NCBI GenBank assembly: GCA_041739785.1
Contig: JBGSNE010000106.1
Coordinates: 29,649 to 93,648, forward strand
Direction of reading: 5' to 3'
Length of the DNA: 64,000 bases
From: Pirellulaceae bacterium
GTDB taxonomy: Bacteria > Planctomycetota > Planctomycetia > Pirellulales > Pirellulaceae
Below the pieces are notes generated by a model. The model made no database searches. It was not told where the DNA came from and saw only the letters and a program-made list of their open reading frames with translations. Both the position numbers and the translations under genes were made by a program. This document shows, in pieces, positions 1-64,000 of the stretch. Within the stretch, counting starts at the first letter, position 1, and every line of letters starts with the position of its first letter.

Positions 1-2314
1 TCCAACCATGTTCCATGAAGTCGACTGCCAACCAATCAAGCAGCTCACGATGCTCGGGGACGGGAGCTCGCGTACCAAAATCGTCGCTCGTCTCGACCAA
101 CCCCTCACCAAACATGGCTTGCCACACGCGATTCACCGCGACGCGCGCAGCCAGTGGCGAGCGGCGATCCACCAGCCAACGCGCAAACGCCAATCGATCA
201 GCGGCTGGTTCGAGATCAAACGCATGCAGAGCAGCTGGGACATGCGGCTGCACTGCTGCTTCTAGCGGTTGATCCCACTCCCCACGTAACAAAACGTGCG
301 TTGTACGTTTCTGTGGTTGGGACCGTTTGGATAAATGCAGGACGGACGTCAGCGCTGCCGGATATCGCTGCCACACTCCCTCGCCTTCTTCGTTAAGAGC
401 TTGCAGCTCAGGTACCGACTTCCTCCAGGCAGCGAACAGGTCCGCCCGCTGTTCGTCACTCCGCTCGTCGACCGGTGTGAGTGCCGCAAGAATAGCGGCG
501 TAATCGACCACAGGAGCGGTCGGGTTCGGTGCCCGAGTTGTACTCACTCGGCAACAACCCAACATATCCTTCATCCGCAGCACGACTTTGATCTCGGTTT
601 CCGGCGGGCACTCCAGTGGTTTTTCAAATTGAACCACGGCCACCGATGCTTGATTGCGCTGACCAATCCCTCGATCTGCCTTCCATGCATTCTCGTCCTT
701 GCCATCGATCAAGTAGGCGACCGGTCCGGAAGATTTTTTGCCGTCGTCGCTCTTTTCATCGGGCTGTGAAAAGTCGGCTGAAGCATTCATAAGCGATTGT
801 TTCTCCCACTCGGATTGCCCTGGGCGTTTGAGCAACACTTCCAACTCCATGATATCCCAGCCACCGACACTATTCCGCCCCGGACCCGTGAAAGGCAGAT
901 CGCGATGGGGGAGCGCCTCCAATCGCAAGCCTGTTACACCTTGCCAATCACCGTCGGCAACAAAGAACACATCCGAGCTACGATGGCCTAACATCAAGAT
1001 CGACTGATCGGACAAATGCACTGGATGATTGAGACCACTGATTGTTTCCAGTTGTCGAAAAGTCAAAGGCTGCCAAGCGATTTGTTGATCGACCAACTTT
1101 TGAGTAAAACTCTCTAGTTCGCTCTGCCATACGGGGCGAGCCTGGCGGGCGCGGTGATCGATGGCAGCTAAGTCAGCGTGAATCTCAGCGATTTGTGTTT
1201 GTTGCGCTGCATCATAGACCCAAGACTGAGCTTCGTAGGTATCGTTCAAGCAAGCGAACATGCCATAATATTCTTGTTGACTCACTGGATCGAATTTGTG
1301 GCTGTGACACTGTGCACACTGCGTGGTTAATCCCATGACTGCTTTGCCAATGCAATCCATGCGATCGAACATCTCGAACATACGAAACTGCTCTGGGACG
1401 ATGGCACCTTCTTCGTTGAGCATGCTGTTGCGAAGAAAACCGGTGGCGATGATCTGCTCTTGGGTAGCATCGGGCAGCAGGTCGCCCGCAATCTGCTCGA
1501 TGATGAATTGGTCGTAAGGGAGATCGCGATTGAGTGCTGCTATGACCCAATCTCGCCAAATCCACTGGTCGCGTCGCAGATCTTTTTCGTAGCCGTTGGT
1601 ATCGGAATAGCGCGCCAGATCGAGCCAATGTCGAGCCCACTTTTCGCCGTAACGCTCGCTGTTCAAAAGTTGCTTGACCGTCGTTTCAACTCCATCCTGT
1701 GCAAACGCTTCCAGCTCTTCGAGCGTCGGTGGCAGCCCGATCAGGTCCAGATAGATGCGCCGGCACAGCACGTGCGTTTCAGCTGGCGGAGCGGGCGCTA
1801 GTCCTACCTCGTTCAGTTTGGCCGCCACCAGCGCGTCGATCGGCTGCAACTCCGTCGACTCGATGACCGAATTTGTTGGTGGAACAATGGCCGACTTTGT
1901 CGGTGGAACAAAGGCCCAGTGCGAAGCGTACTGGGCACCTTGAGCGATCCACTGCCGCAGAGTTTCTTTCTGTGCCGTCGACAGCGGATCGTGCTCATCG
2001 GCTGGCGGCATGATCTCGTCGGTATCGGTCGTAAGAATCCGCGCCAGTAGAGTCCCCTGGCTAGCGTCGCCAGGCACGATTGCCGCCTCGCCCGAATCAC
2101 CACCGCGCTGTGCGTAGTCCAAGGCGTCCAATCGCAGCCCACTTTGTCGCGCATCGGGATCGGCACCGTGACATTGCCAGCAGTGTTCTGCCAGAATGGG
2201 TTGCACATCGCGGATGAAATCGATGGCTGCTGCCGCTCGCAGAGCAACCGGCCACGCCATCGCGCAGCTCAGGCTAGCAAAGCACATGCAGAGACCAGCG
2301 AAAATTCGAGACAT
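1..2314 (-). CDS. Planctomycete cytochrome C / DUF1549 / DUF1553 (PSD1) domain protein, 3'-partial (runs off left edge)
   Basis: Manual translation from ATG 2314, open to the window edge (absent from the ORF track because it has no stop): signal peptide, DFIRDVQPILAEHCWQCHG (CxxCH), RIYLDLIGLPPT, GEKWARHWLDLARYSDTNGYEKD, CAQCHSHKFDP, ARVAVNRVWQAMFGEGLV. Confidence 0.92.
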   Translation of the reverse strand, partial: MSRIFAGLCMCFASLSCAMAWPVALRAAAAIDFIRDVQPILAEHCWQCHGADPDARQSGLRLDALDYAQRGGDSGEAAIVPGDASQGTLLARILTTDTDEIMPPADEHDPLSTAQKETLRQWIAQGAQYASHWAFVPPTKSAIVPPTNSVIESTELQPIDALVAAKLNEVGLAPAPPAETHVLCRRIYLDLIGLPPTLEELEAFAQDGVETTVKQLLNSERYGEKWARHWLDLARYSDTNGYEKDLRRDQWIWRDWVIAALNRDLPYDQFIIEQIAGDLLPDATQEQIIATGFLRNSMLNEEGAIVPEQFRMFEMFDRMDCIGKAVMGLTTQCAQCHSHKFDPVSQQEYYGMFACLNDTYEAQSWVYDAAQQTQIAEIHADLAAIDHRARQARPVWQSELESFTQKLVDQQIAWQPLTFRQLETISGLNHPVHLSDQSILMLGHRSSDVFFVADGDWQGVTGLRLEALPHRDLPFTGPGRNSVGGWDIMELEVLLKRPGQSEWEKQSLMNASADFSQPDEKSDDGKKSSGPVAYLIDGKDENAWKADRGIGQRNQASVAVVQFEKPLECPPETEIKVVLRMKDMLGCCRVSTTRAPNPTAPVVDYAAILAALTPVDERSDEQRADLFAAWRKSVPELQALNEEGEGVWQRYPAALTSVLHLSKRSQPQKRTTHVLLRGEWDQPLEAAVQPHVPAALHAFDLEPAADRLAFARWLVDRRSPLAARVAVNRVWQAMFGEGLVETSDDFGTRAPVPEHRELLDWLAVDFMEHGW

Positions 2315-2486
2315 ATGGTGAGCTTTTAGGTAAGTCAAAAGTGGTGGCGAACCGGACCAGAGCCACATCCAGTGTACCTTATGCTTTGGCAGTTCCGGGG
2401 GCAGACTTGGGGGCAGACAAGTTTTTGCGGGTGGCTATTAATCCACCCGACCTTGTGCTGTGTCCCCTTTTCCACCTCCTGTTCTC

Positions 2487-2588
2487 ATGCATCTCATCCC
2501 CTCGAAATACGGTTTGCCCGGCACCTCTGGACTCAAAGAAGAAGTCAAGCAGGGCACAAACACCTTTACGTTCGATCTCAAGGACTAA
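2487..2588 (+). pseudogene. C-terminal fragment of a planctomycete carboxypeptidase-regulatory-like lipoprotein (usual DUF1559 partner)
   Basis: HLIPSKYGLPGTSGLKEEVKQGTNTFTFDLKD* resembles the family C-terminus IP.KY..P.TSGL..EV..G.N.F.FDL; no N-terminus upstream. Confidence 0.6.
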
Positions 2589-2602
2589 CTAACGCAGGTT
2601 CG

Positions 2603-2623
2603 GGGTCAGACCCTGTTTTCAGG
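2603..2623 (+). repeat. REP-like motif identical to the end upstream of the RAYT gene at 26014-26034
   Basis: gggtcagaccctgttttcagg is the exact 21-bp reverse complement of cctgaaaacagggtctgaccc (26014-26034). Confidence 0.85.
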
Positions 2624-2677
2624 TGCTTGCGGGTGGCTAGTGCTTTGTCCAGCTTAAGAATTACGGTTCGACGCGCG

Positions 2678-2758
2678 TCGGGAAAAGGTGTCCGACACCA
2701 AAAGTGCGAAGCACCCGAAGGGCCGTTCCGGCTTTTGGCGTCGGACACCTTTTCCCGA
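2678..2758. repeat. REPIN-like hairpin, family A copy 1
   Basis: tcgggaaaaggtgtccgac ... gtcggacaccttttcccga inverted arms; near-identical copy at 54067-54153. Confidence 0.9.
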
Positions 2759-2841
2759 ACAACCCCCAAAATTATTTGTGGTTGAAGCACTAGCAATCCA
2801 GCTGACAGACATCGCTTTGCAATACGATTACAATCGTAACA

Positions 2842-5800
2842 ATGGGAATGAACTTGCTAGTGAAGTTGGCGATTTTTGTCGCGGTCATCGTGGTGTTCAC
2901 CGCGACGATCGCGAACTGGATGGGGTATCGTTTTGCCCGCGACAGCCTGACCACTCAGATTTACGAGCGCTTGCAGACGGTGGCGTACGATCGCGAGCAG
3001 CGATTGGATGCCTATGTTAGTCGGCAGCAAGAACGCGCTTTGTTGGTCGCCAGTCGAACGCGACTAAGACAGTATCTGGCCGACCATCTCGACGGAAAGG
3101 AATCGGATGAATCCTTTCGCGCCGGAGCCGAACGAATCCTTAGTGACGCAAAAGCCAGCATGGAGGCGTTCTTGGCGATTTCAATTGCCGATCCTAGCGG
3201 ACGCGTGGTGGCGACGACCAGCCAGAGTTACTTAGGTAAGAATTTTTCTGGGCACCCAGATTTCGAGCAGGGAAGGACAGAGACTCATCTCGGTACGCCG
3301 CGTAGCAGTGAGACTGAAGGCAAATTCGAAGCATTCTTGACAACGCCAGCGAAAACCAACGATGGCCAATTTTTGGGCGTTGTGATCGTCTTGCTGGACG
3401 TTCATCAATTGGTGGAACTGCTCCGCGATGAAAGGGGCTTGGGGACAACCGGCGAATTATTGGTTGCCTCCCGGGACGGAGATCGCATCCGGTATCTCAT
3501 TCCCTCAGCCAAATCAATGGCCGAGCAGGCCAGTCCCCGCGATGTGCCTGCGATGTTGCGCGCCATCGATGGCGAGAACGGACAGGGTATTGGCGAGTAT
3601 TCCGGACGGCGGGTGCTCGTCGCCTGGCAGCCGATCGAGTTTCAAGATTCGCAGTTTGCACGCTGGGGGTTGGTCGTCAAAATGGATGTTGATGAAGCCT
3701 TCGCGCCTATCGCGCAGTTGGGCAAGAACCAGTGGATCCTAGAGTCAGTGTTGGTGCTGCTAGGCTTGGTAGCCGCGTTTGTGTTGGCCAAGCGGTTTAC
3801 ACTACCAATCTATCGGTTAGTCAGCACAGCCGATCGAATTGCCGGCGGAGACCGCTACGCTCGTGTGGAAATCAACTCAACCGACGAACTTGGGCGACTG
3901 GGAATGGCGTTCAATCGCATGACGAACGAGTTAGTTCGCTCGCAGGAAACGTTGGAGGAACGCGTCGAAGAGCGAACCAAGGAATTGGCGAACTCCAATA
4001 CGTACCTTGAGAACGCGAGGAGCGAAGCAGAAAAACTGAAAGTGGAAGCAGAGCAGGCGAATCGCGCTAAGGGCGAGTTCTTGGCCAACATGAGTCATGA
4101 GATCCGCACGCCGATGAATGGGATCATCGGGATGTCCGGGCTTTTGGAAGGGACGCAGCTCACGCCAGACCAACGTGAATACTTGGGGATGGTGCGAGGT
4201 TCGGCCGATTCGCTGCTGCGTCTATTGAACGACATTTTGGATTTTTCCAAAATCGAGGCGGGCAAGCTGGAGCTTGAGTACATTCCGTTCGACTTGCGCG
4301 ACTGCATCGAAAGGACAGCCCAGTCACTTGGACTTCGCGCGGCCGACAAAGGGATCGAGTTGGCTTGCCACATCGAACCTACAGCTCCGCAATGCGTGGT
4401 GGGCGACCCGGGGCGCCTGCGGCAAATCATTGTCAATCTGGTCGGCAATGCGCTGAAGTTTACCGAACAAGGTGAAATCGTCGTCAACGTGACGCAAGAG
4501 GAACATACCGATCGATGGACTCAGCTACATTTCTCAGTTCGGGATACCGGCATCGGTATTCCACTGGACAAGCAAGCCGCGGTTTTTGAATCCTTTTCGC
4601 AGGTCGACGCATCCACCACACGAAAGTACGGCGGCACAGGACTGGGCCTGACAATCTCTGCTCAATTGGTCTCCTTGATGGATGGACGCATTTGGGTCGA
4701 AAGTAAGCTAGGCGAAGGAACCAAGTTTCACTTTACAGTACAGCTGGCAATCGGCAATCAGCAATCGGCCCCACGCCCGGCGGCCCTGGCCGATCTCGTT
4801 GGCTTGCCCGTGCTAGTTGTCGACGACAACCTCACCAATCGTCAAATCTTAGGCGAAATATTGCGAATCTGGGATCTGCAGCCAACCTGTGTCGAAGATG
4901 GACCAAGTGCCTTGGCTCAATTGCGGTCTGCTGCAGACTCGGGCAAGCCATATCAGCTTGTGTTGCTCGACTGCATGATGCCTGAAATGGATGGCTTTGG
5001 TGTCGCCGAACAGATGTTGCGTAGCGACATGCTGCGAGAAGCCAAGACAATCATGATTTCGTCGGCGGCCGATAGTGGTGATAGCGAGAAATGTCGAAAA
5101 CTGGGAATTGCCCGTTACATGACGAAACCAGTCGTGCAATCTGAGCTGCTCGACACAATTTTGGACGTGATGGTTTCGCCCGAACAAATTGAGCAGTCCA
5201 AACCCACTGAGACAATCGCTCAGGCCAAAGTCGCGCTGCGTGTCTTGTTGGTTGAAGACGGATATGTCAATCAGCGGGTCGCAGTGGGACTGCTCGAGCT
5301 CATGGGACACAAAGTCGAAGTCGCCGAGAATGGACAGGTAGCGATCGACGCTTGGCGAGAGAAAGACTTTGACGTGATTCTGATGGATTGGCAGATGCCT
5401 GTCATGGATGGCAAGGAGGCGACAATCGCGATTCGTAAGGAAGAGCAAGCCACCGGAGAACATGTTCCAATTTTTGCGATGACTGCCGCTGCGATGAAAG
5501 GGGATCGTGAACGTTGCCTGGAAGCCGGCATGGACGACTATTTCAGCAAGCCAATCGATCCTAGGCTACTGGCTAGGGCACTCGCCAAACTTCAACCTGG
5601 AACTCGACCACATACCGAACCGATTTCTGCAGATCAGGTCGAGCCTCAGAATGAGTCGCGCAAGCCAAAGGGTATCCTGAACGATGGTCCTGCTCTCGAC
5701 TATCAATTGATTGACATCGAACACGCGAAAGAGTGCATGGGTGGCTGTGACGAATCTCGGCTAGTCGAACTTGCGGAGACATTGCTCACTGAAGTAAAGC

Positions 5801-6054
5801 AACGACTCAAAGAAGTTGACGAATCACTTGCGATCGGAGACGCCGTGCGTGTTACACGGGGGGCGCACACTCTCAAGGGCGCAGCGAGTGTGTTCAAGGC
5901 GACTGGTTTGGTCAATATTGCCGAACAAATTGAAGATTTAGGCAACAACAAAGAACTAGACCAAGTCCCCGAGGCTTTGATAAAACTGAAAAGCGAAGCG
6001 TCTATCTTGGAGAACGAACTTCGTCATTACATTAGATCCAATTCCGAGCAATAA
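2842..6054 (+). CDS. Hybrid sensor histidine kinase/response regulator (TM-Cache-TM-HAMP-HisKA-HATPase-REC-REC-Hpt)
   Basis: [16 protein letters not shown]-box, [29 protein letters not shown], two receiver domains ([22 protein letters not shown]), AHTLKGAA Hpt. Confidence 0.97.
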
Positions 6055-6321
6055 TCGATTAACCCGATCGCCTAAGTAAGGTTCACGGCAGCGCTGTTGA
6101 ATGAGCGCAAGGACCGTTGGATACAACTTGTCGACCGCGAACCTGAAAGCGTTGCCGGACATCATGACAGGGAATCCAATGCAGATGCCCAAACAGAGCA
6201 AACACACGCGGCAAGCCTGAGTGCGCCCTTCCAGAAGCTATAATTGGCAGAAAGCAATATCAAATCCTTGGCGGACTCCGCCTTACTCTCAACGCTTCGG
6301 CAACTAATAAGGGCACGAACC

Positions 6322-7365
6322 ATGACTAAACACCGAATGCAGTTCGTGACACCTAACTCGTCGCCCGTGTGTATACTTTCGTTGTTGATCGTGAGCCTGA
6401 TTTCGATCAGTACGGCTGCCAATGGCCAGGACATCGTGGCAGCCTGCGTGAAGCTAGGCCGTGGCGTTAACATTGGCAATTTTTTTGAAGTTCCTCGTGA
6501 CCAAGATTGGGGAGTGAAACTTACGCCCGACCACTTGGCCCTGATTAAGCAAGCTGGCTTCGACAGTATTCGATTGCCTGTCAAATGGTCCGATTACGCC
6601 GACACCGATCCGCCGTATGCGATTGAACACGAGTTTTTTGAGCGCGTTGATGCTTGGCTGGATCGGGCGGAGTTGGAGCATCTCAATGTGGTGCTCAACA
6701 CCCATCACTACAACAGTTTGGATAGCGATCCTGTAACGCACACGAACCGCTTCGCCGCGATGTGGAGAGAGATCGGTCATCGCTATCAGTCGCGCGGCTC
6801 GTGGCTCTATTTCGAACTGGCCAACGAACCACACGACCAACTCACAGACCATTGGAATGCAATTCTTTTACAGGGCCTAGAGGCAGTCCGCGCCAGCAAT
6901 CCCAATCGCCCGGTAATCATTGGACCGGTGCACTGGAATGGCATTCGTGGCTTGCCGCAGCTCAAGCTTCCTGACGATCCCAATTTGATCGTCACCGTCC
7001 ACATGTACAATCCGCATGATTTCACTCATCAAGTTGCATCCTGGGCGGACGATAAAGTACGTGGGCTGAAAAACCAGCCATGGGGGACGGCAGAAGAGTT
7101 GACGGCCCTCAAACGGGAATTGCAACAAGCCGCAGATTGGAGCAAGCAGCACAATCGTCCAATCTACTTAGGCGAATTTGGCGCCTTCGAAAAAGCGCCG
7201 CATGCAAGTCGTATTCGCTGGACCTCCGCCGTTGCCCGTACTGCCGAGGAACTACAAATGAGTTGGGCCTACTGGGAATTTGGTGCTGGCTTTGGTATCT
7301 ACGATTTAGACCAAAAACAATGGCGTAGCGAGCTACTTCGTGCGCTAATCCCGGACCAGCGATAG
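6322..7365 (+). CDS. Glycoside hydrolase family 5 (endoglucanase-like), secreted
   Basis: GRGVNIGN, GFDSIRLPV, FELANEPH (acid/base Glu), VHMYNP, IYLGEFG (nucleophile), WAYWEF; signal peptide. Confidence 0.93.
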   Translation: MTKHRMQFVTPNSSPVCILSLLIVSLISISTAANGQDIVAACVKLGRGVNIGNFFEVPRDQDWGVKLTPDHLALIKQAGFDSIRLPVKWSDYADTDPPYAIEHEFFERVDAWLDRAELEHLNVVLNTHHYNSLDSDPVTHTNRFAAMWREIGHRYQSRGSWLYFELANEPHDQLTDHWNAILLQGLEAVRASNPNRPVIIGPVHWNGIRGLPQLKLPDDPNLIVTVHMYNPHDFTHQVASWADDKVRGLKNQPWGTAEELTALKRELQQAADWSKQHNRPIYLGEFGAFEKAPHASRIRWTSAVARTAEELQMSWAYWEFGAGFGIYDLDQKQWRSELLRALIPDQR

Positions 7366-7390
7366 GGGGCTGACCCGAATGGCTCCCCTT
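7364..7390. repeat. REP-like hairpin between convergent genes
   Basis: agggggctgacccgaatggctcccct; related to ggggggcagacccgaatggcac at 25272-25294. Confidence 0.55.
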
Positions 7391-8168
7391 AGTAGTATCC
7401 TTTCAATCCGGTCGCACAGAAGTAGCCACTGGGATGCATGGCATGCCAAGCCGCTAGATTGGTGACTTCGAAATCAATCTCATCCATGGGTATAGATTCT
7501 GCCAAACAGTGGCACCGGCCATTGATTGAGAAAATCAGCTCGCGTTCATTCGTCATACCTGCCAAACCGAACTGTACCGGTTCATTGGCAGAATTTCTGA
7601 AAACTCGCGTGCGTTGTTTGGCGGGCCAATGGACGACGGTTAGTCGATGATTGGCGTGGCAAAAGCTATAGATTGTGTGCTCAAGGTTGACCATTCCCGC
7701 CATTGAGAATGCAAAATGGTCGCCTTCGGTGTTGAAGCAAATCACGTTGATTTCTTGTGGATCAGGTACTTGGCTGATCGGCGTCCACCGCATCTCTGCA
7801 CGACAAATCTCCCAGTAACCGACTACCATAGATTCCTTTTGTTGATCACTGATTTGCCAGTAGTCCTCGTCGACGTTGGTTGCGCTCTGCACTAATTGGC
7901 GGAGCGGAGATTTTACTTTTGCCTCGGTAGGGGCTTCATCGAATGAGTCAGGTTGGTGATTGAAGCTGGCTTTTAGTTCCGACGCAGCAGCTGGCTGCCA
8001 ACTTGCATCGGAGTTTCGTAGTGTATTTCGCAGATAGCAACTAAAACCGACGATCTCCAATGCAAGCGTGAAAGATATAGCTGCATAGAATCCAAGTGAC
8101 ATCCGTGCAGGATTGAGATCCTTCGATTTCGGAGAATCAGGCGGAGCATGCATCAGGCGTCGTCCCAA
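7389..8168 (-). CDS. Hypothetical protein with N-terminal TM segment
   Basis: 259-aa ORF filling the gap between genes; hydrophobic LGFYAAISFTLALEIVGFSCYL; no recognised family. Confidence 0.6.
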   Translation of the reverse strand: MGRRLMHAPPDSPKSKDLNPARMSLGFYAAISFTLALEIVGFSCYLRNTLRNSDASWQPAAASELKASFNHQPDSFDEAPTEAKVKSPLRQLVQSATNVDEDYWQISDQQKESMVVGYWEICRAEMRWTPISQVPDPQEINVICFNTEGDHFAFSMAGMVNLEHTIYSFCHANHRLTVVHWPAKQRTRVFRNSANEPVQFGLAGMTNERELIFSINGRCHCLAESIPMDEIDFEVTNLAAWHAMHPSGYFCATGLKGYY

Positions 8169-8727
8169 GTTAGTGGCTTTTTCTAGCTATTCGCCGAGGT
8201 CTGCAGGATCTTGATGGTTGCCAAGCGGTTTCCGGACAATCAGAATTCCTAGTTGGCCTCAGGGAACGGTCTGTTTCCATTGGAGGCCAAGTCAGAGGTT
8301 TTCGGTCGTCCTTTCTCGGTGAATTGCGTTTTGTTGATTCAACAAGCTAATGCGTTTTTTAAGCTCTGCGCGCCTCAACTAATTCCTGTTGTCGGGTTGG
8401 AAGACAATGAAAATATCAACAGATGCACGGAACCGTTTCCGCTATACCAAAACTGCTCAACTCAAACCTAGCCTCCTATCAAAGCGTCGTCCCATTTATT
8501 TTCTTTGGAGATCGCTGTTGGGGGGTGCCAGGGGTTTTCGAGTGCCAATCACTGAAACTTGGAGATACCCTTGCTGCTGCGTACCGAGCGGTTCCCACCT
8601 GCTCAGCCCGCAATGCTAAACTGAGCCGTCAGAACTGCCTCTGCATTTTGACGCTTCGTGAATTGCCTCAGACGCGTTTCGAGTATGAGATTTTCAGGAG
8701 TGATGTCGCCTTGGAAGCCTTAGCAAG

Positions 8728-9294
8728 ATGAATGATTTGACAATGATCTTGGCCGCGGTAGAGCGAGGCGAGGCTCTGGCTGCGGAGCAATTGCTGCCAC
8801 TTGTCTACGAGGAGTTGCGTATGTTGGCAGCGAATAAGCTCAAGCATGAAACTCCTGGTCAAACGCTTCAACCGACAGCGCTCGTGCACGAGGCATACCT
8901 GAGGCTAGTTGATCAAACTAGCGAACCGGCGTGGGACTCTCGAGCCCATTTCTTCGGAGCTGCAGCTGAAGCGATGAGGCGAATTTTGGTTGATCGAGCT
9001 CGACGCAAGATTCGTCCCAAACATGGAGGCCAGCGAAAGCGGGTCGATTTTGATGGCACCATGGCGGGGGATCATCTAGTTGCCAATGAAGAGTTGTTGG
9101 CTGTGCATGAGGCTTTGGAGCTCTATGAACGTGAGGACGCGACGAAGGCCCGCCTGGTAAAGCTGCGGTATTTCGCTGGAATGTCACTCGAGGAAGCTGC
9201 CGCGGCTATGAAGATCTCGCGGGCCACTGCCTCCCGCTACTGGACCGTTGCGAAAGCCCGACTGTATTGCAAGTTGCAAGATTTGGGCGATTAG
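8728..9294 (+). CDS. ECF RNA polymerase sigma factor (TIGR02999-type, kinase-associated)
   Basis: AAEQLLPLVYEELRMLA, GQTLQPTALVHEAYLRLV, HFFGAAAEAMRRILVDRAR, LVKLRYFAG, W..AKARL. Confidence 0.95.
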   Translation: MNDLTMILAAVERGEALAAEQLLPLVYEELRMLAANKLKHETPGQTLQPTALVHEAYLRLVDQTSEPAWDSRAHFFGAAAEAMRRILVDRARRKIRPKHGGQRKRVDFDGTMAGDHLVANEELLAVHEALELYEREDATKARLVKLRYFAGMSLEEAAAAMKISRATASRYWTVAKARLYCKLQDLGD

Positions 9295-9572
9295 CCCGCA
9301 ACCTTGGCTGGTGAAATTCTAGCGCATTCTGCAGCGGGGCATTCCTTGCTTGAAGCCAAGCAAAAAAGGTTTTGGACCACTTACGGACCCAGCACAATCA
9401 TCGGATATGGTGATAATTTAGACAGTGACCAACACCTCTGTTTGTTGGGCTTTAATTCGGCTCCAGTAGCAGCTTGGTGTTCGGATTGGCGCACCGAGCT
9501 GGAAATATCTGAGGCGTGCCTTGTCGCAAACTCGCATTAAGTTGGTGGAATCAACATAACTTGGAGCGATCT

Positions 9573-12500
9573 ATGGAAACCGTGGACTCTATTTTCCTAT
9601 CGGCTTTAGAGAAGTCATCTGAGGTTGAAGTGAAGGCCTATTTAAGTTCTGCCTGCGGTCAGGATTCGGATTTGCGACAACTCGTCGAACGACTCATAGC
9701 CGCTCATCAGAAGGTTTCCCGAAGTTTTTTGGAAGAAGCGGCCCCTGGGCTACCAGCGCGCGTGGACGATGAGCGGGGGCGAGCGGTTGAGCAGCAAGCG
9801 ATGCATGCAGGTCTAGCTGCTACGTTTGGCCCTGACGAAGCAGTGGTCATTGGCGGTGCCGGGCATAGTGTGCTCAGGTCGCTAAGCAAGCAGCTGACTG
9901 AAGTGCCAAACATTACGTTGCATGATGCACACGAGGAACGGGATGGAGTATTAAAGCCAGGATCTCCCGAGCTGCGCGGAAAACCAGACGAACGCCGCTA
10001 TCACTTGATGGGCGAAATCGCTCGTGGCGGCATGGGGGCCATTATTAAAGGCCGCGATACGGATCTCGGTCGCGAAATCGCGATCAAGGTGTTACTCGAT
10101 TCGCACAAAGACAGGCCGGAGCTAATCCAACGGTTTGTAGAAGAAGCCCAAATTGGCGGGCAGCTCCAGCACCCTGGGATCGTCCCGGTCTATGAACTCG
10201 GACAATTTGGCGATCAACGGCCGTTCTTCAGCATGAAACTCATTAAGGGAAAAACTCTGGCAGAATTGCTAGTCCAGCGCAAGGAACCGAGTGAAGATTG
10301 GCCCAAACTGCTGGGCATCTTCGAGCAAGTTTGCCAGACTATGTCTTACGCGCACAGTAAGGGAGTCATCCACCGCGATCTGAAGCCTGCCAACATCATG
10401 GTGGGTGCCTTCGGCGAAGTTCAGGTGATGGACTGGGGACTCTCCAAAGTGCTTAGCCGCGGGGGAGTGGCAGACGAGCAACAGTCGCTAGACAAACACC
10501 GCAATGTCAGCGTCATTCAGACTCGCCGCAGCGTGGGAAGCGACGTGGCTGGCGAGGTCGGCTCCGACACCCGGGCGGGCAGCGCCATGGGCACTCCAGC
10601 CTACATGCCTCCTGAGCAGGCGCTCGGAGAGATCGATCGACTTGACGCGCGCGCGGACGTGTTTGGACTGGGCGCCATTCTGGCCGAGATTCTGACCGGC
10701 CAGCCGCCTTATGTGGGACAGACCGGCACGGATACTTTTCGGATGGCCAGCCGTGGCAAAATAGACAACTGCCACAAACGGTTGGACAACAGCAGCGCCG
10801 ACCCACAGCTCATCGTGTTGGCCAAAACCGCTTTGTCGCCCGAGCCCGAGGATCGCATGCGGCATGCCGGTGAGCTAGCGGACGGCATGACGAGTTACTT
10901 GGAAGGCGTCCAAGCCAAACTCAAAGCCACCGAGATTGCCAAAGAGCGTCAAAGCAAGAAATACTACGCGGTCACGGCGGCGTTGATGTTTTTGATCGCT
11001 TCTGCGGCGGTTTTTGGCACTGTCTGGTTCCAACGCATAGCGGCGGAAAAATCAGTGCTTGCTCAACAGAAAACCACACTGGCCGAGCAAATTAAGGGGC
11101 AGGCTGACTCCTATGCAGCGCTCGCTCAAAAAAACGAAGATCTCTTTACAAGCGAACAGTCGGCTCGGCAAGCGGTAGAATCCTCGGCGCAGATTATCGA
11201 AAGAATCGCGCAGACCTTCGTTGTTCCGGATAATCAACCCATTCAAAGGACGCGTTTTGCAATTGAAGCAGCGGAACTCGCCAGAAATAATCTAAGCGCT
11301 CGGCCACGAGCCCATGAGTCGCTTCTGAAAGCATCCTTGGCTGTCGGGGGACTCGCGCTCTCTCATCCTGAATCGAGCACACACATTGCGTTAAGCCCTG
11401 ACCAGCATTGGTTGGCCTGCAGCTGCTATGACAAAACCATTCGATTGTGGAAGTGCAACGGCAATGCCACCCCCAAGTTGCATCATGTAATCGCACACGG
11501 CAGTTCAGTGGTCACCTTTAGCAACGACAGTCGCTGGTTGGTAACTGGCCGTGACAGTACTGCTTCCGCGATGCTCTATGACCTCACGGCAGATAACATT
11601 TCCGCGTCTCCGCTTGAACTGATCGGACATGTCGAGGGCCGCGGAGCGTATTACACGGCGCTCACGCGTGCGTATTTCAGCCCCGACAGCCAATGGTTGG
11701 TAACCAGCACTTGGGACGGGGCACCGCGACTTTGGAATCTCACCGGAGACAAACCGGTAACGACTTCTGTTGTTCTGCCTACTTTTGAATTCCGCGCATG
11801 CGCCTTCAGCCCGGATAGTCGGCGAATGGCTTTAGCGGGAAGTTTGAAACTTTCCGGTACCTGCTTTTTGCTAGACCTTTCCTTGGAGGACCCCGTTTCC
11901 GCGCCAGTCACTATTGGCAACGGACTCGAAGTCGGCACCGCCGTTGCTTTCACACCCAATGGACAATCGCTGATTACCAATGATAGAAATGGTGTTGTGC
12001 GCAAATGGGATCTGACAGTACGCGATCTAGAGAATTCAGAACCTCGAGTGCTGGGAGGCGAGCATAGACATGGTAATGGCACTTCGTCGCTGGCAGTCAG
12101 CGGTGACGGTCGTTGGGCTGCGATTGGCAGCACAGATCATTCAGTCCATCTTTGGGATCTGACCGCGGAACCCGAGACACCTCCCACGGTTTTAGTCGGG
12201 CATGAAAATGCTGCCGGCCACTTAGTTTTCAGTCCAGATAGCCGTTGGCTATTCACCGGAAGTAACGACCATTCCATTCGCCGCTGGGATCTCACGGCAG
12301 CATACCCAGCCACAACATCGATCAAACTAACAGGTCATGATAGCGGCATCACAACGCTATGCATCAGCGGCGACGGTGAATCGCTATTCTCATCCGCCAC
12401 CGACAAGTGGGTGCGGCTGTGGGATATTAAGGTTGAAAACCCGGGCACTTCGCCACTGGTCCTTCAAGGTCACACAGGAGCGATTACGGTTGCTGCGATC

Positions 12501-13556
12501 AGTCCCGACGGCCTCTGGGCGGCTACGGCCAGCACGGATCACACCGCTCGGCTCTGGGATTTGAAATCGGAAATTCCTAGCCATTCTTCCGTTGCACTAA
12601 GAGGGCACACGGGCGCAGTTACGAAATTGCTTTTTGTGAGCGACGGCCAGCGCCTCGTGACAGCCGGTGAAGATGGAACTGCCAGAGTTTGGAGCTGTGA
12701 TTCACCGTCAGCTACTTCCATCGTGTTGCGCGGACATGAACAGCAAATCACTTCGCTGGCAATAAGGTCGCAGGACAGTTTGCTGGCTACTTCCGGTCGG
12801 GATGGCAGGGTTTGCCTGTGGGACCTCGAGGCCAACGATCCAACTATACCACTTCACTCCCTAAAGGACGTCCATGTACCTGTCGTCCAGTCCGTAGATT
12901 TCAACTTCGCCGGCAATCTATTGGTAACTGGCGGCAGTCAGGAAGTTCGGATTCTAGACTTGGACAAGAAGCACCCACTCGAAAATTGCGAAGTACTCAA
13001 CTTCGAGAGCTACATATACTCTGCGAGCTTTCTTGCTTCGAATCGGCTGGTTGTAGATTTGAATAGTTCACTTGAGCTTTGCACACCGAGCAGGATGGAA
13101 GTCAAAGAACCGCCAATAGTCCTGGATAACACGGGCAGCACAAGACAGCCAATGGCACTTGACCCGTCCCGTCACTGGCTGTTCGGCTCAAAGGGAACTC
13201 CGTATTACTCAGTCTTGCGGCGATGGGATCTGGACGCGAGCGATCCGGCCGTGCCGGAGGTAATGTGGAAGCATACTCATGAAATTTTGAGCGTCGCCAT
13301 GAGTCTTGATGGGCGCTTTGTCGTCACTGGAAGTAGGGACCAGACAGCCAAGGTTGGTGAGTTTGCGCTAGGCTCGAAAGCCATTCCTATGATTCTTCAA
13401 GGCCACACTGGCGATGTCACTACGGTCGCCATGAGCCCCGACGCGCGATGGGTCTTGACCGGCAGCACCGACAACACGGCCCGCCTATGGGATCTGGATT
13501 TTGAGAGGCTCATCCAGCGGGCTAAGGCATTGGTTGACGGGGAGCCAGACCACTAA
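9573..13556 (+). CDS. Ser/Thr protein kinase with C-terminal WD40 propellers
   Basis: N-terminal IFLSALE...ACGQDSDLR motif, [30 protein letters not shown], one TM, >10 GH...WD repeats. Confidence 0.95.
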   Translation: METVDSIFLSALEKSSEVEVKAYLSSACGQDSDLRQLVERLIAAHQKVSRSFLEEAAPGLPARVDDERGRAVEQQAMHAGLAATFGPDEAVVIGGAGHSVLRSLSKQLTEVPNITLHDAHEERDGVLKPGSPELRGKPDERRYHLMGEIARGGMGAIIKGRDTDLGREIAIKVLLDSHKDRPELIQRFVEEAQIGGQLQHPGIVPVYELGQFGDQRPFFSMKLIKGKTLAELLVQRKEPSEDWPKLLGIFEQVCQTMSYAHSKGVIHRDLKPANIMVGAFGEVQVMDWGLSKVLSRGGVADEQQSLDKHRNVSVIQTRRSVGSDVAGEVGSDTRAGSAMGTPAYMPPEQALGEIDRLDARADVFGLGAILAEILTGQPPYVGQTGTDTFRMASRGKIDNCHKRLDNSSADPQLIVLAKTALSPEPEDRMRHAGELADGMTSYLEGVQAKLKATEIAKERQSKKYYAVTAALMFLIASAAVFGTVWFQRIAAEKSVLAQQKTTLAEQIKGQADSYAALAQKNEDLFTSEQSARQAVESSAQIIERIAQTFVVPDNQPIQRTRFAIEAAELARNNLSARPRAHESLLKASLAVGGLALSHPESSTHIALSPDQHWLACSCYDKTIRLWKCNGNATPKLHHVIAHGSSVVTFSNDSRWLVTGRDSTASAMLYDLTADNISASPLELIGHVEGRGAYYTALTRAYFSPDSQWLVTSTWDGAPRLWNLTGDKPVTTSVVLPTFEFRACAFSPDSRRMALAGSLKLSGTCFLLDLSLEDPVSAPVTIGNGLEVGTAVAFTPNGQSLITNDRNGVVRKWDLTVRDLENSEPRVLGGEHRHGNGTSSLAVSGDGRWAAIGSTDHSVHLWDLTAEPETPPTVLVGHENAAGHLVFSPDSRWLFTGSNDHSIRRWDLTAAYPATTSIKLTGHDSGITTLCISGDGESLFSSATDKWVRLWDIKVENPGTSPLVLQGHTGAITVAAISPDGLWAATASTDHTARLWDLKSEIPSHSSVALRGHTGAVTKLLFVSDGQRLVTAGEDGTARVWSCDSPSATSIVLRGHEQQITSLAIRSQDSLLATSGRDGRVCLWDLEANDPTIPLHSLKDVHVPVVQSVDFNFAGNLLVTGGSQEVRILDLDKKHPLENCEVLNFESYIYSASFLASNRLVVDLNSSLELCTPSRMEVKEPPIVLDNTGSTRQPMALDPSRHWLFGSKGTPYYSVLRRWDLDASDPAVPEVMWKHTHEILSVAMSLDGRFVVTGSRDQTAKVGEFALGSKAIPMILQGHTGDVTTVAMSPDARWVLTGSTDNTARLWDLDFERLIQRAKALVDGEPDH

Positions 13557-13679
13557 GCGACGCGAATGTTGCTCGTTCAGGCCCAGTCTTGAATGCCGAC
13601 CAAGACTAATCTAAATAACCCATTGCCTACTGTGAACTTAGCGAATGCTCTCAAATTCGCCATATGCATAGCTACCCCA

Positions 13680-14841
13680 TCAAATCATGGGAAAGCGATT
13701 ATGCATTGCTTGGTCAAGCAATGCGATCGGATTATACGGAGCAATTGCGTCGGCAATCGAGCGGCGGAAGTCGAGATAGTTATCGCGTTTCTGCAACGCA
13801 GTTGCCGTATTTAACTGACTCAAAACGCTATTTGCTGCGTCAACAAGTTCTGCTTCATCACATGCCAGGAAACCGGCATGGGACACATCGCATTCGGCTG
13901 TAATGCGTCGCTCATGCAGAACAACCGCCGCAAAATATGCGGCCGTCGCATCCATGAAGAGTTGCGTATTGGGAAGGCCAGCATAACACAGCGATACCAG
14001 CGTATCGATCCACCGCACTTCTCGTTGAAGCCAATGATTATAAGTCGCCAATCGCTGGTTGACCTCCCCTCCTTGCGAAAACGCCAGTGCAATGCGTAAA
14101 ACCCCTGTCAATGAATGTGCTATGCCAGTACTGTGCAGCGGATCGATAAAGCCAAATGCGTTGGGCATCGAGACCCAGCCATCGCCCACGGCGGTCGAAT
14201 TGCAACGCGCTAGCCGCTTTGATTGATGCATTTGGCTGATTGGCACCGACGCAGCCGCATGCGTTGAATCAATCAGAGTAGCATTGGCCAGCAACTCGGC
14301 GATGGTTGGATAGGAACCAATAGCCTGCTGCCACAATGCATTCAAATCGCCAGCCAGCGTGGTGACTAAACCAACACTGGTCGTACCGCATTGGAATCTT
14401 AGAAACCACAGCCAGCCTTCTTCGATAATGTGATGTTGAGCTGCATGATCGGGATTGAAAATGCGTGACGGATCTGAACTCAGAAATTGATCGTTATTTG
14501 AGAAGTGCAAGACGCCTTCGAAGTGCCCAAAAGTGGATCGAGCATGCATTTGAATGGAACCATCGTCGTCACCCGAATGTAAGCGGTCCCGAGAGAAATC
14601 GGCGCTTCCCGTCGCGTCAATAATCCAGTCACAGGACAGTGTTGTTGTTTCAGACAATTCGTTTCTTAGTTCAACCATCCATCGATTGCTGTGCCGCTCT
14701 AGTGCCCCAACAACCGCTTGCTCACGAAGCTCTACTCCGTAGTTGACTGCCGTTTTGGCCAAATATTGATCGACGTCGCTACGCAGCCAATGGGTATCGG
14801 AATTGAAGTCATTGGTCGAGGCAGCCACCATCAGCGAGTAC
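13680..14841 (-). pseudogene. 5'-truncated flavin-dependent halogenase-like oxidoreductase
   Basis: LMVAAS...DTHWLRSDVDQYL, WIIDATG, GWLWFLRF (WxWxI-like), GFIDPLHSTGIAH; no GxGxxG N-terminus; the ORF start is only the translated tandem repeat. Confidence 0.75.
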
Positions 14842-14938
14842 AAGCATCGGGGACATAAGCATCGGGGACATAGCACTTGTAAGCATCGGGGACATAGCAC
14901 TTGCGTTACAAGCATCGGGGACATAGCACTTGCGTTAC
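14842..14938. repeat. Tandem array of aagcatcggggacata(gcacttg) units, 4 copies
   Basis: Copies start at 14842, 14858, 14881 and 14910 (units of 16, 23, 29, 29 bp); core ggggacatagcac recurs inverted at 16368 and 16797. Confidence 0.95.
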
Positions 14939-15096
14939 GGAAAAAGTTTACTGAAAAGGAGGATTTGAGTGTAAGGAATCTCGGTTTTTTCCGTCGTCTA
15001 TATATCTGACTTCTCTCGCCGATTATTTCCGCCGGCTAAGCATGCTAGCAATGGCTGGCTCACGTGATACCGAGATCCTTTAAAGGGGGTAACATC

Positions 15097-16143
15097 ATGG
15101 CTCGTTTAGCTCGTGCGGAGCACTTTGCGCCTGATGAAATTGCGATTGTTCATGTCTTCAACCGCGTCGTCCGACGTTGTTATCTAATGGGCGACGATCC
15201 AGTAACTGGAAAAAACCATGACCATCGCAAGGTATGGATCGAAGAGTTGATAAAACGCCAAGCCCAGTTCTTCGCTGTGGATATCCTCGCGTTCTCTATT
15301 CTTTCCAATCATTTCCACCAGGTATTGCGCTCGCGGCCCGACGTGGTGTCGACTTGGGACGATACCGAAGTGGCTCGGCGGTGGTTGATGATTTGCCCCG
15401 CTCGCAAGGGGACTGATGGCTTTGCACTGGAACCCAACGAGGCGGAGCTGAATTCGATCCGTACTGACCCGGACAAATTGAAAATGATCCGCTTGCGCCT
15501 GAGCGACATCTCGTGGTGGATGAGACTGCTGTGCCAGAAGATCGCGCAGAGGGCAAATGCCGAGGAAGAAATTTCCGGAAAATTTTGGGAGACTCGCTAT
15601 CGCGCTGTCAGAATTCTCGATGAAGCGGGATTGTTGGCCTGTGCAGCCTATGTCGACCTCAATCTGATTCGGGCTGCGCTAGCGGAGTTATTGGAAGATA
15701 GTAACCATAGTTCTATCCAGCGCCGGATCGCTGCTATGAAAGAGGAAGCGACTGACACAGGGCGCCAACGGTCAGATAGTTTTCTGGCTCCGCTGACGAT
15801 CGACGAATTGCGCGATGCCTTGGGACCTTGTGCGAACCAACGCGGGGAGCGTGCCAGCGATAAAGGGTTTCTAACGATGTCGATCGAATCGTATGTCGAG
15901 CTACTCGACTGGACTGCGCGGCAGATTGTTCTTGGTAAACGCGGCAGCACCCCGGTTGCGGCCCCTGTGATCCTCAAACGCTTGCAGCTTGACGCACAAG
16001 TATGGTGCGAGTTAGTCAGCGACTTTGGTCGCTTGTTCAGTTTAGTAGCTGGCCGGCCTCAAGTCATCGATGCTACCCGCAGTCGACGCCGCCAAAGTCG
16101 ATACCGTTCGCCACGCCGTCTGCGAGAATTGCTGGTTTGCTAA
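15097..16143 (+). mobile_element. HUH/Y1 (IS200/RAYT-like) transposase
   Basis: MARLARAE, HVFNRVVRRCYL, ILSNHFHQVL (HUH), RLSDISWWMR, FWETRY, YVDLNLIRA (catalytic Tyr region). Confidence 0.9.
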
Positions 16144-16384
16144 CCACCGCTTCGACGCTTCGGCATTTTTCGTAAGCTTCGCGAGTATTTGCTTGCTCGT
16201 CTAGTCGAAGCTGTATTTGGCCTTCTTGGTATCTCGCCCTTTTTCCGACAGGGAACCGTCTCTGCTGCGTGATATCGTCGATCGGCCCTTCTATTGCAGT
16301 CGTTTTTGGCTAAATGCAATTCCCGCTAGACATTCACTCCAAGGGCTGCTTCTCAACCTGCCACCACAGTGCTATGTCCCCGTT

Positions 16385-16815
16385 GGTTTTGCCCCTGCGA
16401 TCCTCGAACGCCTGCAGCTTGACGCACAAGCCTGGTGCAAGTTAGTCAGCGATTTTGGGCAGTTGTTCAGTTTGGTAGCTGGTCGTCCTCAAGTCATCAA
16501 TGCCACCCGCAGTCGACGCCGTCAAAGTCGATACCGCACGCCACCCCGCCTGCGAGAATTGCTAGTTAGTTAACCACCCCCGCGAAGCTTCGACATGTTA
16601 CGCAATCTTCACTAGCATTGGTTTGTTAGTCCGGTCGAAATTCAATCTGGAGCTCTGTATCTCACGCCTTTTCGGTCAGGGGATCATGTCTGCTGCGTGA
16701 TTTGGTGGATAGATTCTTCTACTGCAGTCGTTTGGGGCTGGCTTCGATTCTCGCTAGTTCTTCACACCAAGGGGCTGCTTCCCAACCTACCATCACAGTG
16801 CTATGTCCCGGTTGG
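16385..16815 (+). repeat. Diverged ~430-bp tandem duplicate of transposase 3' end plus downstream flank (copy 1 about 15955-16385)
   Basis: gcccctg at 15961 vs 16391; both copies encode ILxRLQLDAQxWCxLVSDFGxLFSLVAGRPQVI...RLRELLV and end in agtgctatgtccc.gttgg. Confidence 0.92.
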
Positions 16816-17068
16816 AAGGTTCATGTGCCCAGCTTGCCAAATCGTATTTGCGGCTCCCGACGAGTGCCACTCGCAGACAATACAATTAAACCAGTCTGAA
16901 TCAGTATGGGTACTTCGTTTGGATCTAGACCGAAAGAGATGGCTTTTTATCCGCTGGGTTCGGACTGCAAAGGAGGAAACAAATGGCCAACCGGTTTAGA
17001 CGGTTAGCGACATAAAGCGGGAGACTGTCAAGTCAACTGATTTTAGGTAAAGCGGCGTTTCTGCCTGG

Positions 17069-17165
17069 TCATATCGAATTGGAGCTTGGCTGAAACTCGT
17101 AAGCGCCGGTGTCTGGAGCTGAGTTGACGGCCCGCGAATAGGGGCTGCCACACAGAGATTCACTC
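17069..17165 (-). pseudogene. C-terminal gene fragment with choice-of-anchor-Q-like motif
   Basis: LCGSPYSRAVNSAPDTGAYEFQPSSNSI* resembles D..G.PR....PDIGAYE; begins at the hairpin 17172-17236. Confidence 0.45.
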
Positions 17166-17171
17166 GAATAG

Positions 17172-17236
17172 ATAGCTCCGCCTTCGTGATAGGTACGTAT
17201 TAGTCTTTGCTTGTGCGCGTTCCCGAAGGCGGAGCT
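17172..17236. repeat. REP-like hairpin
   Basis: tagctccgccttcg ... cgaaggcggagcta perfect inverted arms. Confidence 0.75.
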
Positions 17237-17389
17237 ATCAATTCTCGTAGCGGCTGAATTCGCCGGCTCGTGGTTTGCGTCCTCAGCGGCTGCTATGCAA
17301 ACCCGTTAAATCCATTTGGATCATCGATCTCTGTGGCGTCTCACATGCGGATCGGGTTAGCAGCTGGCTACACGAATAGAAGCGCGGTG

Positions 17390-19252
17390 CTAGTAATCGC
17401 GACCGGTGGTCAGAGCTGAGATGGTGCGTCCTTGCATGGAAGCGGCGGCGGCGGCGAACCAGGAGCCAACCAGTCCGGCCGTCACCAAAATCGACACAAA
17501 GACTCGCAAATGACCGATCCCCGACTGTTCGAACTGCTCTGCTGGTCCAAACATGAGGAGCGAAGTGGCTAGCACCGGGGGCAGGGCCGCTAAAAACTGT
17601 AACTTGCGGTTCCTGCCTGGAATATGAGAAAGTTCTTTTGCCGCAGTTGCTCGAAAATCCGCAACGTCACCCCATAATCTGGGATACAGAGATCGGATGA
17701 CGACAAAAGAGACAACGAAATAGTTGGCCGTCATGGCAATCATTCCGGTGAAGATGAATGCCACCGCGACATGCAGCCAACATCCGAATGGAATGCGACC
17801 GCTCAACAATTCCATGCCTGACGGAACGACGACTGCAAATGGAAACCACCCTACGCATCCCAGGACAATGCACCAGATCGGCAGCATCAGGACTTGCTGT
17901 CGCAGGAAGGTCTCCACAGCTCGCTCGCGATGAAATTCACGGGCGGCGCGGAGCAGTGTCCGATCGAGTAGCAACAGCATGGCCAGCGCGACCACAGCGT
18001 TATACCAGGTGATCACGATCCAAAAAGAATTTCGTTGTGCTAGGGGCAATTCGACGATTACGAATTGAGACAGATACCACACATTGGCGGCGCTGGCAAA
18101 CACATTGGGGACTACCGTGCAGACCAAGATGAACATTACCGGATGCAGTTCGGCAAATCGGGTAAACCAACTTGGCTGAGGCATTGCGCGCTTGGCCACC
18201 AACCATTGGCGACAGCCGACCAGCGCGGCGGCCAGTTCATCAGCCGTCGGAAATCGCTCCGTCGGCTCGGCTCTGAGGCATCGACCCACGATCCGCCCCA
18301 GCGGGCGCGACAGCTCTAGGTCGGCGGTCGGAGAACGGGTGTGCAACAGGCAGTTGAGCACTTTGCCCAATGAGAAAATGTCGCTGCGTTGATCGACATC
18401 CGTCCCTGGCGAGGCATGGGGCTGTTCCACCGCCCGGCAATGTTCGGGTGACATAAAGCCCATCGTCCCCCCCAGCACAGTAGCTCCGTCGCTGGTTGAC
18501 GAATTCGCCTGAAACGCGACGCTGAAGTCGGTCAGCATGGGGTGTCCGTATTGATTGAGCAAGATGTTGGCCGGTTTCACATCACGATGCAAGACCCCTT
18601 GCTGATGCGCGAACGCCAGAGCTTCTGCGATCTGCTCGCCGATCCAACACACAGCTTCAGTAAGCGTGCTGTTGATCAACAATTCACGATCGCGTAATCC
18701 CGAGGGATCGAATGCCGTCTCATGGTCGTTGACAAACCGATCCAAAATCTCAACCAGCGCCCGCCCACTACGGCGGGAGGCCTCGATCCTCGCTAGCTCA
18801 TCGACAATCTTCTGCAAAGTGACACCGGCCACGAATTGCATGCAGAGCATGCGGATACCGTGCTCGGTCGACACGGTTTCGGAAAACACTTGCACGATTC
18901 GTCGATGTTCGAGCTGTGCCATCATTCGACCTTCATAGCCGCGATCGGCTGTGACTTTAATAGCCACCAAACGATTGAGTGAAAGCTGGCGAGCCAAAAA
19001 GACTTTTCCGAATGCACCTTGTCCCAGTAGGCGGATGATCTGAAAATCTCCAGAGACCAACTCCAGTTTCTTCAATGATGTCGCCGCTGCCTGCTCTGCG
19101 CAGAATTCAGCCGGTAGACTCGGTGCGAAACCATTGGTGCTGAGCGTGCCGATTTCGGCCTCGATACTAGTCAATTGCGACGGATCTCGGTTCGAACCAA
19201 ACAGGTAGTGGACTGACTGATTGTTGTTGTTCCAAGTTGAATGCGAAATCAT
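17390..19252 (-). CDS. Ser/Thr protein kinase with polytopic (about 6 TM) C-terminal membrane domain
   Basis: LGQGAFGKV, VAIK, HRDVKPANILL, DFS, GGTMGFMSPEH, SDIFSLG; six hydrophobic segments after the kinase. Confidence 0.92.
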   Translation of the reverse strand: MISHSTWNNNNQSVHYLFGSNRDPSQLTSIEAEIGTLSTNGFAPSLPAEFCAEQAAATSLKKLELVSGDFQIIRLLGQGAFGKVFLARQLSLNRLVAIKVTADRGYEGRMMAQLEHRRIVQVFSETVSTEHGIRMLCMQFVAGVTLQKIVDELARIEASRRSGRALVEILDRFVNDHETAFDPSGLRDRELLINSTLTEAVCWIGEQIAEALAFAHQQGVLHRDVKPANILLNQYGHPMLTDFSVAFQANSSTSDGATVLGGTMGFMSPEHCRAVEQPHASPGTDVDQRSDIFSLGKVLNCLLHTRSPTADLELSRPLGRIVGRCLRAEPTERFPTADELAAALVGCRQWLVAKRAMPQPSWFTRFAELHPVMFILVCTVVPNVFASAANVWYLSQFVIVELPLAQRNSFWIVITWYNAVVALAMLLLLDRTLLRAAREFHRERAVETFLRQQVLMLPIWCIVLGCVGWFPFAVVVPSGMELLSGRIPFGCWLHVAVAFIFTGMIAMTANYFVVSFVVIRSLYPRLWGDVADFRATAAKELSHIPGRNRKLQFLAALPPVLATSLLMFGPAEQFEQSGIGHLRVFVSILVTAGLVGSWFAAAAASMQGRTISALTTGRDY

Positions 19253-19285
19253 GTCGTGCCGAGCCTTTCCACATGCTAAAAACGG

Positions 19286-20074
19286 CTAAAGTGGGGTCGA
19301 TTGAGAACGCCCGGCGGTGGTTAGGCAATAACGATATAGGCGTAATCGCTTCAATTCATTCCGCAGTTCTTGTTCGCTAGGGTGTCCCAATGAATGCGAA
19401 ATTTCGCTGCATAGAAGTTTGGCGAACAGCCCCCGCGCACGATGCAACAACACTCGGAAATGGTTGTCGGAAATTGATCGCCCCAGTTGTTGCGACAAGA
19501 GCTGTGTCTTGTGGGCAGCTGTCGCATCGGAGTACTCTACTTGGATCCTGAGTAGGGCGTATAAATTCGGTTTCTGGCTTTTCATTGCCGCCCAGCTACG
19601 ATCGAGTAATTCGCTGCGCCAGCATTCGACAAATAAACCGTCATCCGCTTCAGGTTCCCGATCCAGAACGTGATCTCCTTGGCGGTGTGTTTTAACTGGG
19701 AAGCGTTGCTGGCTGTCGCCAGAGCTTGTTGTCGCCTGCCAATCGGCCAGTGGCAGGGGAGAGCTACATTGGCAGCGTTGTAAATCGCGCACGAGATTGA
19801 TCAACAGCGATTTTAGGTAATCACGGAAACGCCCCTTGCGTTGTTCGGCACGAAAGCAGTCGCCGCGTATCAAACGCAGCGCGAACTCCTGGAAGAGGTC
19901 CTCGGCTGCGTCTTGACTGCCGGTGATCGCCAACATGTAACGAAAGGCGGCTCCGCTATAGCGGTCGAGCAATTCATGGCGTGCGGCGGCGGTTGCTCCC
20001 TCCGCATGGGCACGAGCGACCAACGTCCAGCGCGTGTCAATTTGATTGAGGCGTGATTGCGAGTTTCGTTCCAT
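19286..20074 (-). CDS. ECF sigma-70 factor (planctomycete kinase-associated type)
   Basis: IDTRWTLV, AARHELLDRY, DAAEDLFQEF, GRFRDYLK, FRVLLHRAR; directly upstream of the STK. Confidence 0.9.
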   Translation of the reverse strand: MERNSQSRLNQIDTRWTLVARAHAEGATAAARHELLDRYSGAAFRYMLAITGSQDAAEDLFQEFALRLIRGDCFRAEQRKGRFRDYLKSLLINLVRDLQRCQCSSPLPLADWQATTSSGDSQQRFPVKTHRQGDHVLDREPEADDGLFVECWRSELLDRSWAAMKSQKPNLYALLRIQVEYSDATAAHKTQLLSQQLGRSISDNHFRVLLHRARGLFAKLLCSEISHSLGHPSEQELRNELKRLRLYRYCLTTAGRSQSTPL

Positions 20075-20419
20075 GGTGAAGCTACCTTTGCGAACGGACA
20101 GTAGTTGATGCGTTTCACGGCGGAGCAGCAGCAAGGTTTTTCTACGTGGTACCAGTGTCGGTCCACCAACTTTTAAATTATCGAAGGTTGTTCCGGTAAG
20201 TTGCGGGGAATCTTCGCAATTCCCCTAAGCACCCCCTGCATAAGTTTCCAGTCATTGTTGGGAACATGAATCTTGATTCCCAGGTAAGTTGACGTTGGGC
20301 ATAAGTGAGAAGTTCCCGAAAGAATCCTTTTTCCGGAACTTGGCCGAAGCAATCCACGTCAAGGATAAATGTCGAATTTGAACGTTAACCACACTTCCCT
20401 CGAAATTGGAGAATCCACA

Positions 20420-21013
20420 GTGAACCAACTCAGATTTGCGGGCCTCATCACAATTGCGACTTTCATGCCCACGGTGGCTTTGGCTGACATTTTGCTAAAG
20501 GGCCAAAAATCCGTGAGGCATGATTATCAGTTCGCGGCATCTAAGACGCTGGAGGAACATCGACTGGTTCTGGCACCTTCAGCGGGTTTTAAAGGAGTTA
20601 GAAAGATTGAGCCTGGGACTCGTTTCCGCTTGAATGCAAAATACGGTGGGCGATTTTACGTTGTGCCCAATAATGAAGAATTTCCAGTCGAATTCGACAA
20701 AGAAAAATTTGGCAACTGGCCGTCGACCAGGTCGCCTCAAAGCGAGAACAGCATCCTTCCAGTTTCGAGTCCCATCGACAGCATTTCGACCACACTTAAG
20801 TTTGTGTCAGTTACCGATAGTAATCCGATTATCGATGTCGTAGACCATGTGGAACATTGGTGCGAAGTTGAGCAACCTTTCGAGTCAAGTTTCCCATCGG
20901 TTTCGACCATCGCTCTGGCTTTGGGGTTGGCGATGTTCAGTTGCCTACTAGTTTTTCATCGTCTCAAAAATCGCCAGCTTAACTCTCTCCCAAACACTCC
21001 GACAACTAAATGA
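20420..21013 (+). CDS. Hypothetical exported protein with C-terminal TM anchor
   Basis: GTG start with GGAG RBS; signal peptide ...PTVALA/DILL; C-terminal STIALALGLAMFSCLLVF followed by HRLKNR. Confidence 0.75.
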   Translation: MNQLRFAGLITIATFMPTVALADILLKGQKSVRHDYQFAASKTLEEHRLVLAPSAGFKGVRKIEPGTRFRLNAKYGGRFYVVPNNEEFPVEFDKEKFGNWPSTRSPQSENSILPVSSPIDSISTTLKFVSVTDSNPIIDVVDHVEHWCEVEQPFESSFPSVSTIALALGLAMFSCLLVFHRLKNRQLNSLPNTPTTK

Positions 21014-21330
21014 ACACTCAACTCACTCTCCTGCTCGTCACAATCGCGACGGAGCTTGTCGTCGCCGCCCTATGGTTTTTAATGTGCAAGCCAACGGTGT
21101 CGTGGAGCTTTGCGCTGGCCGGACTAGTAAGTGTTAATCTTATCAGTCACTCCATCGGATGGTTATTGATTTTCCAGTTGGCAATCGATTTTTGGTTGGT
21201 CGAATGCGCGGTCGTGATCTTGGAAGCCAACTGTCTTAGTATCCTCTGGAAATGCAAACTGAGCTACTCCGCAGTCTTGAGCCTAGCGACCAACTTGACG
21301 ACCATTTCCATAGCGCTGGTAATTCACTGA
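21010..21330 (+). CDS. Small hypothetical multi-TM membrane protein
   Basis: ATGA overlap with the upstream gene; about 4 hydrophobic helices. Confidence 0.75.
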   Translation: MNTQLTLLLVTIATELVVAALWFLMCKPTVSWSFALAGLVSVNLISHSIGWLLIFQLAIDFWLVECAVVILEANCLSILWKCKLSYSAVLSLATNLTTISIALVIH

Positions 21331-21670
21331 ATCGTCATTCCTCTGGTACTCGTGTTCAACAACCGGCGAGTGCTTCGCGCGGACAAAGATTGGGTTTTCT
21401 GTAATGGCAGTAGTACTTGAAGCGAATGGTTGAGAGGTCTCTTCCAGATCTTCTTGACACATAGCGATAAAGAAAACAATCATGTCCCGTCAGCGCCAAC
21501 AACATTCATCTCGTTGATTCGGTCAGGTAGAAAGTTTGGAGGCCCCTTTCTCGCTAATTCCCTCCCATGTTGCCGCCAAAATTTGCGGGCATACCGAGGA
21601 AGTCGCAAAAGCGCACTACCGGCAAGTGAGCATTAGCGACTTGGATTCCGCAATCGTCAAATTTGAATGC
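21331..21670 (+). pseudogene. Decayed C-terminal fragment of a tyrosine recombinase/integrase
   Basis: IPSHVAAKICGHTEEVAKAHYRQV resembles box II GH...HY; upstream frame IVIPL...WVF...*...TFISLIRS with a stop and a frameshift. Confidence 0.5.
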
Positions 21671-21755
21671 CCCGAGTTAGCCCACTACGATGGCTTGAAT
21701 GGATCGGCAACGTCTATTTGTATTGCCAAAGCTAAAGCCGCGACACACAGCGTGA

Positions 21756-21797
21756 AAGGGACAATGGGGACAAGAAGGGACAATGGGGACAATGCAC
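21756..21797. repeat. 19-bp tandem duplication containing a ggggacaNNgcac motif variant
   Basis: aagggacaatggggacaag aagggacaatggggacaatgcac. Confidence 0.7.
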
Positions 21798-22165
21798 TGG
21801 GTTCGTGGAAAACAATTTTGCAAAAAGTGTGGATTGTGTTGTAAGGTTCTGCGATTTTCTCCGTCTTATTAATTGACGTTAGTTCTTTAGGAGCGACTTC
21901 AGCTGACATTTTTCAGCCTCTATAGGAGCACAAATAAATCTGGCGCAGATTGGTCTACAACGCAAGGTGGCAAATCGCAAAATCGACAGCAGCTCTGTAT
22001 TCCCGATGTTGCTGCCACTAACGTCCAACATCAATAGTCCCTGACTGCTTCCGTTTTTAGGGAACTCGCAGGGTTAGCGTGACAGCCACCGTTGTCTGTC
22101 GCTGGTTTTCGAGCCACAATATTTGACGCGATATGCGGGCTCAATTAGAAGGGGAGGATGCGTCG

Positions 22166-23698
22166 ATGCTGGCTAAACTCAATACGCTGTCACTTCTGGG
22201 CATCGAAGCACTGCCCGTCGAAGTGGAAGTTGACGTCTCCGCGACGTCGATGCCCAAGACCATGTTGGTGGGACTGCCAGAGCAGGCGGTAAAGGAGAGC
22301 GTGCATCGTGTCGAACGAGCGATTGTCAACAGTGGCTTTCAGCGTCCCAATGACCGCATTGTCATCAACCTAGCCCCGGCGGAATTGCCCAAACAAGCCG
22401 CTTCGTTTGACTTGCCAATTTCCCTGGGACTCTTAGCAGCTAGCGGGCAGTTCCATTCGGACTGTTTCAAAGAGTACGCAGTCGTGGGTGAACTGGCTCT
22501 GGAAGGGCATACACGGAATATCAAAGGGGCCTTATCGATGGCGATCGCAGCCCGCGATGCCGGATACAAAGGCATTCTCGTCCCCAGCGAAAACGCGGGC
22601 GAAGCAGCAGTGGTCGACGAAATCCAAGTCATTCCGATTTCGACTTTGACCGAAGCCGTGGGGTTTTTCGCTGGCACGCTCGAGATCGATCCGCACCCGT
22701 CGCAACTTAAAGAACTGTTCGCAGAGTATAGCAACTATGATTTGGACTATTCGGATGTACGCGGACAGGATGTCGCCAAGCGAGCGCTAACAATAAGTGC
22801 TGCCGGCGCGCACAACCTGTTGATGCTTGGACCACCCGGTTCGGGCAAAACGATGCTTGCCAAGCGCCTTCCGTCGATTCTACCGACCTTGACAGCTGAA
22901 GAGTCGATAGAAACAACTCGCATCTACAGTTCTCTCGGTAGACTGAAACCAGGACAACCGCTGTTGGCAGTGCGCCCTTTTCGCTCACCACATCATACGA
23001 TCAGCAACGCAGGCCTAGTTGGTGGCGGAAGCCCGCCTGCGCCTGGCGAAATCAGTTTGGCACACCATGGCGTTCTTTTTCTCGACGAGCTCCCGGAATT
23101 CGATCGACGAACATTGGAGGTCATGCGCCAACCGTTGGAGGATCGAACGGTCACCATTTCGCGAGCCATGAGAAGTACCACGTTCCCAGCTAACTTTATG
23201 CTAGTAGCGGCGCTCAACCCGTGCCCATGCGGATTTCGAACTGATCCACGTCGCAGTTGTTCGTGTAGCCAAACACAGATTGAACGCTACATGGCTCGTA
23301 TCTCCGGACCATTGCTCGATCGAATTGACATTCACATTGAAGTGCCGTCGGTTCCTTTCCAAGAACTCTCTTCGTCTCAACTGGGAACCAGCAGCGAAAA
23401 CATGCGTGAGAGCGTCGAACTGGCACGCGAGCGGCAAGCAGCCCGTTTCAGCCATGCTCCAAGTCTCTACAACGCACTGATGTCCAGTCGGCAATTGCGC
23501 GAGTACTGCCCGCTGGATAAGACCTGTATGCATCTACTGCGCGACAGTTGCAATGAGCTCGGGCTTTCGGCTAGAGCCCATGATAAGATCTTGCGCGTGG
23601 CGCGCACGATCGCGGATCTCGAAGATGCGAACGACATCTGTCCCATGCATTTGCAGGAAGCCATCAACTACCGCATGCTGGACCGCAACTTGTTCTAG
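22166..23698 (+). CDS. comM: YifB/ComM family Mg-chelatase-like AAA+ ATPase
   Basis: VEVEVD, LVGLPEQAVKESVHRV, INLAPAELPK, DVRGQ, GPPGSGKT, FRSPHHTIS, GVLFLDELPEF, NPCPCG, ISGPLLDRID. Confidence 0.96.
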   Translation: MLAKLNTLSLLGIEALPVEVEVDVSATSMPKTMLVGLPEQAVKESVHRVERAIVNSGFQRPNDRIVINLAPAELPKQAASFDLPISLGLLAASGQFHSDCFKEYAVVGELALEGHTRNIKGALSMAIAARDAGYKGILVPSENAGEAAVVDEIQVIPISTLTEAVGFFAGTLEIDPHPSQLKELFAEYSNYDLDYSDVRGQDVAKRALTISAAGAHNLLMLGPPGSGKTMLAKRLPSILPTLTAEESIETTRIYSSLGRLKPGQPLLAVRPFRSPHHTISNAGLVGGGSPPAPGEISLAHHGVLFLDELPEFDRRTLEVMRQPLEDRTVTISRAMRSTTFPANFMLVAALNPCPCGFRTDPRRSCSCSQTQIERYMARISGPLLDRIDIHIEVPSVPFQELSSSQLGTSSENMRESVELARERQAARFSHAPSLYNALMSSRQLREYCPLDKTCMHLLRDSCNELGLSARAHDKILRVARTIADLEDANDICPMHLQEAINYRMLDRNLF

Positions 23699-23707
23699 TG
23701 CCCAATA

Positions 23708-23787
23708 AAAAGGTGTCTGACAGTTTGAGGACCAAGCTAAAACACTGGATTTCTCATAACTCTCGAGAGTGTCAAACACCGTTTTTG
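23708..23787. repeat. Degenerate family-A REPIN-like inverted repeat after comM
   Basis: aaaaggtgtctgaca ... tgtcaaacaccgttttt, related to aaaaggtgtccgacacc. Confidence 0.55.
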
Positions 23788-24123
23788 TTTGGCTCCTAGG
23801 TCAACTTAGTAGATGGGCAACTTGGGGGCCCGCAGCCAGTCACCCCCAAACACCTTTGGCACTGGCATGCTGATTCTTTGTTGCACCGTCCCAGTTTCCG
23901 GCGCTCAGGACTGTTGGAATCGAGTGATCGATTTCCGCTAACTTGACAGCATTCTCCCGCACGATCGCCATTTTTGTCACAAACGGACTTGCCGCATTCT
24001 CAAAGGGTTACCACAGCAACAGTAAATTGCTTTTCTGGTGCCTGTCATCCAGCATACTGTTCAATCTACGACGTAAGCTGTTGGGGCGATTAATAAAAAT
24101 TATTAACTACGGAGACAATGCAC

Positions 24124-25092
24124 ATGGTGACCGCAGATCAAAAATACAGGCTCTTGACACGTAGCGATTTCGACGGACTTGTGTGCGCAATTTTGCTAAA
24201 AGAATTGGGCTTGCTGGGTGAAATCAAATTCGTGCATCCAAAAGACATGCAAGATGGGCTAATTGAGGTAAACGATAAAGATATTCTGACCAATCTGCCC
24301 TATGTCGAGTCTTGCTACCTGTGTTTCGACCATCACAGTAGTGAAGAAATTCGTCATGGCGGCAAACAGCTTGACAACTACGTTTTGATGCCCAATGTGG
24401 ATTCCGCGGCCCGAGTCGTTTACGAATACTTCGGCGGCAGCGAACGATTTCCCCAAGTCAGCGTCGAGATGATGCAAGCCGTAGATAAAGCTGACGCTGC
24501 CAGGTTCACTCGCGAAGAGATTCTCGATTCCCAGGGGTGGCCGCTGATGTCGTTCTTAATGGATGCACGAACTGGACTGGGCCGCTTTCATAATTTCCGC
24601 ATTTCCAATTACCAGTTGATGATGGATCTGATTGACTATTGCAAAGCTCATACGATCGAGGAGATCCTACAATTGCCCGATATTCAAGAGCGTGTCGAAT
24701 TATTCAAATCGCATCAAGAGCCATTCAAAGAGCAATTGCTGCGCTGCGGGACGCGACATCACAATTTGGTGGTACTTGACTTGCGAGAAGAGGAAACGAT
24801 TTTCACGGGGAATCGATTCATGATCTACGCCTTGTATCCGGAGACGAATATTTCCATTCACGTGCTTTGGGGGAGACTAAAACAGAATACTGTGTTCACC
24901 ATTGGTAAGTCGATTCTGGATCGTTCGTGCACGACGGACGTCGGCGAGCTGTGTCTGAAATATGGTGGAGGCGGCCATGAAGCGGCGGGCACCTGCCAGG
25001 TTAATCATGAAGATGCTGAAAGCGTCCTAGATGAATTAATTCAGCAAATCCATGCCGATGCTGGATTCGAAGTATCGATGGCCAAGTCGTAG
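24124..25092 (+). CDS. DHH-family phosphoesterase (exopolyphosphatase-related)
   Basis: [48 protein letters not shown]. Confidence 0.92.
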
Positions 25093-25263
25093 AACAACGG
25101 GTACGGGGAACGATCCTGTCGATCAACTTTGTTGACAAATGTCAGTACCGGAGTATTTCGCAACGCACAAACTCGAAATAGTTTCTCGGTCTGTGACTCG
25201 ATTCCCTTAGCCAAATCGATGACCATCACGGCGGCTTCGGCCGCCATCAGTGTGCGATAGGTA
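25085..25263 (-). pseudogene. prfC: Internal fragment of peptide chain release factor 3
   Basis: [53 protein letters not shown] matches the RF3 G-domain (DTYRTL.AVD.A.MVID.AKG.E..T.KL..VC.LR..P..TF.NK.DR). Confidence 0.85.
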
Positions 25264-25407
25264 AAAGGGGCGGGGGGCAGACCCGAATGGCACTGTCGTG
25301 ACGGTATCGGCGCGCAAATTGAGCTAGGACTGAGTCGAGAAATTTTGTTTGGAGTGGCAGGGGGCAGAACTTGTTTTAAGGATTTGCTGTAATTGTTCCA
25401 ACTTCGC

Positions 25408-25969
25408 TTAAACCGTTTTGGACTCTCGCATGGCTCGTGCTGCTCGCCGTACTAGATTGCTGACACTATCCGGATGAGATAAACCAAATAGCCCAGCCAG
25501 TTCGCGAAACCTCGCCGTCGTGTGGCGATGAGCCAAATAGGCTGCCATGTCTCGGCCACGGTTTTTTCGAACGTCCAGGGGAGTATCTCAAAACTTCCTC
25601 ATCATAAAAGCTTGCAACGACGTGCAATACTTCTTGCGGCGTTAATGCAATTCGACGCAGTTGAGGAACCTGATCTGGTTGATGTCCTGGCCGATCATGC
25701 CGTTTAGCGTACCAATTCGCATAGCCGCTGAGCAAGTACTGCATACCACGCGAAAGATTGGGTTGCGGAGTTCGGAAGAACAAGTGGATATGATTCGGCA
25801 TCCACACAAACGCGAACACTTCCCAACCTGTTCGAGCGACCGTCATCTCGAGCCCGTCGAGCATACCCTGGTAGTCTTCGTCAGTATGAAACAGCAACTG
25901 GCGACCATTTCCACGCGCCATGACATGATAGATCGCCCCGTTAACTTGAATTTGCAACGGTCTTGCCAT
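25408..25969 (-). mobile_element. REP-associated tyrosine transposase (RAYT) pseudogene with internal deletion and frameshift
   Basis: MARPL...YHVMARGN, FVWMPNHIHL (HUH), LSRGMQYLLSGY, RHDRPGH then a jump to a C-terminal HTH (GRDMAAYLAHRHT...[15 protein letters not shown]) in another frame; the LFQGRY and YIHLNP segments are missing. Confidence 0.88.
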
Positions 25970-26045
25970 AACAACCAAAAATTCTTACCTGTATCTCGAA
26001 ATACGGACGAACTCCTGAAAACAGGGTCTGACCCAGGTGGCGGTT

Positions 26046-26636
26046 TCAGGGCAGTTCTTGGAAGGTTAGGGCGTGTTGCTTGAGTCGTCGCAGGACACGA
26101 CTCTTAGCTGTGATAACCGAAGCTTTTGGCATGTGTAACAAGTCGGCGACTTCTTGCGCTGATCGCCCTTCGAAAACCTGCTGCTCAAACGCTGCTAGCG
26201 TGTGCGGTGCGAACTCCGGTGCAATTTGCCTGAGCAGACGGCCAATGAGAAAGTGGTTGTGTTCGCGGTCCCAATTCTCCGCCAACTCACTGTCATCTCG
26301 CTCCAACTGCTTTACTGCCGACTCGAGTTGTTGCAACTTGGCACCGCGCAGGCGAGATTGCACACGCAGAAATGCCGTGAGTCGATTGGCGGTAATTTTT
26401 CGGAGCCAAGACCGAAAGGCACCAGTATTACCGTTGTGTTCGAACCGCTGCAACTCACGCACTAACACGCACATGACTTCCTGACGAACATCAGCGGCTT
26501 GATGGGAATCGAGTCCCTGGCGAGCGAGCCAGCTTTCGATAAACGGTTCATAGGTTGCCAGAAAGTCGTCCCAGGCGCTGCGGTCCGAGAGCGTTCTGAC
26601 TTTACGCAGCAGCTCCAAAGAAGTGGTCATTGCCAT
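26046..26636 (-). CDS. ECF sigma-70 factor
   Basis: TTSLELL, AWDDFLATYEPFI, AADVRQEV, GAFRSWLRKIT, VADLLHM, AKSRVLRRL. Confidence 0.93.
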   Translation of the reverse strand: MAMTTSLELLRKVRTLSDRSAWDDFLATYEPFIESWLARQGLDSHQAADVRQEVMCVLVRELQRFEHNGNTGAFRSWLRKITANRLTAFLRVQSRLRGAKLQQLESAVKQLERDDSELAENWDREHNHFLIGRLLRQIAPEFAPHTLAAFEQQVFEGRSAQEVADLLHMPKASVITAKSRVLRRLKQHALTFQELP

Positions 26637-26903
26637 GGCATCGCCAATCGTAGTGGGCTGGGATGAATGCCACGTAGTTTAGCGGATTCCCGTAACAGAA
26701 TTTGCCAACAGTTTCGGTTTTCAGAGTGTGATGAGCCTTACCGAAATTCTTGGCGAATTCCGCTACGCGATAAGCTCGCGCCATTCGGATGTGGGATATC
26801 AACCATTGAACCATGTTTGTGGCTGCAATTCAAATCGACGCCTAGCGGGGGGCTCGTTACCTTGCGGAATATTTCGCCCAAAAGTGGGCTTCGCAATTCA
26901 TAG

Positions 26904-29900
26904 TCAGGGAAGTTCGCCGATTAGTTTTTCCGCTTCGTCGAATACACTGACGAATTCCATATTCTTGCTAGCCCACTTCTCCATCCAGCCTTGTGCCTTT
27001 TTTTGGTTGCTCTTGGCTCGCTCGTCATCTCCGAGCTGTTTGTGCGCCATGGCCAAGAAGATCCAATTCCAGCCGCCATGTACGGTTGAAATTTCCAACG
27101 ACTTATTGAGCGACTCGATCGCGGCGGCGAAATCACCATTGCGGTAGTGGGCAACGCCCAGCGTATTCCAGTACATGAAGTTGCCGGGTTCTATTTCGAT
27201 GGCCCGATTGGCAAGTCGAATCGCTTGACTGGGCAAGCGGATTTCTGGCTCGTAAGTCGTTAGGTGCCAAGCCAAGTCGTTCGAGGCTGTTGCATCCTCA
27301 GGGGTCATCTCGCCGATACGCTCCATGGCTAGATGCGCTTCCTCCGCGCGTCCTAAATGCAACAGCGCGCGCGCCTGACGAATGTAGGCCCAAGCGAAGC
27401 TGGGATCGACGGCGATCACGTGAGTCGTTGCCGATAGTGCATCTTCAAATTGTTCTGCAGCGATCATTTGATCTAAGTAGAACGAGACACCCCAGCGAGT
27501 CTTAGCGTAGGTGGGATGCAGAAGATATCCTGTGAAACAATTGTCGAAGGCAGCAACAAGGTCTTTTTCCTGGTTGAAGTGCCAATGGGCATAGTGGAAA
27601 ATGTGCTCAGCACTATTGAGCAGGAATCGATTTTGTGGATCACGTCGGCGTATCTCCTGTGCGTGATGGTGGAGAGTATGCTGCTGTGGACTCGACACCG
27701 TTAGCTCGTTCAATCCCAGCGAGCGAATGCGGACGATATGGGAGGCTAGCTTGTCGGGCTGAAGGGCAACGGCCGAAGTGGCGAGTTGCTTGGCGGCCAC
27801 GTAATTTGGAGGTGATTCACGCAGCAGCGATTGCGCCAATTCAAGGGCGACCCAATAGTTAGAGGGATCGCGGCGATTCATCCACGTTAAAAACCGGAGT
27901 GCGGGGCTGATGTTCGTTCGCGGCATGGGAGAACCGGATATCGAGAACCGAAAACGACCGAGGTTTTCGCAGTGGCGCGTTACGAGACTGATTCTCAACC
28001 TTGCCTTCTCAGGTAATTCGGTTGAGACGACAGCAAAAACGATTTGTCTTGTTTGGCTGCCATCGCGCAAGCGGCTTAGGGTATGGGCTGTATCGTCCGC
28101 CGATTGAGATAAGTTCAATTGACGATCCCAGGGATGATCGGTGCTCAGCGAGTCGAACTCTAACCGTTGTAGGACAGTGCCGTTGGTGTCCATCAATTCG
28201 GCTTTAACATCTGCAAGGTCCACTTGCGAGTTGCGTCCTAGTTGGGGACTGCCCTCTTGGCCAAAGTCGAATTGGGTGGGAATTAATTCCAAGCGAAGCG
28301 CCGACAAGGTTCGCATGATTGGTTGGGATAAAAGTGTTACCGTTTCTATGTCTCCGAAACCGACTTCCAACTCCTGGACCGTCAGATCAGGCAGAACGCG
28401 AGGATTCAACAGCACGATCGAGCCATCGTCTGAAAGCTCGGCAGGTTGGGCGTGGGCCGTGTTTGAGTGATGCCAAGTCTGCTTTATCTGTTCAAAATGC
28501 ACAACCTGCCAATCATCGACCTCGGGCAGAAAAGTTTCGGTATGCGCGGACAGGTCGCGTAGCGATTCAGCCAATTGAATTAGCGATACGTGAGGTTGTC
28601 GCTCGAGACCTTCCCAATCCGATGCGCGTCGCACAATAGAATCTAGGTCTTGAGCGCGGATTTCCTTTCGCAATTCCCTACGCCAGGGATCGCCGTCGAT
28701 GGCGTCAACTAATCCATCGAGCCAGTCGGCCGTTGCACGCGCATCGGGCCGAGCGGCGGATGACCAGCGAAAACGTCCCATGTTTTGATCTTCGAAGCGG
28801 CCCGGTCGACGATCGTCGTGGCGTATGGAAACGCGAAAGCCCGCGGAACAATAAATGGTCGCTTCCAGTTCGAAGACTGCCGTGTGCGGTCCACGAGCCA
28901 TGGTGGGGATCTGCCAACTGTTGGTTGAAAGGGGGAAATTGTTGAAGCCGTAATCAGACGTTGCGGAGCGGAATATGACCGGTTTTTTCGCGCTATCGGC
29001 ATCCTTCGGCGTCACCCAACACCTGAGTCCCTCAACGGTGACAGTGCCCCCTGAAGATGTCGATCGTCCAGGTCCGCTTTTGGGCAGCGACTCGTCTGTC
29101 ATCAACTCCAAACGTAAGGCGGAGAGCTCAGTGGTCGAAGTCTCAAACTCCAAATCGTAGCCGAAACGCGGATGATCTCCGCTGGCGAGAATGGATTGAT
29201 CGTCGAGGACCGCAAGTTGATCGCCCCCCCGAGAAACGAGTTGAACCGGCTGCAAAACAGTCCAGTTGGTAGCCTGCCATTGCTCAAAGGTCCACGGCCC
29301 ATGCAACAATTGCAACCAGCGCTCCATAGCTGCTATCACGATCGACTGGTCTCGTGGAGTCAATCGCCCAATACGAGCGGCAGCCTGCTGGACAGTAACT
29401 TGCGCCGGATGCAGACCCCAGGCGTCGAAAACGCGTTGATAGCCGGCTACCAGTTGTTCGTCCGACCACTTCCGCGGGCCATGACTGATAAACATATTTG
29501 GGAGCGAATCGACTTGCTCCGCCAGGCTCTCCATCTCCTGCCTCCATGCATTGTCTAGGCCAGTGATGAATTGGTAGTCTTGCGATTTTTCTGAGAGTGC
29601 AGCCTGCATCGCGATCGTTTGTTTGACCAGTGCTTCTTCGATGGGGTTGTCCGCCACTTGCGAATTGGCTCTGTCGACTGCTTCGCGAGCCGTGGCCAGT
29701 GCGGGAGCATCGATGTCTAGCACCGAATCCACTTCATGGAGCTTGGCAGTTAATGCTCGAGCCGTCGATAGCTCATCGCTGATGAGTCGTTCCACTTGCG
29801 CGATTTTGAGCAGCTTGTCCGTTTCAATTTCACTTTCCTTCTTAAGGACCAGCAGCCAACCACCACCAGCCATCGCCACTGTTAGCAATAGTGCGGCTGC

Positions 29901-31283
29901 CGAAACGATCACGAGTCTCCTTCTTTTTTGTTCTTCCGATGCACGAGTCTCCGCGGCCAATCGGCTAAGTTCTGCTTGATGGGCGCGGTGCTCGACCGAT
30001 TCCAAATAGCCGGTTATCCGCGCAGCCACTTCCTGCGCATTGTTCGGGCGATCTTTCGGATCGGCGGCCAAACATTCTCGAACCAACTGAATTAAAGAGG
30101 GATCTGCGTCGCAATTGGCCAGTCGAGCGTAGCAGGCCTCTAATCGCGCCGCGCTGGCCAAGTGAGATATTTCTTCATGCTGCCAGGTCGCCGTTAGCGA
30201 GTTTAAGTTGGTTGCGCTTGATCTGTTTTCGATATGCAGGGGCTCGTTGGATGAGGTTGTGTAGGGTGGGTAACCAGTGAGTATTTCACACAGGATAGCC
30301 CCCAACCCGAAAACGTCGGTGCGTTCATCCAGGCGATCGATCTGCCCCAAGGCTTGTTCCGGGGGCATGTAGGCGGGTGTGCCGATCACACTGCCCAATT
30401 GCGTTTTGAAATTAGAATCGAGCGGTGCGTTGCGTGAAGAATTTCGCTTGGTGCGCACGACACTCGTATCGCTATCGCATGCATAGGTTGAATCGCTTGT
30501 CCCAACTTGCGGTATAACGGTTGAGCCTTGTGTGGAGTCGCATGTGCTGGCTATAGAGTGTGGATGGAGTAGCTTGGCCAATCCCCAATCCATGACTTGG
30601 ACTTCACCGAAGGTCCCGATCATCACGTTGGATGGTTTTAGATCTCGGTGGATGACACGTCGGCTGTGGGCATAGGCTATTGCCTGGCAGACTTGTTCGA
30701 AGACTCCCAGCAGTTTTGTGCGATCTTGTGGGAGTTCGGTGCGTGCGGCCAATTGCATGGCAAGTGTTTCTCCCTTGACCAGCTTCATGCTGAAGTAAGG
30801 CCGCTGCTGTCCAAACTGTCCTAGTTCATAGACTGGGACGATACCGGGATGCTGGAGTTGGCCGCCAATTTGCGCTTCTTCAATAAATCGCTCGATGAAT
30901 TCGGAGTGGTTGCAGTGTTTGTCGAGTAGAACTTTGATAGCGATGTCGCGACCAAGATCGGTATCGTGGCCTTTGAGAATTGCTCCCATACCTCCCCGGG
31001 CGATCTCGCCATCCAGTCGGTAGCGAGACTGTTGAGCAACCTGCGTCGCCATCTCAGGCGACACGGAGGAAAGCTGTGCGGGAACACCTTTAAGGGGCAG
31101 GTCAATAGCGTCCAGAGCAGCTCCGGCAATTCGCGAAGACAAGGAGTTTGTGTCAAAAGATTCAAGCCGCGACTGACACATCTCGCACTCGAGCACATGT
31201 GACTCGACCTTCTCGAAGAACTGCTCGTCACCTTCTCCTAAGGCAAACAACTTCAAGTCATCTAAGCTGGGATGCCAACTCAT
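26904..31283 (-). CDS. Ser/Thr protein kinase with N-terminal zinc anti-sigma (HxxxCxxC) motif, TM, beta-sandwich repeats and C-terminal TPRs
   Basis: HVLECEMC; [30 protein letters not shown]; two LSALRLEL repeats; [22 protein letters not shown]-type motifs. Confidence 0.93.
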
Positions 31284-31468
31284 TTCACGTCCTCCCTAGG
31301 GCATTGACTTGCTACTCCACTCTCATCGTAGCGACCCCTTCCACGCTGGACAGATGCGCGTGCAGTACTTGAAACCCGTGTCTCTTATGTCAAATGACTC
31401 ATGTCATTAAGGGCTTTTCCTAGTCGGACGTGAGGTCCATTAAAACATTTTTTGAGCAGCTATTCAAA

Positions 31469-32458
31469 TCAATTGCGAATATTCTCCGCAAACGAAGCTC
31501 GGGTGCTCAGGTCGTGCCAAACTTTAGTATCGATGGAATCAAACACTATATGGACGCTGCCATCGCACAGGGACACGTTTACCAGTGCACCGTGTAAGCT
31601 ACGGGCAGTTAATAGCCCGGATTGCTGAGTGATGTTCATGCAATCGCGTTGCGACGCATTGGGTGGGAAATAGTGGTTGTACAGCGTGTTGCCGTAGTTG
31701 CCCATGATCCATTTCTCACCGCGCTGCCCATAGACATTTCCTGCTCCAGAGTCGTTGCACAACGCCTCAGTTGGAATTGCGCGACCGTAAAGCTCCCACA
31801 TCCCGCCCAGTAAATCGGCTGACGTGACTGATAGGCTGCCCGACCCGATGGGTCGCTCTGAAAAGGCGACTGTGTTTGACGCGCCGTCCAGAATGTCGCG
31901 GAAGCGAAGGCCGGTTTCGGATTTGAAGACACCGTCTGCGGATTGCAGCAAACCACCTTCGACCAAGCCACTGCCTGTACAGGCTGCATAGTTGGTTGCC
32001 GCAAATTCCGAGCCTGGCACCCGACCACTCGTCCTATCGCTGGGGCAGCGCAGAATGCTCAGTGGTGAAGTGGCGGCCAGATAATTGGCCCCACCGTCAA
32101 GCACCGTGCCACTGGTCAGCGTAAAGGTGATTGGAGGAGCCTTCCAGTCGATCGAATTGACTATGGTCCCCTCACAGTGTGGCAATAGATAGGCAAACAC
32201 GGAAAATACTTGCGGAAACGGTCCTCCGCGGCCAGGTGGGAAACGATTCAGCGCGGCATGGTGACTTTGAATTGCGAGGCCCAACTGTTTCAGATTGTTC
32301 TGGCACTCGGTGCGCCGCGCCGCCTCGCGAGCTTGTTGGACCGCCGGCAATAGTAGCCCGACTAGCAGCCCGACGATGGCAATCACCACCAGCAATTCGA
32401 CCAAGGTAAATCCCTGGTTACGAGGACGCAAACGCGTGCTTTGATATCTAGCTTTCAT
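31469..32458 (-). CDS. DUF1559 prepilin-type N-methylation domain protein
   Basis: [47 protein letters not shown]; [10 protein letters not shown]; [17 protein letters not shown]. Confidence 0.96.
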
Positions 32459-32691
32459 GCGTTGAACCGATTCCCAGGGCAATGGCCCGCTCAAGACGGA
32501 TAGTTCCTACCCCACAGCGCAAGGAGCTATGGCTTCGGTCGTTTAACCTCAAGGACGTTCAATTTGACGTCGTCACACACCCTGTGCCGTTGGACTGCGA
32601 TCGAAGAACCTTGCTTTTCGCGTGGGACGTCACACGGAGTGTGACGAGTACTTTCGCTTGCTTTGGCAAAGTCTGCTGCGACGCCGCCAGC

Positions 32692-34374
32692 CTAATCGTT
32701 TAACCCTAGCGTAAACAAACTGTGCCCGGCTGCTATCGTAACATACTGTTTGCCGTCCACCGCATAGGTGACGGGTGCTGCGTGAACCCAGCCCCCCAGA
32801 TCCAACCGCCACAGCTCCTCACCAGTTTCTGCGTGCAAGGCAAAAAAGTTACCGAAGCGCGTGCCGCCAAAGACAACGTTACCCGCAGTGGACAACAATC
32901 CAGATGTTGACTTGGGTTGCACTTCGTACTCCCAGACGAGTTCCCCAGTTAACGGATTCAGCGCGCGAACAGCACTCTTGTATTTGCTGTCCATGATCAG
33001 ATTCCACTCGTTGGCAATGCCCGTCCCGCCCATGTAGAAGCCACCGTTGGGTGGTGGCAATTCTTCTTCCATGGAGTAGACGCAAGCTCCGTCAAAGGCC
33101 AATTGATAAAGCAATTGCGTCTTGGGGCTGAAGCTGGGGGACCACCAATTCGCGGCTCCGCTGATGTCAGGATAGACGAGCACTCCTTCGGGAGTCGGTT
33201 CCTTGCCAGGGATGAGCACTGGCCTGCCCTGTTCGTCGATGCGCTCGGCCCAAGTCTGCTTGGCAAAGGGGCTGGCATGCAGAAAGGTTCCATCCGCGCG
33301 ATCGAGCACATAGTAAAACGCATTGCGGTTGGGCCAAAGCATTAGCTTGCGTGGTTCGCCCTGGAATTCCAAATCGGCCAGCACCGGTATCTGACAGGCG
33401 TCCCAGTCGTGAACATCATGTGGCGTAAATTGGAAATGCCATTTGATTTCACCCGTTTGGGGATCGATGGCCAAGACGCAATCGGAGTACAGATTGGCTC
33501 CTTCGCGAATTTTACCGTTGTAGTCCGGGCCAGGATTGCCGACACCCCAGTACAGTAAGTCTAACTCCGGGTCGTACGAGCCTGTCATCCAAGTTGGTGA
33601 ACCACCGTGTTTCCACGAGTCGCCTTGCCAACTATCGTGTCCAGGTTCACCTGGGCCGGGAATGGAGTGCCTCTTCCAAAGTTCTTTTCCTGTTTGTGCG
33701 TCGTAAGCGGCCAAGAAACCGCGGATTCCCATTTCCCCACCCGCGATTCCGGTAATGACCATGTTTTTCACCACAAGTGGCGCGGCAGTAATGCTCTCTC
33801 CCTTGGCCGGATCACCCACTGGAACTTTCCAGCGCTCGTTTCCACTTTTGGCGTCGAGCGCTACCAGCTTCGCATCCAGCGTCCCCATGTACAGCGTTTC
33901 GCCCAGAATGGCCACGCCTCGGTTGACTTTGCCACAACAAATTGCCAGACGATCTTCAAGCTGAATTTGCTTGTCCCAATACGGCAACCCGGACTTGGCA
34001 TCAAGCGCTACCAACCCATTGCCAGGCAACGTTATGAACATCAAGCCATCGACGACCAGCGGAGAAGTTTCGAAAGCGGAAGTCAGTGGAAATTGCCGGA
34101 CCCATTTTACTTCGAGCCTGCTCACGTTTTGAGAATTGATCTGATCGAGTTGGCTATAGCGCTGCCCATTGTACTGGCCCGAATACATCAGCCAATTGTG
34201 TGATTGCTGGTCGGCATGTAGTAGGTCATCGGATGTCACACCCGAGAAAGGTAAATCGCGGGGTATTGTCTGCGTTGTCGAATTGTGATCTGCTGACTGC
34301 GTTGTTTGTGCACTCACCAATTGCGATAAGAGCAACCAGCCAAGAGTGAAATTGGAAACATTTAATAGCATCAT
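32692..34374 (-). CDS. PQQ-dependent alcohol dehydrogenase family protein, lanthanide-type motif
   Basis: Start ATG 34374 overlaps the upstream stop; signal peptide; WLMYSG, ICCG vicinal Cys, GGE, WGVGNP, FTPHDVHDWD, GGANWWSPS. Confidence 0.93.
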   Translation of the reverse strand: MMLLNVSNFTLGWLLLSQLVSAQTTQSADHNSTTQTIPRDLPFSGVTSDDLLHADQQSHNWLMYSGQYNGQRYSQLDQINSQNVSRLEVKWVRQFPLTSAFETSPLVVDGLMFITLPGNGLVALDAKSGLPYWDKQIQLEDRLAICCGKVNRGVAILGETLYMGTLDAKLVALDAKSGNERWKVPVGDPAKGESITAAPLVVKNMVITGIAGGEMGIRGFLAAYDAQTGKELWKRHSIPGPGEPGHDSWQGDSWKHGGSPTWMTGSYDPELDLLYWGVGNPGPDYNGKIREGANLYSDCVLAIDPQTGEIKWHFQFTPHDVHDWDACQIPVLADLEFQGEPRKLMLWPNRNAFYYVLDRADGTFLHASPFAKQTWAERIDEQGRPVLIPGKEPTPEGVLVYPDISGAANWWSPSFSPKTQLLYQLAFDGACVYSMEEELPPPNGGFYMGGTGIANEWNLIMDSKYKSAVRALNPLTGELVWEYEVQPKSTSGLLSTAGNVVFGGTRFGNFFALHAETGEELWRLDLGGWVHAAPVTYAVDGKQYVTIAAGHSLFTLGLND

Positions 34375-35201
34375 TTCGGCGGTTCCAGCTGCAGCGAGTA
34401 GATATAGGTGGTAATGTCTTCGACGTCTTCGCTGGAGAGTTTCTCTTTGAAGCTCGGCATCAGGGATTGATGTGGGCGTTTTATCTCCTGAACGCGTCGC
34501 TTGTCGATCGTATGCAAGTTTTCCTGAGCGTCCATCACCAACAGAAAATAGGAATTCTCGTGTAGTCGGCGACCAGATAGAATCTGTTCGTCCTCCAACT
34601 GTAGTTTGACTTGTTGATATTCCAAATCGATTTGTGCGTCGGGTGCCAGCATCGAATTTCGAACGTAGTTTGGCGGCGCGGTCAGGCGCGACAGATCTGG
34701 CCCCTGGCGTCCGCCATGGCTGCCTGTCCAATGGCAACTGCCGCATTGATTCTGCTTGAATAGTTCGTAGCCGCGGGCCACATCGCCGGTCGGCGGCTTG
34801 TGTTCGCTGGGCTTCAAGGCAGCTGCGCGAAGATAAGCGATCATTGGCAACTGAATATCATCGTACTTGCCGCGTCCCTCCATGTCCGTACCAGGAATTC
34901 CCTCCTGGATGACTTGCAGAAGTTCTTCGTCGGTTTTCCCATGGCGAAAGTTTCCCGTGGTCAGATCTGGCCCTCGGGCACCTTTGCCGTCGCGTCCATG
35001 GCAACGACTGCAGTAAGCATTCACATACTGTTTACCCATGCGAATATCGAAGGCCACATTTTCTGCCCAAGCCACATCGCTTTGTCCTCCGCCTACTATT
35101 TCCTGCGCGGACGTCGGAATAGCAACTAGACAATACATGAGTGCTGTGTGCCAACATGGATGTCCTAGGTAGAGCGATATCAAGCGGGAAGCTTTAATCA
35201 T
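34371..35201 (-). CDS. Di-heme c-type cytochrome with Pirellula/Verrucomicrobium-type heme-binding domain
   Basis: CSRCH, GPDL, GIPGTDM, CGSCH, GPDLS, SLMP; ATGA overlaps on both sides. Confidence 0.92.
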   Translation of the reverse strand: MIKASRLISLYLGHPCWHTALMYCLVAIPTSAQEIVGGGQSDVAWAENVAFDIRMGKQYVNAYCSRCHGRDGKGARGPDLTTGNFRHGKTDEELLQVIQEGIPGTDMEGRGKYDDIQLPMIAYLRAAALKPSEHKPPTGDVARGYELFKQNQCGSCHWTGSHGGRQGPDLSRLTAPPNYVRNSMLAPDAQIDLEYQQVKLQLEDEQILSGRRLHENSYFLLVMDAQENLHTIDKRRVQEIKRPHQSLMPSFKEKLSSEDVEDITTYIYSLQLEPPK

Positions 35202-36133
35202 GGCACTCGCCGTTTCCATTGTGAATTGACTTCTATCGGCTGACCTTTTTCATCCTTGCCGTCGGTGTGTAGCTTGACCGTGTCCTCGTCTACTCTTTGG
35301 ATCGTCATGATGCCTTCGACGCTGCTCCCATCGGGATAGACGACTTTGCTGGGACCACGGCATTGCTTGGCACCCACTTCGGTGAATTCCACGTGCCAGT
35401 AATTGCCAGAAGCTCCATAGCCGTCGACGACTAGGCATTTTTTGTCTGCGTTCCAGCCGACGGTCTCGATCGCAGACTTGCCTTCGTCCGTCATCCAGTA
35501 TCCGACGCCTGCCATGCCGCCGGCGACCGTTTCAAATGTTACGCTGGCCGTGAGGCCCTTGTTGTTCGTGAACTCCCAATCGCCGGTCAGGTATTCCCAA
35601 GGGTGCGGTTTTTTAGCTCCGCTGGCAACTTTTCCAGTGGCAGCCCGCACCCACTGATCATTGACGACCGTCGTCTCTTGGCCATCGTCGACGTCCCTGA
35701 CCATGCCCAGTAGTTTTGCATCTCCGATCTTGCGAATCATGACGTGTCGAGTTGTCTTACCGCCCACGCCCTTGTTTTCGCCTACGAATTTCCATTCGGT
35801 CTCGCTAGCTTCCATTAAATACAGGGGTCCAGCATCTCCCGTCGAAAAGAAGCCCCACCAAGCCAGCTTGCCGGACTTGGGTTCGATACCCACGAAGCCG
35901 TCCCAAGCCCGTTCAGCATCTTGGGTGCCGTTGGTGCGCATGAATTTTCTATCGAGAGTCCAGGAATAAACATGCCGAATCGGCCCGGTGGCATCGTTTT
36001 GTTCCGCAGGTGTCCAGCTGCCTTCCATGAACTCCGCAAATTGCTTAAAAGCCTTCTCATGGTCCAACGCCGAAACGGGTGGGACGCAGATCGCTGACAG
36101 AACAATTGCCAAAATAGAAGCTAGTGACTTCAT
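35198..36133 (-). CDS. Secreted hypothetical protein, 2 x beta-barrel-like (lipocalin/DUF1579-like) repeat
   Basis: Signal peptide; repeats begin FMEGSW and YLTGDW and end QWVR and QWKR. Confidence 0.8.
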   Translation of the reverse strand: MKSLASILAIVLSAICVPPVSALDHEKAFKQFAEFMEGSWTPAEQNDATGPIRHVYSWTLDRKFMRTNGTQDAERAWDGFVGIEPKSGKLAWWGFFSTGDAGPLYLMEASETEWKFVGENKGVGGKTTRHVMIRKIGDAKLLGMVRDVDDGQETTVVNDQWVRAATGKVASGAKKPHPWEYLTGDWEFTNNKGLTASVTFETVAGGMAGVGYWMTDEGKSAIETVGWNADKKCLVVDGYGASGNYWHVEFTEVGAKQCRGPSKVVYPDGSSVEGIMTIQRVDEDTVKLHTDGKDEKGQPIEVNSQWKRRVP

Positions 36134-36185
36134 TTTGATTCTCCGTTAGGACGAGTGATTCTTGAATTTGTAGGGGGGCTTTAAC

Positions 36186-36232
36186 ACCCTCACCGCTCGC
36201 ATTACTCGCAACCCTCTCGCAAGCGAGAGGGT
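36186..36232. repeat. REP-like hairpin or possible terminator inside the gene run
   Basis: accctcacc ... accctctcgcaagcgagagggt perfect stem. Confidence 0.65.
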
Positions 36233-36254
36233 ACGCAACAGACCCTTACTCTGA

Positions 36255-38105
36255 TTAACGTGTGCGTTTCCAAAGGTCCGATACCGATTGTTCTTGACCA
36301 TCAAAGATGGCGGTGCCGGTCAGGTGGATTTCGTCGGGTGAAGTACGAGTCAGTGTGAGATACAAGTCTTGCTCTTCGTTCGGGGCGGCAAAGCGGCCGG
36401 CAAAAAGCCAAGTATTCTCATCCGTCTGTACCCACACCGAACTGCCGGTTGTGCCGTCGTCGTCTACGTCCATGCTGCGCAGGCATTGCGACACGTGGTC
36501 CACGGACAGCAGGCTCACACCAGGAAAGCGTCCGCCTTGCCGATCCCAAGCGAGCGTCTTGTTACCCGAACGCCAAGTGTAAGTGTGTCTGGCAGTCGGT
36601 GTCTGAGTTTCGCAAACCCATGTTCCGCCGACCACGAATTTGCCATAGTTGGCTAGTGCGGCCTCGGAGGCCCCGATCGGTACACGGGTGTAATCCGCCT
36701 CGAAGGAGCGCCCATCGGCTACTTTACCAATGAATTTGAACTTGTCCGATGAAAAATGCTCGCTTCGACTCGTACCCTGCGCGACCTCACCACTCGGTAA
36801 GTGCAGCGTTACGCGCCCGTAACCATTGGCTAGATCGGCGCTGGGCTTGACGCGCAATACAACGGACAAGTTGTCGACGATCCAGGTCTCCACTAACTCC
36901 CCTGTGGTTGCATCCCAAAAGCCGACACCATGCGTGAGCTTGTTTCCTTCGCGGCTAGAAAGAATCAGACCCGTGTGGGCGTCATTCCAACGAACTTGAT
37001 ACAGACCGGTGAAGGGTTCGCCATTGCGCTGCCCGTGCATTGTCCAAGTCCCCACCAAACGTGACATGAACGGCTTTGCATCAGCAGATAGGTCCGCATT
37101 GTCGCGACGAGTCATCCGCGAGGTGTAACTATCGGTCGGATCGTGGATGTTGTTGACAACTACCTCGTAGGTTTTTGCGTCGATGACTCTTAAAACGAGT
37201 TTGAGCTGTAGCGGCTGGCCACCTTGGAATCCAAATTCGACTCCATGCAATTCGCTACCAGGTTCGATCTTGCGTCCCAGCAGTGGTTCCCAGCTCTCGA
37301 CCGATGCATGGCCAGCATTATCGACCCAGTGGCCAGTCCACCGACCGGTCGTGCGATCGTAGGCCCATAGACTGGTGGTCTTCAAACCCTCCTGTGCGGC
37401 GAACGAGACGATATGAGTACCATCCATCGACGCGCGGGCGATCATGAACTCACCATCGATAACAGAATCATCGCTGTTGGTTCGTTTGACGTCCCATTGG
37501 CCGGTGAAGTAACTGTCGAAGGCTTGGTACTCTTGGCTAGCGCGACGCTCTAACTCGTCTTCGCTCACACGGCGATAGGTTGCCTTGAGCAGCTTAACCG
37601 GATCATCGCCGATTTGGCTGGTGCCGCGAACCTCAAATGTGTTTTCGTCTGGAAACGAAATACTACGCTCATCCTTTCGAGCACTTACTTTTCCGGCCTG
37701 GTCAACGACGCTGCCGCGGATTGGACTGGTGAAACCACCCTCCGCATTGAGCGTGAATGTTGAAGTGAACATCGCTCCATTGTTTGCATACTGTCGCTCG
37801 GTCGCCAACTGTTTTGCCGCGTCCCATCCAATTAGGCCCGTAGCGAATATCGGCTGACCGTTCAGCACCGAGCGTGCGTTGTGGTAGTGGTATTGAATGC
37901 CTTCTCCGTTCGGCAATGCGCTGGCCGAAACGGAGCCCGTGCCCGATTCTTCGCCAATGGAAAAAGATTCATCCCACACGCCGACAAGTTTACCCAAACG
38001 TTCGCGCACCTCGTCGGGCATGCCTTGCGAGTGCGCGGTCGCAGTCAAGGTAAGTGTCAGAATAGATCCAAGCACAACAGTATGTGTTTTGAAAAGAGTG
38101 GACAC
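36255..38105 (-). CDS. Secreted hypothetical protein, 4 x beta-barrel-like repeat
   Basis: GTG start with GGAG RBS; signal peptide; repeats start LVGVW, FTGQW, LVGTW, VGGTW and end YRR, TRR, YTR, WKR. Confidence 0.8.
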   Translation of the reverse strand: MSTLFKTHTVVLGSILTLTLTATAHSQGMPDEVRERLGKLVGVWDESFSIGEESGTGSVSASALPNGEGIQYHYHNARSVLNGQPIFATGLIGWDAAKQLATERQYANNGAMFTSTFTLNAEGGFTSPIRGSVVDQAGKVSARKDERSISFPDENTFEVRGTSQIGDDPVKLLKATYRRVSEDELERRASQEYQAFDSYFTGQWDVKRTNSDDSVIDGEFMIARASMDGTHIVSFAAQEGLKTTSLWAYDRTTGRWTGHWVDNAGHASVESWEPLLGRKIEPGSELHGVEFGFQGGQPLQLKLVLRVIDAKTYEVVVNNIHDPTDSYTSRMTRRDNADLSADAKPFMSRLVGTWTMHGQRNGEPFTGLYQVRWNDAHTGLILSSREGNKLTHGVGFWDATTGELVETWIVDNLSVVLRVKPSADLANGYGRVTLHLPSGEVAQGTSRSEHFSSDKFKFIGKVADGRSFEADYTRVPIGASEAALANYGKFVVGGTWVCETQTPTARHTYTWRSGNKTLAWDRQGGRFPGVSLLSVDHVSQCLRSMDVDDDGTTGSSVWVQTDENTWLFAGRFAAPNEEQDLYLTLTRTSPDEIHLTGTAIFDGQEQSVSDLWKRTR

Positions 38106-38181
38106 TGGGGACTCCGATTGCAATGATGGCTGAATGGGTTGGAAGTGAACTGCCGAGGAGAAGAGCATTTACTTTCTGGGG

Positions 38182-38712
38182 CTAGTGTTTGAACACGCGT
38201 TTCCAGACCGTCTGGCCATCGTCCATCGCTTTACCGTCGACCGTCGTTGAGCGCTTCCAAGTATGGGTTTCACCATCGTCAGTGGTCGTGAGTACCTGAA
38301 CTTCAGTGGTCGGTCTTCCATCGGCCTTAGCACCTTTGGTTCGTTCCGTCCATTTGCCACCTACTTTGGCAATTGTCCCTTCGGCGAAGTCGCCTCCCGA
38401 GTTGGACCATTGGACTTTGATTTGCTTGACACCTGGGTGAAAACTGAGAATCCATGTGCCGGTTCCTTCGCTAGCCTGGTAGGTACCGATCAGGACATTG
38501 CCGTCGGCTGCCATGGTCGATGAGAAGTGTGTGGTGACTTTGTCCCCTTTTTTTCCGAAAGGCGAATCGTCCACCAACGTAGTTGATCCGATCCAGCGGC
38601 CTTCGATGGCTGTGCAGAATTCGCGAAAGTCTTCGCGCGAAGACTCTTGGGCCAGGCATGCGAAGTTGGGTAGTGCCAAGGTGGTCAGTAATAGAATGCT
38701 AAGAAATTTCAT
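38182..38712 (-). CDS. Secreted hypothetical protein, 1 x beta-barrel-like repeat
   Basis: MKFLSILL...CLAQ signal; IEGRW ... VWKR. Confidence 0.8.
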   Translation of the reverse strand: MKFLSILLLTTLALPNFACLAQESSREDFREFCTAIEGRWIGSTTLVDDSPFGKKGDKVTTHFSSTMAADGNVLIGTYQASEGTGTWILSFHPGVKQIKVQWSNSGGDFAEGTIAKVGGKWTERTKGAKADGRPTTEVQVLTTTDDGETHTWKRSTTVDGKAMDDGQTVWKRVFKH

Positions 38713-39247
38713 GATTTCGCCTGTGACAGAGAGGTGCTCGGAAAAGTGTCGACCGCGAAACCGGCGGTCTCTATAGAGCAGAAGGCACTTCCGCCGGCAA
38801 AAATGACTCGAGGCGAAAGAATATTTGTTGAATTCCAATCAACCTTCACCTGCAGAGTGATGCTTGTCCCCCCCAGAAAACACGCGGATGGCAAGCTGAA
38901 CGCGCCGGGGTGCTGCACATTGACAAGCTACTCGGCTGCACAATGGCTGCTTTTTAGATCCCTTTAGCACGACGAAGGAACAGGCCGATCACCACACTGC
39001 TGGGAGCCGATACTCCCACCGGTTTTAACGAATGTGACGCCGATCTGGGGTCGTTTCAGAAAAATTGTGACTTCGACTCTTATAACTTTCTCGCACCATG
39101 CTGGGGAGGCTAATTATGCTGATTCCAACTTCATTAAGTGTCACTCCAATGTTTGGAGAGTGAAAACGTGTCGTGGTGGAATTGCAATTCTAACGACCTT
39201 ATTTGAAGTGACGATGAAGGCTTACTATTTTTGATGGGAGAGAAGCA

Positions 39248-39874
39248 ATGGGGCCAATTGGACCCGGTTCACCAGGTTGGAACGAAGCAGTGGCCAAGAT
39301 GAGGGAGCTGCTAGCCCGCGGGCAAATCAGCAAAGAGGAAATGATCAAGGCCATCCAAGAAGCATCACAACAATTCAACTCATACAGCACCGTTGGCGGC
39401 CCTCGCCCCAATCAGACGGCCAAATACCATGAGATTGCAGAGGTGCAACGCTTGTTAAAGGATGGTCTCATCCAACTGGGAATAGACGTTACCAAAATGC
39501 CCGACGCCTCGTATTTTGCGAATGCGGTACAGGGTGGGTTGCCACTCGCAGCGGCATTCGGTTCGTCAATCCAAGCAGTTGCTCCAGTGGCCATCAATTC
39601 AGCATTCCTCGGACGGTCGTTTGCCGCGAGCCGCGGTATGTCCTCTTCCGCTGGCTTGGCAGGCACTGGCACTGTGGCAACTGTCGGGGGAGCATTGCTC
39701 GCTTTGGCAGCCCTATGCTATGCGCTCAACGAAGTGCATGAAAAGATCAAACGCGATAGTGCGGCTTATAGTGAGATGCGCGATCGGGCTGCCATCGCTT
39801 GGATGCAAGCTAACTTGGAAATGTTCAGCGGTGGACCTCAACCAAGTTATTTCCGGCCTAGAGTGGCTCGTTGA
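39248..39874 (+). CDS. Hypothetical Gly/Ala-rich protein with hydrophobic C-terminal half
   Basis: 208-aa ORF, GGGAG RBS, fills the gap; no recognised family. Confidence 0.65.
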   Translation: MGPIGPGSPGWNEAVAKMRELLARGQISKEEMIKAIQEASQQFNSYSTVGGPRPNQTAKYHEIAEVQRLLKDGLIQLGIDVTKMPDASYFANAVQGGLPLAAAFGSSIQAVAPVAINSAFLGRSFAASRGMSSSAGLAGTGTVATVGGALLALAALCYALNEVHEKIKRDSAAYSEMRDRAAIAWMQANLEMFSGGPQPSYFRPRVAR

Positions 39875-39881
39875 TAATTGG

Positions 39882-40742
39882 CTACAGGCCGAGTACTTGA
39901 TCCATCCAGGCGGCGATGCCGGCCAGACGCTGGCGGTCGCCACCGGCCACTTCCGCCGTGGCCCAACCTGTAAACTTGATTCGAGCCAATTGCTCGCGTA
40001 CCTGCTCCCACTGAACTTCACCGCCATCTGTTCCGCTGGCGGTCTTCGATCGAAGTTTGGCATCACCGAATTGAGCATGTCCACGGTCTTTGATATCCAG
40101 CTTGCCGATTCGCCGGCCCAATACGTTGGCCCAGTGTTGAGCACTCTGCTCTGTCCACGTAATCGCGTTGCCTGTGTCAAAATAGGCCGCCACGAGTGGC
40201 GAATCGAAACTGTCGATAAAGCGTGCCATTTCCTCCGCGGTCTTTAGAAACGTGGCCCGCACGTTTTCGATCAACAGACGCACTTCGTTCTGCTCTGCAT
40301 AGGGAACCAGCGGCCGAATCAGTTGTTGCCAACGTAGGAAATTTTGTTCGTAGCTGTGCTGGGAGTCCTCCTGGGCGACGACCAGGACTGAGTCACCTCC
40401 AAAGTTCTTCGCTAGGTCTACCGCGGCGCGAAGATTGGGATCGGCACTGTTGACGACGCCGTGGACCACGAGTCCGGTCCGCTCGATCGCAGTCACAATC
40501 TCGCGTTGATCGAATTTTGAGCCAGTTGGTATTTCGGTTCCGTCGAAACCAAGGTCCTTGAGCAGTTCGAATTTCTCAAGCACGCTCAGCTTGTCAGTCA
40601 CCATGTGAAATTTGACGGCCTTGCGGATTTTTGGCTTAGCAGTTTCTTCCTGCGCACTTGACGATCTGCATACCACCACAGCGCTGGCAGCAGTACATGT
40701 TGTGGCGATGAATCCGCGTCGGTCGGTTTGGTGATTTTGCAT
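39882..40742 (-). CDS. Tat-exported sugar phosphate isomerase/epimerase (xylose-isomerase-like TIM barrel)
   Basis: DRRGFI Tat motif; GFDGTEI, LIENV, YFDTGN, LDIKD, WATAEV. Confidence 0.92.
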   Translation of the reverse strand: MQNHQTDRRGFIATTCTAASAVVVCRSSSAQEETAKPKIRKAVKFHMVTDKLSVLEKFELLKDLGFDGTEIPTGSKFDQREIVTAIERTGLVVHGVVNSADPNLRAAVDLAKNFGGDSVLVVAQEDSQHSYEQNFLRWQQLIRPLVPYAEQNEVRLLIENVRATFLKTAEEMARFIDSFDSPLVAAYFDTGNAITWTEQSAQHWANVLGRRIGKLDIKDRGHAQFGDAKLRSKTASGTDGGEVQWEQVREQLARIKFTGWATAEVAGGDRQRLAGIAAWMDQVLGL

Positions 40743-40857
40743 ATATTTTCTCCTGTAAGAGTCGTCGCGCAACACCTCCGGTCACTCGCAACTAGCATAC
40801 TGTCGATCCGAGTTGGATTGTTCAATCGCAAGAATCACAACGAAGGAAACAGTTTTA

Positions 40858-40895
40858 CGAAGTATAAGTCACAGCCTGCGCAGACGACGGCAGCC
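40858..40895. repeat. Dispersed repeat with cctgcgcag core; second copy 61814-61851
   Basis: Reverse complement gctgccgtcgtctgcgcaggctgtgacttatacttcg vs gctgccgtcgcctgcgcaggctgtgacttattcttcg. Confidence 0.7.
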
Positions 40896-41131
40896 TTGGA
40901 GGCTGGAATTAATAAGCTGTTAAATCTAGCAAATCAGCCTCAAACCCATCCTTTTCGCACAATCACAAGCCCTCGATCCAGCAGTAGCAAGGGCAGCGTC
41001 TGCCGGCGCCTTCGCAGCCTCAATCAATTGGTGCTCCCAATCGATCGTTACCCAAGCTCAACATTTAACGCAATCCATAATCGCTGGGAATCGGCTGCTA
41101 CGGCTTGGCGTTAAGCGATTGCGCTAATTCG

Positions 41132-42451
41132 TTAAACGATCCCATGAATCCCGGGCATGGCGATCTTCCATTGGGGCAATTCGGTTTCCCAAGACAAACC
41201 GTGCATGTCGACCAGGCGCTCGTTCGAATCCAGTTTGTCCTGCCATAGAATCTGCTGACCAGAATAGGCGGAGTCACGGGCCATGATGGCCATCAACGTC
41301 GATTTGGCTGCGTACTCGCCGTTGCTGATGGAATCACCTTTCCTGAGTGCAGTGTACATCGCATCGTGTTCGAGTTGATGCCCAACGCGGCTGGCTGCCG
41401 TTGGTGGCGCCTTCAGTTGAGCCGCATTGGGACCGGTGAAGTTGTACAGAGTGCGTTGCGTTCCAGTACATCGGCCAAGGGTACCGGCCACGTCCATTTC
41501 CCAGACGGCCTGGCAACCCCGTTGTTGCCGCGTCGCGGCATGGAATTCGACGCCCCCCGCGTACTTGAAGATGGCCGAAAAGTGGTCGTATATGTGCCCG
41601 GTATCGGGACCTGTGCGGGTCTGCCGACCACCCGTGGCAAGGCAACTCACTGGATCGGCACCAATAATCCAGGCGATGCGGTCAATTTCATGTACAAATT
41701 GTTCAACGACGAAATCCCCCGAGAGCCAAGTGAATTGTTGCCAATTGTCGACTTGGTGAGCCACATCAGTCATGCCCGGTTTTCTTGGTCGGGTCCAAGT
41801 TTGTTGTCCAAAGCGCGTGGTGCGCATAGTAACTATGTCGCCAATCGCCCCGTTTTGAATTCGTGCAACCATTTCTTGTGTTGTGGGTTCGTATCGCGTC
41901 TGCAAGCCTACAACAAACAACAGCCCTTTCTGTTGTGCCTGTTGCGTGGCAGCCAGCACAGCTTTTACGCCCGCTGAATCCACGGCAACCGGTTTCTCAG
42001 CGAAGATGTGCTTTCCCGCTTCGACCGCAGCTTGGATGTGCAACGGTCGAAAGCCCGGCGGAGTCGCGAGAAGTACCACATCAACGTCGGTTTCTAGCAA
42101 CTTTTTGTATGCATCGAGCCCGATGAACTGATATTCTTTGTCAACCAAAACCCTCTCGCCCGCGGCGGAGCGTTTCAGGGCTTGGAGACCGGGAGTCAGA
42201 CGATGCTCAAATGTATCAGCCACGGCCACCAGCTGAGTCTTCGGGTCAGCATTCAACGCCTGCAGAGCTGCGCCACTCCCCCGACCACCACAGCCAACCA
42301 GCCCAATGCGAATCACGTCACTGCCAGACGCCGAGTGGACCGATCGCTGAAGTCCGCCAACGAGGGCACTAGCACTGGCGACCTTGGCCGCTGACTGCCC
42401 AATAAAATTTCGACGTGTAGATGATGTGAGGTTGTCATCAGGTTGGTTCAT
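41132..42451 (-). CDS. Tat-exported Gfo/Idh/MocA oxidoreductase
   Basis: TRRNFI; IRIGLVGCGGRGSGA, ATPPGFR, FAEKPVA, EQFVHEID. Confidence 0.95.
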   Translation of the reverse strand: MNQPDDNLTSSTRRNFIGQSAAKVASASALVGGLQRSVHSASGSDVIRIGLVGCGGRGSGAALQALNADPKTQLVAVADTFEHRLTPGLQALKRSAAGERVLVDKEYQFIGLDAYKKLLETDVDVVLLATPPGFRPLHIQAAVEAGKHIFAEKPVAVDSAGVKAVLAATQQAQQKGLLFVVGLQTRYEPTTQEMVARIQNGAIGDIVTMRTTRFGQQTWTRPRKPGMTDVAHQVDNWQQFTWLSGDFVVEQFVHEIDRIAWIIGADPVSCLATGGRQTRTGPDTGHIYDHFSAIFKYAGGVEFHAATRQQRGCQAVWEMDVAGTLGRCTGTQRTLYNFTGPNAAQLKAPPTAASRVGHQLEHDAMYTALRKGDSISNGEYAAKSTLMAIMARDSAYSGQQILWQDKLDSNERLVDMHGLSWETELPQWKIAMPGIHGIV

Positions 42452-42700
42452 CGAATCTCTCCCAATTGTGATAGATTGCCTGAAGAGGATTCTACACCAA
42501 GTTGCAACAGAAAAATGACTCGAAGAATAGCACGAATGGCAAGGCCGATGCACGGATGAATTGTCCGGGTTGCACACCAACTACTAACAAACTGGTACAA
42601 AAGACATTTGCGCAGCGGTAGATTTCTGCCGCTTGGAGCATTCTAGTGCGCAGGCACATACACAATCGAGTGTCTTGGTCACTTGCTGCAGGGAGAGTCC

Positions 42701-43963
42701 GTGAGTAGTAAAACAGTTCGAGTGGGTATCATCGGTACGGGCAGCCGAGGCATCACGTGCATTGGGCGGCAAATCGCCGAACAAAGTCGTGAACTGGATA
42801 TAACGCTAACCGCGTTTTGCAATCGCACGCAGAATCGAATGCACGTCGCACTGGACGACGTCAACACAGTGGCGGAGGCAGCCGGCAATGCTCCGTTTTC
42901 GCCAACGTTTTATCAGGACGCCAAGTCTTTGGTCAACGACGACAACGTTGACTTGATCGTGATCACCACCGCGACCTCCGCACATCTCGAAGCGGCTCTG
43001 CCGGCGCTGCAATCCGGCAAAAAAGTTTATCTGGACAAACCGATTGCTCACACTATCGACGACGCCGTCGCGATCCGCAAAGAAGAACATCGATCGAATA
43101 ACCCCATGATCATGGGTTTCACTCGGCGGTACGAAAAACCGTGGGTCGAGCTGCATCAAATGCTGGAAAGTGGCGTTATTGGCGAACTGAAAATGATGCT
43201 CATGCGGGCGGTGTTGCCGTATTCGTTTTTCTTTCAAACGTGGCACCGGACGCGTGCCATAAGTGGTGGTGCGCTTAACGACAAGGCATCGCACTACACA
43301 GATGTCTTTAATTGGTTCGCGCAGGGGCGGTGCCTGCAAGTCAATGCCTTCGGAGGCAGAAACGTTTTCAAAGTGCGCGAAGACGCACCTGAGTTCTGTG
43401 CGGTCTGCGACTGGGACTGCGCGTACCGGGCGAGTCAAATTCGTACGGACACTCCGGACCAGACTCGCGGTGCCGTAGATGCGACCTATGACAACGAACT
43501 GGATCCGCTTAAACGGAAGGACAATTGCGTCTATAAAGCGGGAGCAGATATATTTGACCACGCATCCATCCACTACCAATATGACAACGGAATCGTGGCG
43601 ACCATTTTTTACAACGTATACGGCCCGCGCGCGGAAGATGAGGAGACGTTTGAAATTGTCGGAACAAAAGGTAGGATGATTCTCACTCGGATGAAAGGCG
43701 AAATCGACCTAGTCACCGATTATGGCGAGCGTCGTCACGAAGTCATTGCCTGTCGAGCTGAGGCCTTCGATTCTTCGCATTTCGGTGCCGATCGCAAACT
43801 AGTCCAGGAGATAGCAGCCTTCGCACGCGGTGGAGTTTCTCCGGTCAATGGCTGGTACGGTATGGAAGCCACGCGCATGACCCGTGCGGCTATGCAGTCA
43901 ATCGACGAGGGAGGAAAGACATTGCGGATGGCTGATCTACCCGATGGCCCTGGATTGCGATAG
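42701..43963 (+). CDS. Cytoplasmic Gfo/Idh/MocA oxidoreductase with Cys cluster insert
   Basis: VRVGIIGTGSRG, YLDKPIA, MGFTRRY, LNDKASHYTD, CAVC...C...Y...NCVY, SHFGAD. Confidence 0.92.
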   Translation: MSSKTVRVGIIGTGSRGITCIGRQIAEQSRELDITLTAFCNRTQNRMHVALDDVNTVAEAAGNAPFSPTFYQDAKSLVNDDNVDLIVITTATSAHLEAALPALQSGKKVYLDKPIAHTIDDAVAIRKEEHRSNNPMIMGFTRRYEKPWVELHQMLESGVIGELKMMLMRAVLPYSFFFQTWHRTRAISGGALNDKASHYTDVFNWFAQGRCLQVNAFGGRNVFKVREDAPEFCAVCDWDCAYRASQIRTDTPDQTRGAVDATYDNELDPLKRKDNCVYKAGADIFDHASIHYQYDNGIVATIFYNVYGPRAEDEETFEIVGTKGRMILTRMKGEIDLVTDYGERRHEVIACRAEAFDSSHFGADRKLVQEIAAFARGGVSPVNGWYGMEATRMTRAAMQSIDEGGKTLRMADLPDGPGLR

Positions 43964-44013
43964 CGAGTTGCGTTTGGGTGAGCCGCGACGCGTGACGGCT
44001 TGTTGGTTTGTTG

Positions 44014-44077
44014 GTTTAACCCGCAGCCGAAGGCGAGGTTCGCCTCGTTGATCCTCGCCTACGGCTGCGGGTTAAAC
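44014..44077. repeat. REPIN-like hairpin family B (copies also 51598-51652, 56623-56686, partial 61757-61784)
   Basis: gtttaacccgcagccg.aggcga ... tcgcctacggctgcgggttaaac. Confidence 0.9.
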
Positions 44078-44154
44078 AAAGAGCCATCGAATCAACACTA
44101 AATCAACAAGCCCTGACGGCCCACGGCTCACATTTTTTGATTGGTATTAATCCC

Positions 44155-45489
44155 ATGATTCAATCGCATGCGGAAGAAGAAAGCAACCCAAGTCGATGGC
44201 GGTATCCACTGCTGTGCGGCATGATGTTCTTGCAGTTTGCCGTCTATGGATTGTGGCTGCCGATTGCCGGTCGCTTTCTCAAGGCCGATCCGACAACGGA
44301 GGGGGGACTGGGATTCAGTGATTCGCAAGTCGGCTGGATCATAGGACTCGCCGCGTCCATTGGTGCCATTTGTTCGCCATTCATTACGCAGTTCGCCGAC
44401 CGCTATTTTTCTGCTCAACGCTTTCTGGGCGTGTTGATGATCTGTGCTGGCTCAGTAAAGCTTGTTACGGTGACGCAGACTAGTTTTACGGCTTGGCTAT
44501 TGCTGTCCGTGTTGTTCGCAATGTTGTTCATGCCTGCCGCAGCAATTTGTAGCGCGCTGGCGATGCGGCATCTGTCCCATCCTACGCAGCAATTCCCACG
44601 CGTTCGTCTGTGGTCGACCGTTGGCTGGATCTCGGTAGCTTGGTTTTTTCCGCTGTTGGCCTTAAAGACCAATGTCCATTTTCAGTGGTTGCCACCCTTC
44701 TTTGCAGGGGACGACGTTGAGTTCATCGCGGCAAAAATGCTGACCTCGGTTCGTTGGTCTGGTTTGCTGGCGATTGGCTACGGTGTGTTGGCTTTTTTCC
44801 TGCTCCCGGATACACCGCCAATCAAACGATCCGGTACGCGTTTTGCCGCCTTGGAAGCCTTTGGCATGCTTCGACAACCGTCGTTTTGCGTGCTCCTACT
44901 GGTGACACTGCTGCTGAGTATCACGCATGTGAATTATTTTATTCAAATGTCATCTTTTCTGAAAGTCGTGGGGCTTGATGATGCGTACACCATGCCAGCC
45001 ATGTCATTGGGGCAAGTGGCGGAGCTGGTTATGTATGTATTGCTGGGTGGTCTACTGACGAAGTTTGGCTTTCGCTGGATGTTGTTGATGGGCATATTAA
45101 GTTTTATCGCCCGCTTCTGTCTTCACGCGTCCACGGAATTGCCCATCTGGTGTCAGGTCGCTGGACAGGCCTTTCATGGTGTGTGTTACGCGTTTTTCTT
45201 CACGACCTGCATTATCTATGTCGACCGTACTGCGCCACCGGACGTGAGAAACTCGGCGCAGTCGGTGTTCAACTTTGTGTTCTATGGCGTTGGTCCCTTG
45301 CTGGCCGTTCAACTGAATTCACTGCTCGCCAGCTCATTTGGAAGAGCGGACGGCCTGGACACTGCCGGCTATCGCAATTATTGGTACGCTATGGCCAGTA
45401 TTGGCGGATTGGCCTTTGTTATCATGTGGATCTTCTTTAAAGACCAAGCCGCGAAAACAGTGGTTATTGCGAAAGACGCCACGGCATGA
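44155..45489 (+). CDS. MFS transporter, nucleoside:H+ symporter (NupG/XapB)-like
   Basis: MMFLQFAVYGLW, ADRYFSAQR, FPRVRLWSTVGW, MSLGQVAE, FHGVCYAFFF; about 12 TM. Confidence 0.92.
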   Translation: MIQSHAEEESNPSRWRYPLLCGMMFLQFAVYGLWLPIAGRFLKADPTTEGGLGFSDSQVGWIIGLAASIGAICSPFITQFADRYFSAQRFLGVLMICAGSVKLVTVTQTSFTAWLLLSVLFAMLFMPAAAICSALAMRHLSHPTQQFPRVRLWSTVGWISVAWFFPLLALKTNVHFQWLPPFFAGDDVEFIAAKMLTSVRWSGLLAIGYGVLAFFLLPDTPPIKRSGTRFAALEAFGMLRQPSFCVLLLVTLLLSITHVNYFIQMSSFLKVVGLDDAYTMPAMSLGQVAELVMYVLLGGLLTKFGFRWMLLMGILSFIARFCLHASTELPIWCQVAGQAFHGVCYAFFFTTCIIYVDRTAPPDVRNSAQSVFNFVFYGVGPLLAVQLNSLLASSFGRADGLDTAGYRNYWYAMASIGGLAFVIMWIFFKDQAAKTVVIAKDATA

Positions 45490-47003
45490 ATTGTTACGAT
45501 CCCTACCAAAGTTTCTTCGGTGACATCCACAACCACTGTGGTATCTCCTACGCGCACGGTTCGCTCGAGGATGCGCTGAACAACGCGCGGCAACGACTCG
45601 ATTTCGTAAGTGTTACTGGGCATGCTCACTGGCCGGACATGCCGGAACCAAATGAGGAAATTCAATACATCATCGATTTCCATGAAGCGGGTTTTGCGAA
45701 ATTGAAGACTGGCTGGGGGCGGATGATGGAGACGCTGCGGTCTTTCAATCGAGAGGGAGAGTTTGTTGTTTTTCCGGGATTTGAAGTGCACTTCACATCC
45801 ACCGGCGATCGAAACATCCTCTACAAAGATCTGGCTGGCGAGATCTTGTATCCCACAGATCTAGCCGATCTTCACGACCAATTGCGTCGGTTGCGAGCTG
45901 CGGGGATCGAATCGATAGCCCAGCCGCATCATGTCGGTTACCGCACGGGAACGCGTGGCGTGGATTGGAACTCGTTCAGCGATGAATTTGCTCCGTTTGT
46001 AGAGATGCTGTCGATGCATGGCTGTTCGGAGGCGAGTGAAAACACTCGGCCGTTTTTGCACTCGATGGGGCCCAGTGATTACGAGAGCACAATTCAAAGT
46101 GGTTTAGAACGTGGTCTCGTGTTTGGGTTTTCCGGCGGGACTGACCATCATAGTGCTCATCCCGGCAGCTACGGCCATGGTTTGACTGGCATCTGGGCCG
46201 AACAGCTGACGCGCGATTCAATTTGGGACGCGTTGATGAACCGACGTATGGTTGCGCTGACCGGCGACCGTATGGACCTGCAATTCTCCGTCAACGATGC
46301 TCCGATGGGGGCAGTTATAGCGCGGGATCGCAAGCGGAAACTTGTATTTGATGTCCAAGCCGGGGCAGCCATCGACTGCGTGGATGTGCTGCGCGACGGT
46401 CAACTGGTACAGCGTTTCTCGCAATACGATATCAATGTCTCGCAAACTGACGAATTGATCCGCACCAAATTGCATCTTGAAGTCGGCTGGGGAGCGCGAC
46501 ACAAGTCGGTAGATTGGTTGATTGAATTGGGAATTAGCGAAGGAACGGTGATTGCAGTCGAGCCGCGGTTCCGGGGCATGGAGGTGGTGGCGCCAACAGA
46601 AGCTACGGAAGTTGACGGCTACTTCCACAGCCGCGTGCTAGAAAAGCGAGAACGCTCGGTCGTGTTCCAAACCCGCACAATGGGCAACCCCAATAATTCG
46701 ACCCCCGCCATGCAAGGGATGTGCCTGCACGTGGAAGTTCCGCGGACTGCCTTGGTTCAAGCGGTCCTCAATGGAAAACGTGTGCAGTGGTCCATTGAGG
46801 AACTCATCCAAGGAGCGCGAACGGGACAGCTCGGTGATATCGATTCACCTGCCTGGCGCTTTCACCGCGCCCCACTCGAACACCAATGGCACTGGTCGGG
46901 AGAATGGATTGACGAAGACGAATTCAATTCGAGCTACTATCTGCGAGTGCGTCAGCGCAATGATCAATGGGCCTGGTCATCACCGGTCTTTCTAGTTTCA
47001 TAA
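45486..47003 (+). CDS. PHP-fold metallohydrolase (DUF3604/CehA-McbA-like)
   Basis: FGDIHNHCGISY, TGHAHW, GFEVH, HHVGY, SMHGCSE, GGTDHH, WAWSSPVF; ATGA overlap with the MFS gene. Confidence 0.8.
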   Translation: MNCYDPYQSFFGDIHNHCGISYAHGSLEDALNNARQRLDFVSVTGHAHWPDMPEPNEEIQYIIDFHEAGFAKLKTGWGRMMETLRSFNREGEFVVFPGFEVHFTSTGDRNILYKDLAGEILYPTDLADLHDQLRRLRAAGIESIAQPHHVGYRTGTRGVDWNSFSDEFAPFVEMLSMHGCSEASENTRPFLHSMGPSDYESTIQSGLERGLVFGFSGGTDHHSAHPGSYGHGLTGIWAEQLTRDSIWDALMNRRMVALTGDRMDLQFSVNDAPMGAVIARDRKRKLVFDVQAGAAIDCVDVLRDGQLVQRFSQYDINVSQTDELIRTKLHLEVGWGARHKSVDWLIELGISEGTVIAVEPRFRGMEVVAPTEATEVDGYFHSRVLEKRERSVVFQTRTMGNPNNSTPAMQGMCLHVEVPRTALVQAVLNGKRVQWSIEELIQGARTGQLGDIDSPAWRFHRAPLEHQWHWSGEWIDEDEFNSSYYLRVRQRNDQWAWSSPVFLVS

Positions 47004-47061
47004 TCTAACGGCACTAACTTACACCACAATTAAACTTAGTTTTCGAGCCGAGGCCAATTCC

Positions 47062-48390
47062 ATGTCACATGCCTTATTTTTTACGTGCTTGTACTCCTTC
47101 CTAATGGGCTCCATTGGGCTATTGTCATTATCATCCATGGTCGTCGCTGCTGAGCCAAAACTAACTGGGTTGCGAGAAGTGAATGAAATAGCGAAACCAC
47201 AAGTTTCGCAGCAGACAGTCATCGTCAACGCACGGTTGGTCGATGGCAATGGAGGGATGCCGCTGGACAATGCCTGTATTATCATCGAGGGCGACAAAAT
47301 AGCATTCGCGGGTTCACAATCGGTGGCGGACATACCACCGACAGCGGTACGTATCGACGCGACAGGTAAATGTGTTTTGCCCGGTCTTTTGGATGCGCAC
47401 TTTCACGCGCGCGACAGTGCAAAAACGCTGGTCGAATATGAACTTAGCAACGGCATTACCGCCTTTCGCGATCCCGGGCATCCATTCAATTTCTACGACT
47501 GGCTCTCCAATTCCGATACGGTGATTCCGCGAGTTTTTCTGTGTGGAGGTCATCTAGATGCGGAGCCGCCGGCGTGGCCAGATCAAGCTGTGGTTGTCGG
47601 CTCGAACCAACAAGCGATTGCTGCGGTCAACCAACATGTCGACCGAGGCGCGTCCGCGATCAAAGTTTATATGCACCTTCCACTGGGATTTATCGAATCA
47701 GCTTGCTCGGCTGCTAGCGCGCGCGGAGTACCAGTGACCGCCCATTTAGAGTTGATTGACGCGGACCAAGCAATTCGTGCGGGCGTCGTGGGGATTGAGC
47801 ACATCACCTCTTTCGGAACTTGTCTAGCAGAACCCGAGCATGCCCAGGAATTCAAACAAGCGCTCATCGAAGACTCGGCAGCGCGGCATGTTTGGCGTCC
47901 ACGTTTGTGGCAGCGGGTCAGCCTAGACAATAATCCACGGCTGGAGCCACTGTTAGAACTGATTGTCCAGCGACAGACGTTTATCTCACCTACACTTGCC
48001 ATATTCGAAGCGCGTGCCGATGAGAAAGATGCCACGCCTGAACAGGTCGTCGCGTTCGCCAACATGATGGAGTTTTTTGCACTGTGCCACCAACGTGGTG
48101 CGCGGATCGTCGTAGGGTCCCATACCGCTGCGCCGTATGCCAGTCGTGGAAAAGCTTATGTCCGCGAAGTGGAACTTATGGCCCAGGCTGGCATGAGCCC
48201 GCTCAGCATCATCACCGCCGCCACCAAGAACAACGCCATCTTCTTTGGAGCACACGATCGACTCGGAACCATCGAAGCCGGCAAGCAAGCTGACTTGATA
48301 ATCATCGATGGTGATCCGACCGAACGTATCAGTGATTTGGACAAAGTGGATCGAGTCATGTTGGGCGGGCACTGGGTAGTAGACCGCTAA
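47062..48390 (+). CDS. Secreted amidohydrolase family protein
   Basis: LPGLLDAHFH, IKVY, AHLE, GIEH, VGSH, GTIEAGKQADL. Confidence 0.92.
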   Translation: MSHALFFTCLYSFLMGSIGLLSLSSMVVAAEPKLTGLREVNEIAKPQVSQQTVIVNARLVDGNGGMPLDNACIIIEGDKIAFAGSQSVADIPPTAVRIDATGKCVLPGLLDAHFHARDSAKTLVEYELSNGITAFRDPGHPFNFYDWLSNSDTVIPRVFLCGGHLDAEPPAWPDQAVVVGSNQQAIAAVNQHVDRGASAIKVYMHLPLGFIESACSAASARGVPVTAHLELIDADQAIRAGVVGIEHITSFGTCLAEPEHAQEFKQALIEDSAARHVWRPRLWQRVSLDNNPRLEPLLELIVQRQTFISPTLAIFEARADEKDATPEQVVAFANMMEFFALCHQRGARIVVGSHTAAPYASRGKAYVREVELMAQAGMSPLSIITAATKNNAIFFGAHDRLGTIEAGKQADLIIIDGDPTERISDLDKVDRVMLGGHWVVDR

Positions 48391-48445
48391 TGTTAGTACC
48401 GCGTCGCCAAACCTTGGGTCTATTGGTTACTAGTCAAATGAGCGG

Positions 48446-48544
48446 ATTGCCCGGTGCCTTACGGGCTTGTTGATTTAGTGAGCCTCAGGCGCGTGAGCGG
48501 CCGGGCGACCAATATTGCCCGGTGCCTTACGGCCCGCGGCTCAC
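48446..48544. repeat. REP-like cluster (19-bp direct repeat attgcccggtgccttacgg x2)
   Basis: Copies at 48446 and 48514, interleaved with gtgagc..gctcac arms. Confidence 0.75.
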
Positions 48545-48559
48545 TTTCGTCGTTGTCGT

Positions 48560-48665
48560 GGAGTCGGCAACGGGACTTTACGTCCATCATATTGTGACTG
48601 TAGTGCAAGTCGACGCGTTGCGCATAGCAGCCCGTCATCAGGCTGGCTCTTTAAGGCATACAAAC
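48560..48665 (-). pseudogene. Fragment of a formylglycine-type sulfatase active-site region
   Basis: VCMP*RASLMTGCYAQRVDLH matches CxPSRxxLxTG with the Ser codon read as TAA at 48651-48653. Confidence 0.7.
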
Positions 48666-48968
48666 GCACCACTCAAAAATGGTCGCGAGGTATTCGCTAT
48701 TCTAAAACAATACATGATGGCAACTTGTTATGATTAATTTGAGAAATACCGCTGGACTTTGCAGCGTTCCAGCAGAAACGGTTCGTGATCGAATGGCACG
48801 ACGTTAATGCATAGCGGGATTCGCCGAGAATTTCGACGAAGCACTTTCTTATTGGAAAACCGAAACTCTTAGCGGGTTGCGCTACGGATAACCCTTGGCC
48901 CTTGCAGCATTCGTATCAAAGTCGTTTTATTTTCGGTATGTCACTTACAGCAATAAGGAACTCGGACC

Positions 48969-50297
48969 ATGACGCACCAGCCAACACGGCGCGGAATATT
49001 GAAATCGGCAGCGGCACTTGGCGCAGGAGTGTGGTTAGGAACGAGCTCCCGCGCAGCATCGACGGCGGCCAATGGCAAACTCAATGTAGCATTTGTAGGA
49101 GTGGCCGGACGCGGGGCTAGGAATTTGGCGGCGCTCGCTCCGCTGGTGAACGTGGCTGCTTTGTGCGATGTCGACAGTCAACGACTAACCGCTGCTGCCA
49201 GTGAACATTCGCAAGCTTCTAAGTGGTCCGACTTTCGCGAAATGCTTGACCAGCAATCGGATCTCGACGCGGTTTCCATCTCGACACCAGATCATTTGCA
49301 CGCTTGCATCGCAGTATCGGCCATGCGACTCGGCAAACACGTGTACTGTGAGAAACCGCTGGCGCACAGCGTCTACGAAGCGCGATTGATGGCTGAAACT
49401 GCCGCCACGGCGGGCGTGGTGACGCAAATGGGCCAGCAGCGGCACGGCGATCCACGTCTAAGGACTGCTGTCGAAATGATTCAAGCGGGAATGATCGGCC
49501 AAGTATCGGAAGTGCACATTTGGTCTGGCAAGAATGTGAGTTGGTCCGCAGGTGACCGACCTTCGCAGAGCGATCCGGTTCCCGAATGGCTCGATTGGGA
49601 ATTGTGGCTCGGTCCCTCACCGCATCGCCCGTACGTGACGGATGCCTATGCCCATCGCAACTGGCGCAGCTGGTGGGACTTCGGCAGCGGCAATCTCGGC
49701 GATATGGGATGCCATCTTTTCGACTGTGCGTATTGGGCACTCGGGCTCGATTTTCCAACGAAGATTGACGCGCACGGTCCCCCAGTCCATGCCGAAAGCG
49801 CTCCCGAGGGGCTGACCTGCCGCTATGAGTTTCCGGCACGAGGTGACAGACCGGCCATTCCACTGACCTGGTACGACGGCACGCATTCTCCACCCTGGCA
49901 AACCATCGAGGGAGTTAAGGTTGTGCCTGAACAGGCGACGCTATTTATGGGCGAGAAAGGGAAATTGCTGTTTCCCCACAACGAACCCATCGAGCTGATT
50001 CTGGGAGGAAAGTCGGTCAGCTTTACTCCACCTGAACAGACCATTCCGCGAGTAGACGGTGAGAACCCCAACCACGCGGAATGGGTCAATGCGATTCATG
50101 GCAACAGCAAATCGCTTTCTAACTTTGGTTATTCGGGCCGACTTACGGAAGTCGTGCAAGCAGGCGTGGTGGCATACCGATCTGGACAGCCGCTCCAGTG
50201 GGACGGTCCTAACATGAGGGCTCGTAATTTCGCCGAAGCGGCCGTTTTGATACATCCGCAGTTTCGCAAACTCTGGGCCGAAGGTTTGAAAGGTTGA
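48969..50297 (+). CDS. Tat-exported Gfo/Idh/MocA oxidoreductase
   Basis: TRRGIL; LNVAFVGVAGRG, STPDHLH, YCEKPL, WELWLGP, WRSWWDFGSGNLGDMGCH. Confidence 0.95.
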   Translation: MTHQPTRRGILKSAAALGAGVWLGTSSRAASTAANGKLNVAFVGVAGRGARNLAALAPLVNVAALCDVDSQRLTAAASEHSQASKWSDFREMLDQQSDLDAVSISTPDHLHACIAVSAMRLGKHVYCEKPLAHSVYEARLMAETAATAGVVTQMGQQRHGDPRLRTAVEMIQAGMIGQVSEVHIWSGKNVSWSAGDRPSQSDPVPEWLDWELWLGPSPHRPYVTDAYAHRNWRSWWDFGSGNLGDMGCHLFDCAYWALGLDFPTKIDAHGPPVHAESAPEGLTCRYEFPARGDRPAIPLTWYDGTHSPPWQTIEGVKVVPEQATLFMGEKGKLLFPHNEPIELILGGKSVSFTPPEQTIPRVDGENPNHAEWVNAIHGNSKSLSNFGYSGRLTEVVQAGVVAYRSGQPLQWDGPNMRARNFAEAAVLIHPQFRKLWAEGLKG

Positions 50298-50438
50298 AGG
50301 CGCTATGAACCGCCGTACAGTGTTGCGGCTCCTGAGCTCGAGTGACCAAAATTGTCGTGATTTCAAGCGAGTGATGTCATAGCGTTCCATGTTCATTCGC
50401 TCGGCACATTTGGTCAATCGACAAAACGTTTTAGATGA

Positions 50439-51326
50439 CTATTTTTCAACCTCGACACTGGCCAATGCGTTTTCAGCGGCCAAGCGTGCCGCTCGTGTCT
50501 TGATGTCCTTGCCGCCATAGTCGTTTCTTTGCGAGAGCAATCGCAGGTCAGCGGCCGCCAATGCAGCGGCGGGGCCGAGCTGTGCAATTGCGTTTGCTGC
50601 CGACTCAGCGATCGACGGTTCTTCTTTTAACGCCAGACGCAGAGCAGGCAGTGCGGTTAAGTCTGCACCGATTAGAGAAACGGCTCTTACCGCTGCCCCT
50701 TGCAAATCGCGACTTTGTCGATAGTAATGGGCTTGCAGTGAATCACCATTTAGCGGAACGCGTGGTTCGCTGATGATTGTAACGAGCTGAGGCAAAACAG
50801 GCTTGGCTGTCGGACCAATTTTTCCGAGGGCAATGATCGCGGCTTCGCGTAGTTCGAAATCGGAAGCTTCTATTTGGAGGCTCAACCACTGAATTGCCTC
50901 GGTCGCCGCAGGTCCTAGGGTTCCGATGACGGTGATCAAACGTATTGTCCCTTCCGGGTGGGAAGACTTGACGCTGTTCATCAAATCAGGAACGATTGCC
51001 GGACCGAGTTGCGATAAGGTGTGTTGCAAAGCGTAAACAGTTGTCACGTCCGGCTGACTAATTAGCTCGTCGATCAGTGTTTGGCTAGCACAGCTGGCCT
51101 CTGAGCCTAAGCCCCCCAGGTAGCGAATTGCATCAATCCGCAATTCGCGATCGGGGTCATATCTGGCAATATCAGAGACTGTCGTCACTTGGTCCGCAAA
51201 CCACTTCCCTTGAATTCGCGAAAGCAGGATGTTTCTTGGATTTTTTGCATTCCAAGTTTGCTCTGCTTCTGCCGTACAGCCAATCAACAGTGCGAAAACA
51301 AGTGTTCCACGAATGAAAAAGACCAT
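50439..51326 (-). CDS. HEAT/PBS-lyase repeat protein, possible lipoprotein
   Basis: LLIGC lipobox-like; repeated AI..LG..G..A...VP.L motifs. Confidence 0.8.
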   Translation of the reverse strand: MVFFIRGTLVFALLIGCTAEAEQTWNAKNPRNILLSRIQGKWFADQVTTVSDIARYDPDRELRIDAIRYLGGLGSEASCASQTLIDELISQPDVTTVYALQHTLSQLGPAIVPDLMNSVKSSHPEGTIRLITVIGTLGPAATEAIQWLSLQIEASDFELREAAIIALGKIGPTAKPVLPQLVTIISEPRVPLNGDSLQAHYYRQSRDLQGAAVRAVSLIGADLTALPALRLALKEEPSIAESAANAIAQLGPAAALAAADLRLLSQRNDYGGKDIKTRAARLAAENALASVEVEK

Positions 51327-51671
51327 CGCAACTTTCCTTTCGATTCATAACCGCAATCAATTCTCAATGCGCAGTGGTTGAAAGTGTTATGGATACGGAC
51401 GCAAGAACCACTGTGCCAGTTCCCGTCGGATCGGGAAAAGAAGAGTTCAACTGGGGTTGAACTTCAGACGTGTTGTCAAATTCGAAGGCGCCGATGTCGG
51501 AAGCAGGTAAACGCTCGCAATGATCGCCTACTTCGATCTGCCGCAACTGCGCACGGCTTGTTACGAGCCTTCAATCTAGCCGGACTTGCGCAGCGAAGCA
51601 GCCGTAGGCGAGGTTGGCCCCGTTGATCCTCGCCGACGGCTGCGGGTTAAACAATAGCCGTCCGATCAACA

Positions 51672-53297
51672 CTAAAGTGTTGACTGTTCCAAGGCGACCA
51701 TTCGACGGTAGTGCTCGACTACTTCAGGAGTGGCCAACCTTGGTAGATTTTTGTCGAGCACGATGGCTTCGAGCGTATTCACTAGGCGTTGGAATTTCAC
51801 CTCTCGCAATTCAGTTTGCTCCATGGCGGCTGACGTCTTTTCTCGCGCCAATTGATTTTCATGATAGCGCGGGTAATTGGAAAGCTGCCGAATTTCAGCG
51901 AACAAATCGGCTTGATTCGCTCCGCGCAATACTTCTGCGGAACGCCAATCGCGCTCACCCAATTCGGGCCACTTGTCGGCTATTTCCGATCGCAGCTCTC
52001 GTCTGCCGGAGCCACGACGGCGATTTCGAGACGAATCGCGGCGTAAGTCGCGACTGTTGTCGCGCAGCTCTTCGAAACGCACAAATACCGTTGCGACATC
52101 GTCATCGGGACTGATCTCCAACTGCTTGAGCAAACCTGCGACGGTATGCTGCAATTCCAAAGCAGAACCTTTGGCAATTTCACGAACTGAACCGAACATG
52201 GACACCAATTCGACTTTGTCTCTCGTGTCATTGGCATCTTGCGTCCACGGCAAATCAGTGTCATCGCCGCGACGGTGGTCGTAGCCCCCAATCTCACTGT
52301 ACGTTCTCAAAAGTGCTTCGCTGGAGCGCAGCGGGATGTCAATGGTTTGGCTGGTGAGCATCGCATGGGCATGTGCTTCAGCAAAAGAAATCTTTCCATC
52401 CGTATTGAAATCGGCGCTGTCCATTTTTTTGCCGGTACGGCTACGACCGACAAAGGCGCCCCAGAAAAAGCTACTGTATTCTTCATCGTTTTCGATATCG
52501 GGACGACAACCGGCGGCGGGCAGATCGTGTTGTTGCGCAAAAAAGCCAACTCGCAGCTGTTTCGCCAGTCCTTTACCGCGATCGCCATTGTCGAAAATCG
52601 TATGGGCAAAACCGCCGCAATAACACTGAGCCATAATCATCACTACAGGCACGGACTCGGGGACATTGTCAAGCCAGCTCTCAAACTCGCGGGCAGCGAT
52701 CGCTTGTTCATCCCAACAACTAATGCTGGTGTTGTATTTATTGCGTCCTTTGGCCTCGCTGCCATGAGCGGTTACGTAGACAAACAAACGATCACCGGCA
52801 GCCATCGAATTGCACATGTGCTGCAGGCTGGCCTGAATGCTGGACGGCGAATTCGCTCCGGACACATTGGAGATTTGATGATTGCGGTATTCTACAGATT
52901 GATTCCCTCGAAACGAATATAGACGCTCTAGCAGTTGCGTTACCGGCTCACTGCCGGCTTCACCATCATTCTCGCTTGCGTCCGTTTGCGCGGCAATCGA
53001 TTTACTCAGCACTTGCAGATCGGCTTGGGGATCATTACCGTCGGCGAAGAAAGTGGCTTGGGTGCGTCCGCCAGTGTGTTTTTCCTTCAACACTTCCTGG
53101 AAGAACAGGACGTTGGCTTCCAAAGAGGCTTGATTGGCGCTCGGTTCATATCCGCCGCCAATGGTCAAAAAGTAGTCGGTACCCCGTAGCGCATTCCCGT
53201 GGATTGCCAAGGCCAAGAGTGCCAATGCAAACGGCGGCAATGAGTGGTGGGATGGAAATGCGACGCTGGCCGATTTTAAGTTCATCAGATATTTCAC
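51672..53297 (-). CDS. Secreted caspase-hemoglobinase-fold (clan CD) peptidase-like protein
   Basis: Signal peptide; LFVYVTAHGS and IMAQCYCGGF resemble the His/Cys dyad motifs; helical C-terminus. Confidence 0.7.
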   Translation of the reverse strand: MKYLMNLKSASVAFPSHHSLPPFALALLALAIHGNALRGTDYFLTIGGGYEPSANQASLEANVLFFQEVLKEKHTGGRTQATFFADGNDPQADLQVLSKSIAAQTDASENDGEAGSEPVTQLLERLYSFRGNQSVEYRNHQISNVSGANSPSSIQASLQHMCNSMAAGDRLFVYVTAHGSEAKGRNKYNTSISCWDEQAIAAREFESWLDNVPESVPVVMIMAQCYCGGFAHTIFDNGDRGKGLAKQLRVGFFAQQHDLPAAGCRPDIENDEEYSSFFWGAFVGRSRTGKKMDSADFNTDGKISFAEAHAHAMLTSQTIDIPLRSSEALLRTYSEIGGYDHRRGDDTDLPWTQDANDTRDKVELVSMFGSVREIAKGSALELQHTVAGLLKQLEISPDDDVATVFVRFEELRDNSRDLRRDSSRNRRRGSGRRELRSEIADKWPELGERDWRSAEVLRGANQADLFAEIRQLSNYPRYHENQLAREKTSAAMEQTELREVKFQRLVNTLEAIVLDKNLPRLATPEVVEHYRRMVALEQSTL

Positions 53298-53364
53298 TTT
53301 TGTGGCGTATACGGCCGCGGGATGTTGTGTGAGCTTCCAGCATTATCTTGTATGCCACGGCCAC

Positions 53365-53470
53365 CGAAAGTCTTGGCGACTTCCGCTACGAAAAACGTCG
53401 CACGACTCTCCGAGTCGTGACTCCCTCACTCCCACGAGCAATTGTCGAAAGTCTTGGCGACTTCCGCTAC
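53365..53470. repeat. GTAG-type REP doublet
   Basis: cgaaagtcttggcgacttccgctac at 53365 and 53446 (reverse complement GTAGCGGAAGTCGCCAAGACTTTCG) with an internal cacgactctccgagtcgtg palindrome. Confidence 0.9.
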
Positions 53471-53979
53471 AAACACTGCGTCAGCTGCCGCGATTCGAGC
53501 TCGAGCAACCAGCGCTTGGTTTCCAATCCCCCGGTACCAGAGTAGCCGGTCAATTGCCCACTCGATCCCACCACTCGATGACATGGAATTAACAGTGGCC
53601 AGCGATTGCGGGCCATTGCGCTCCCAACGGCTCGCGCTCCGCGCGGGCTACCGGCTCGGGAGGCCAGCTGGCCGTAGGTCTGTGTTTCGCCCAAGGGAAT
53701 GTCATAGCAGGCACGCAATACTCGTTGATTGAAAGCGGTGATCGCCGTCCAATCGAGCAGTTCCAAATCCCATTGAAACAGTGCATGGGCGAAGTAGTCC
53801 TCGATCCGATCTTCGAGCACTTGTTGTCGCTGTTGAATCAACGGGGAAGCTGACTCGGCGAAAGGTCGTTGATCGCCTCCAGCGTTTTCCAAGCTGAAGC
53901 CGCACGAGTGCAGTTTCCCTCCGGCGGTCCACACCGCTTGCAGATTGCCTACAGGAGTCTTTATCAATTGCTGGAGCAT
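53467..53979 (-). CDS. ogt: Methylated-DNA--protein-cysteine methyltransferase
   Basis: IPLGETQTYGQLA, GARAVG, IPCHRVV, GYSG, KRWLLELE. Confidence 0.96.
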   Translation of the reverse strand: MLQQLIKTPVGNLQAVWTAGGKLHSCGFSLENAGGDQRPFAESASPLIQQRQQVLEDRIEDYFAHALFQWDLELLDWTAITAFNQRVLRACYDIPLGETQTYGQLASRAGSPRGARAVGSAMARNRWPLLIPCHRVVGSSGQLTGYSGTGGLETKRWLLELESRQLTQCL

Positions 53980-54066
53980 TTTTTCTTCCTAGCGGGATTT
54001 TCAGTTCCAGGCGATGTATTTTGAGCTCCGTTCTAGTGCTCTGTCCAGCTTAAGAATTGGGGTGTC

Positions 54067-54153
54067 ACGCGCGTCGGGAAAAGGTGTCCGACACCAAAAG
54101 TGCGAAGCACCCGCCGGGCCGTTCGGGATTTTGGTGTCGGACACCTTTTCCCG
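54067..54153. repeat. REPIN-like hairpin, family A copy 2
   Basis: Near-identical to 2671-2758. Confidence 0.9.
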
Positions 54154-54293
54154 GCCCCCCCCAAATCTAATTTGGAAGTAGCCCTAGTTATACCCACATT
54201 TCCTCAAATTCGCATTAGCCAACAATTCGATCCAATTCTCATTACAATAGCTACACATCCTCACTCACCTACCAAATTCTGTTTGAGCGGTTC

Positions 54294-55604
54294 ATGACTA
54301 TGCGCAGATTCGTCCAGCCACTGACTTTACTAGTCGTTTTCTCTTGCACGCTTACTTCTCGAGCCGACAATTGGCCTCAATGGCGTGGGCCGCACGGGAG
54401 CGGAATTTCGACGGAAAAGGGGATTCCCACGCAGTGGACGACCGACGAACACGTTGTTTGGCGAGCTCCGATGCCTGGACAGGGAGGGGCTACGCCGGCC
54501 GTGTGGGGCGATCGCATGTTCGTTACCTCAGCCGACGGCGATGACCTAGTGTTGATATGCTTGAACGCCCAAAGCGGCGAGCAACTTTGGAACAAGAAGG
54601 TAGCAGGTGGCAATCGCGACGCGCGGGCCGGCGAAGGGAACTCGGCGTCCCCCTCACCTTCAACCGATGGCCAATATGTGTGGGTCTTCTTCTCGACTGG
54701 AGTATTGGCGTGCTACGATTTTGAGGGCCAGGAAATATGGAAGTTCGATGTTGGCGAGCGCTTCGGCACGATCGATATTCAGTTTGGCATGGCGTCCACG
54801 CCGGTCCTCTATGGCGATCATCTCTACCTACAATTGATCCACGGAGCGATGAAAAAGAATGACGATACACGTACCGGACAAGTCATAAAACTAGATAAAT
54901 TAACTGGGGAGACGGTGTGGGTTCACAATCGCATTACCGACGCCTTCTTTGAATGCAAACACTCGTACGCTTCGCCCTTCATGTATGACGATGGTAAGCA
55001 ACAGTTCTTAGTCGTCCATGGAGCAGATTGCACTACTGGGCACGCGCTCGAGAGCGGTGAAGAGCTATGGCGGTTTGCCGGAATGAATGGTCCCAGTGAC
55101 ATCAATTCAAAGAAGGACGAGACCTTTCGCTTTGTGGCTTCGCCAGCAGTCATCCCAGGTTATATCGTCATTCCCACAGCCAAATCAGGACCGATGGTAG
55201 CCCTGCGCGTCGATGAGAACCTGCGCGGCAACGTTACCGACAAAAAGTCAGTGCGGTTGTGGCACTTGCCCGAAACTCCCGATGTGTCCATTCCATTGAT
55301 CGTTGATGACTTAGTCTATTCGCTGCATAAAGATGGCAAACTGCAGTGCGTTGAACTGGAGACAGGCAAGCAAATTTATTTTGAACGGACGCACACCGTC
55401 CAGCATCGCGTTAGTCCACTGTACGCGGATGGGCACCTATACTTTTGTGGCAAAGACGGCATGTGCACGGTAGTCAAGGCAGGGCGCGAGTTTGAAATTG
55501 TGGCCACGAACGATATGGGAGGTGAGCCAATCACCGCCTCGCCCATTGTGGCCAACGGCAACTTAGTTATTCGCACCTATGACGCCGTGTATGCGATTCG
55601 CTAG
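54294..55604 (+). CDS. Secreted PQQ-binding-like beta-propeller protein (BamB-like planctomycete family)
   Basis: ADNWPQWRGP, WRAPMPG.G..TP, ASPSPSTDG, FGMASTP, SPIVANG.L.IRT. Confidence 0.9.
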   Translation: MTMRRFVQPLTLLVVFSCTLTSRADNWPQWRGPHGSGISTEKGIPTQWTTDEHVVWRAPMPGQGGATPAVWGDRMFVTSADGDDLVLICLNAQSGEQLWNKKVAGGNRDARAGEGNSASPSPSTDGQYVWVFFSTGVLACYDFEGQEIWKFDVGERFGTIDIQFGMASTPVLYGDHLYLQLIHGAMKKNDDTRTGQVIKLDKLTGETVWVHNRITDAFFECKHSYASPFMYDDGKQQFLVVHGADCTTGHALESGEELWRFAGMNGPSDINSKKDETFRFVASPAVIPGYIVIPTAKSGPMVALRVDENLRGNVTDKKSVRLWHLPETPDVSIPLIVDDLVYSLHKDGKLQCVELETGKQIYFERTHTVQHRVSPLYADGHLYFCGKDGMCTVVKAGREFEIVATNDMGGEPITASPIVANGNLVIRTYDAVYAIR

Positions 55605-55854
55605 ATGATCACAGCGATGGTTCCGATACCCACTAGTTGGCGCATTTTGAAGTTCCACACTTTGATTATCAGCTCGACGCGCCAGCGAGAGGGTCCACGG
55701 CTTTTTGAATTAACGGTCGATCTCGTCGTGCAAAAGTTCACGACCCACTTGCTAGCGCTTCGAGCTGGTATTGTCGCGGCAAGATGCAAAAATGGAGTGG
55801 AACGCGCAAGTTAAAAACCGGCGCGTCGAGCTGGTATTTTGGCTACGATTGAAC

Positions 55855-56448
55855 TTAGGTATTTCTACCGACGATCAACCCGAGGATCTCAGCGCGTGAG
55901 GAAAGGTTATCGCGGAAAACACCTCGCATGGCAGACGTCAAGCACATACTTCCCGGCTTGCGAATACCGCGGATCGTCATGCACGAATGCGACGCTTCGA
56001 GGACTACGGCAACGCCACGAGCGCCCAGTTCCGATTCCACCAGCTCTGCAATATGCTCCGTCATTCTTTCTTGAACTTGCGGGCGTCGAGCAACCTCCTC
56101 GACCACGCGGGCTAACTTGCTCAGACCGACCACCTTGCCGTCGGGGAGATAGCCCACATGCGCCTTGCCACTGAACGGCAGCAGGTGATGTTCGCACATG
56201 CTGCAAAACGTAATATCTTTGATGAGCACAACTTCATCGTATTTCTCGGTGAACACCTTCTGTAGGTGAGCCCGCGGATCTCGATGCAATCCCGAGAACA
56301 TTTCGGCATACATACGGGCGACACGGGCGGGGGTTTCCAACAATCCCTCACGATTGGGGTCTTCGCCCACGGCAGCTAGTATTTCCCGTACGGCGTTTTC
56401 AATTCTCGCGTGGTCTACGGTTGTATTCTCAGGAGTGGATACAGGCAT
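55855..56448 (-). CDS. folE: GTP cyclohydrolase I
   Basis: [50 protein letters not shown]. Confidence 0.98.
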
Positions 56449-56743
56449 GGAGTTTAAGTTCTACTCAAAGGAAGGTGTTTAAATGTGAGTAACGTTCGGG
56501 TTTAGCAATTCAGCAAAAATTTTCCGACGGGGACGCGGAGTCGAATTGCTCTGGCATTTTAGCATCGGCGGCAAGCGTCAATAACTCACTGGCGAAACTC
56601 GTTCGCGAATTCCGCCGTAGTCGTTTAACCCGCAGCCGCAGGCGAAGACCAGCACAATAGACCTGGCCTACGGCTGCGGGCTAAACAATAGACGAGCAAA
56701 CCGAATATAAAGCAACTGGCGGCTAGCCCCTTGGCCATCAAAT

Positions 56744-56771
56744 TGTGAACCTCAGGCGCTAGCCGTGGGCT
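56744..56771. repeat. REP family C half-site (full hairpin at 63390-63460)
   Basis: ttgtgaacctcaggcgctagccgtggg shared with 63390-63416. Confidence 0.85.
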
Positions 56772-56842
56772 TTGCAGAGGTTGGGTCTGCGGTTCTCACA
56801 AGGAGAGTGCCATTTGGCTGGCACCGGCGGCTCAGGGAGCTC

Positions 56843-58702
56843 TTAGGAAAACCAATCTGGCGCGGGGGCTTCGAAGCTTCGCCGTACGTTGTCAGCGGGG
56901 TGTATGAAAGTGATCTTGGCGGCATGCAAACACATCGCTGCAGCTGGGACAGGTTCCCGTCTATCACCAAACGTAATGTCCCCGCATTCTATTTGGTCGT
57001 CCGATCCCGCCTCCAAAGCTGACGCACCATACAGCGGATCGCCCACGATGGCATGTCCTAGATGTTGCAAGTGCAAGCGAATTTGGTGCGTTCGTCCGGT
57101 CAGCGGAGTAGCTTCCACGATTGCCGTTCCGTTGGGATCACGTCGCAGGACTTTTAATGCCGTCCGCGCCTGCAACCCTCCCTGCACGTCGACCATTCGC
57201 GTTCCACGCGATTCGGGCGTGGCACTGATCGTGGCCTCGCACACGATGGATTCCCACTCGGGATGTCCATGAACACGGGCCCAGTAGGTTTTGTCGATCG
57301 TGCCCTGACCAAATTGCGGTTGCACCAATCTGGCTGCGTGGTAGGTTCGGCAGAGCACAACCACGCCGCTGGTCTCCGAGTCCAAGCGGTGGGCAACGCG
57401 CAGTTTTTGCTTCGGATAGAACTCAGCCATCAGGCTCGAAAGCGAATTGCGATTGAAGCGCCCACTGGGATGTACCGGCAGCGGCGCGGGCTTGTTGACG
57501 ACCACGATCCAATCGTCTTCGTGCAAGAGGCGAATCGCGGGGTTGATTGGGGGCTCAATCGTTCCAGGGATTCGCTGTTCGAACGACTCACCTTCCTTGA
57601 CGATCCAATCCGCCGTCACAGCTCGACCTCGGGAATCGATCTGACCGGCGTCGATCCAGGCTTGCCACTGTTCCCGCGAGGTAGGTGGATGCCAAGCGTC
57701 GAGGAAATCGATGAGAGCTAGTCCCGCAAACCGGCGTGGCACAAAGATTTTGCGGATGTGTTCGTAGGGGGAGCAACCCGGCTGTGTGGCGGCCAGCGCC
57801 GAAATGGCTGCTTCCCGCTGCTGTATCTCTTCTCGCAACCGTAGCAGTTGTTCTTGATAGCAGTGCGGACATGACTGGCCGACAATGTACTGCTCCGAGG
57901 CGACCTCCTCAGGCGACAACACGGCTTGGCATGCGAAGCAAAGTACATCTCCGGTCGGCTTCAGCTCTGGATCCAGCGCGACGCGACCATCGAAGACGAA
58001 GCACGAACCGTGGTAATGCTTTCCGCCACACTCTTCGAAATATTTTAGAATGCCACCGTCAAGCTGATAGACTTGTTCAAAACCGGCTTGTTCCATCATA
58101 GGCCCCGCTTTCTCACAGCGGATACCACCCGTGCAAAACATGACTAACGGTTGTTGTTTGGCTTCTTCCGGTAGTTGCGCGATGGCCTGCGGGAATTCGC
58201 GGAAGTGCTCGATGTGCAACTGCTCCGCGCCGTCAAATGTTCCCAAATCGTATTCATAGATATTGCGTGTGTCGAGCAACCGCACTGGTCTGCCTTCATC
58301 GAGCCACTGCTGCAATTCGCTCGGGGAGATCTTGGGGCTGGTCTGCCTTTCCGGTGCGACACCATCGACTCCAAAGGCGATGATCTCTTTCTTAAGTCGC
58401 ACCAGCATGCGACGAAAGGGTTGCGTAGCGGAGAAGCTGTCTTTGGTTTCCAGATCAGCCAGTGCCGGATCGGATCTTAGGTAATTCAAAAACTCTGCAA
58501 CCGACGCAGGCACTCCGGCTAAGAACAGATTAATCCCTTCCGAACTGAGCAGGATCGTTCCGCGCAGCTTCAATCTCCGGCAGACTTGCAACAATTCTTC
58601 ACGACGCTCAGCGACGCTTTCGAGGCGAACAAATTTGTAGGCTGAAATATTGAGTATGGGCCTACTCTGGGAAACGGATTCGACGGGAGCGGGGGCGTTC
58701 AT
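56843..58702 (-). CDS. Fusion: TrhO/YceA-like rhodanese domain + S4-like + RluA-family pseudouridine synthase
   Basis: AYKFV, GTILLSSEGIN, LLDTRNIYE, MFCTGGIRCEKA, FVFDGRV, CFACQ..CPHC; then VVNKPAPLPVHP, HRLDSETSG, TGRTHQIRLHL. Confidence 0.93.
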   Translation of the reverse strand: MNAPAPVESVSQSRPILNISAYKFVRLESVAERREELLQVCRRLKLRGTILLSSEGINLFLAGVPASVAEFLNYLRSDPALADLETKDSFSATQPFRRMLVRLKKEIIAFGVDGVAPERQTSPKISPSELQQWLDEGRPVRLLDTRNIYEYDLGTFDGAEQLHIEHFREFPQAIAQLPEEAKQQPLVMFCTGGIRCEKAGPMMEQAGFEQVYQLDGGILKYFEECGGKHYHGSCFVFDGRVALDPELKPTGDVLCFACQAVLSPEEVASEQYIVGQSCPHCYQEQLLRLREEIQQREAAISALAATQPGCSPYEHIRKIFVPRRFAGLALIDFLDAWHPPTSREQWQAWIDAGQIDSRGRAVTADWIVKEGESFEQRIPGTIEPPINPAIRLLHEDDWIVVVNKPAPLPVHPSGRFNRNSLSSLMAEFYPKQKLRVAHRLDSETSGVVVLCRTYHAARLVQPQFGQGTIDKTYWARVHGHPEWESIVCEATISATPESRGTRMVDVQGGLQARTALKVLRRDPNGTAIVEATPLTGRTHQIRLHLQHLGHAIVGDPLYGASALEAGSDDQIECGDITFGDRREPVPAAAMCLHAAKITFIHPADNVRRSFEAPAPDWFS

Positions 58703-58847
58703 TGATTCCCAGGTAATCGAAGGAATGGGGTTGCCATGGCAAAAACTTGGATTTTACCCAGTGTGCATCAACTTCGAAAGTCAGGCGCCAGCGTGGTTTG
58801 GACTTGGCCAGCGAGACTCTGTTCAGCGGGGCACTCAGTTCACGAGG

Positions 58848-60788
58848 TTACGGCGTAGCGGAATCCGCTTCCACAGCCTTGTCAGACTCCGCGCCGTCTC
58901 CCTTCTCTCTATTTTCCTTCTCGCGAATCTCTTTTTCCTTTTGCTTTTCCTTTCTTTCGCGAGCCACTTCCTCGGTCATCACTGCGAGCGCTTGTTCGGA
59001 AGCGTAGCGAATTGCTTCCAACTGCTCCACTTTTGCGCGTTCGGCGGCTTGACGCTCGGCTTCAAGCTTTTCTTCGGCTGCGCGCCGCTCAGCAGCCAAA
59101 CGTTCTGCCTCGATCCGTTCCGCTTCTTCGATCTTCAGTCGTTCAATTACGCCCAGATGAATTTGAGCCATTGATTCGTCCCCGACAGCTCGATATTCCG
59201 CTGCGGCCCGCTCGTGAAAGTCGGAGCGACGACGATCGAGTTCAATTGCCGTCTCGATGGCCGTGATCGCTTCTTTGTGGCGATCAAGTCTGGATAGCAC
59301 GTGACTGAGCGTATCGTAGTAGTCGGCCTTAGGTTGTTGCTTGGATTCGGTCACTGCGAGTGTCGCGTAACCAAGCGCTTCTTCAAACCGTTCTGGATGA
59401 AGTTCCGCCAGGCAATAGGCCAAGTTGTTGAGATATTCGGCCGAATTGGGTAAGCGGCCGATGATTTGCTCCAAGTGGGGGATGGCCAATTCAAGTTCTT
59501 TGCGGATCAAGCGCATTTCGGCTAGGCACGCATGGGTAACTGCGGTAGCAGTTCCTTCAGCAAGTTTCGATTTGAGGTGTTCGATCATTTCTTCGCTGGG
59601 AGTTGGGCCCTGCATCCTGGCCAACTTGGCCACTTCTTCGGCCACATACGGATTGGTTGGATCCTCTCGCATGGCCATTTCGAGAAACTGCAGATTGACA
59701 GTGAGCTTATCTTTAGCCAGGGACTGACTTTGGCCGTATCGCATTAAATAGACTTGCGACAGAGCGCGAGTTATCTCGGGTGTCCGCTCGGCAAGGGGAA
59801 CTTCGCGGAGCACTTCCTCACAGCGGTCAAAATTTCCTGCCATAGCGTAGGTTTGAGCTAATCTTAAACGCGTGTTAACGTCCTTTGAATCGCCGGCCAA
59901 CACCGATTTCAAATACTGTTCCGCCTTGGGCCACGCATGTTCGAATTGGCGTTGGTCCCCACACATTTGTGCGCGTTGCGCTAGCGGAAAATTGTCATCC
60001 GGATGGCGCTCGGCCGAATTGGACAGTAGTGCCAGCGACTTGTCGCGCTCGCCGTCAAGCCAGAATAGATCACTGCCGGCTTGTAGCACCGCCTGGGGAC
60101 AGCGATTCCATCGGCGGGCTTCCCAGATGTGGTGCTTGAGCCGTCGTTTCAGCTCTTCAAACGCCGCCTGCGAGGTTTTGGTCATTTCCACCAGTAGCAA
60201 CCGCGCCACCAAAGTATGCGCCGGAGCGTAACCCTGAGCATTGTCGGGCGCAACCTTCGCCAGCATCGTCTGCGCCTGATCGACGGCCCCGCGCTGCGCA
60301 AGGGTGGCGGCGATGACAAACTGACTCCGTTCGCTGGGCATCAGAAGTTGTACACGGCGAAACAATGTTTCCGCAAACCGCGAAACGGGAGTGGTCTTGT
60401 CTGGATCCTCTTTTTCAGTGGCCGAGTTTTCTTCGGATCGACCATTGGCAGAGTCCGACTGCGTTTCGGAGCTACCATCGCTGGGTAGGCTAGTTTCCTG
60501 TGCGGTGCTTGCTCCGTTCGCCTCGACCTGACCGATCGTCTGCGCTGATACAGCCTGCGGAGCCCAAGCTTGCTCCCACTCCGCGATCTCCTCGTTCCCT
60601 AAGTCCAAATACCATTGCGCCAAATGATTGCGGTCACGCCAATTCCCTGAGGCTGTTGCCAAGGCGATGCCCCCTAAGAGAAACAAGGGCAACCAACACA
60701 GCAAGGCGCGTGACCATTCACGAGTAATAATCCAATCGTAAACGAAGCCAGCTAGTGACACTAACCAACGTGTTGGATCCCATTGCAT
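58848..60788 (-). CDS. Membrane-anchored tetratricopeptide repeat protein
   Basis: N-terminal TM, LAEMRL, YLNNLAYCLA, YYDTLSHV TPR-like helices, charged coiled-coil tail. Confidence 0.8.
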   Translation of the reverse strand: MQWDPTRWLVSLAGFVYDWIITREWSRALLCWLPLFLLGGIALATASGNWRDRNHLAQWYLDLGNEEIAEWEQAWAPQAVSAQTIGQVEANGASTAQETSLPSDGSSETQSDSANGRSEENSATEKEDPDKTTPVSRFAETLFRRVQLLMPSERSQFVIAATLAQRGAVDQAQTMLAKVAPDNAQGYAPAHTLVARLLLVEMTKTSQAAFEELKRRLKHHIWEARRWNRCPQAVLQAGSDLFWLDGERDKSLALLSNSAERHPDDNFPLAQRAQMCGDQRQFEHAWPKAEQYLKSVLAGDSKDVNTRLRLAQTYAMAGNFDRCEEVLREVPLAERTPEITRALSQVYLMRYGQSQSLAKDKLTVNLQFLEMAMREDPTNPYVAEEVAKLARMQGPTPSEEMIEHLKSKLAEGTATAVTHACLAEMRLIRKELELAIPHLEQIIGRLPNSAEYLNNLAYCLAELHPERFEEALGYATLAVTESKQQPKADYYDTLSHVLSRLDRHKEAITAIETAIELDRRRSDFHERAAAEYRAVGDESMAQIHLGVIERLKIEEAERIEAERLAAERRAAEEKLEAERQAAERAKVEQLEAIRYASEQALAVMTEEVARERKEKQKEKEIREKENREKGDGAESDKAVEADSATP

Positions 60789-61096
60789 GGATAAACTCGC
60801 AATCTATGTCTCTTGGGTCGGGCAATTCAGTCCGACGGTAATTCGTGTTACGGCCCACGACGAGGCTCACACCGCAGTGGTGGCGCACCGAAGTGGGTTG
60901 CATTCGTGGCACTTTTGGGGCAACCTTCGACTATCTATAATAATAGTCTGTCCGTTGGATTCTCGCATCACCCGCACCCAGCGCGTGCGATCTGGTGGAA
61001 TGGAATGCTCCAGGTCAATTGTTCGTTATAGCCAGAATAATCATAACCCGACGCGTGGGTTATTCCCAAGAAACGCACCACAAGGCCAGGTAGTCG

Positions 61097-61729
61097 ATGA
61101 GCGAGCGAGATCTGCGAGAGCAAATAGTGCAGCAGGGGAAATCCCTTTTTGAGCGACGTTATACCAGCGGGAGTTCAGGGAATATCAGCGTCAAGCTCCC
61201 TGACGGAATACTGATTACGCCCACCAATTCGTCACTGGGTAGGCTCGACGCAGATGCAATTTCGAAAGTCGATTGGGATGGAAATCATTTGGCCGGTGAT
61301 AAGCCGTCGAAGGAAGCCTTCTTGCACTTGAGCATGTATCGCATGCGTCCACAGGAAGCCTCCGTGGTGCATCTGCATTCGACTTGGTCTGTGGCTGTCT
61401 CTTGTTTGGCAGACATTGATCCGCAGAACGCGCTTCCCGCGATTACCGCTTATTACGTCATGCGCGTCGGTCAATTGCCGTTGGTCGAATACTATCCGCC
61501 TGGAGACCAAACTTTGGCCGCAGCCGTGGAGCGTTTGGCTGCCACCTCCCATAGCTTGCTGCTCGCCAATCACGGACCAGTGGTAGCTGGAAAGAGTCTC
61601 GACGCAGCGGTAAATTCTATTGAGGAGTTGGAGGAAACTGCTAGGTTGTACTTATTGCTCCGCGACCTCCCCACTCGATTCCTCACCGACGCCCAATGCC
61701 AGCAGCTCCGCGAGCTGTATCCACACTAG
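61097..61729 (+). CDS. otnC: Class II aldolase, 3-oxo-tetronate 4-phosphate decarboxylase-like
   Basis: SGSSGNISV, ITPTNSSLG, PSKEAFLH, VHLHST, TAYYVMRVG, LLANHGPVV, IEELEETA. Confidence 0.85.
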   Translation: MSERDLREQIVQQGKSLFERRYTSGSSGNISVKLPDGILITPTNSSLGRLDADAISKVDWDGNHLAGDKPSKEAFLHLSMYRMRPQEASVVHLHSTWSVAVSCLADIDPQNALPAITAYYVMRVGQLPLVEYYPPGDQTLAAAVERLAATSHSLLLANHGPVVAGKSLDAAVNSIEELEETARLYLLLRDLPTRFLTDAQCQQLRELYPH

Positions 61730-61840
61730 TGCACTGCGTTTAGATGATACCAAGTGATCCTCGCCTGACGGCTGCGGGTTGAGTTACCGTTCAACTTACC
61801 TCCAGGCTCGGGCGCTGCCGTCGCCTGCGCAGGCTGTGAC

Positions 61841-63196
61841 TTATTCTTCGGGATCCTCAGTTTTGTGCCGTGACTTTCGCGATTGGCCAATAGAACTTGG
61901 ATTAATAGCCTGCTTCGGCTCGGCGTTAAACGAATTCCGTTCCTGGGAAATTGAAGGTTGGGCCGGTTCATAGAGTCGACTGAGTCGAAACTTCTTGAGT
62001 TGTTCGTAGATGGCTTCGGGGCCGACGAACAGGCCTTCGTCGAGATCGTCGTCGGCCGCGTAGCAAACTCCCACAAGTCGTCCACGAGCGTCAAATAATC
62101 CACCTCCGCTGCGCCCTTGAATGGGAGCCCCCGCGATCTCGACATTGGAAGTCCCAAGATAGCGATTGAGTCTGGTGATGACCGTGTCTCGACGCGACGG
62201 ATCGGCGCCAAGGTCGCACCCGATGCTGTACACGGGATCGCGTTCGTGAAGTGTTTGCCCCTTGGACAGGATGGGGACCTTGTTCAGCGGTGTCTCGGCA
62301 CGAAATCTGATCAGCGCCAAATCGAGCCCCGCGTGACGCACATCAACGACACTGGCTGGTAACTTGAAGATTTTCCCTTGCTGAAACAGTTCAACGGTGA
62401 CAGGCGCCCGATCATCTTGCTCGCGGAACAAATGACCGCAAGTGAGCACCAGCGCTTCGTCGGCGAAAGTGTGAATGATCGTCCCTGTCCCAACCGATTT
62501 GTTGTCCCCATAGTCGACTTGAATGCGGACAGTGGCGGCCATGCTCTCAGGGGACGCAGGCAGTGGGTTGGCACCCTTGAGTAGCGGATGTGTGCTAACC
62601 GACGGCAGATGTGGGGAAAGGCTCGGCCGGTTTAGCAGGCCTCCAGCTTCGACGCGGTCGGGAGCAGGTTGGGGGTGTGGATGCTGGTAGAGCGAATAGA
62701 ACGGATGGTTGATACCAATGCGCGAACGTTGGACATCTCCCGCTGATTCATCGATACGATTGCGTTGATCGTATCCAGCCGACGCTCGAGATCTGCTTAG
62801 TGGGTGGTTGGGGCCGATGAGTGAATTGGGGTTGGGAGCAGCAGCACGTTCTCGGGAACTGGGACGCGGCTTGGAGGGGCTGGAGGGCCGATCACGTCCG
62901 ACCAATCGCTGGCGTAGCTCCGCATCGGGTCGACTACCCACAATGCGATCGACCTCGCGACCACTTTCAAGCACGATCAGTGTTGGCAGTTGCTGAATGC
63001 CAAATCGTTCCGCCGCAAAGCGATCTTGCTCAGCATCGATAAAGCGGATGGACCGCCCTTCGGCTTGAAGCTGCTCCATGGCCGGCTGTATTTGCCGACA
63101 TGCGGGACAAGCGGCCGAACTGAAATAGATGATCGTCCGCTCAGCAGCTTCCCCCACAACAGCAAACAACGCGAGTAGACAGACCCAAACGGTCAT
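61841..63196 (-). CDS. Secreted thioredoxin-domain + trypsin-like serine protease
   Basis: Signal peptide; FSSAACPAC...LPT Trx fold; Pro/Ser linker; LTCGHLF, LDLALI, GRSGGGLF triad. Confidence 0.88.
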   Translation of the reverse strand: MTVWVCLLALFAVVGEAAERTIIYFSSAACPACRQIQPAMEQLQAEGRSIRFIDAEQDRFAAERFGIQQLPTLIVLESGREVDRIVGSRPDAELRQRLVGRDRPSSPSKPRPSSRERAAAPNPNSLIGPNHPLSRSRASAGYDQRNRIDESAGDVQRSRIGINHPFYSLYQHPHPQPAPDRVEAGGLLNRPSLSPHLPSVSTHPLLKGANPLPASPESMAATVRIQVDYGDNKSVGTGTIIHTFADEALVLTCGHLFREQDDRAPVTVELFQQGKIFKLPASVVDVRHAGLDLALIRFRAETPLNKVPILSKGQTLHERDPVYSIGCDLGADPSRRDTVITRLNRYLGTSNVEIAGAPIQGRSGGGLFDARGRLVGVCYAADDDLDEGLFVGPEAIYEQLKKFRLSRLYEPAQPSISQERNSFNAEPKQAINPSSIGQSRKSRHKTEDPEE

Positions 63197-63369
63197 GATC
63201 GAAGGCTCCCAACGTAATCGACGAGTAATAACTACTCCCAGTGTCGGTGGTTCTTGTAAAAAGCACAAGCGTTGGGGAAGTCGGGGCGTGCTTTTTGCCC
63301 GATTCACATCGAGCCTACGTTTTCAAACACTTCTGGATTGCGGGGAATTGATTTGCGCAGTAAGTGTTT

Positions 63370-63525
63370 AACCCGGATTATTCATGACCTTGTGAACCTC
63401 AGGCGCTAGCCGTGGGCCTTAACTAAGTTGGAGCCCACGGCTAGCGCCTGAGGTTCACAATTTGGCCGGTTTACCAAGTGAGTGCCCTTGGGCTCACGCC
63501 CCTCGGCTAATGAATAATCCGGGTT
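63370..63525. repeat. Nested inverted repeats (family C REPIN inside a 16-bp outer inverted repeat)
   Basis: aacccggattattcat / atgaataatccgggtt enclosing ttgtgaacctcaggcgctagccgtggg / cccacggctagcgcctgaggttcacaa. Confidence 0.92.
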
Positions 63526-63614
63526 TAACGACGAAGCAACTGTCTGCTAACGCCTTGGTCAGACGCACCGGTGGGTCCTTGGCGACGGCTTCGGTGGGCG
63601 ATCAGCCAAGACGA

Positions 63615-64000
63615 CTAAACAAATTTAACGATTACCACAGTGATATCGTCCTGCTGCACTTGACGCCCAGCAAATACTTCGGCGGCTTTAATCAATTCGG
63701 TCGTGATGTTGACCGCGGATTGTTGGCGGAACGTGTTGACTGTCGATAGCAATCGCGCTTCACCAAACATTTCTTCACGCTCGTTGCGAGCTTCGAGGAT
63801 ACCATCGGTCACTAGAATCAAGATATCGCCCGGCTCAACGTCGGCCAACTGGCAGGCAGCAATGGTCAGGTCGGGTAGGATTCCCAGCGGCGGACATTGG
63901 GCTTCTAAAAGTTGACTGCTGCCGTCCTTTTTCAGCAGGTGAGCTACATGACCTGCTCCTGCAAATTCCAACGTTTGTGTGGACGCATCGTAGCAAGCAG
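63615..64000 (-). CDS. PP2C/SpoIIE-family phosphatase, 5'-partial
   Basis: LEFAGAGH, PPLG, LVTDGILEA, MFGEARL, DDITVV; frame open to the right edge. Confidence 0.92.
   Translation of the reverse strand, partial: ACYDASTQTLEFAGAGHVAHLLKKDGSSQLLEAQCPPLGILPDLTIAACQLADVEPGDILILVTDGILEARNEREEMFGEARLLSTVNTFRQQSAVNITTELIKAAEVFAGRQVQQDDITVVIVKFV

Follow-up and report, generated by a model that had tools for sequence, protein, structure and literature searches.

Truncated genes beside Y1-transposase elements in a 64-kb stretch of a Pirellulaceae genome

Why do fragments of unrelated genes begin beside short repeats in a planctomycete genome? We analysed a stretch of 64,000 nucleotides from a Pirellulaceae bacterium (GCA_041739785.1 JBGSNE010000106.1:29649-93648; hereafter the window) for which an earlier note had proposed that REP-anchored gene capture is reshaping the genome. 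Such capture, had it held, would extend the capture of flanking DNA to RAYT-type enzymes, and the evidence does not support it. The observation of gene fragments at motifs is partly confirmed, and its interpretation as REP capture is mostly not supported. What is supported is that some genes, truly truncated, terminate at the termini of Y1 elements.

Two Y1 transposase families in the window

As the earlier note had stated, the window holds two Y1 HUH genes, and both were detected by profile search. The first, Y1a (15097-16143, plus strand), encodes an apparently intact TIRYT-type Y1/HUH transposase of 348 aa with the motifs NHFH and YVDLNL. It matches NF047646 with an E value of 9e-7 at 28.8 bits, which is under the curated cut-off of 80 bits, and PF01797 with an E value of 0.012. 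Homologs number more than 2000, some of them named RayT or IS200-like at source. The window's own Y1a protein is found on one contig only, and the family is present in 42 of 49 genomes of the genus, often in multiple copies and with many partial ones. Being multi-copy at 56-83% identity across many Planctomycetes, Y1a acts like an active insertion sequence.

The ends of the Y1a element are inverted repeats, with GGGGACATAGCAC in four copies on the left and GTGCTATGTCCCC on the right. The left end is a stutter array (14839-14940, plus strand) of four units of 15, 24, 29 and 29 nt, in which each unit joins a copy-specific AAGCATC to GGGGACATAGCAC..., the latter being the conserved TIR tip on comparison with copies in relatives. 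The right end (16343-16386, plus strand) closes with CAGTGCTATGTCCCCGTTGG, inverted relative to the left-end core, and is followed by a tandem 5'-truncated copy of the Y1a 3' end with a second right end (16391-16815, plus strand; 425 bp, 80% identical to 15961-16386). These termini are conserved in eight copies from three relatives. Within the genome the Y1a ends are confined to the window area, where the motifs at 2455, 14839, 16368 and 25272 amount to 4-5 exact copies, all local. A solo left-end relic of the Y1a type (21755-21900, plus strand) consists of GGGACAATGGGGACAAGAAGGGACAATGGGGACAATGCACTGG and a leader resembling 14940-15000, with no Y1a-like coding sequence after it. An 'integrase tail' reading of the nearby 21560-21650 was dropped for want of a significant Pfam or NCBIfam match.

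The second gene, Y1b (25466-25978, minus strand), is a TIRYT gene with an internal deletion. Its product has 170 aa, where those of relatives have 330-349 aa, and keeps the HUH motif but lacks the region of the catalytic Tyr. Its match to PF01797 (E 4e-8) is above the cut-off and spans profile positions 2-85 of 121 only, and the gene is single-copy in the genome. Upstream of it, repeat comparison places a left-end motif (26014-26034, minus strand) of the REPb family, which has about 30-37 genome copies, a few of them in inverted pairs, and no GTAG hairpin. Another copy, GGGGTCAGACCCTGTTTTCAGG (2602-2623, plus strand), is likewise a left-end/TIR motif of the Y1b family. Facing Y1b is a unit homologous to C197:12958-13060, made up of a left end (REPb variant GGGGGCAGAACTTGTTTTAAGG), a leader and the first 13 codons of another Y1 gene (25350-25465, plus strand), which stops where Y1b ends.

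Both families fit the scarcely studied class of TIR-associated tyrosine transposases, TIRYT, and TIRtrons (Di Nocera et al. 2013, PMC3733652). The TIRs of most described members have the consensus GGGGWSAS, and TIRYT genes are reported to be plentiful in Rhodopirellula baltica, a planctomycete (PMC3733652, PMC6006769). In the scheme of Quentin et al. 2018 (PMC6006769) the window elements probably belong to subclass 2.1 or 2.3 of TnpA_Y1 class 2, a class for whose genes that paper reports no formal evidence of autonomous mobility. The likeness to TIRtrons lies in a Y1/HUH transposase akin to RAYTs and flanked by TIRs without REP hairpins, in a protein length of about 340-350 aa that includes extra domains (a C-terminal HTH-like region in Y1b-type relatives), in a moderately abundant solo-TIR family (REPb) with some inverted pairs, and in TIRs that carry GGGGWSAS (GGGGACAC/T, GGGGTCAG). 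The consensus is matched at 8 of 8 positions by GGGGACAC in the relatives and by GGGGTCAG in REPb at 2602, and at 7 of 8 by GGGGACAT in the window's Y1a. The differences are the wide multi-copy spread of Y1a, its Tyr motif (Y---NL, not Y---NP), the stutter arrays at both ends, and 5'-truncated tail copies in two genomes.

Neither of two further groups accommodates the elements. Like REP/REPIN-RAYT systems (Nunvar 2010; Bertels & Rainey 2011, PMC3116915), the window has a single-copy Y1b with inverted short-repeat copies on each side, and a repeat that is dispersed and also found in inverted doublets. Unlike them, its repeats are not GTAG-tagged palindromic hairpins and occur in tens of copies rather than hundreds, Y1b is without the catalytic Tyr region, Y1a is multi-copy in the genus, and the truly abundant REP/MITE families are not those adjoining the fragments. 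Members of the IS200/IS605 group have subterminal hairpins but lack TIRs, and their TnpA measures about 130-160 aa, whereas the window elements have TIRs and a protein length of about 340-350 aa; the IS200 model NF033573 gave an E value of 0.029 for Y1b and no match for Y1a.

Four gene fragments at element termini

The earlier note had placed the starts of gene fragments 5-70 bp from REP-like motifs. Four fragments (a halogenase, a transposase tail, release factor 3 and a lipoprotein tail) are well supported and lie 1-22 bp from a Y1-element terminus; both proposed anchor-Q tails are unsupported, and a sulfatase piece is weak. All four are 5'-truncated and read outward from the element end, an orientation with a chance probability of about 0.06. 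About 8 element-terminus sites lie in some 7 kb of intergenic sequence, from which we roughly estimate a probability of about 0.06 that any one fragment would fall within 25 bp of such a site by chance. None of the fragments occurs a second time, and none contains a repeated 14-mer. Relics cluster in patches of low GC: its value is 0.48-0.49 both at 20-22 kb and at 24-26 kb, vs 0.54 for the genome.

The sharpest boundary is that of a 5'-truncated flavin-dependent halogenase-like gene (13680-14838, minus strand), which keeps 386 codons of about 520 and covers positions 157-387 of the 458 in Pfam Trp_halogenase. In tblastn with ten genus homologs of 510-560 aa (the nearest 35-42% identical), homology starts at 14837 for eight, at 14840 for one and at 14867 for one, the alignments beginning at homolog residues 113-159. 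The edge is thus 1 bp from the repeat array at 14839-14940, and the reading frame is open up to it. We sought the missing FAD-binding N-terminus (110-160 aa) across the element and elsewhere; neither 13000-20000 nor any other part of the genome contains it. Because the other half is absent, deletion at the element terminus is the simplest account of the truncation. The arrangement resembles adjacent deletion and rearrangement mediated by insertion sequences, the shared features being a gene severed right at an element terminus and lacking its other half, nested or adjoining elements, and clustered relics; that process is documented for DDE-type insertion sequences, whereas we infer it here for Y1 TIRtrons.

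Could such junctions be assembly chimeras, with contigs joined through repeats? The assembly is in 328 contigs, and the assembler may have miscounted the units of the 24-29-nt tandem array. The junction motifs, however, are low-copy and far below the assembly k-mer length, the halogenase frame runs open to its junction, and the arrays and the tail copy are also present in independent assemblies, one of them a single-contig genome. We consider chimeras very improbable.

The transposase tail is the tandem copy described above. It begins 5-10 bp past the right-end motif, and the same architecture is found at locus L084 of the relative G058.

The release factor 3 relic (25083-25262, minus strand) is internal, comprising 60 codons that correspond to prfC residues 105-164, with 77% identity to the genus proteins over these residues and a match to positions 98-156 of the prfC model (E 7.5e-24). 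It starts 9 bp from a degenerate GGGGGCAGACCC motif (25272-25293, plus strand), of which one further exact 20-nt copy lies on C157. Old and degenerate, the relic is altered at 6 of 42 positions that are invariant in ten intact genus genes, and is under relaxed constraint. The genome has no intact prfC. Matching DNA is present in 16 of 48 genus genomes, with a full gene at all five loci inspected. The relic may have been relocated, because it lies outside the prfC neighbourhood of five relatives. Decay of prfC in place was examined by synteny, which is low in the genus: the DHH-gene neighbours in four relatives and the prfC neighbours in five share only the query genes with the window.

The fourth fragment follows a mini relic of a Y1 element (2398-2472, plus strand), which has the left-end-type motifs GGGGGCAGACTT and GGGGGCAGACAAGTTTTTGCGGG and then a right-end-like motif with the low-copy core GTGCTGTGTCCCC at 2455-2467. 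Repeat comparison aligns it with 16343-16386 at 61% identity, and left-end motifs like these precede Y1a-like genes of C3 and C41. Starting 16-22 bp past GTGCTGTGTCCCC is the orphan C-terminal tail of a small planctomycete lipoprotein (2487-2590, plus strand; 33 codons, MHLIPSKYGLPGTSGLKEEVKQGTNTFTFDLKD*), with about 100-130 5' codons missing and an in-frame stop upstream. Its tblastn matches, which include five small lipoprotein paralogs (E 3e-4 to 9e-3), fall only at C-termini, those of lipoproteins of 130-190 aa and of one 672 aa protein. A 157-bp MITE nearby (2637-2793; GGTGTCCGACACC family, ends CTAGTGCTT...AAGCACTAG, about 156-217 copies) is an ordinary high-copy repeat with no breakpoint adjoining.

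Less secure fragments and the identity of the motifs

A probable relic of a sulfatase active site, CMP*RASLMTGCY with an in-frame stop (about 48588-48668, minus strand), is separated by about 43 bp from a REP cluster at 48446-48545. It is weak, with tblastn E values of 0.002-0.004; Pfam Sulfatase has no match on its contig, and the peptide matches no Pfam or NCBIfam model significantly. At most 1-2 of 12 sulfatase fragments are near a REP. The two anchor-Q tails (17165 and about 51530) have no match in the genome, and NF041518 gave an E value of 0.025 for one and nothing for the other. The supposed REP at 17165 was rejected as such, its two copies genome-wide being the arms of one unique long hairpin downstream of a kinase gene (17166-17244; -39.9 kcal/mol, z -4.4), in which a terminator scan found no canonical terminator. 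A genuine high-copy REP of the GTTTAACCCGCAGCC family (51598-51656) neighbours the unsupported tail at about 51530.

Repeats are indeed abundant, with at least ten high-copy families counted where at least seven REP families had been claimed. The motifs cited as anchors are something else: they are low-copy TIRs of TIRtrons and the unique hairpin, and a REP is correctly named in just two cases, the weak sulfatase piece and the tail at 51530, which lacks support.

One may then ask whether the pattern as a whole is mostly over-reading, in which short intergenic ORFs were likened to protein tails on visual inspection and ubiquitous intergenic REPs make proximity a matter of chance. The unsupported anchor-Q tails, the marginal sulfatase piece, the hairpin taken for a REP and the presence of a REP within 70 bp of 26% of random intergenic positions would all be expected on that account; four solid fragments with E values down to 7.5e-24, an exact boundary at 14837 and adjacency to low-copy element termini would not, and we regard it as rather unlikely.

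Genome-wide and genus-wide comparison

If REPs anchored breakpoints, truncated ends should lie near them. After removal of REP-vs-REP translated matches, a REP was found within 70 bp of 9 of 146 5'-truncated ends and 9 of 116 3'-truncated ends (6-8%), compared with 6-9% of the intact ends of the same loci, 13% of gene starts, 28% of gene stops and the 26% of random intergenic positions; the test covers fragments of less than 250 aa with paralogs, and cases like the halogenase or RF3 would escape it. The GGGGWSAS motif is near 0-2% of truncated ends vs 1% of random positions. Truncated ends are thus no nearer to REPs or to GGGGWSAS than controls, the outcome which the earlier note had itself named as contradicting its idea, and the claim that this process is reshaping the genome is not supported. 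In the relatives, a truncated gene possibly adjoins about 1 in 12 left ends, and most copies of the same element lie between intact genes. At about 12 element copies in relatives we found no cargo, except the element's own tail in one.

Origin of the truncated genes

Capture would require the Y1 (TIRYT) transposase to transduce its flanks by one-ended or read-through events of the IS91/ISCR/Helitron kind, so that the fragments are cargo taken 3' of an element end to new sites. HUH chemistry is shared with those elements, and the outward fragments and tail copy superficially resemble read-through products. Consistent with capture are the outward reading of fragments so close to the termini, the tail copy past the right end in both the window and G058, the arrays of flank and tip at both ends, which suggest repeated nick-and-rejoin, and the position of the RF3 relic. 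Against it, the genome contains no intact donor for the halogenase or RF3, and for the lipoprotein tail only paralogs of 36-57% identity; the fragments are unique. The age and degeneracy of the RF3 relic, the intact genes beside most copies in relatives and the absence of genome-wide enrichment also speak against capture. IS91/ISCR/Helitron elements, moreover, use differently organised HUH rolling-circle enzymes, are without TIRs and give multi-copy units with identifiable donors, whereas the window proteins match only Y1_Tnp/RAYT models and TIRs are present. IS91-type and Helitron enzymes have two catalytic tyrosines, and flank transduction is not known for Y1 transposases of this superfamily. 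Gene capture is, in our judgement, unlikely.

The best reading, which we consider probable, is insertion of TIRtrons in or beside genes, followed by one-sided loss or exchange of DNA and by decay. TIRtrons, that is Y1/HUH TIRYT elements with GGGGWSAS-type TIRs, would have inserted into or next to genes; DNA on one flank would then have been lost or exchanged, through deletion from the element end, recombination between copies or neighbouring insertions; and the remnants would subsequently have decayed. The window would accordingly hold two TIRtron families, one copy being apparently intact and several in decay, with the abundant REP/MITE families as bystanders at normal intergenic positions. 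REPs themselves are reportedly targets of insertion sequences or points of recombination (Tobes & Pareja 2006; Shyamala et al. 1990). We infer both the order of events and the removal of the missing parts by deletion or recombination rather than by transposase chemistry. Against this reading, simple decay does not predict that all four fragments should be 5'-truncated and read outward.

Stutter arrays at the element ends

Copy-specific stutter arrays that span the junction occur at both element ends and recur across the genus. As far as we searched PMC3733652 and PMC6006769, neither describes such arrays or 5'-truncated tail copies. Together with the tail copy after the right end, the arrays point to end-processing by the transposase over passive decay. 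A tentative possibility is that TIRYT transposases work both ends by a rolling-circle-like cycle of nick, limited extension and rejoining, leaving arrays of 6-9 nt of flank plus 10-30 nt of TIR tip and, occasionally, 5'-truncated tails exactly past the right end; the same chemistry could yield terminus-anchored deletions, like the one at the halogenase, and in rare cases move neighbouring DNA.

What is left of the proposal is ordinary: a few gene relics round TIRtrons in decay, in a planctomycete rich in repeats. The case cautions against taking all GGGG-rich motifs for REPs. If the cycle of nicking, extension and rejoining is true, the arrays would be the first trace in sequence of the mode of action of this uncharacterised transposase class, and they could offer a handle on the transposition chemistry of the TIRYT class.

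Motifs at the gene fragments are termini of two Y1 element families

The genome, from a planctomycete, is 8.58 Mb in 328 contigs with 54% GC and carries planctomycete-type domains (PSCyt1/2, PSD1, DUF1559 and planctomycete ECF sigma; profile search) together with 133 sulfatase-domain matches. Aureliella helgolandensis is the closest named source organism for homologs. Short repeated DNA identified by 14-mer counting makes up 2.5% of the genome in 5283 segments. At least 10 short-repeat families occur in the window, in agreement with the earlier note, which had counted at least seven, and all lie at normal intergenic sites between intact genes. Among the repeats, a 157-bp MITE with a long central hairpin (2637-2793 and 54033-54174; about 156-217 copies) ends in CTAGTGCTT...AAGCACTAG, and its left tip CTAGTGCTTTGTCC is similar to the core of the Y1a right end, GTGCTATGTCC. 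The most abundant short repeat seen is AACGTCGCACGACTCTCCGAGTCGTGAC (53394-53423; 14-mers in up to 337 copies), flanked on both sides by copies of the CGAAAGTCTTGGCGACTTCCGCTACG repeat.

Two Y1/HUH tyrosine transposase genes are present, as the earlier note described. Y1a (15097-16143) encodes 348 aa with NHFH and YVDLNL motifs and weakly matches the RAYT model. Y1b (25466-25978, minus strand) is reduced to 170 aa and lacks the Tyr region; its relatives have 330-349 aa. The left end of Y1a is an array of GGGGACATAGCAC units and its right end is an inverted GTGCTATGTCCCC. The motifs at 2455, 14839, 16368 and 25272 had been taken for REPs; we reject this reading, as exact copies of GGGGACATAGCAC number only 4-5 genome-wide and all lie within the window. 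These motifs are termini of the Y1a and Y1b element families. Copies of the Y1a family from three relatives share conserved inverted termini (GGACAYAGCAC...GTGCTRTGTCC) around an element of 1.35-1.55 kb. The family has more than 2000 Y1a homologs (56-83% identity), and 42 of the 49 genus genomes carry it, commonly as several full and many partial copies. Further element-end relics lie at 2398-2472 and 21755-21900. Beside a solo left-end relic, the frame AAKICGHTEEVAKAHYRQVSISDL (21560-21650) resembles by eye the C-terminus of a tyrosine recombinase, a reading that finds no Pfam support.

Upstream of Y1b lies GGGTCAGACCCTGTTTTCAGG (REPb, the left-end motif of this family), which has about 30-37 genomic copies, some of them inverted pairs. 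At 25350-25465, facing Y1b, another left end is followed by a leader and the first 13 codons of a further Y1 gene. In this segment and at 12958-13060 of the same contig, an ATG opening MARAARRTR..., the N-terminus conserved in these transposases, lies about 55 nt beyond REPb. Some REPb copies, at the least, are therefore element 5' stubs and not free-standing REPs.

Both elements agree with the TIRtron/TIRYT class, which is described in PMC3733652 as RAYT-like genes between terminal inverted repeats (TIRs) with the consensus GGGGWSAS and is reported to be abundant in Rhodopirellula baltica. Within the TnpA_Y1 scheme of PMC6006769, they probably belong to subclass 2.1 or 2.3.

Element termini carry copy-specific stutter arrays

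Every well-resolved Y1a-family copy (in the window, on C3 of the same genome, three in G012, two in G031 and three in G058, the last three genomes being genus relatives) has short tandem "stutter" arrays on both termini. These arrays lie at 14839-14940 of the window, at C3:510-700 and, in loci of the relatives, at L079 2342-2438, at L084 3702-3790 and 1296-1604, and in L077, L078 and L080-L083. The repeated unit spans the junction between flank and element, joining 6-9 copy-specific nt to 10-30 nt of the conserved TIR tip. Its flank part differs between copies that are 95-97% identical within one genome, and upstream units are shortened to variable lengths. This combination of copy-specific flank and variable truncation points to a process acting after each insertion, and the arrays suggest repeated nicking, extension and rejoining at the termini. 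The papers on TIRYTs that were searched yielded no description of such arrays.

Four gene fragments adjoin element ends

The earlier note had proposed that fragments of unrelated genes begin immediately 3' of REP motifs. The placement stands for the halogenase, the transposase tail, RF3 and the lipoprotein tail, which adjoin element ends, but the motifs are not REPs and the two anchor-Q tails could not be substantiated. The boundaries, missing halves and degeneracy of the fragments are directly visible. The halogenase ORF (13680-14924, minus strand) matches only positions 157-387 of the 458 in the Trp_halogenase profile, while ten genus homologs have 510-560 aa. In tblastn alignments to these ten, homology begins at homolog residues 113-159 and starts at 14837 in eight, one base from the array at 14839-14940 (14840 and 14867 in the remaining two). 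The GSGxxGS N-terminus was found neither in 13000-20000 nor elsewhere in the genome. The lipoprotein tail (2487-2590; 33 codons) has an in-frame stop upstream, and its matches are confined to the C-termini of small paralogous lipoproteins.

The transposase tail (16391-16815) repeats 15961-16386 with 80% identity. It comprises the last third of the gene and the right end, and begins 5-10 bp beyond the right-end motif. A similar arrangement is found in L084 (G058:C35), where a full copy's right end is directly followed by a 5'-truncated 3' part with a right end of its own (1357-2203; 88% identical to the full copy). Such a tail in two genomes looks like a recurrent trait of the family and not a one-off.

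The RF3 relic (25262->25083, minus strand) matches positions 98-156 of the prfC model (E 7.5e-24) and is 77% identical to residues 105-164 of genus prfC. These 180 bp are all that the genome, 99.98% complete, retains of prfC. The gene is patchy across the genus: 16 of 48 genomes have matching DNA, at least eight have full genes, and all five fetched loci are full-length. Judging by its sequence, the relic is an old pseudogene piece, because it differs at 6 of 42 positions invariant among ten intact genes and is 67-77% identical to them, compared with a mean of 89% among themselves. A REPb inverted doublet just upstream of an EF-G-like gene (C98:17736-17900) gave misleading tblastx links to the region of the relic, which are probably coincidental.

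The remaining fragments are less clear. The sole sulfatase candidate, CMP*RASLMTGCY (about 48588-48668, minus strand), contains an in-frame stop and is a weak tblastn match (E 0.002-0.004), undetected by Pfam. The anchor-Q tails have no similarity anywhere in the genome; the best family E is 0.025 for one of them, and the other has no family match. The supposed REP at 17165 is a unique hairpin belonging to no repeat family (17166-17244; 24-bp arms, -39.9 kcal/mol, z -4.4), about 150 bp downstream of a Ser/Thr kinase gene; it was rejected as a canonical terminator.

Truncated genes are not enriched near REPs

For a genome-wide comparison, all DNA outside ORFs of at least 250 aa was searched by blastx against those 3875 ORFs and REP-versus-REP artifacts were removed. 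An end counted as truncated when its frame was closed and it lacked 80 aa or more of the best paralog. Among the fragments thus covered, which are paralog-detectable, shorter than 250 aa and in some cases probably short paralogs instead of relics, 9 of 146 5'-truncated ends and 9 of 116 3'-truncated ends had a REP no more than 70 bp away on the outward side. In the controls, this held for 6-9% of the intact ends at these loci, 13% of long-gene starts, 28% of long-gene stops and 26% of intergenic positions chosen at random. Stricter cut-offs gave 7-18%. Breakpoints are thus no closer to REPs than random positions, contrary to the earlier expectation. GGGGWSAS-type motifs occur near 0-2% of truncated ends versus 1% at random, and one or two of twelve sulfatase fragments are near a repeat. 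In relatives, nearly all Y1a-family copies with recognizable ends lie between intact genes; the exceptions are a left end that may adjoin a truncated gene (L059) and the right end in L084, followed by the element's own tail.

Origin of the fragments

Chimeric assembly at repeats is an unlikely source of the junctions because their motifs occur in few copies and independent assemblies, one of them a single-contig genome, show the same architectures. The earlier note inferred REP-anchored gene capture or deletion; in capture, the transposase would take up adjacent DNA. Four observations are in keeping with capture: each of the solid fragments has a reading direction that points away from an element end, a tail placed after a right end is seen in two genomes, the termini bear signs of repeated processing, and the surroundings of the RF3 relic are not those of prfC in five relatives. 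The prfC neighborhoods also differ among the five, a sign that the genus has very little synteny. Capture would be expected to leave donor genes and several copies of an end with its cargo, but neither was found. The genome holds no second copy of the halogenase or RF3, for the lipoprotein tail the only possible sources are paralogs of 36-57% identity, and the transposase tail alone has a source, the adjacent gene. Repeated 14-mers are absent from every fragment cited. Capture is improbable, and the evidence does not support it.

The association of fragments with element ends instead belongs to an already known kind. Why and in what order the deletions took place we infer: TIRtrons most probably inserted into or beside genes, DNA on one side was later lost or exchanged, possibly by deletion from a terminus, by recombination between copies or by elements landing side by side, and the remnants then decayed in low-GC junk patches.

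Follow-up and report, generated by a model that had tools for sequence, protein, structure and literature searches.

A probable TIRtron with stuttered inverted ends around a RAYT-related Y1/HUH gene in a Pirellulaceae genome

Within the window, a 64,000-nt stretch of a Pirellulaceae contig (JBGSNE010000106.1), the gene for a putative Y1/HUH tyrosine nuclease is bracketed by a tandem array and by inverted copies of the same short motif. This arrangement raises the question of what kind of locus carries such repeats, and how the array came to stand at its edge. The reading that we favor, at a probability of roughly three in four, is that of a TIRtron, a 1.48-kb IS-like element with 21-nt GGGGACAY inverted ends, combined with an origin of the tandem units (the stutter) in nicking and re-synthesis. 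TIRtrons were described as a RAYT-like gene, TIRYT, bounded by terminal inverted repeats (TIRs) with the consensus GGGGWSAS, which is found in many, not all, published TIRYTs, and additional TIR copies are scattered over the genome, alone, as dimers or in clusters (Di Nocera, De Gregorio and Rocco 2013, PMC3733652). TIRYTs and TIRtrons are sparsely covered in the literature and have never been biochemically tested. The locus is an ordinary member of this known, poorly studied class, and the mechanism of its stutter is what we infer below.

Table 1. Features of the locus, with positions counted from the first letter of the window.
Feature	Position	Strand	Remarks
Flavin-halogenase-like gene	13680..14840	-	adjoins the array; lacks ~150 N-terminal residues
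Stutter units 1-3	14842..14909	+	15, 24 and 29 nt (14842-14856, 14857-14880, 14881-14909); homologous loci share the pattern
Left end of element	14910..14938	+	fourth unit, 29 nt; left terminal inverted repeat in its first 21 nt
5' leader	14939..15096	+	subfamily-conserved blocks TGTAAGGA (14970-14977) and CCGTC (14991-14995)
TIRYT gene	15097..16143	+	348 aa; HUH and catalytic Tyr motifs
3' untranslated part of element	16144..16367	+	between stop codon and right repeat
Right terminal inverted repeat	16368..16388	-	core 16369-16381
Second, diverged element tail	16391..16815	+	430 nt; ~80% identity to 15961-16386

The original prediction placed four tandem units of 16, 23, 29 and 29 bp upstream of the transposase. 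Four units are indeed present, their lengths being corrected to those of Table 1, and they run head-to-tail over 14842-14938. All of them begin with AAGCATCGGGG and differ in their stop points. This is the terminal sequence of the element, which units 1-3 repeat cut off at different inner positions. The first unit terminates at GGGGACAT, without AGCAC, so that the array holds only three copies of the 13-nt core, at 14864, 14888 and 14917; within the left end, GGGGACAT occupies 14917-14924. The growth in unit length was also correctly described for this locus, but the order is probably incidental, as other loci show no fixed order by length.

The two inverted repeats match at 19 of 21 positions (14910-14930 against 16368-16388, 90% complementary). 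Both inverted cores predicted downstream of the gene exist, with their starts shifted from 16368 and 16797: the one at 16369-16381 is exact, and that at 16798-16810 has one mismatch, CGGG in place of GGGG. The variants reported near 2455 and 21785 could be located as well, at 2455-2467 on the minus strand (one mismatch) and at 21785-21797 (two mismatches), the latter with a stutter of its own (21756-21797). In total, the window contains nine matches to the core at up to two mismatches, against 1.22 expected, and none of 100 shuffles gave nine. As predicted, the core does not behave as a hairpin: the 29-nt unit, the array and the 96-nt end regions fold no better than shuffles on either strand (z +1.15 to -0.72). 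The ends of the window element hold no palindrome or GTAG tag, and no target-site duplication was found at its flanks or at six copies of the related element in Neorhodopirellula pilleata.

The whole element spans 14910-16388; its 1479 bp agree with the size of the multi-copy element in N. pilleata (1439 bp), and its only ORF is the Y1 gene. A DDE-type insertion sequence is ruled out by this single Y1 ORF and by the lack of a direct target-site duplication. In an alignment of 11 left ends the columns TGTAAG and CGTC are invariant, and the conserved leader may serve as a promoter or as a subterminal binding site, although a search of it for canonical sigma-70 matches found none. At the other side, the right core lies ~245-360 nt past the ORF in relatives. 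The second tail retains 60 C-terminal codons with the stop, the 3' untranslated part and a right repeat, and this direct duplication accounts for the right-end motif being present twice. Its coding part is 87% identical to that of the TIRYT gene, with differences distributed 6/4/13 over the three codon positions; of the differing codons, 11 are synonymous and 9 non-synonymous. The 80-87% identity and the third-position bias rule out a fresh duplication in situ. The tail is probably the remnant of a diverged sibling, or the product of a long stutter-type event templated by a sibling; long right-end duplicates are also seen at three other loci (L065, L091 and L057).

On the left, the halogenase-like gene is incomplete. 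The Pfam profile Trp_halogenase covers positions 157-387 of 458 only, and the missing N-terminal part was not found to the right of the element; the 5' part of the gene may have been lost in a rearrangement associated with the element. A search of the left and right flanks in 30 relatives for an empty site gave no usable match.

The window protein carries the HUH motif SNHFH (residues 70-74), the W motif GKFWE and a putative catalytic Tyr185 in AAYVDLNL, with H72, H74 and Y185 invariant in 48 relatives. Taken alone, its matches to family profiles all fall below curated cut-offs, including NCBIfam REP_Tyr_transpos (E 8.3e-7) and Pfam Y1_Tnp (E 0.012), the latter matching 33 of the 48 family members. 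A PDB profile search returned ISDra2 TnpA as top match with the HUH aligned (E 0.4), and a profile comparison with a canonical RAYT of the same genome aligned the HUH segment alone (probability 37%). The HUH-to-Tyr spacing is 111 residues, against ~60 in a canonical RAYT of this genome. An AlphaFold2 model built from the 48 sequences was too poor for use (pLDDT 50, pTM 0.34). The profile hits, weak but consistent, point to a RAYT-related Y1/HUH tyrosine nuclease, a TIRYT; motif set and length match the TnpA-Y1 subclass 2.3 type.

Members of subclass 2.3 carry NH[YF]H, WE, YVDLNP and TS, have a median length of 325 aa and a long tail in two parts, and contain insertions of ~10 aa (beta1:alphaA) and ~55 aa (beta3:alphaC) (Quentin, Siguier, Chandler and Fichant 2018, PMC6006769). 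The key motifs of the family consensus (NHFH, WE, YVDLNP, TS) are the set listed for this subclass in Table 1 of PMC6006769. The window protein departs from the consensus with YVDLNL and SS; the final P of the Tyr motif, present in > 90% of relatives, is replaced by L. It comes close to the subclass in length and may share its additional residues (beta1 to alphaA, HUH to Tyr) and its long C-terminal tail; both lack REP-like hairpins and are present more than once per genome. Full-length homologues exist as plasmid genes in Alteromonadales, an order in which subclass 2.3 prevails, with 33-38% identity over ~90% of the length in pairwise comparison, and no GGGG-type TIRs were found at three of their loci. 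The C-terminal HTH domains that characterize subclass 2.1, the classic TIRYT clade (Bac_DnaA_C, HTH_23, HTH_28), gave no Pfam match in 48 members at E <= 0.05. Subclass 2.3 was reported from Chromatiales and Alteromonadales only, as 'REP: no', without TIRs and with low identity between copies (PMC6006769). In contrast, the planctomycete branch of these proteins, with > 2000 members, has GGGGACAY TIRs, and the N. pilleata copies are 95-100% identical. The locus and its relatives would extend the subclass 2.3 type to this large branch with inverted ends.

The closest described counterpart of the element as a whole is the TIRtron, which likewise has a Y1/HUH gene between long TIRs and no REP hairpins. 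The window core GGGGACAT matches GGGGWSAS at 7 of 8 positions, the family mode is GGGGACAC, and the original alignment in PMC3733652 includes a planctomycete example, rba 2408. Further TIR copies also exist in the source genome, same-strand doublets among them. The motif had been predicted to be a non-canonical end or target; it proves to be an end motif of the element, but of an end type already known from TIRYTs and not a new one. The window protein differs from the classic examples in being ~100 aa longer, with an insertion of ~50 aa between HUH and Tyr, and PMC3733652 has 'dimers or clusters' but no stutter with fixed start and variable stop and no multi-copy, near-identical elements.

More distant systems share individual traits. 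REPtrons, in which a RAYT is associated with REP/BIME sequences, also encode a related class 2 Y1 nuclease (Y---NP) bracketed by inverted cognate repeats that cluster and spread in the genome. The absence of GTAG-tagged palindromic REPs at the ends of the window element, which has plain inverted termini, excludes this identity; in relatives, gene and repeats occur together in multiple copies. The same genome does contain a Y1 gene with genuine flanking REPs, on another contig (C97). With IS200/IS605 elements (IS608, ISDra2) the locus shares the Y1/HUH chemistry, the lack of target-site duplication and the small size. Those elements have asymmetric ends, subterminal hairpins, cleavages on one strand and a Y---Q Tyr motif, and membership is ruled out by the hairpin-free inverted repeats and the class 2 Y---NP motif of the family.

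Evidence of mobility comes from relatives. N. pilleata harbors nine full copies with 95-100% identity, along with ~20 fragments and internal-deletion derivatives. The likeness of these copies ends ~6 nt outside the G-run, flanks being unrelated, and the point where they become alike is the point where the stutter units start. Copies in other genomes are 92-98% identical, and many homologues lie on metagenome contigs of 1.2-2 kb. Such multi-copy, sharply bounded relatives indicate that the family is mobile, and some of them clearly propagate as units of 1.4 kb, accompanied by deletion derivatives.

The source genome itself offers a less clear picture, with one intact copy, one partial copy at a contig end (69% identity) and one remnant; the second copy in this genome bears ~11 stutter units. 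The motif GGGGACANNGCAC has 23 matches in this genome, ~17 of them at other loci (median of shuffled motifs 3, maximum 15), and forms 23 same-strand doublets, most of them stuttered. These dispersed sites share nothing beyond the motif, which rules out that they are ends of a multi-copy IS in the source genome. One solo left end is located 250 nt upstream of a host gene. The single intact copy and the dispersed, partly stuttered motif could be explained by a domesticated, immobile RAYT-like gene whose flanking repeats are a REP-like, host-wide family kept in trans, similar to REPtrons or REPINs; the low copy number and lack of demonstrated mobility that the literature gives for class 2 genes would fit. 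We consider this unlikely, since the enrichment is modest, the solo sites are alike in the motif alone, and the relatives include the sharply bounded copies and deletion derivatives described above. The two readings are also compatible, since the enzyme could mobilize solo ends in addition to itself.

To see whether the ends belong to the enzyme, as a check set beforehand had it, we turned to a survey of 80 homologous planctomycete loci, in which the denominators vary per test. Exact GGGGACA[CT] facing inward was detected at 40 of 70 left and 26 of 69 right ends; outward-facing matches numbered 1/70 and 2/69, with none inside 80 ORFs and 1/57 in far flanks. Co-occurrence of the motif with homologous transposases on both sides is therein confirmed. 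The closest relatives (82% identity, A. helgolandensis) carry GGGGACAYAGCAC at both ends. Stutter arrays display a similar bias, being present at 33/71 left and 29/70 right ends (41-46%) and at 0/81 ORFs and 2/57 and 2/54 far flanks (0-4%). Together, the inward cores and the end-specific arrays support the predicted TIR-like ends on a tyrosine transposase, and neither of the two outcomes named beforehand as refuting that prediction was seen. The stutter is thus seen at element ends across the whole family, where we regard it as a probable scar.

The units of an array share one start, which coincides with the element tip and lies 6-8 nt 5' of the G-run, and stop at variable positions. The spacer between head-to-tail units has a mode of 0, most units measure 13-19 nt and the longest reach 51, and the pattern is mirrored at both ends. 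Ordinary replication slippage in G-rich DNA, unrelated to the enzyme, would leave neither one start per array at the tip with differing stops nor a confinement of arrays to element ends, and we hold it to be improbable as their sole origin. Microhomology of 1-3 nt is nevertheless frequent at unit junctions, and some arrays consist of a single unit in unchanged repetition (L055 right end, L021, L068), in L055 and L021 many times over, so slippage contributes at least to array expansion. That the units are selected, iteron-like binding-site arrays, titrating or positioning the protein or regulating neighboring genes, is the least credible explanation: the arrays do adjoin the leader with its invariant blocks and a solo left end does precede a host gene, but near-identical copies of one genome differ in unit number, length and order, many units are cut within or before the core (e.g., 7-9-nt units in L066 and L029) and could not bind the protein, and roughly every second end lacks an array.

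Returning to the nick and re-synthesis reading, we infer that stutter units are scars left when a specific site is nicked and a short stretch is then synthesized anew, and the arrays probably mark where the enzyme nicks DNA. The enzyme would bind the G-run core and cut the GGGGACAY strand 6-8 nt 5' of it, precisely where the element tip lies; as the ends are inverted, this would be the top strand on the left and the bottom strand on the right. Host polymerase would then extend the freed 3'-OH into the element over a variable distance, most often 13-19 nt, reaching the protein-bound core or just beyond. Upon abortion of the reaction, the displaced strand starting at the tip would be rejoined to the extended end, either as the 5'-phosphotyrosyl link is reversed or through template switching once run-off at the nick has occurred. 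Each round would yield an extra, 3'-truncated copy of the tip, and repeated rounds would build up arrays like that at 14842-14938, whose units begin alike and end at different points. The 6-8 nt of the tip differ from copy to copy and also from one end to the other, and could therefore partly be flanking DNA, and no conserved cleavage-site nucleotide at unit starts was evident by inspection.

HUH Rep proteins, in parvovirus terminal resolution and rolling-circle replication, nick a fixed site in each inverted terminal repeat, and from the 3'-OH the end is then synthesized anew. They provide the closest working model for the stutter, as an analogy and not as a claim of membership; the window element differs in being chromosomal, without hairpinned termini and without a helicase domain. 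Inverted ends place the recognized sequence on opposite strands, which would argue against a single-strand-circle pathway. A bolder version, which we put forward tentatively and consider rather doubtful, is that the stutter maps TIRYT cleavage to the tip on opposite strands and records nick-primed strand-displacement synthesis; TIRtrons would then move by replicative, double-ended copy-out, in contrast to the single-strand 'peel and paste' known from IS200/IS605, and the planctomycete copies would represent the first clear autonomous transposition by a class 2 (RAYT-type) Y1 enzyme.

The reproducible end scar predicts both cut position and strand of the enzyme and directly gives the design of a nicking assay. 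The repeats matter for annotation, too. Solo ends are found upstream of host genes, and arrays create false N-termini: the formal halogenase ORF reaches 14924, its first 28 codons coming from the repeats.

Four head-to-tail units precede the transposase gene (see table), all of which open with AAGCATCGGGGACAT and differ in how far they reach into the common sequence; units 3 and 4 are identical, and unit 2 deviates at its final base alone. The four-unit array of the original prediction is therefore present, with first two units of 15 and 24 nt rather than 16 and 23 nt. The inverted motif claimed downstream of the transposase was found both in the right repeat and in a second right-end motif at 16798-16810, and the window contains nine matches to the 13-nt core at two mismatches or fewer, where 1.2 would be expected. 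As stated earlier, the motif is no hairpin: unit, array and end regions, on both strands, fold no better than shuffled sequence. Apart from the unit lengths, the earlier observation is confirmed, and its interpretation as an iteratively re-copied end motif of a tyrosine transposase is supported. The perfect identity of the 29-nt units suggests recent activity at the left end of this copy, whose mobility is putative.

Features of the element, its surroundings and related copies in the host genome
Feature	Position	Strand	Description
Four stutter (tandem tip) units, head-to-tail	14842-14938		15, 24, 29, 29 nt
Leader between array and gene			158 nt
Transposase ORF	15097-16143		348 aa
Right inverted repeat	16368-16388		first 21 nt of unit, inverted; 19/21 positions match
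Second tail copy	16391-16815		430 nt; ~80% identity to 15961-16386
Tryptophan-halogenase-like gene	13680-14924 (formal ORF)	minus	~150 N-terminal residues missing
Solo left end, related TIRtron	21756-21880		stuttered tip (GGGACAATGGGGACAAG repeated), GGGGACAATGCACT core, TGTAAGG + CCGTC, no gene
Second TIRYT copy	host genome (G000) contig C3, 420-700 (locus L090)	reverse	69% identical, cut by contig end
Third remnant	host genome contig C41		left end + 34 codons

A comparison of 80 homologous loci spread over many planctomycete genomes indicates that motif and arrays both belong to the element ends throughout the family. The exact word GGGGACA[CT] points inward at 40 of 70 loci in the 260 nt upstream of the gene (outward at 1) and at 26 of 69 in the 520 nt downstream (outward at 2), as against none in the ORF and one in 57 far flanks. 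Most remaining loci carry it with one mismatch, usually ~96-110 nt upstream of the start codon and ~280 nt past the stop, and the closest relatives (82% identity) display GGGGACAYAGCAC at each of the two ends. Local direct repeats, defined as at least 14 nt long and no more than 90 nt apart, show the same end-specificity, with 33/71 left and 29/70 right ends compared to 0/81 ORF segments and 2/57 and 2/54 far flanks. The predicted co-occurrence of the motif with homologous transposases thus holds, and the arrays are specific to the element ends rather than general slippage. Existing arrays, such as those at loci L055, L021 and L068, certainly owe part of their expansion to ordinary slippage. 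At the last of these (13-1407, MAG Pirellulaceae M30B19), a tip-derived repeat, the 14-nt unit GGGGACAGAGGAA, has expanded to an extreme ~60 tandem copies beside a TIRtron with 14 stutter units of its own.

The units of one array have a common start, 6-8 nt 5' of the G-run, and varying stops. Unit length is mostly 13-19 nt, ending inside or just past the core, with a tail to ~50 nt; at two loci (L066 and L029) some units are reduced to the 7-9 nt preceding the core. Neighbouring units abut, most frequently with a gap of 0, and overlaps or fillers of 1-3 nt are common. Arrays at the right ends mirror this pattern, and long repeats (128 to 430 nt) turn up there occasionally. Unit lengths at other loci follow no particular order, and the "growing" order remarked upon in the window is therefore probably incidental.

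Copy numbers in other genomes offer a view on mobility. Neorhodopirellula pilleata Pla100 harbors a 1439-bp element in nine full-length copies (95-100% identity), along with ~twenty fragments. Some of the latter are internal-deletion derivatives with both ends (segments 1-236, 408-618 and 1237-1435), likely non-autonomous copies, which are present at several sites (e.g., contig C1:1510125-1510765 of that genome, G031). On both sides, similarity between the copies starts ~6 nt outside the G-run, where the stutter units of the same copies start, and the flanks are unrelated. No direct target duplication was seen at six of these copies or at the window element, which is the sole intact copy in its own genome. 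In other genomes, copies are 92-98% identical. Judged by these genomic copies, the relatives behave as insertion sequences, whereas the literature describes mobility as undemonstrated for class 2 genes.

The fixed start and variable stops at the tip, mirrored at both ends, can be read as the trace of a site-specific nick followed by synthesis of variable length. In the preferred reading, the enzyme, bound to the G-run core, would nick the GGGGACAY strand at the element tip, and the 3'-OH of the flank could then be extended into the element, frequently just up to the bound protein. The displaced strand starting at the tip would be rejoined via reversal of the phosphotyrosyl link or, alternatively, by a template switch when the opposite polymerase comes off the nicked template, leaving an additional truncated tip copy. 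Excision of a mini-circle and its reinsertion at the same site would give the same product. Since the two ends present the recognised sequence on opposite strands, a single-strand circle pathway of the IS608 type is unlikely. HUH Rep proteins act at inverted terminal repeats, and a similar double-ended, nick-primed copy-out is a possibility.

The transposase combines the HUH motif SNHFH with GKFWE and a tyrosine within AAYVDLN; H72, H74 and Y185 are unchanged across 48 relatives. Library matches are weak but consistent: REP_Tyr_transpos stays under its cut-off (E 8.3e-7), Y1_Tnp reaches E 0.012 (33 of the 48 relatives match, best E 3e-5), and the best solved relative is ISDra2 TnpA, with the HUH strand aligned (E 0.4). 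HUH and tyrosine are 111 residues apart, compared to ~60 in a canonical RAYT of the same genome. The family exceeds 2000 proteins at E <1e-5, and every named source among the best-scoring 120 of these is a planctomycete (Planctomycetota), the nearest named relative among the matches listed being Aureliella helgolandensis (82% identity). Full-length homologues with 33-38% identity reside on Alteromonadales plasmids. The Pseudoalteromonas plasmid pPBSW1 displays a perfect 131-nt tandem duplication just 3' of an Alteromonadales homologue (locus L096, 1756-2017) and no GGGG-type inverted repeat at that locus.

RAYT-like genes with long flanking TIRs and no REP hairpins were named TIRYT, and the elements TIRtrons, by Di Nocera et al. 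2013 (PMC3733652), who found GGGGWSAS common to many TIRs and TIR copies as singles, dimers or clusters; their alignment contains a Rhodopirellula baltica example, rba 2408. Quentin et al. 2018 (PMC6006769) equated TIRYT mainly with TnpA-Y1 subclass 2.1. Their Table 1 lists for the derived subclass 2.3 the motifs NHYH, WE and YVDLNP, the tail TS, a median length of 325 aa, two core insertions, no REP, ~four copies per genome, and occurrence in Chromatiales and Alteromonadales. The present family resembles this subclass in NHFH, WE and the consensus YVDLNP and TS, and differs from subclass 2.1 in that it harbors no 2.1-type DnaA-C or HTH domain. On the motif set, length, HUH-to-tyrosine spacing, Alteromonadales homologues and missing 2.1-type domain, we file the window element as a TIRtron with a 2.3-type enzyme, the subclass being assigned from motifs and pairwise similarity rather than from a tree. 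Both papers name TIRYT, and no further mention was found in the literature searched. The class is already known and the locus is an additional member; its main value lies in further evidence that end stutter and mobility are general, and in the concrete prediction that it supplies for nicking assays.

The second tail copy comprises the final 60 codons with their stop, the 3' untranslated part and a right-end motif. Between the coding parts of the two tails 23 of 180 positions differ, 13 of them at third codon positions, with frame and stop retained, indicating that much of the divergence dates from when both were functional genes. A fresh local duplication was rejected on these grounds; the outer tail is either left over from a sibling element or copied from one. 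At the junction, the right tip CCCCGTTGG and the in-gene CCCCGGTTG share a short similarity. On the other side of the element, the first 28 codons of the halogenase ORF are repeat-array sequence, which would yield a false start under automatic annotation; the missing N-terminal part was not found beyond the element.

In the leader, TGTAAG(G/A)A and CGTC blocks sit ~50 and ~70 nt in from the left end (14970-14977 and 14991-14995) and are invariant in a subfamily of ~20 loci (alignment of 11 left ends, A3). They show no sigma-70 consensus and are candidates for a promoter of another type or for a subterminal site that binds a protein. The solo left end carries the same leader blocks; a ComM/YifB-like gene of the Mg-chelatase family (22133-23698) lies ~250 nt downstream of it and could draw its promoter from this end.

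Copies of GGGGACANNGCAC number 23 genome-wide, while shuffled motifs gave a median of 3 and at most 15. A stutter of their own is present at several solo sites, but beyond the motif no sequence common to them was found. One solo motif in the window, GGGGACACAGCAC (2455-2467, minus strand), adjoins a GC-rich hairpin (GGGTGG ... CCACCC), with no partner end or gene found nearby. The second TIRYT copy displays ~eleven stutter units opening AGCTAACGG, followed by a full left end. Further GGGGACAC-type ends whose inner sequence differs, on contigs C6, C160, C293 and C300, point to additional putative TIRYT-type families; on C293 (~2249-2380), two such stuttered ends stand face to face ~130 bp apart, which looks like a gene-less, MITE-like miniature of another TIR family. 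A second, unrelated Y1_Tnp gene in the window at 25466-25978 (minus strand, 170 aa, HUH PNHIH, Pfam E 4e-8) seems truncated after its HUH half. On contig C97 (272-1192), a different Y1 gene (HUH ANHLH) lies between true REP-like hairpins (CACCGAT ... ATCGGTG), indicating that REPtron-type and TIRtron-type systems coexist in this genome.
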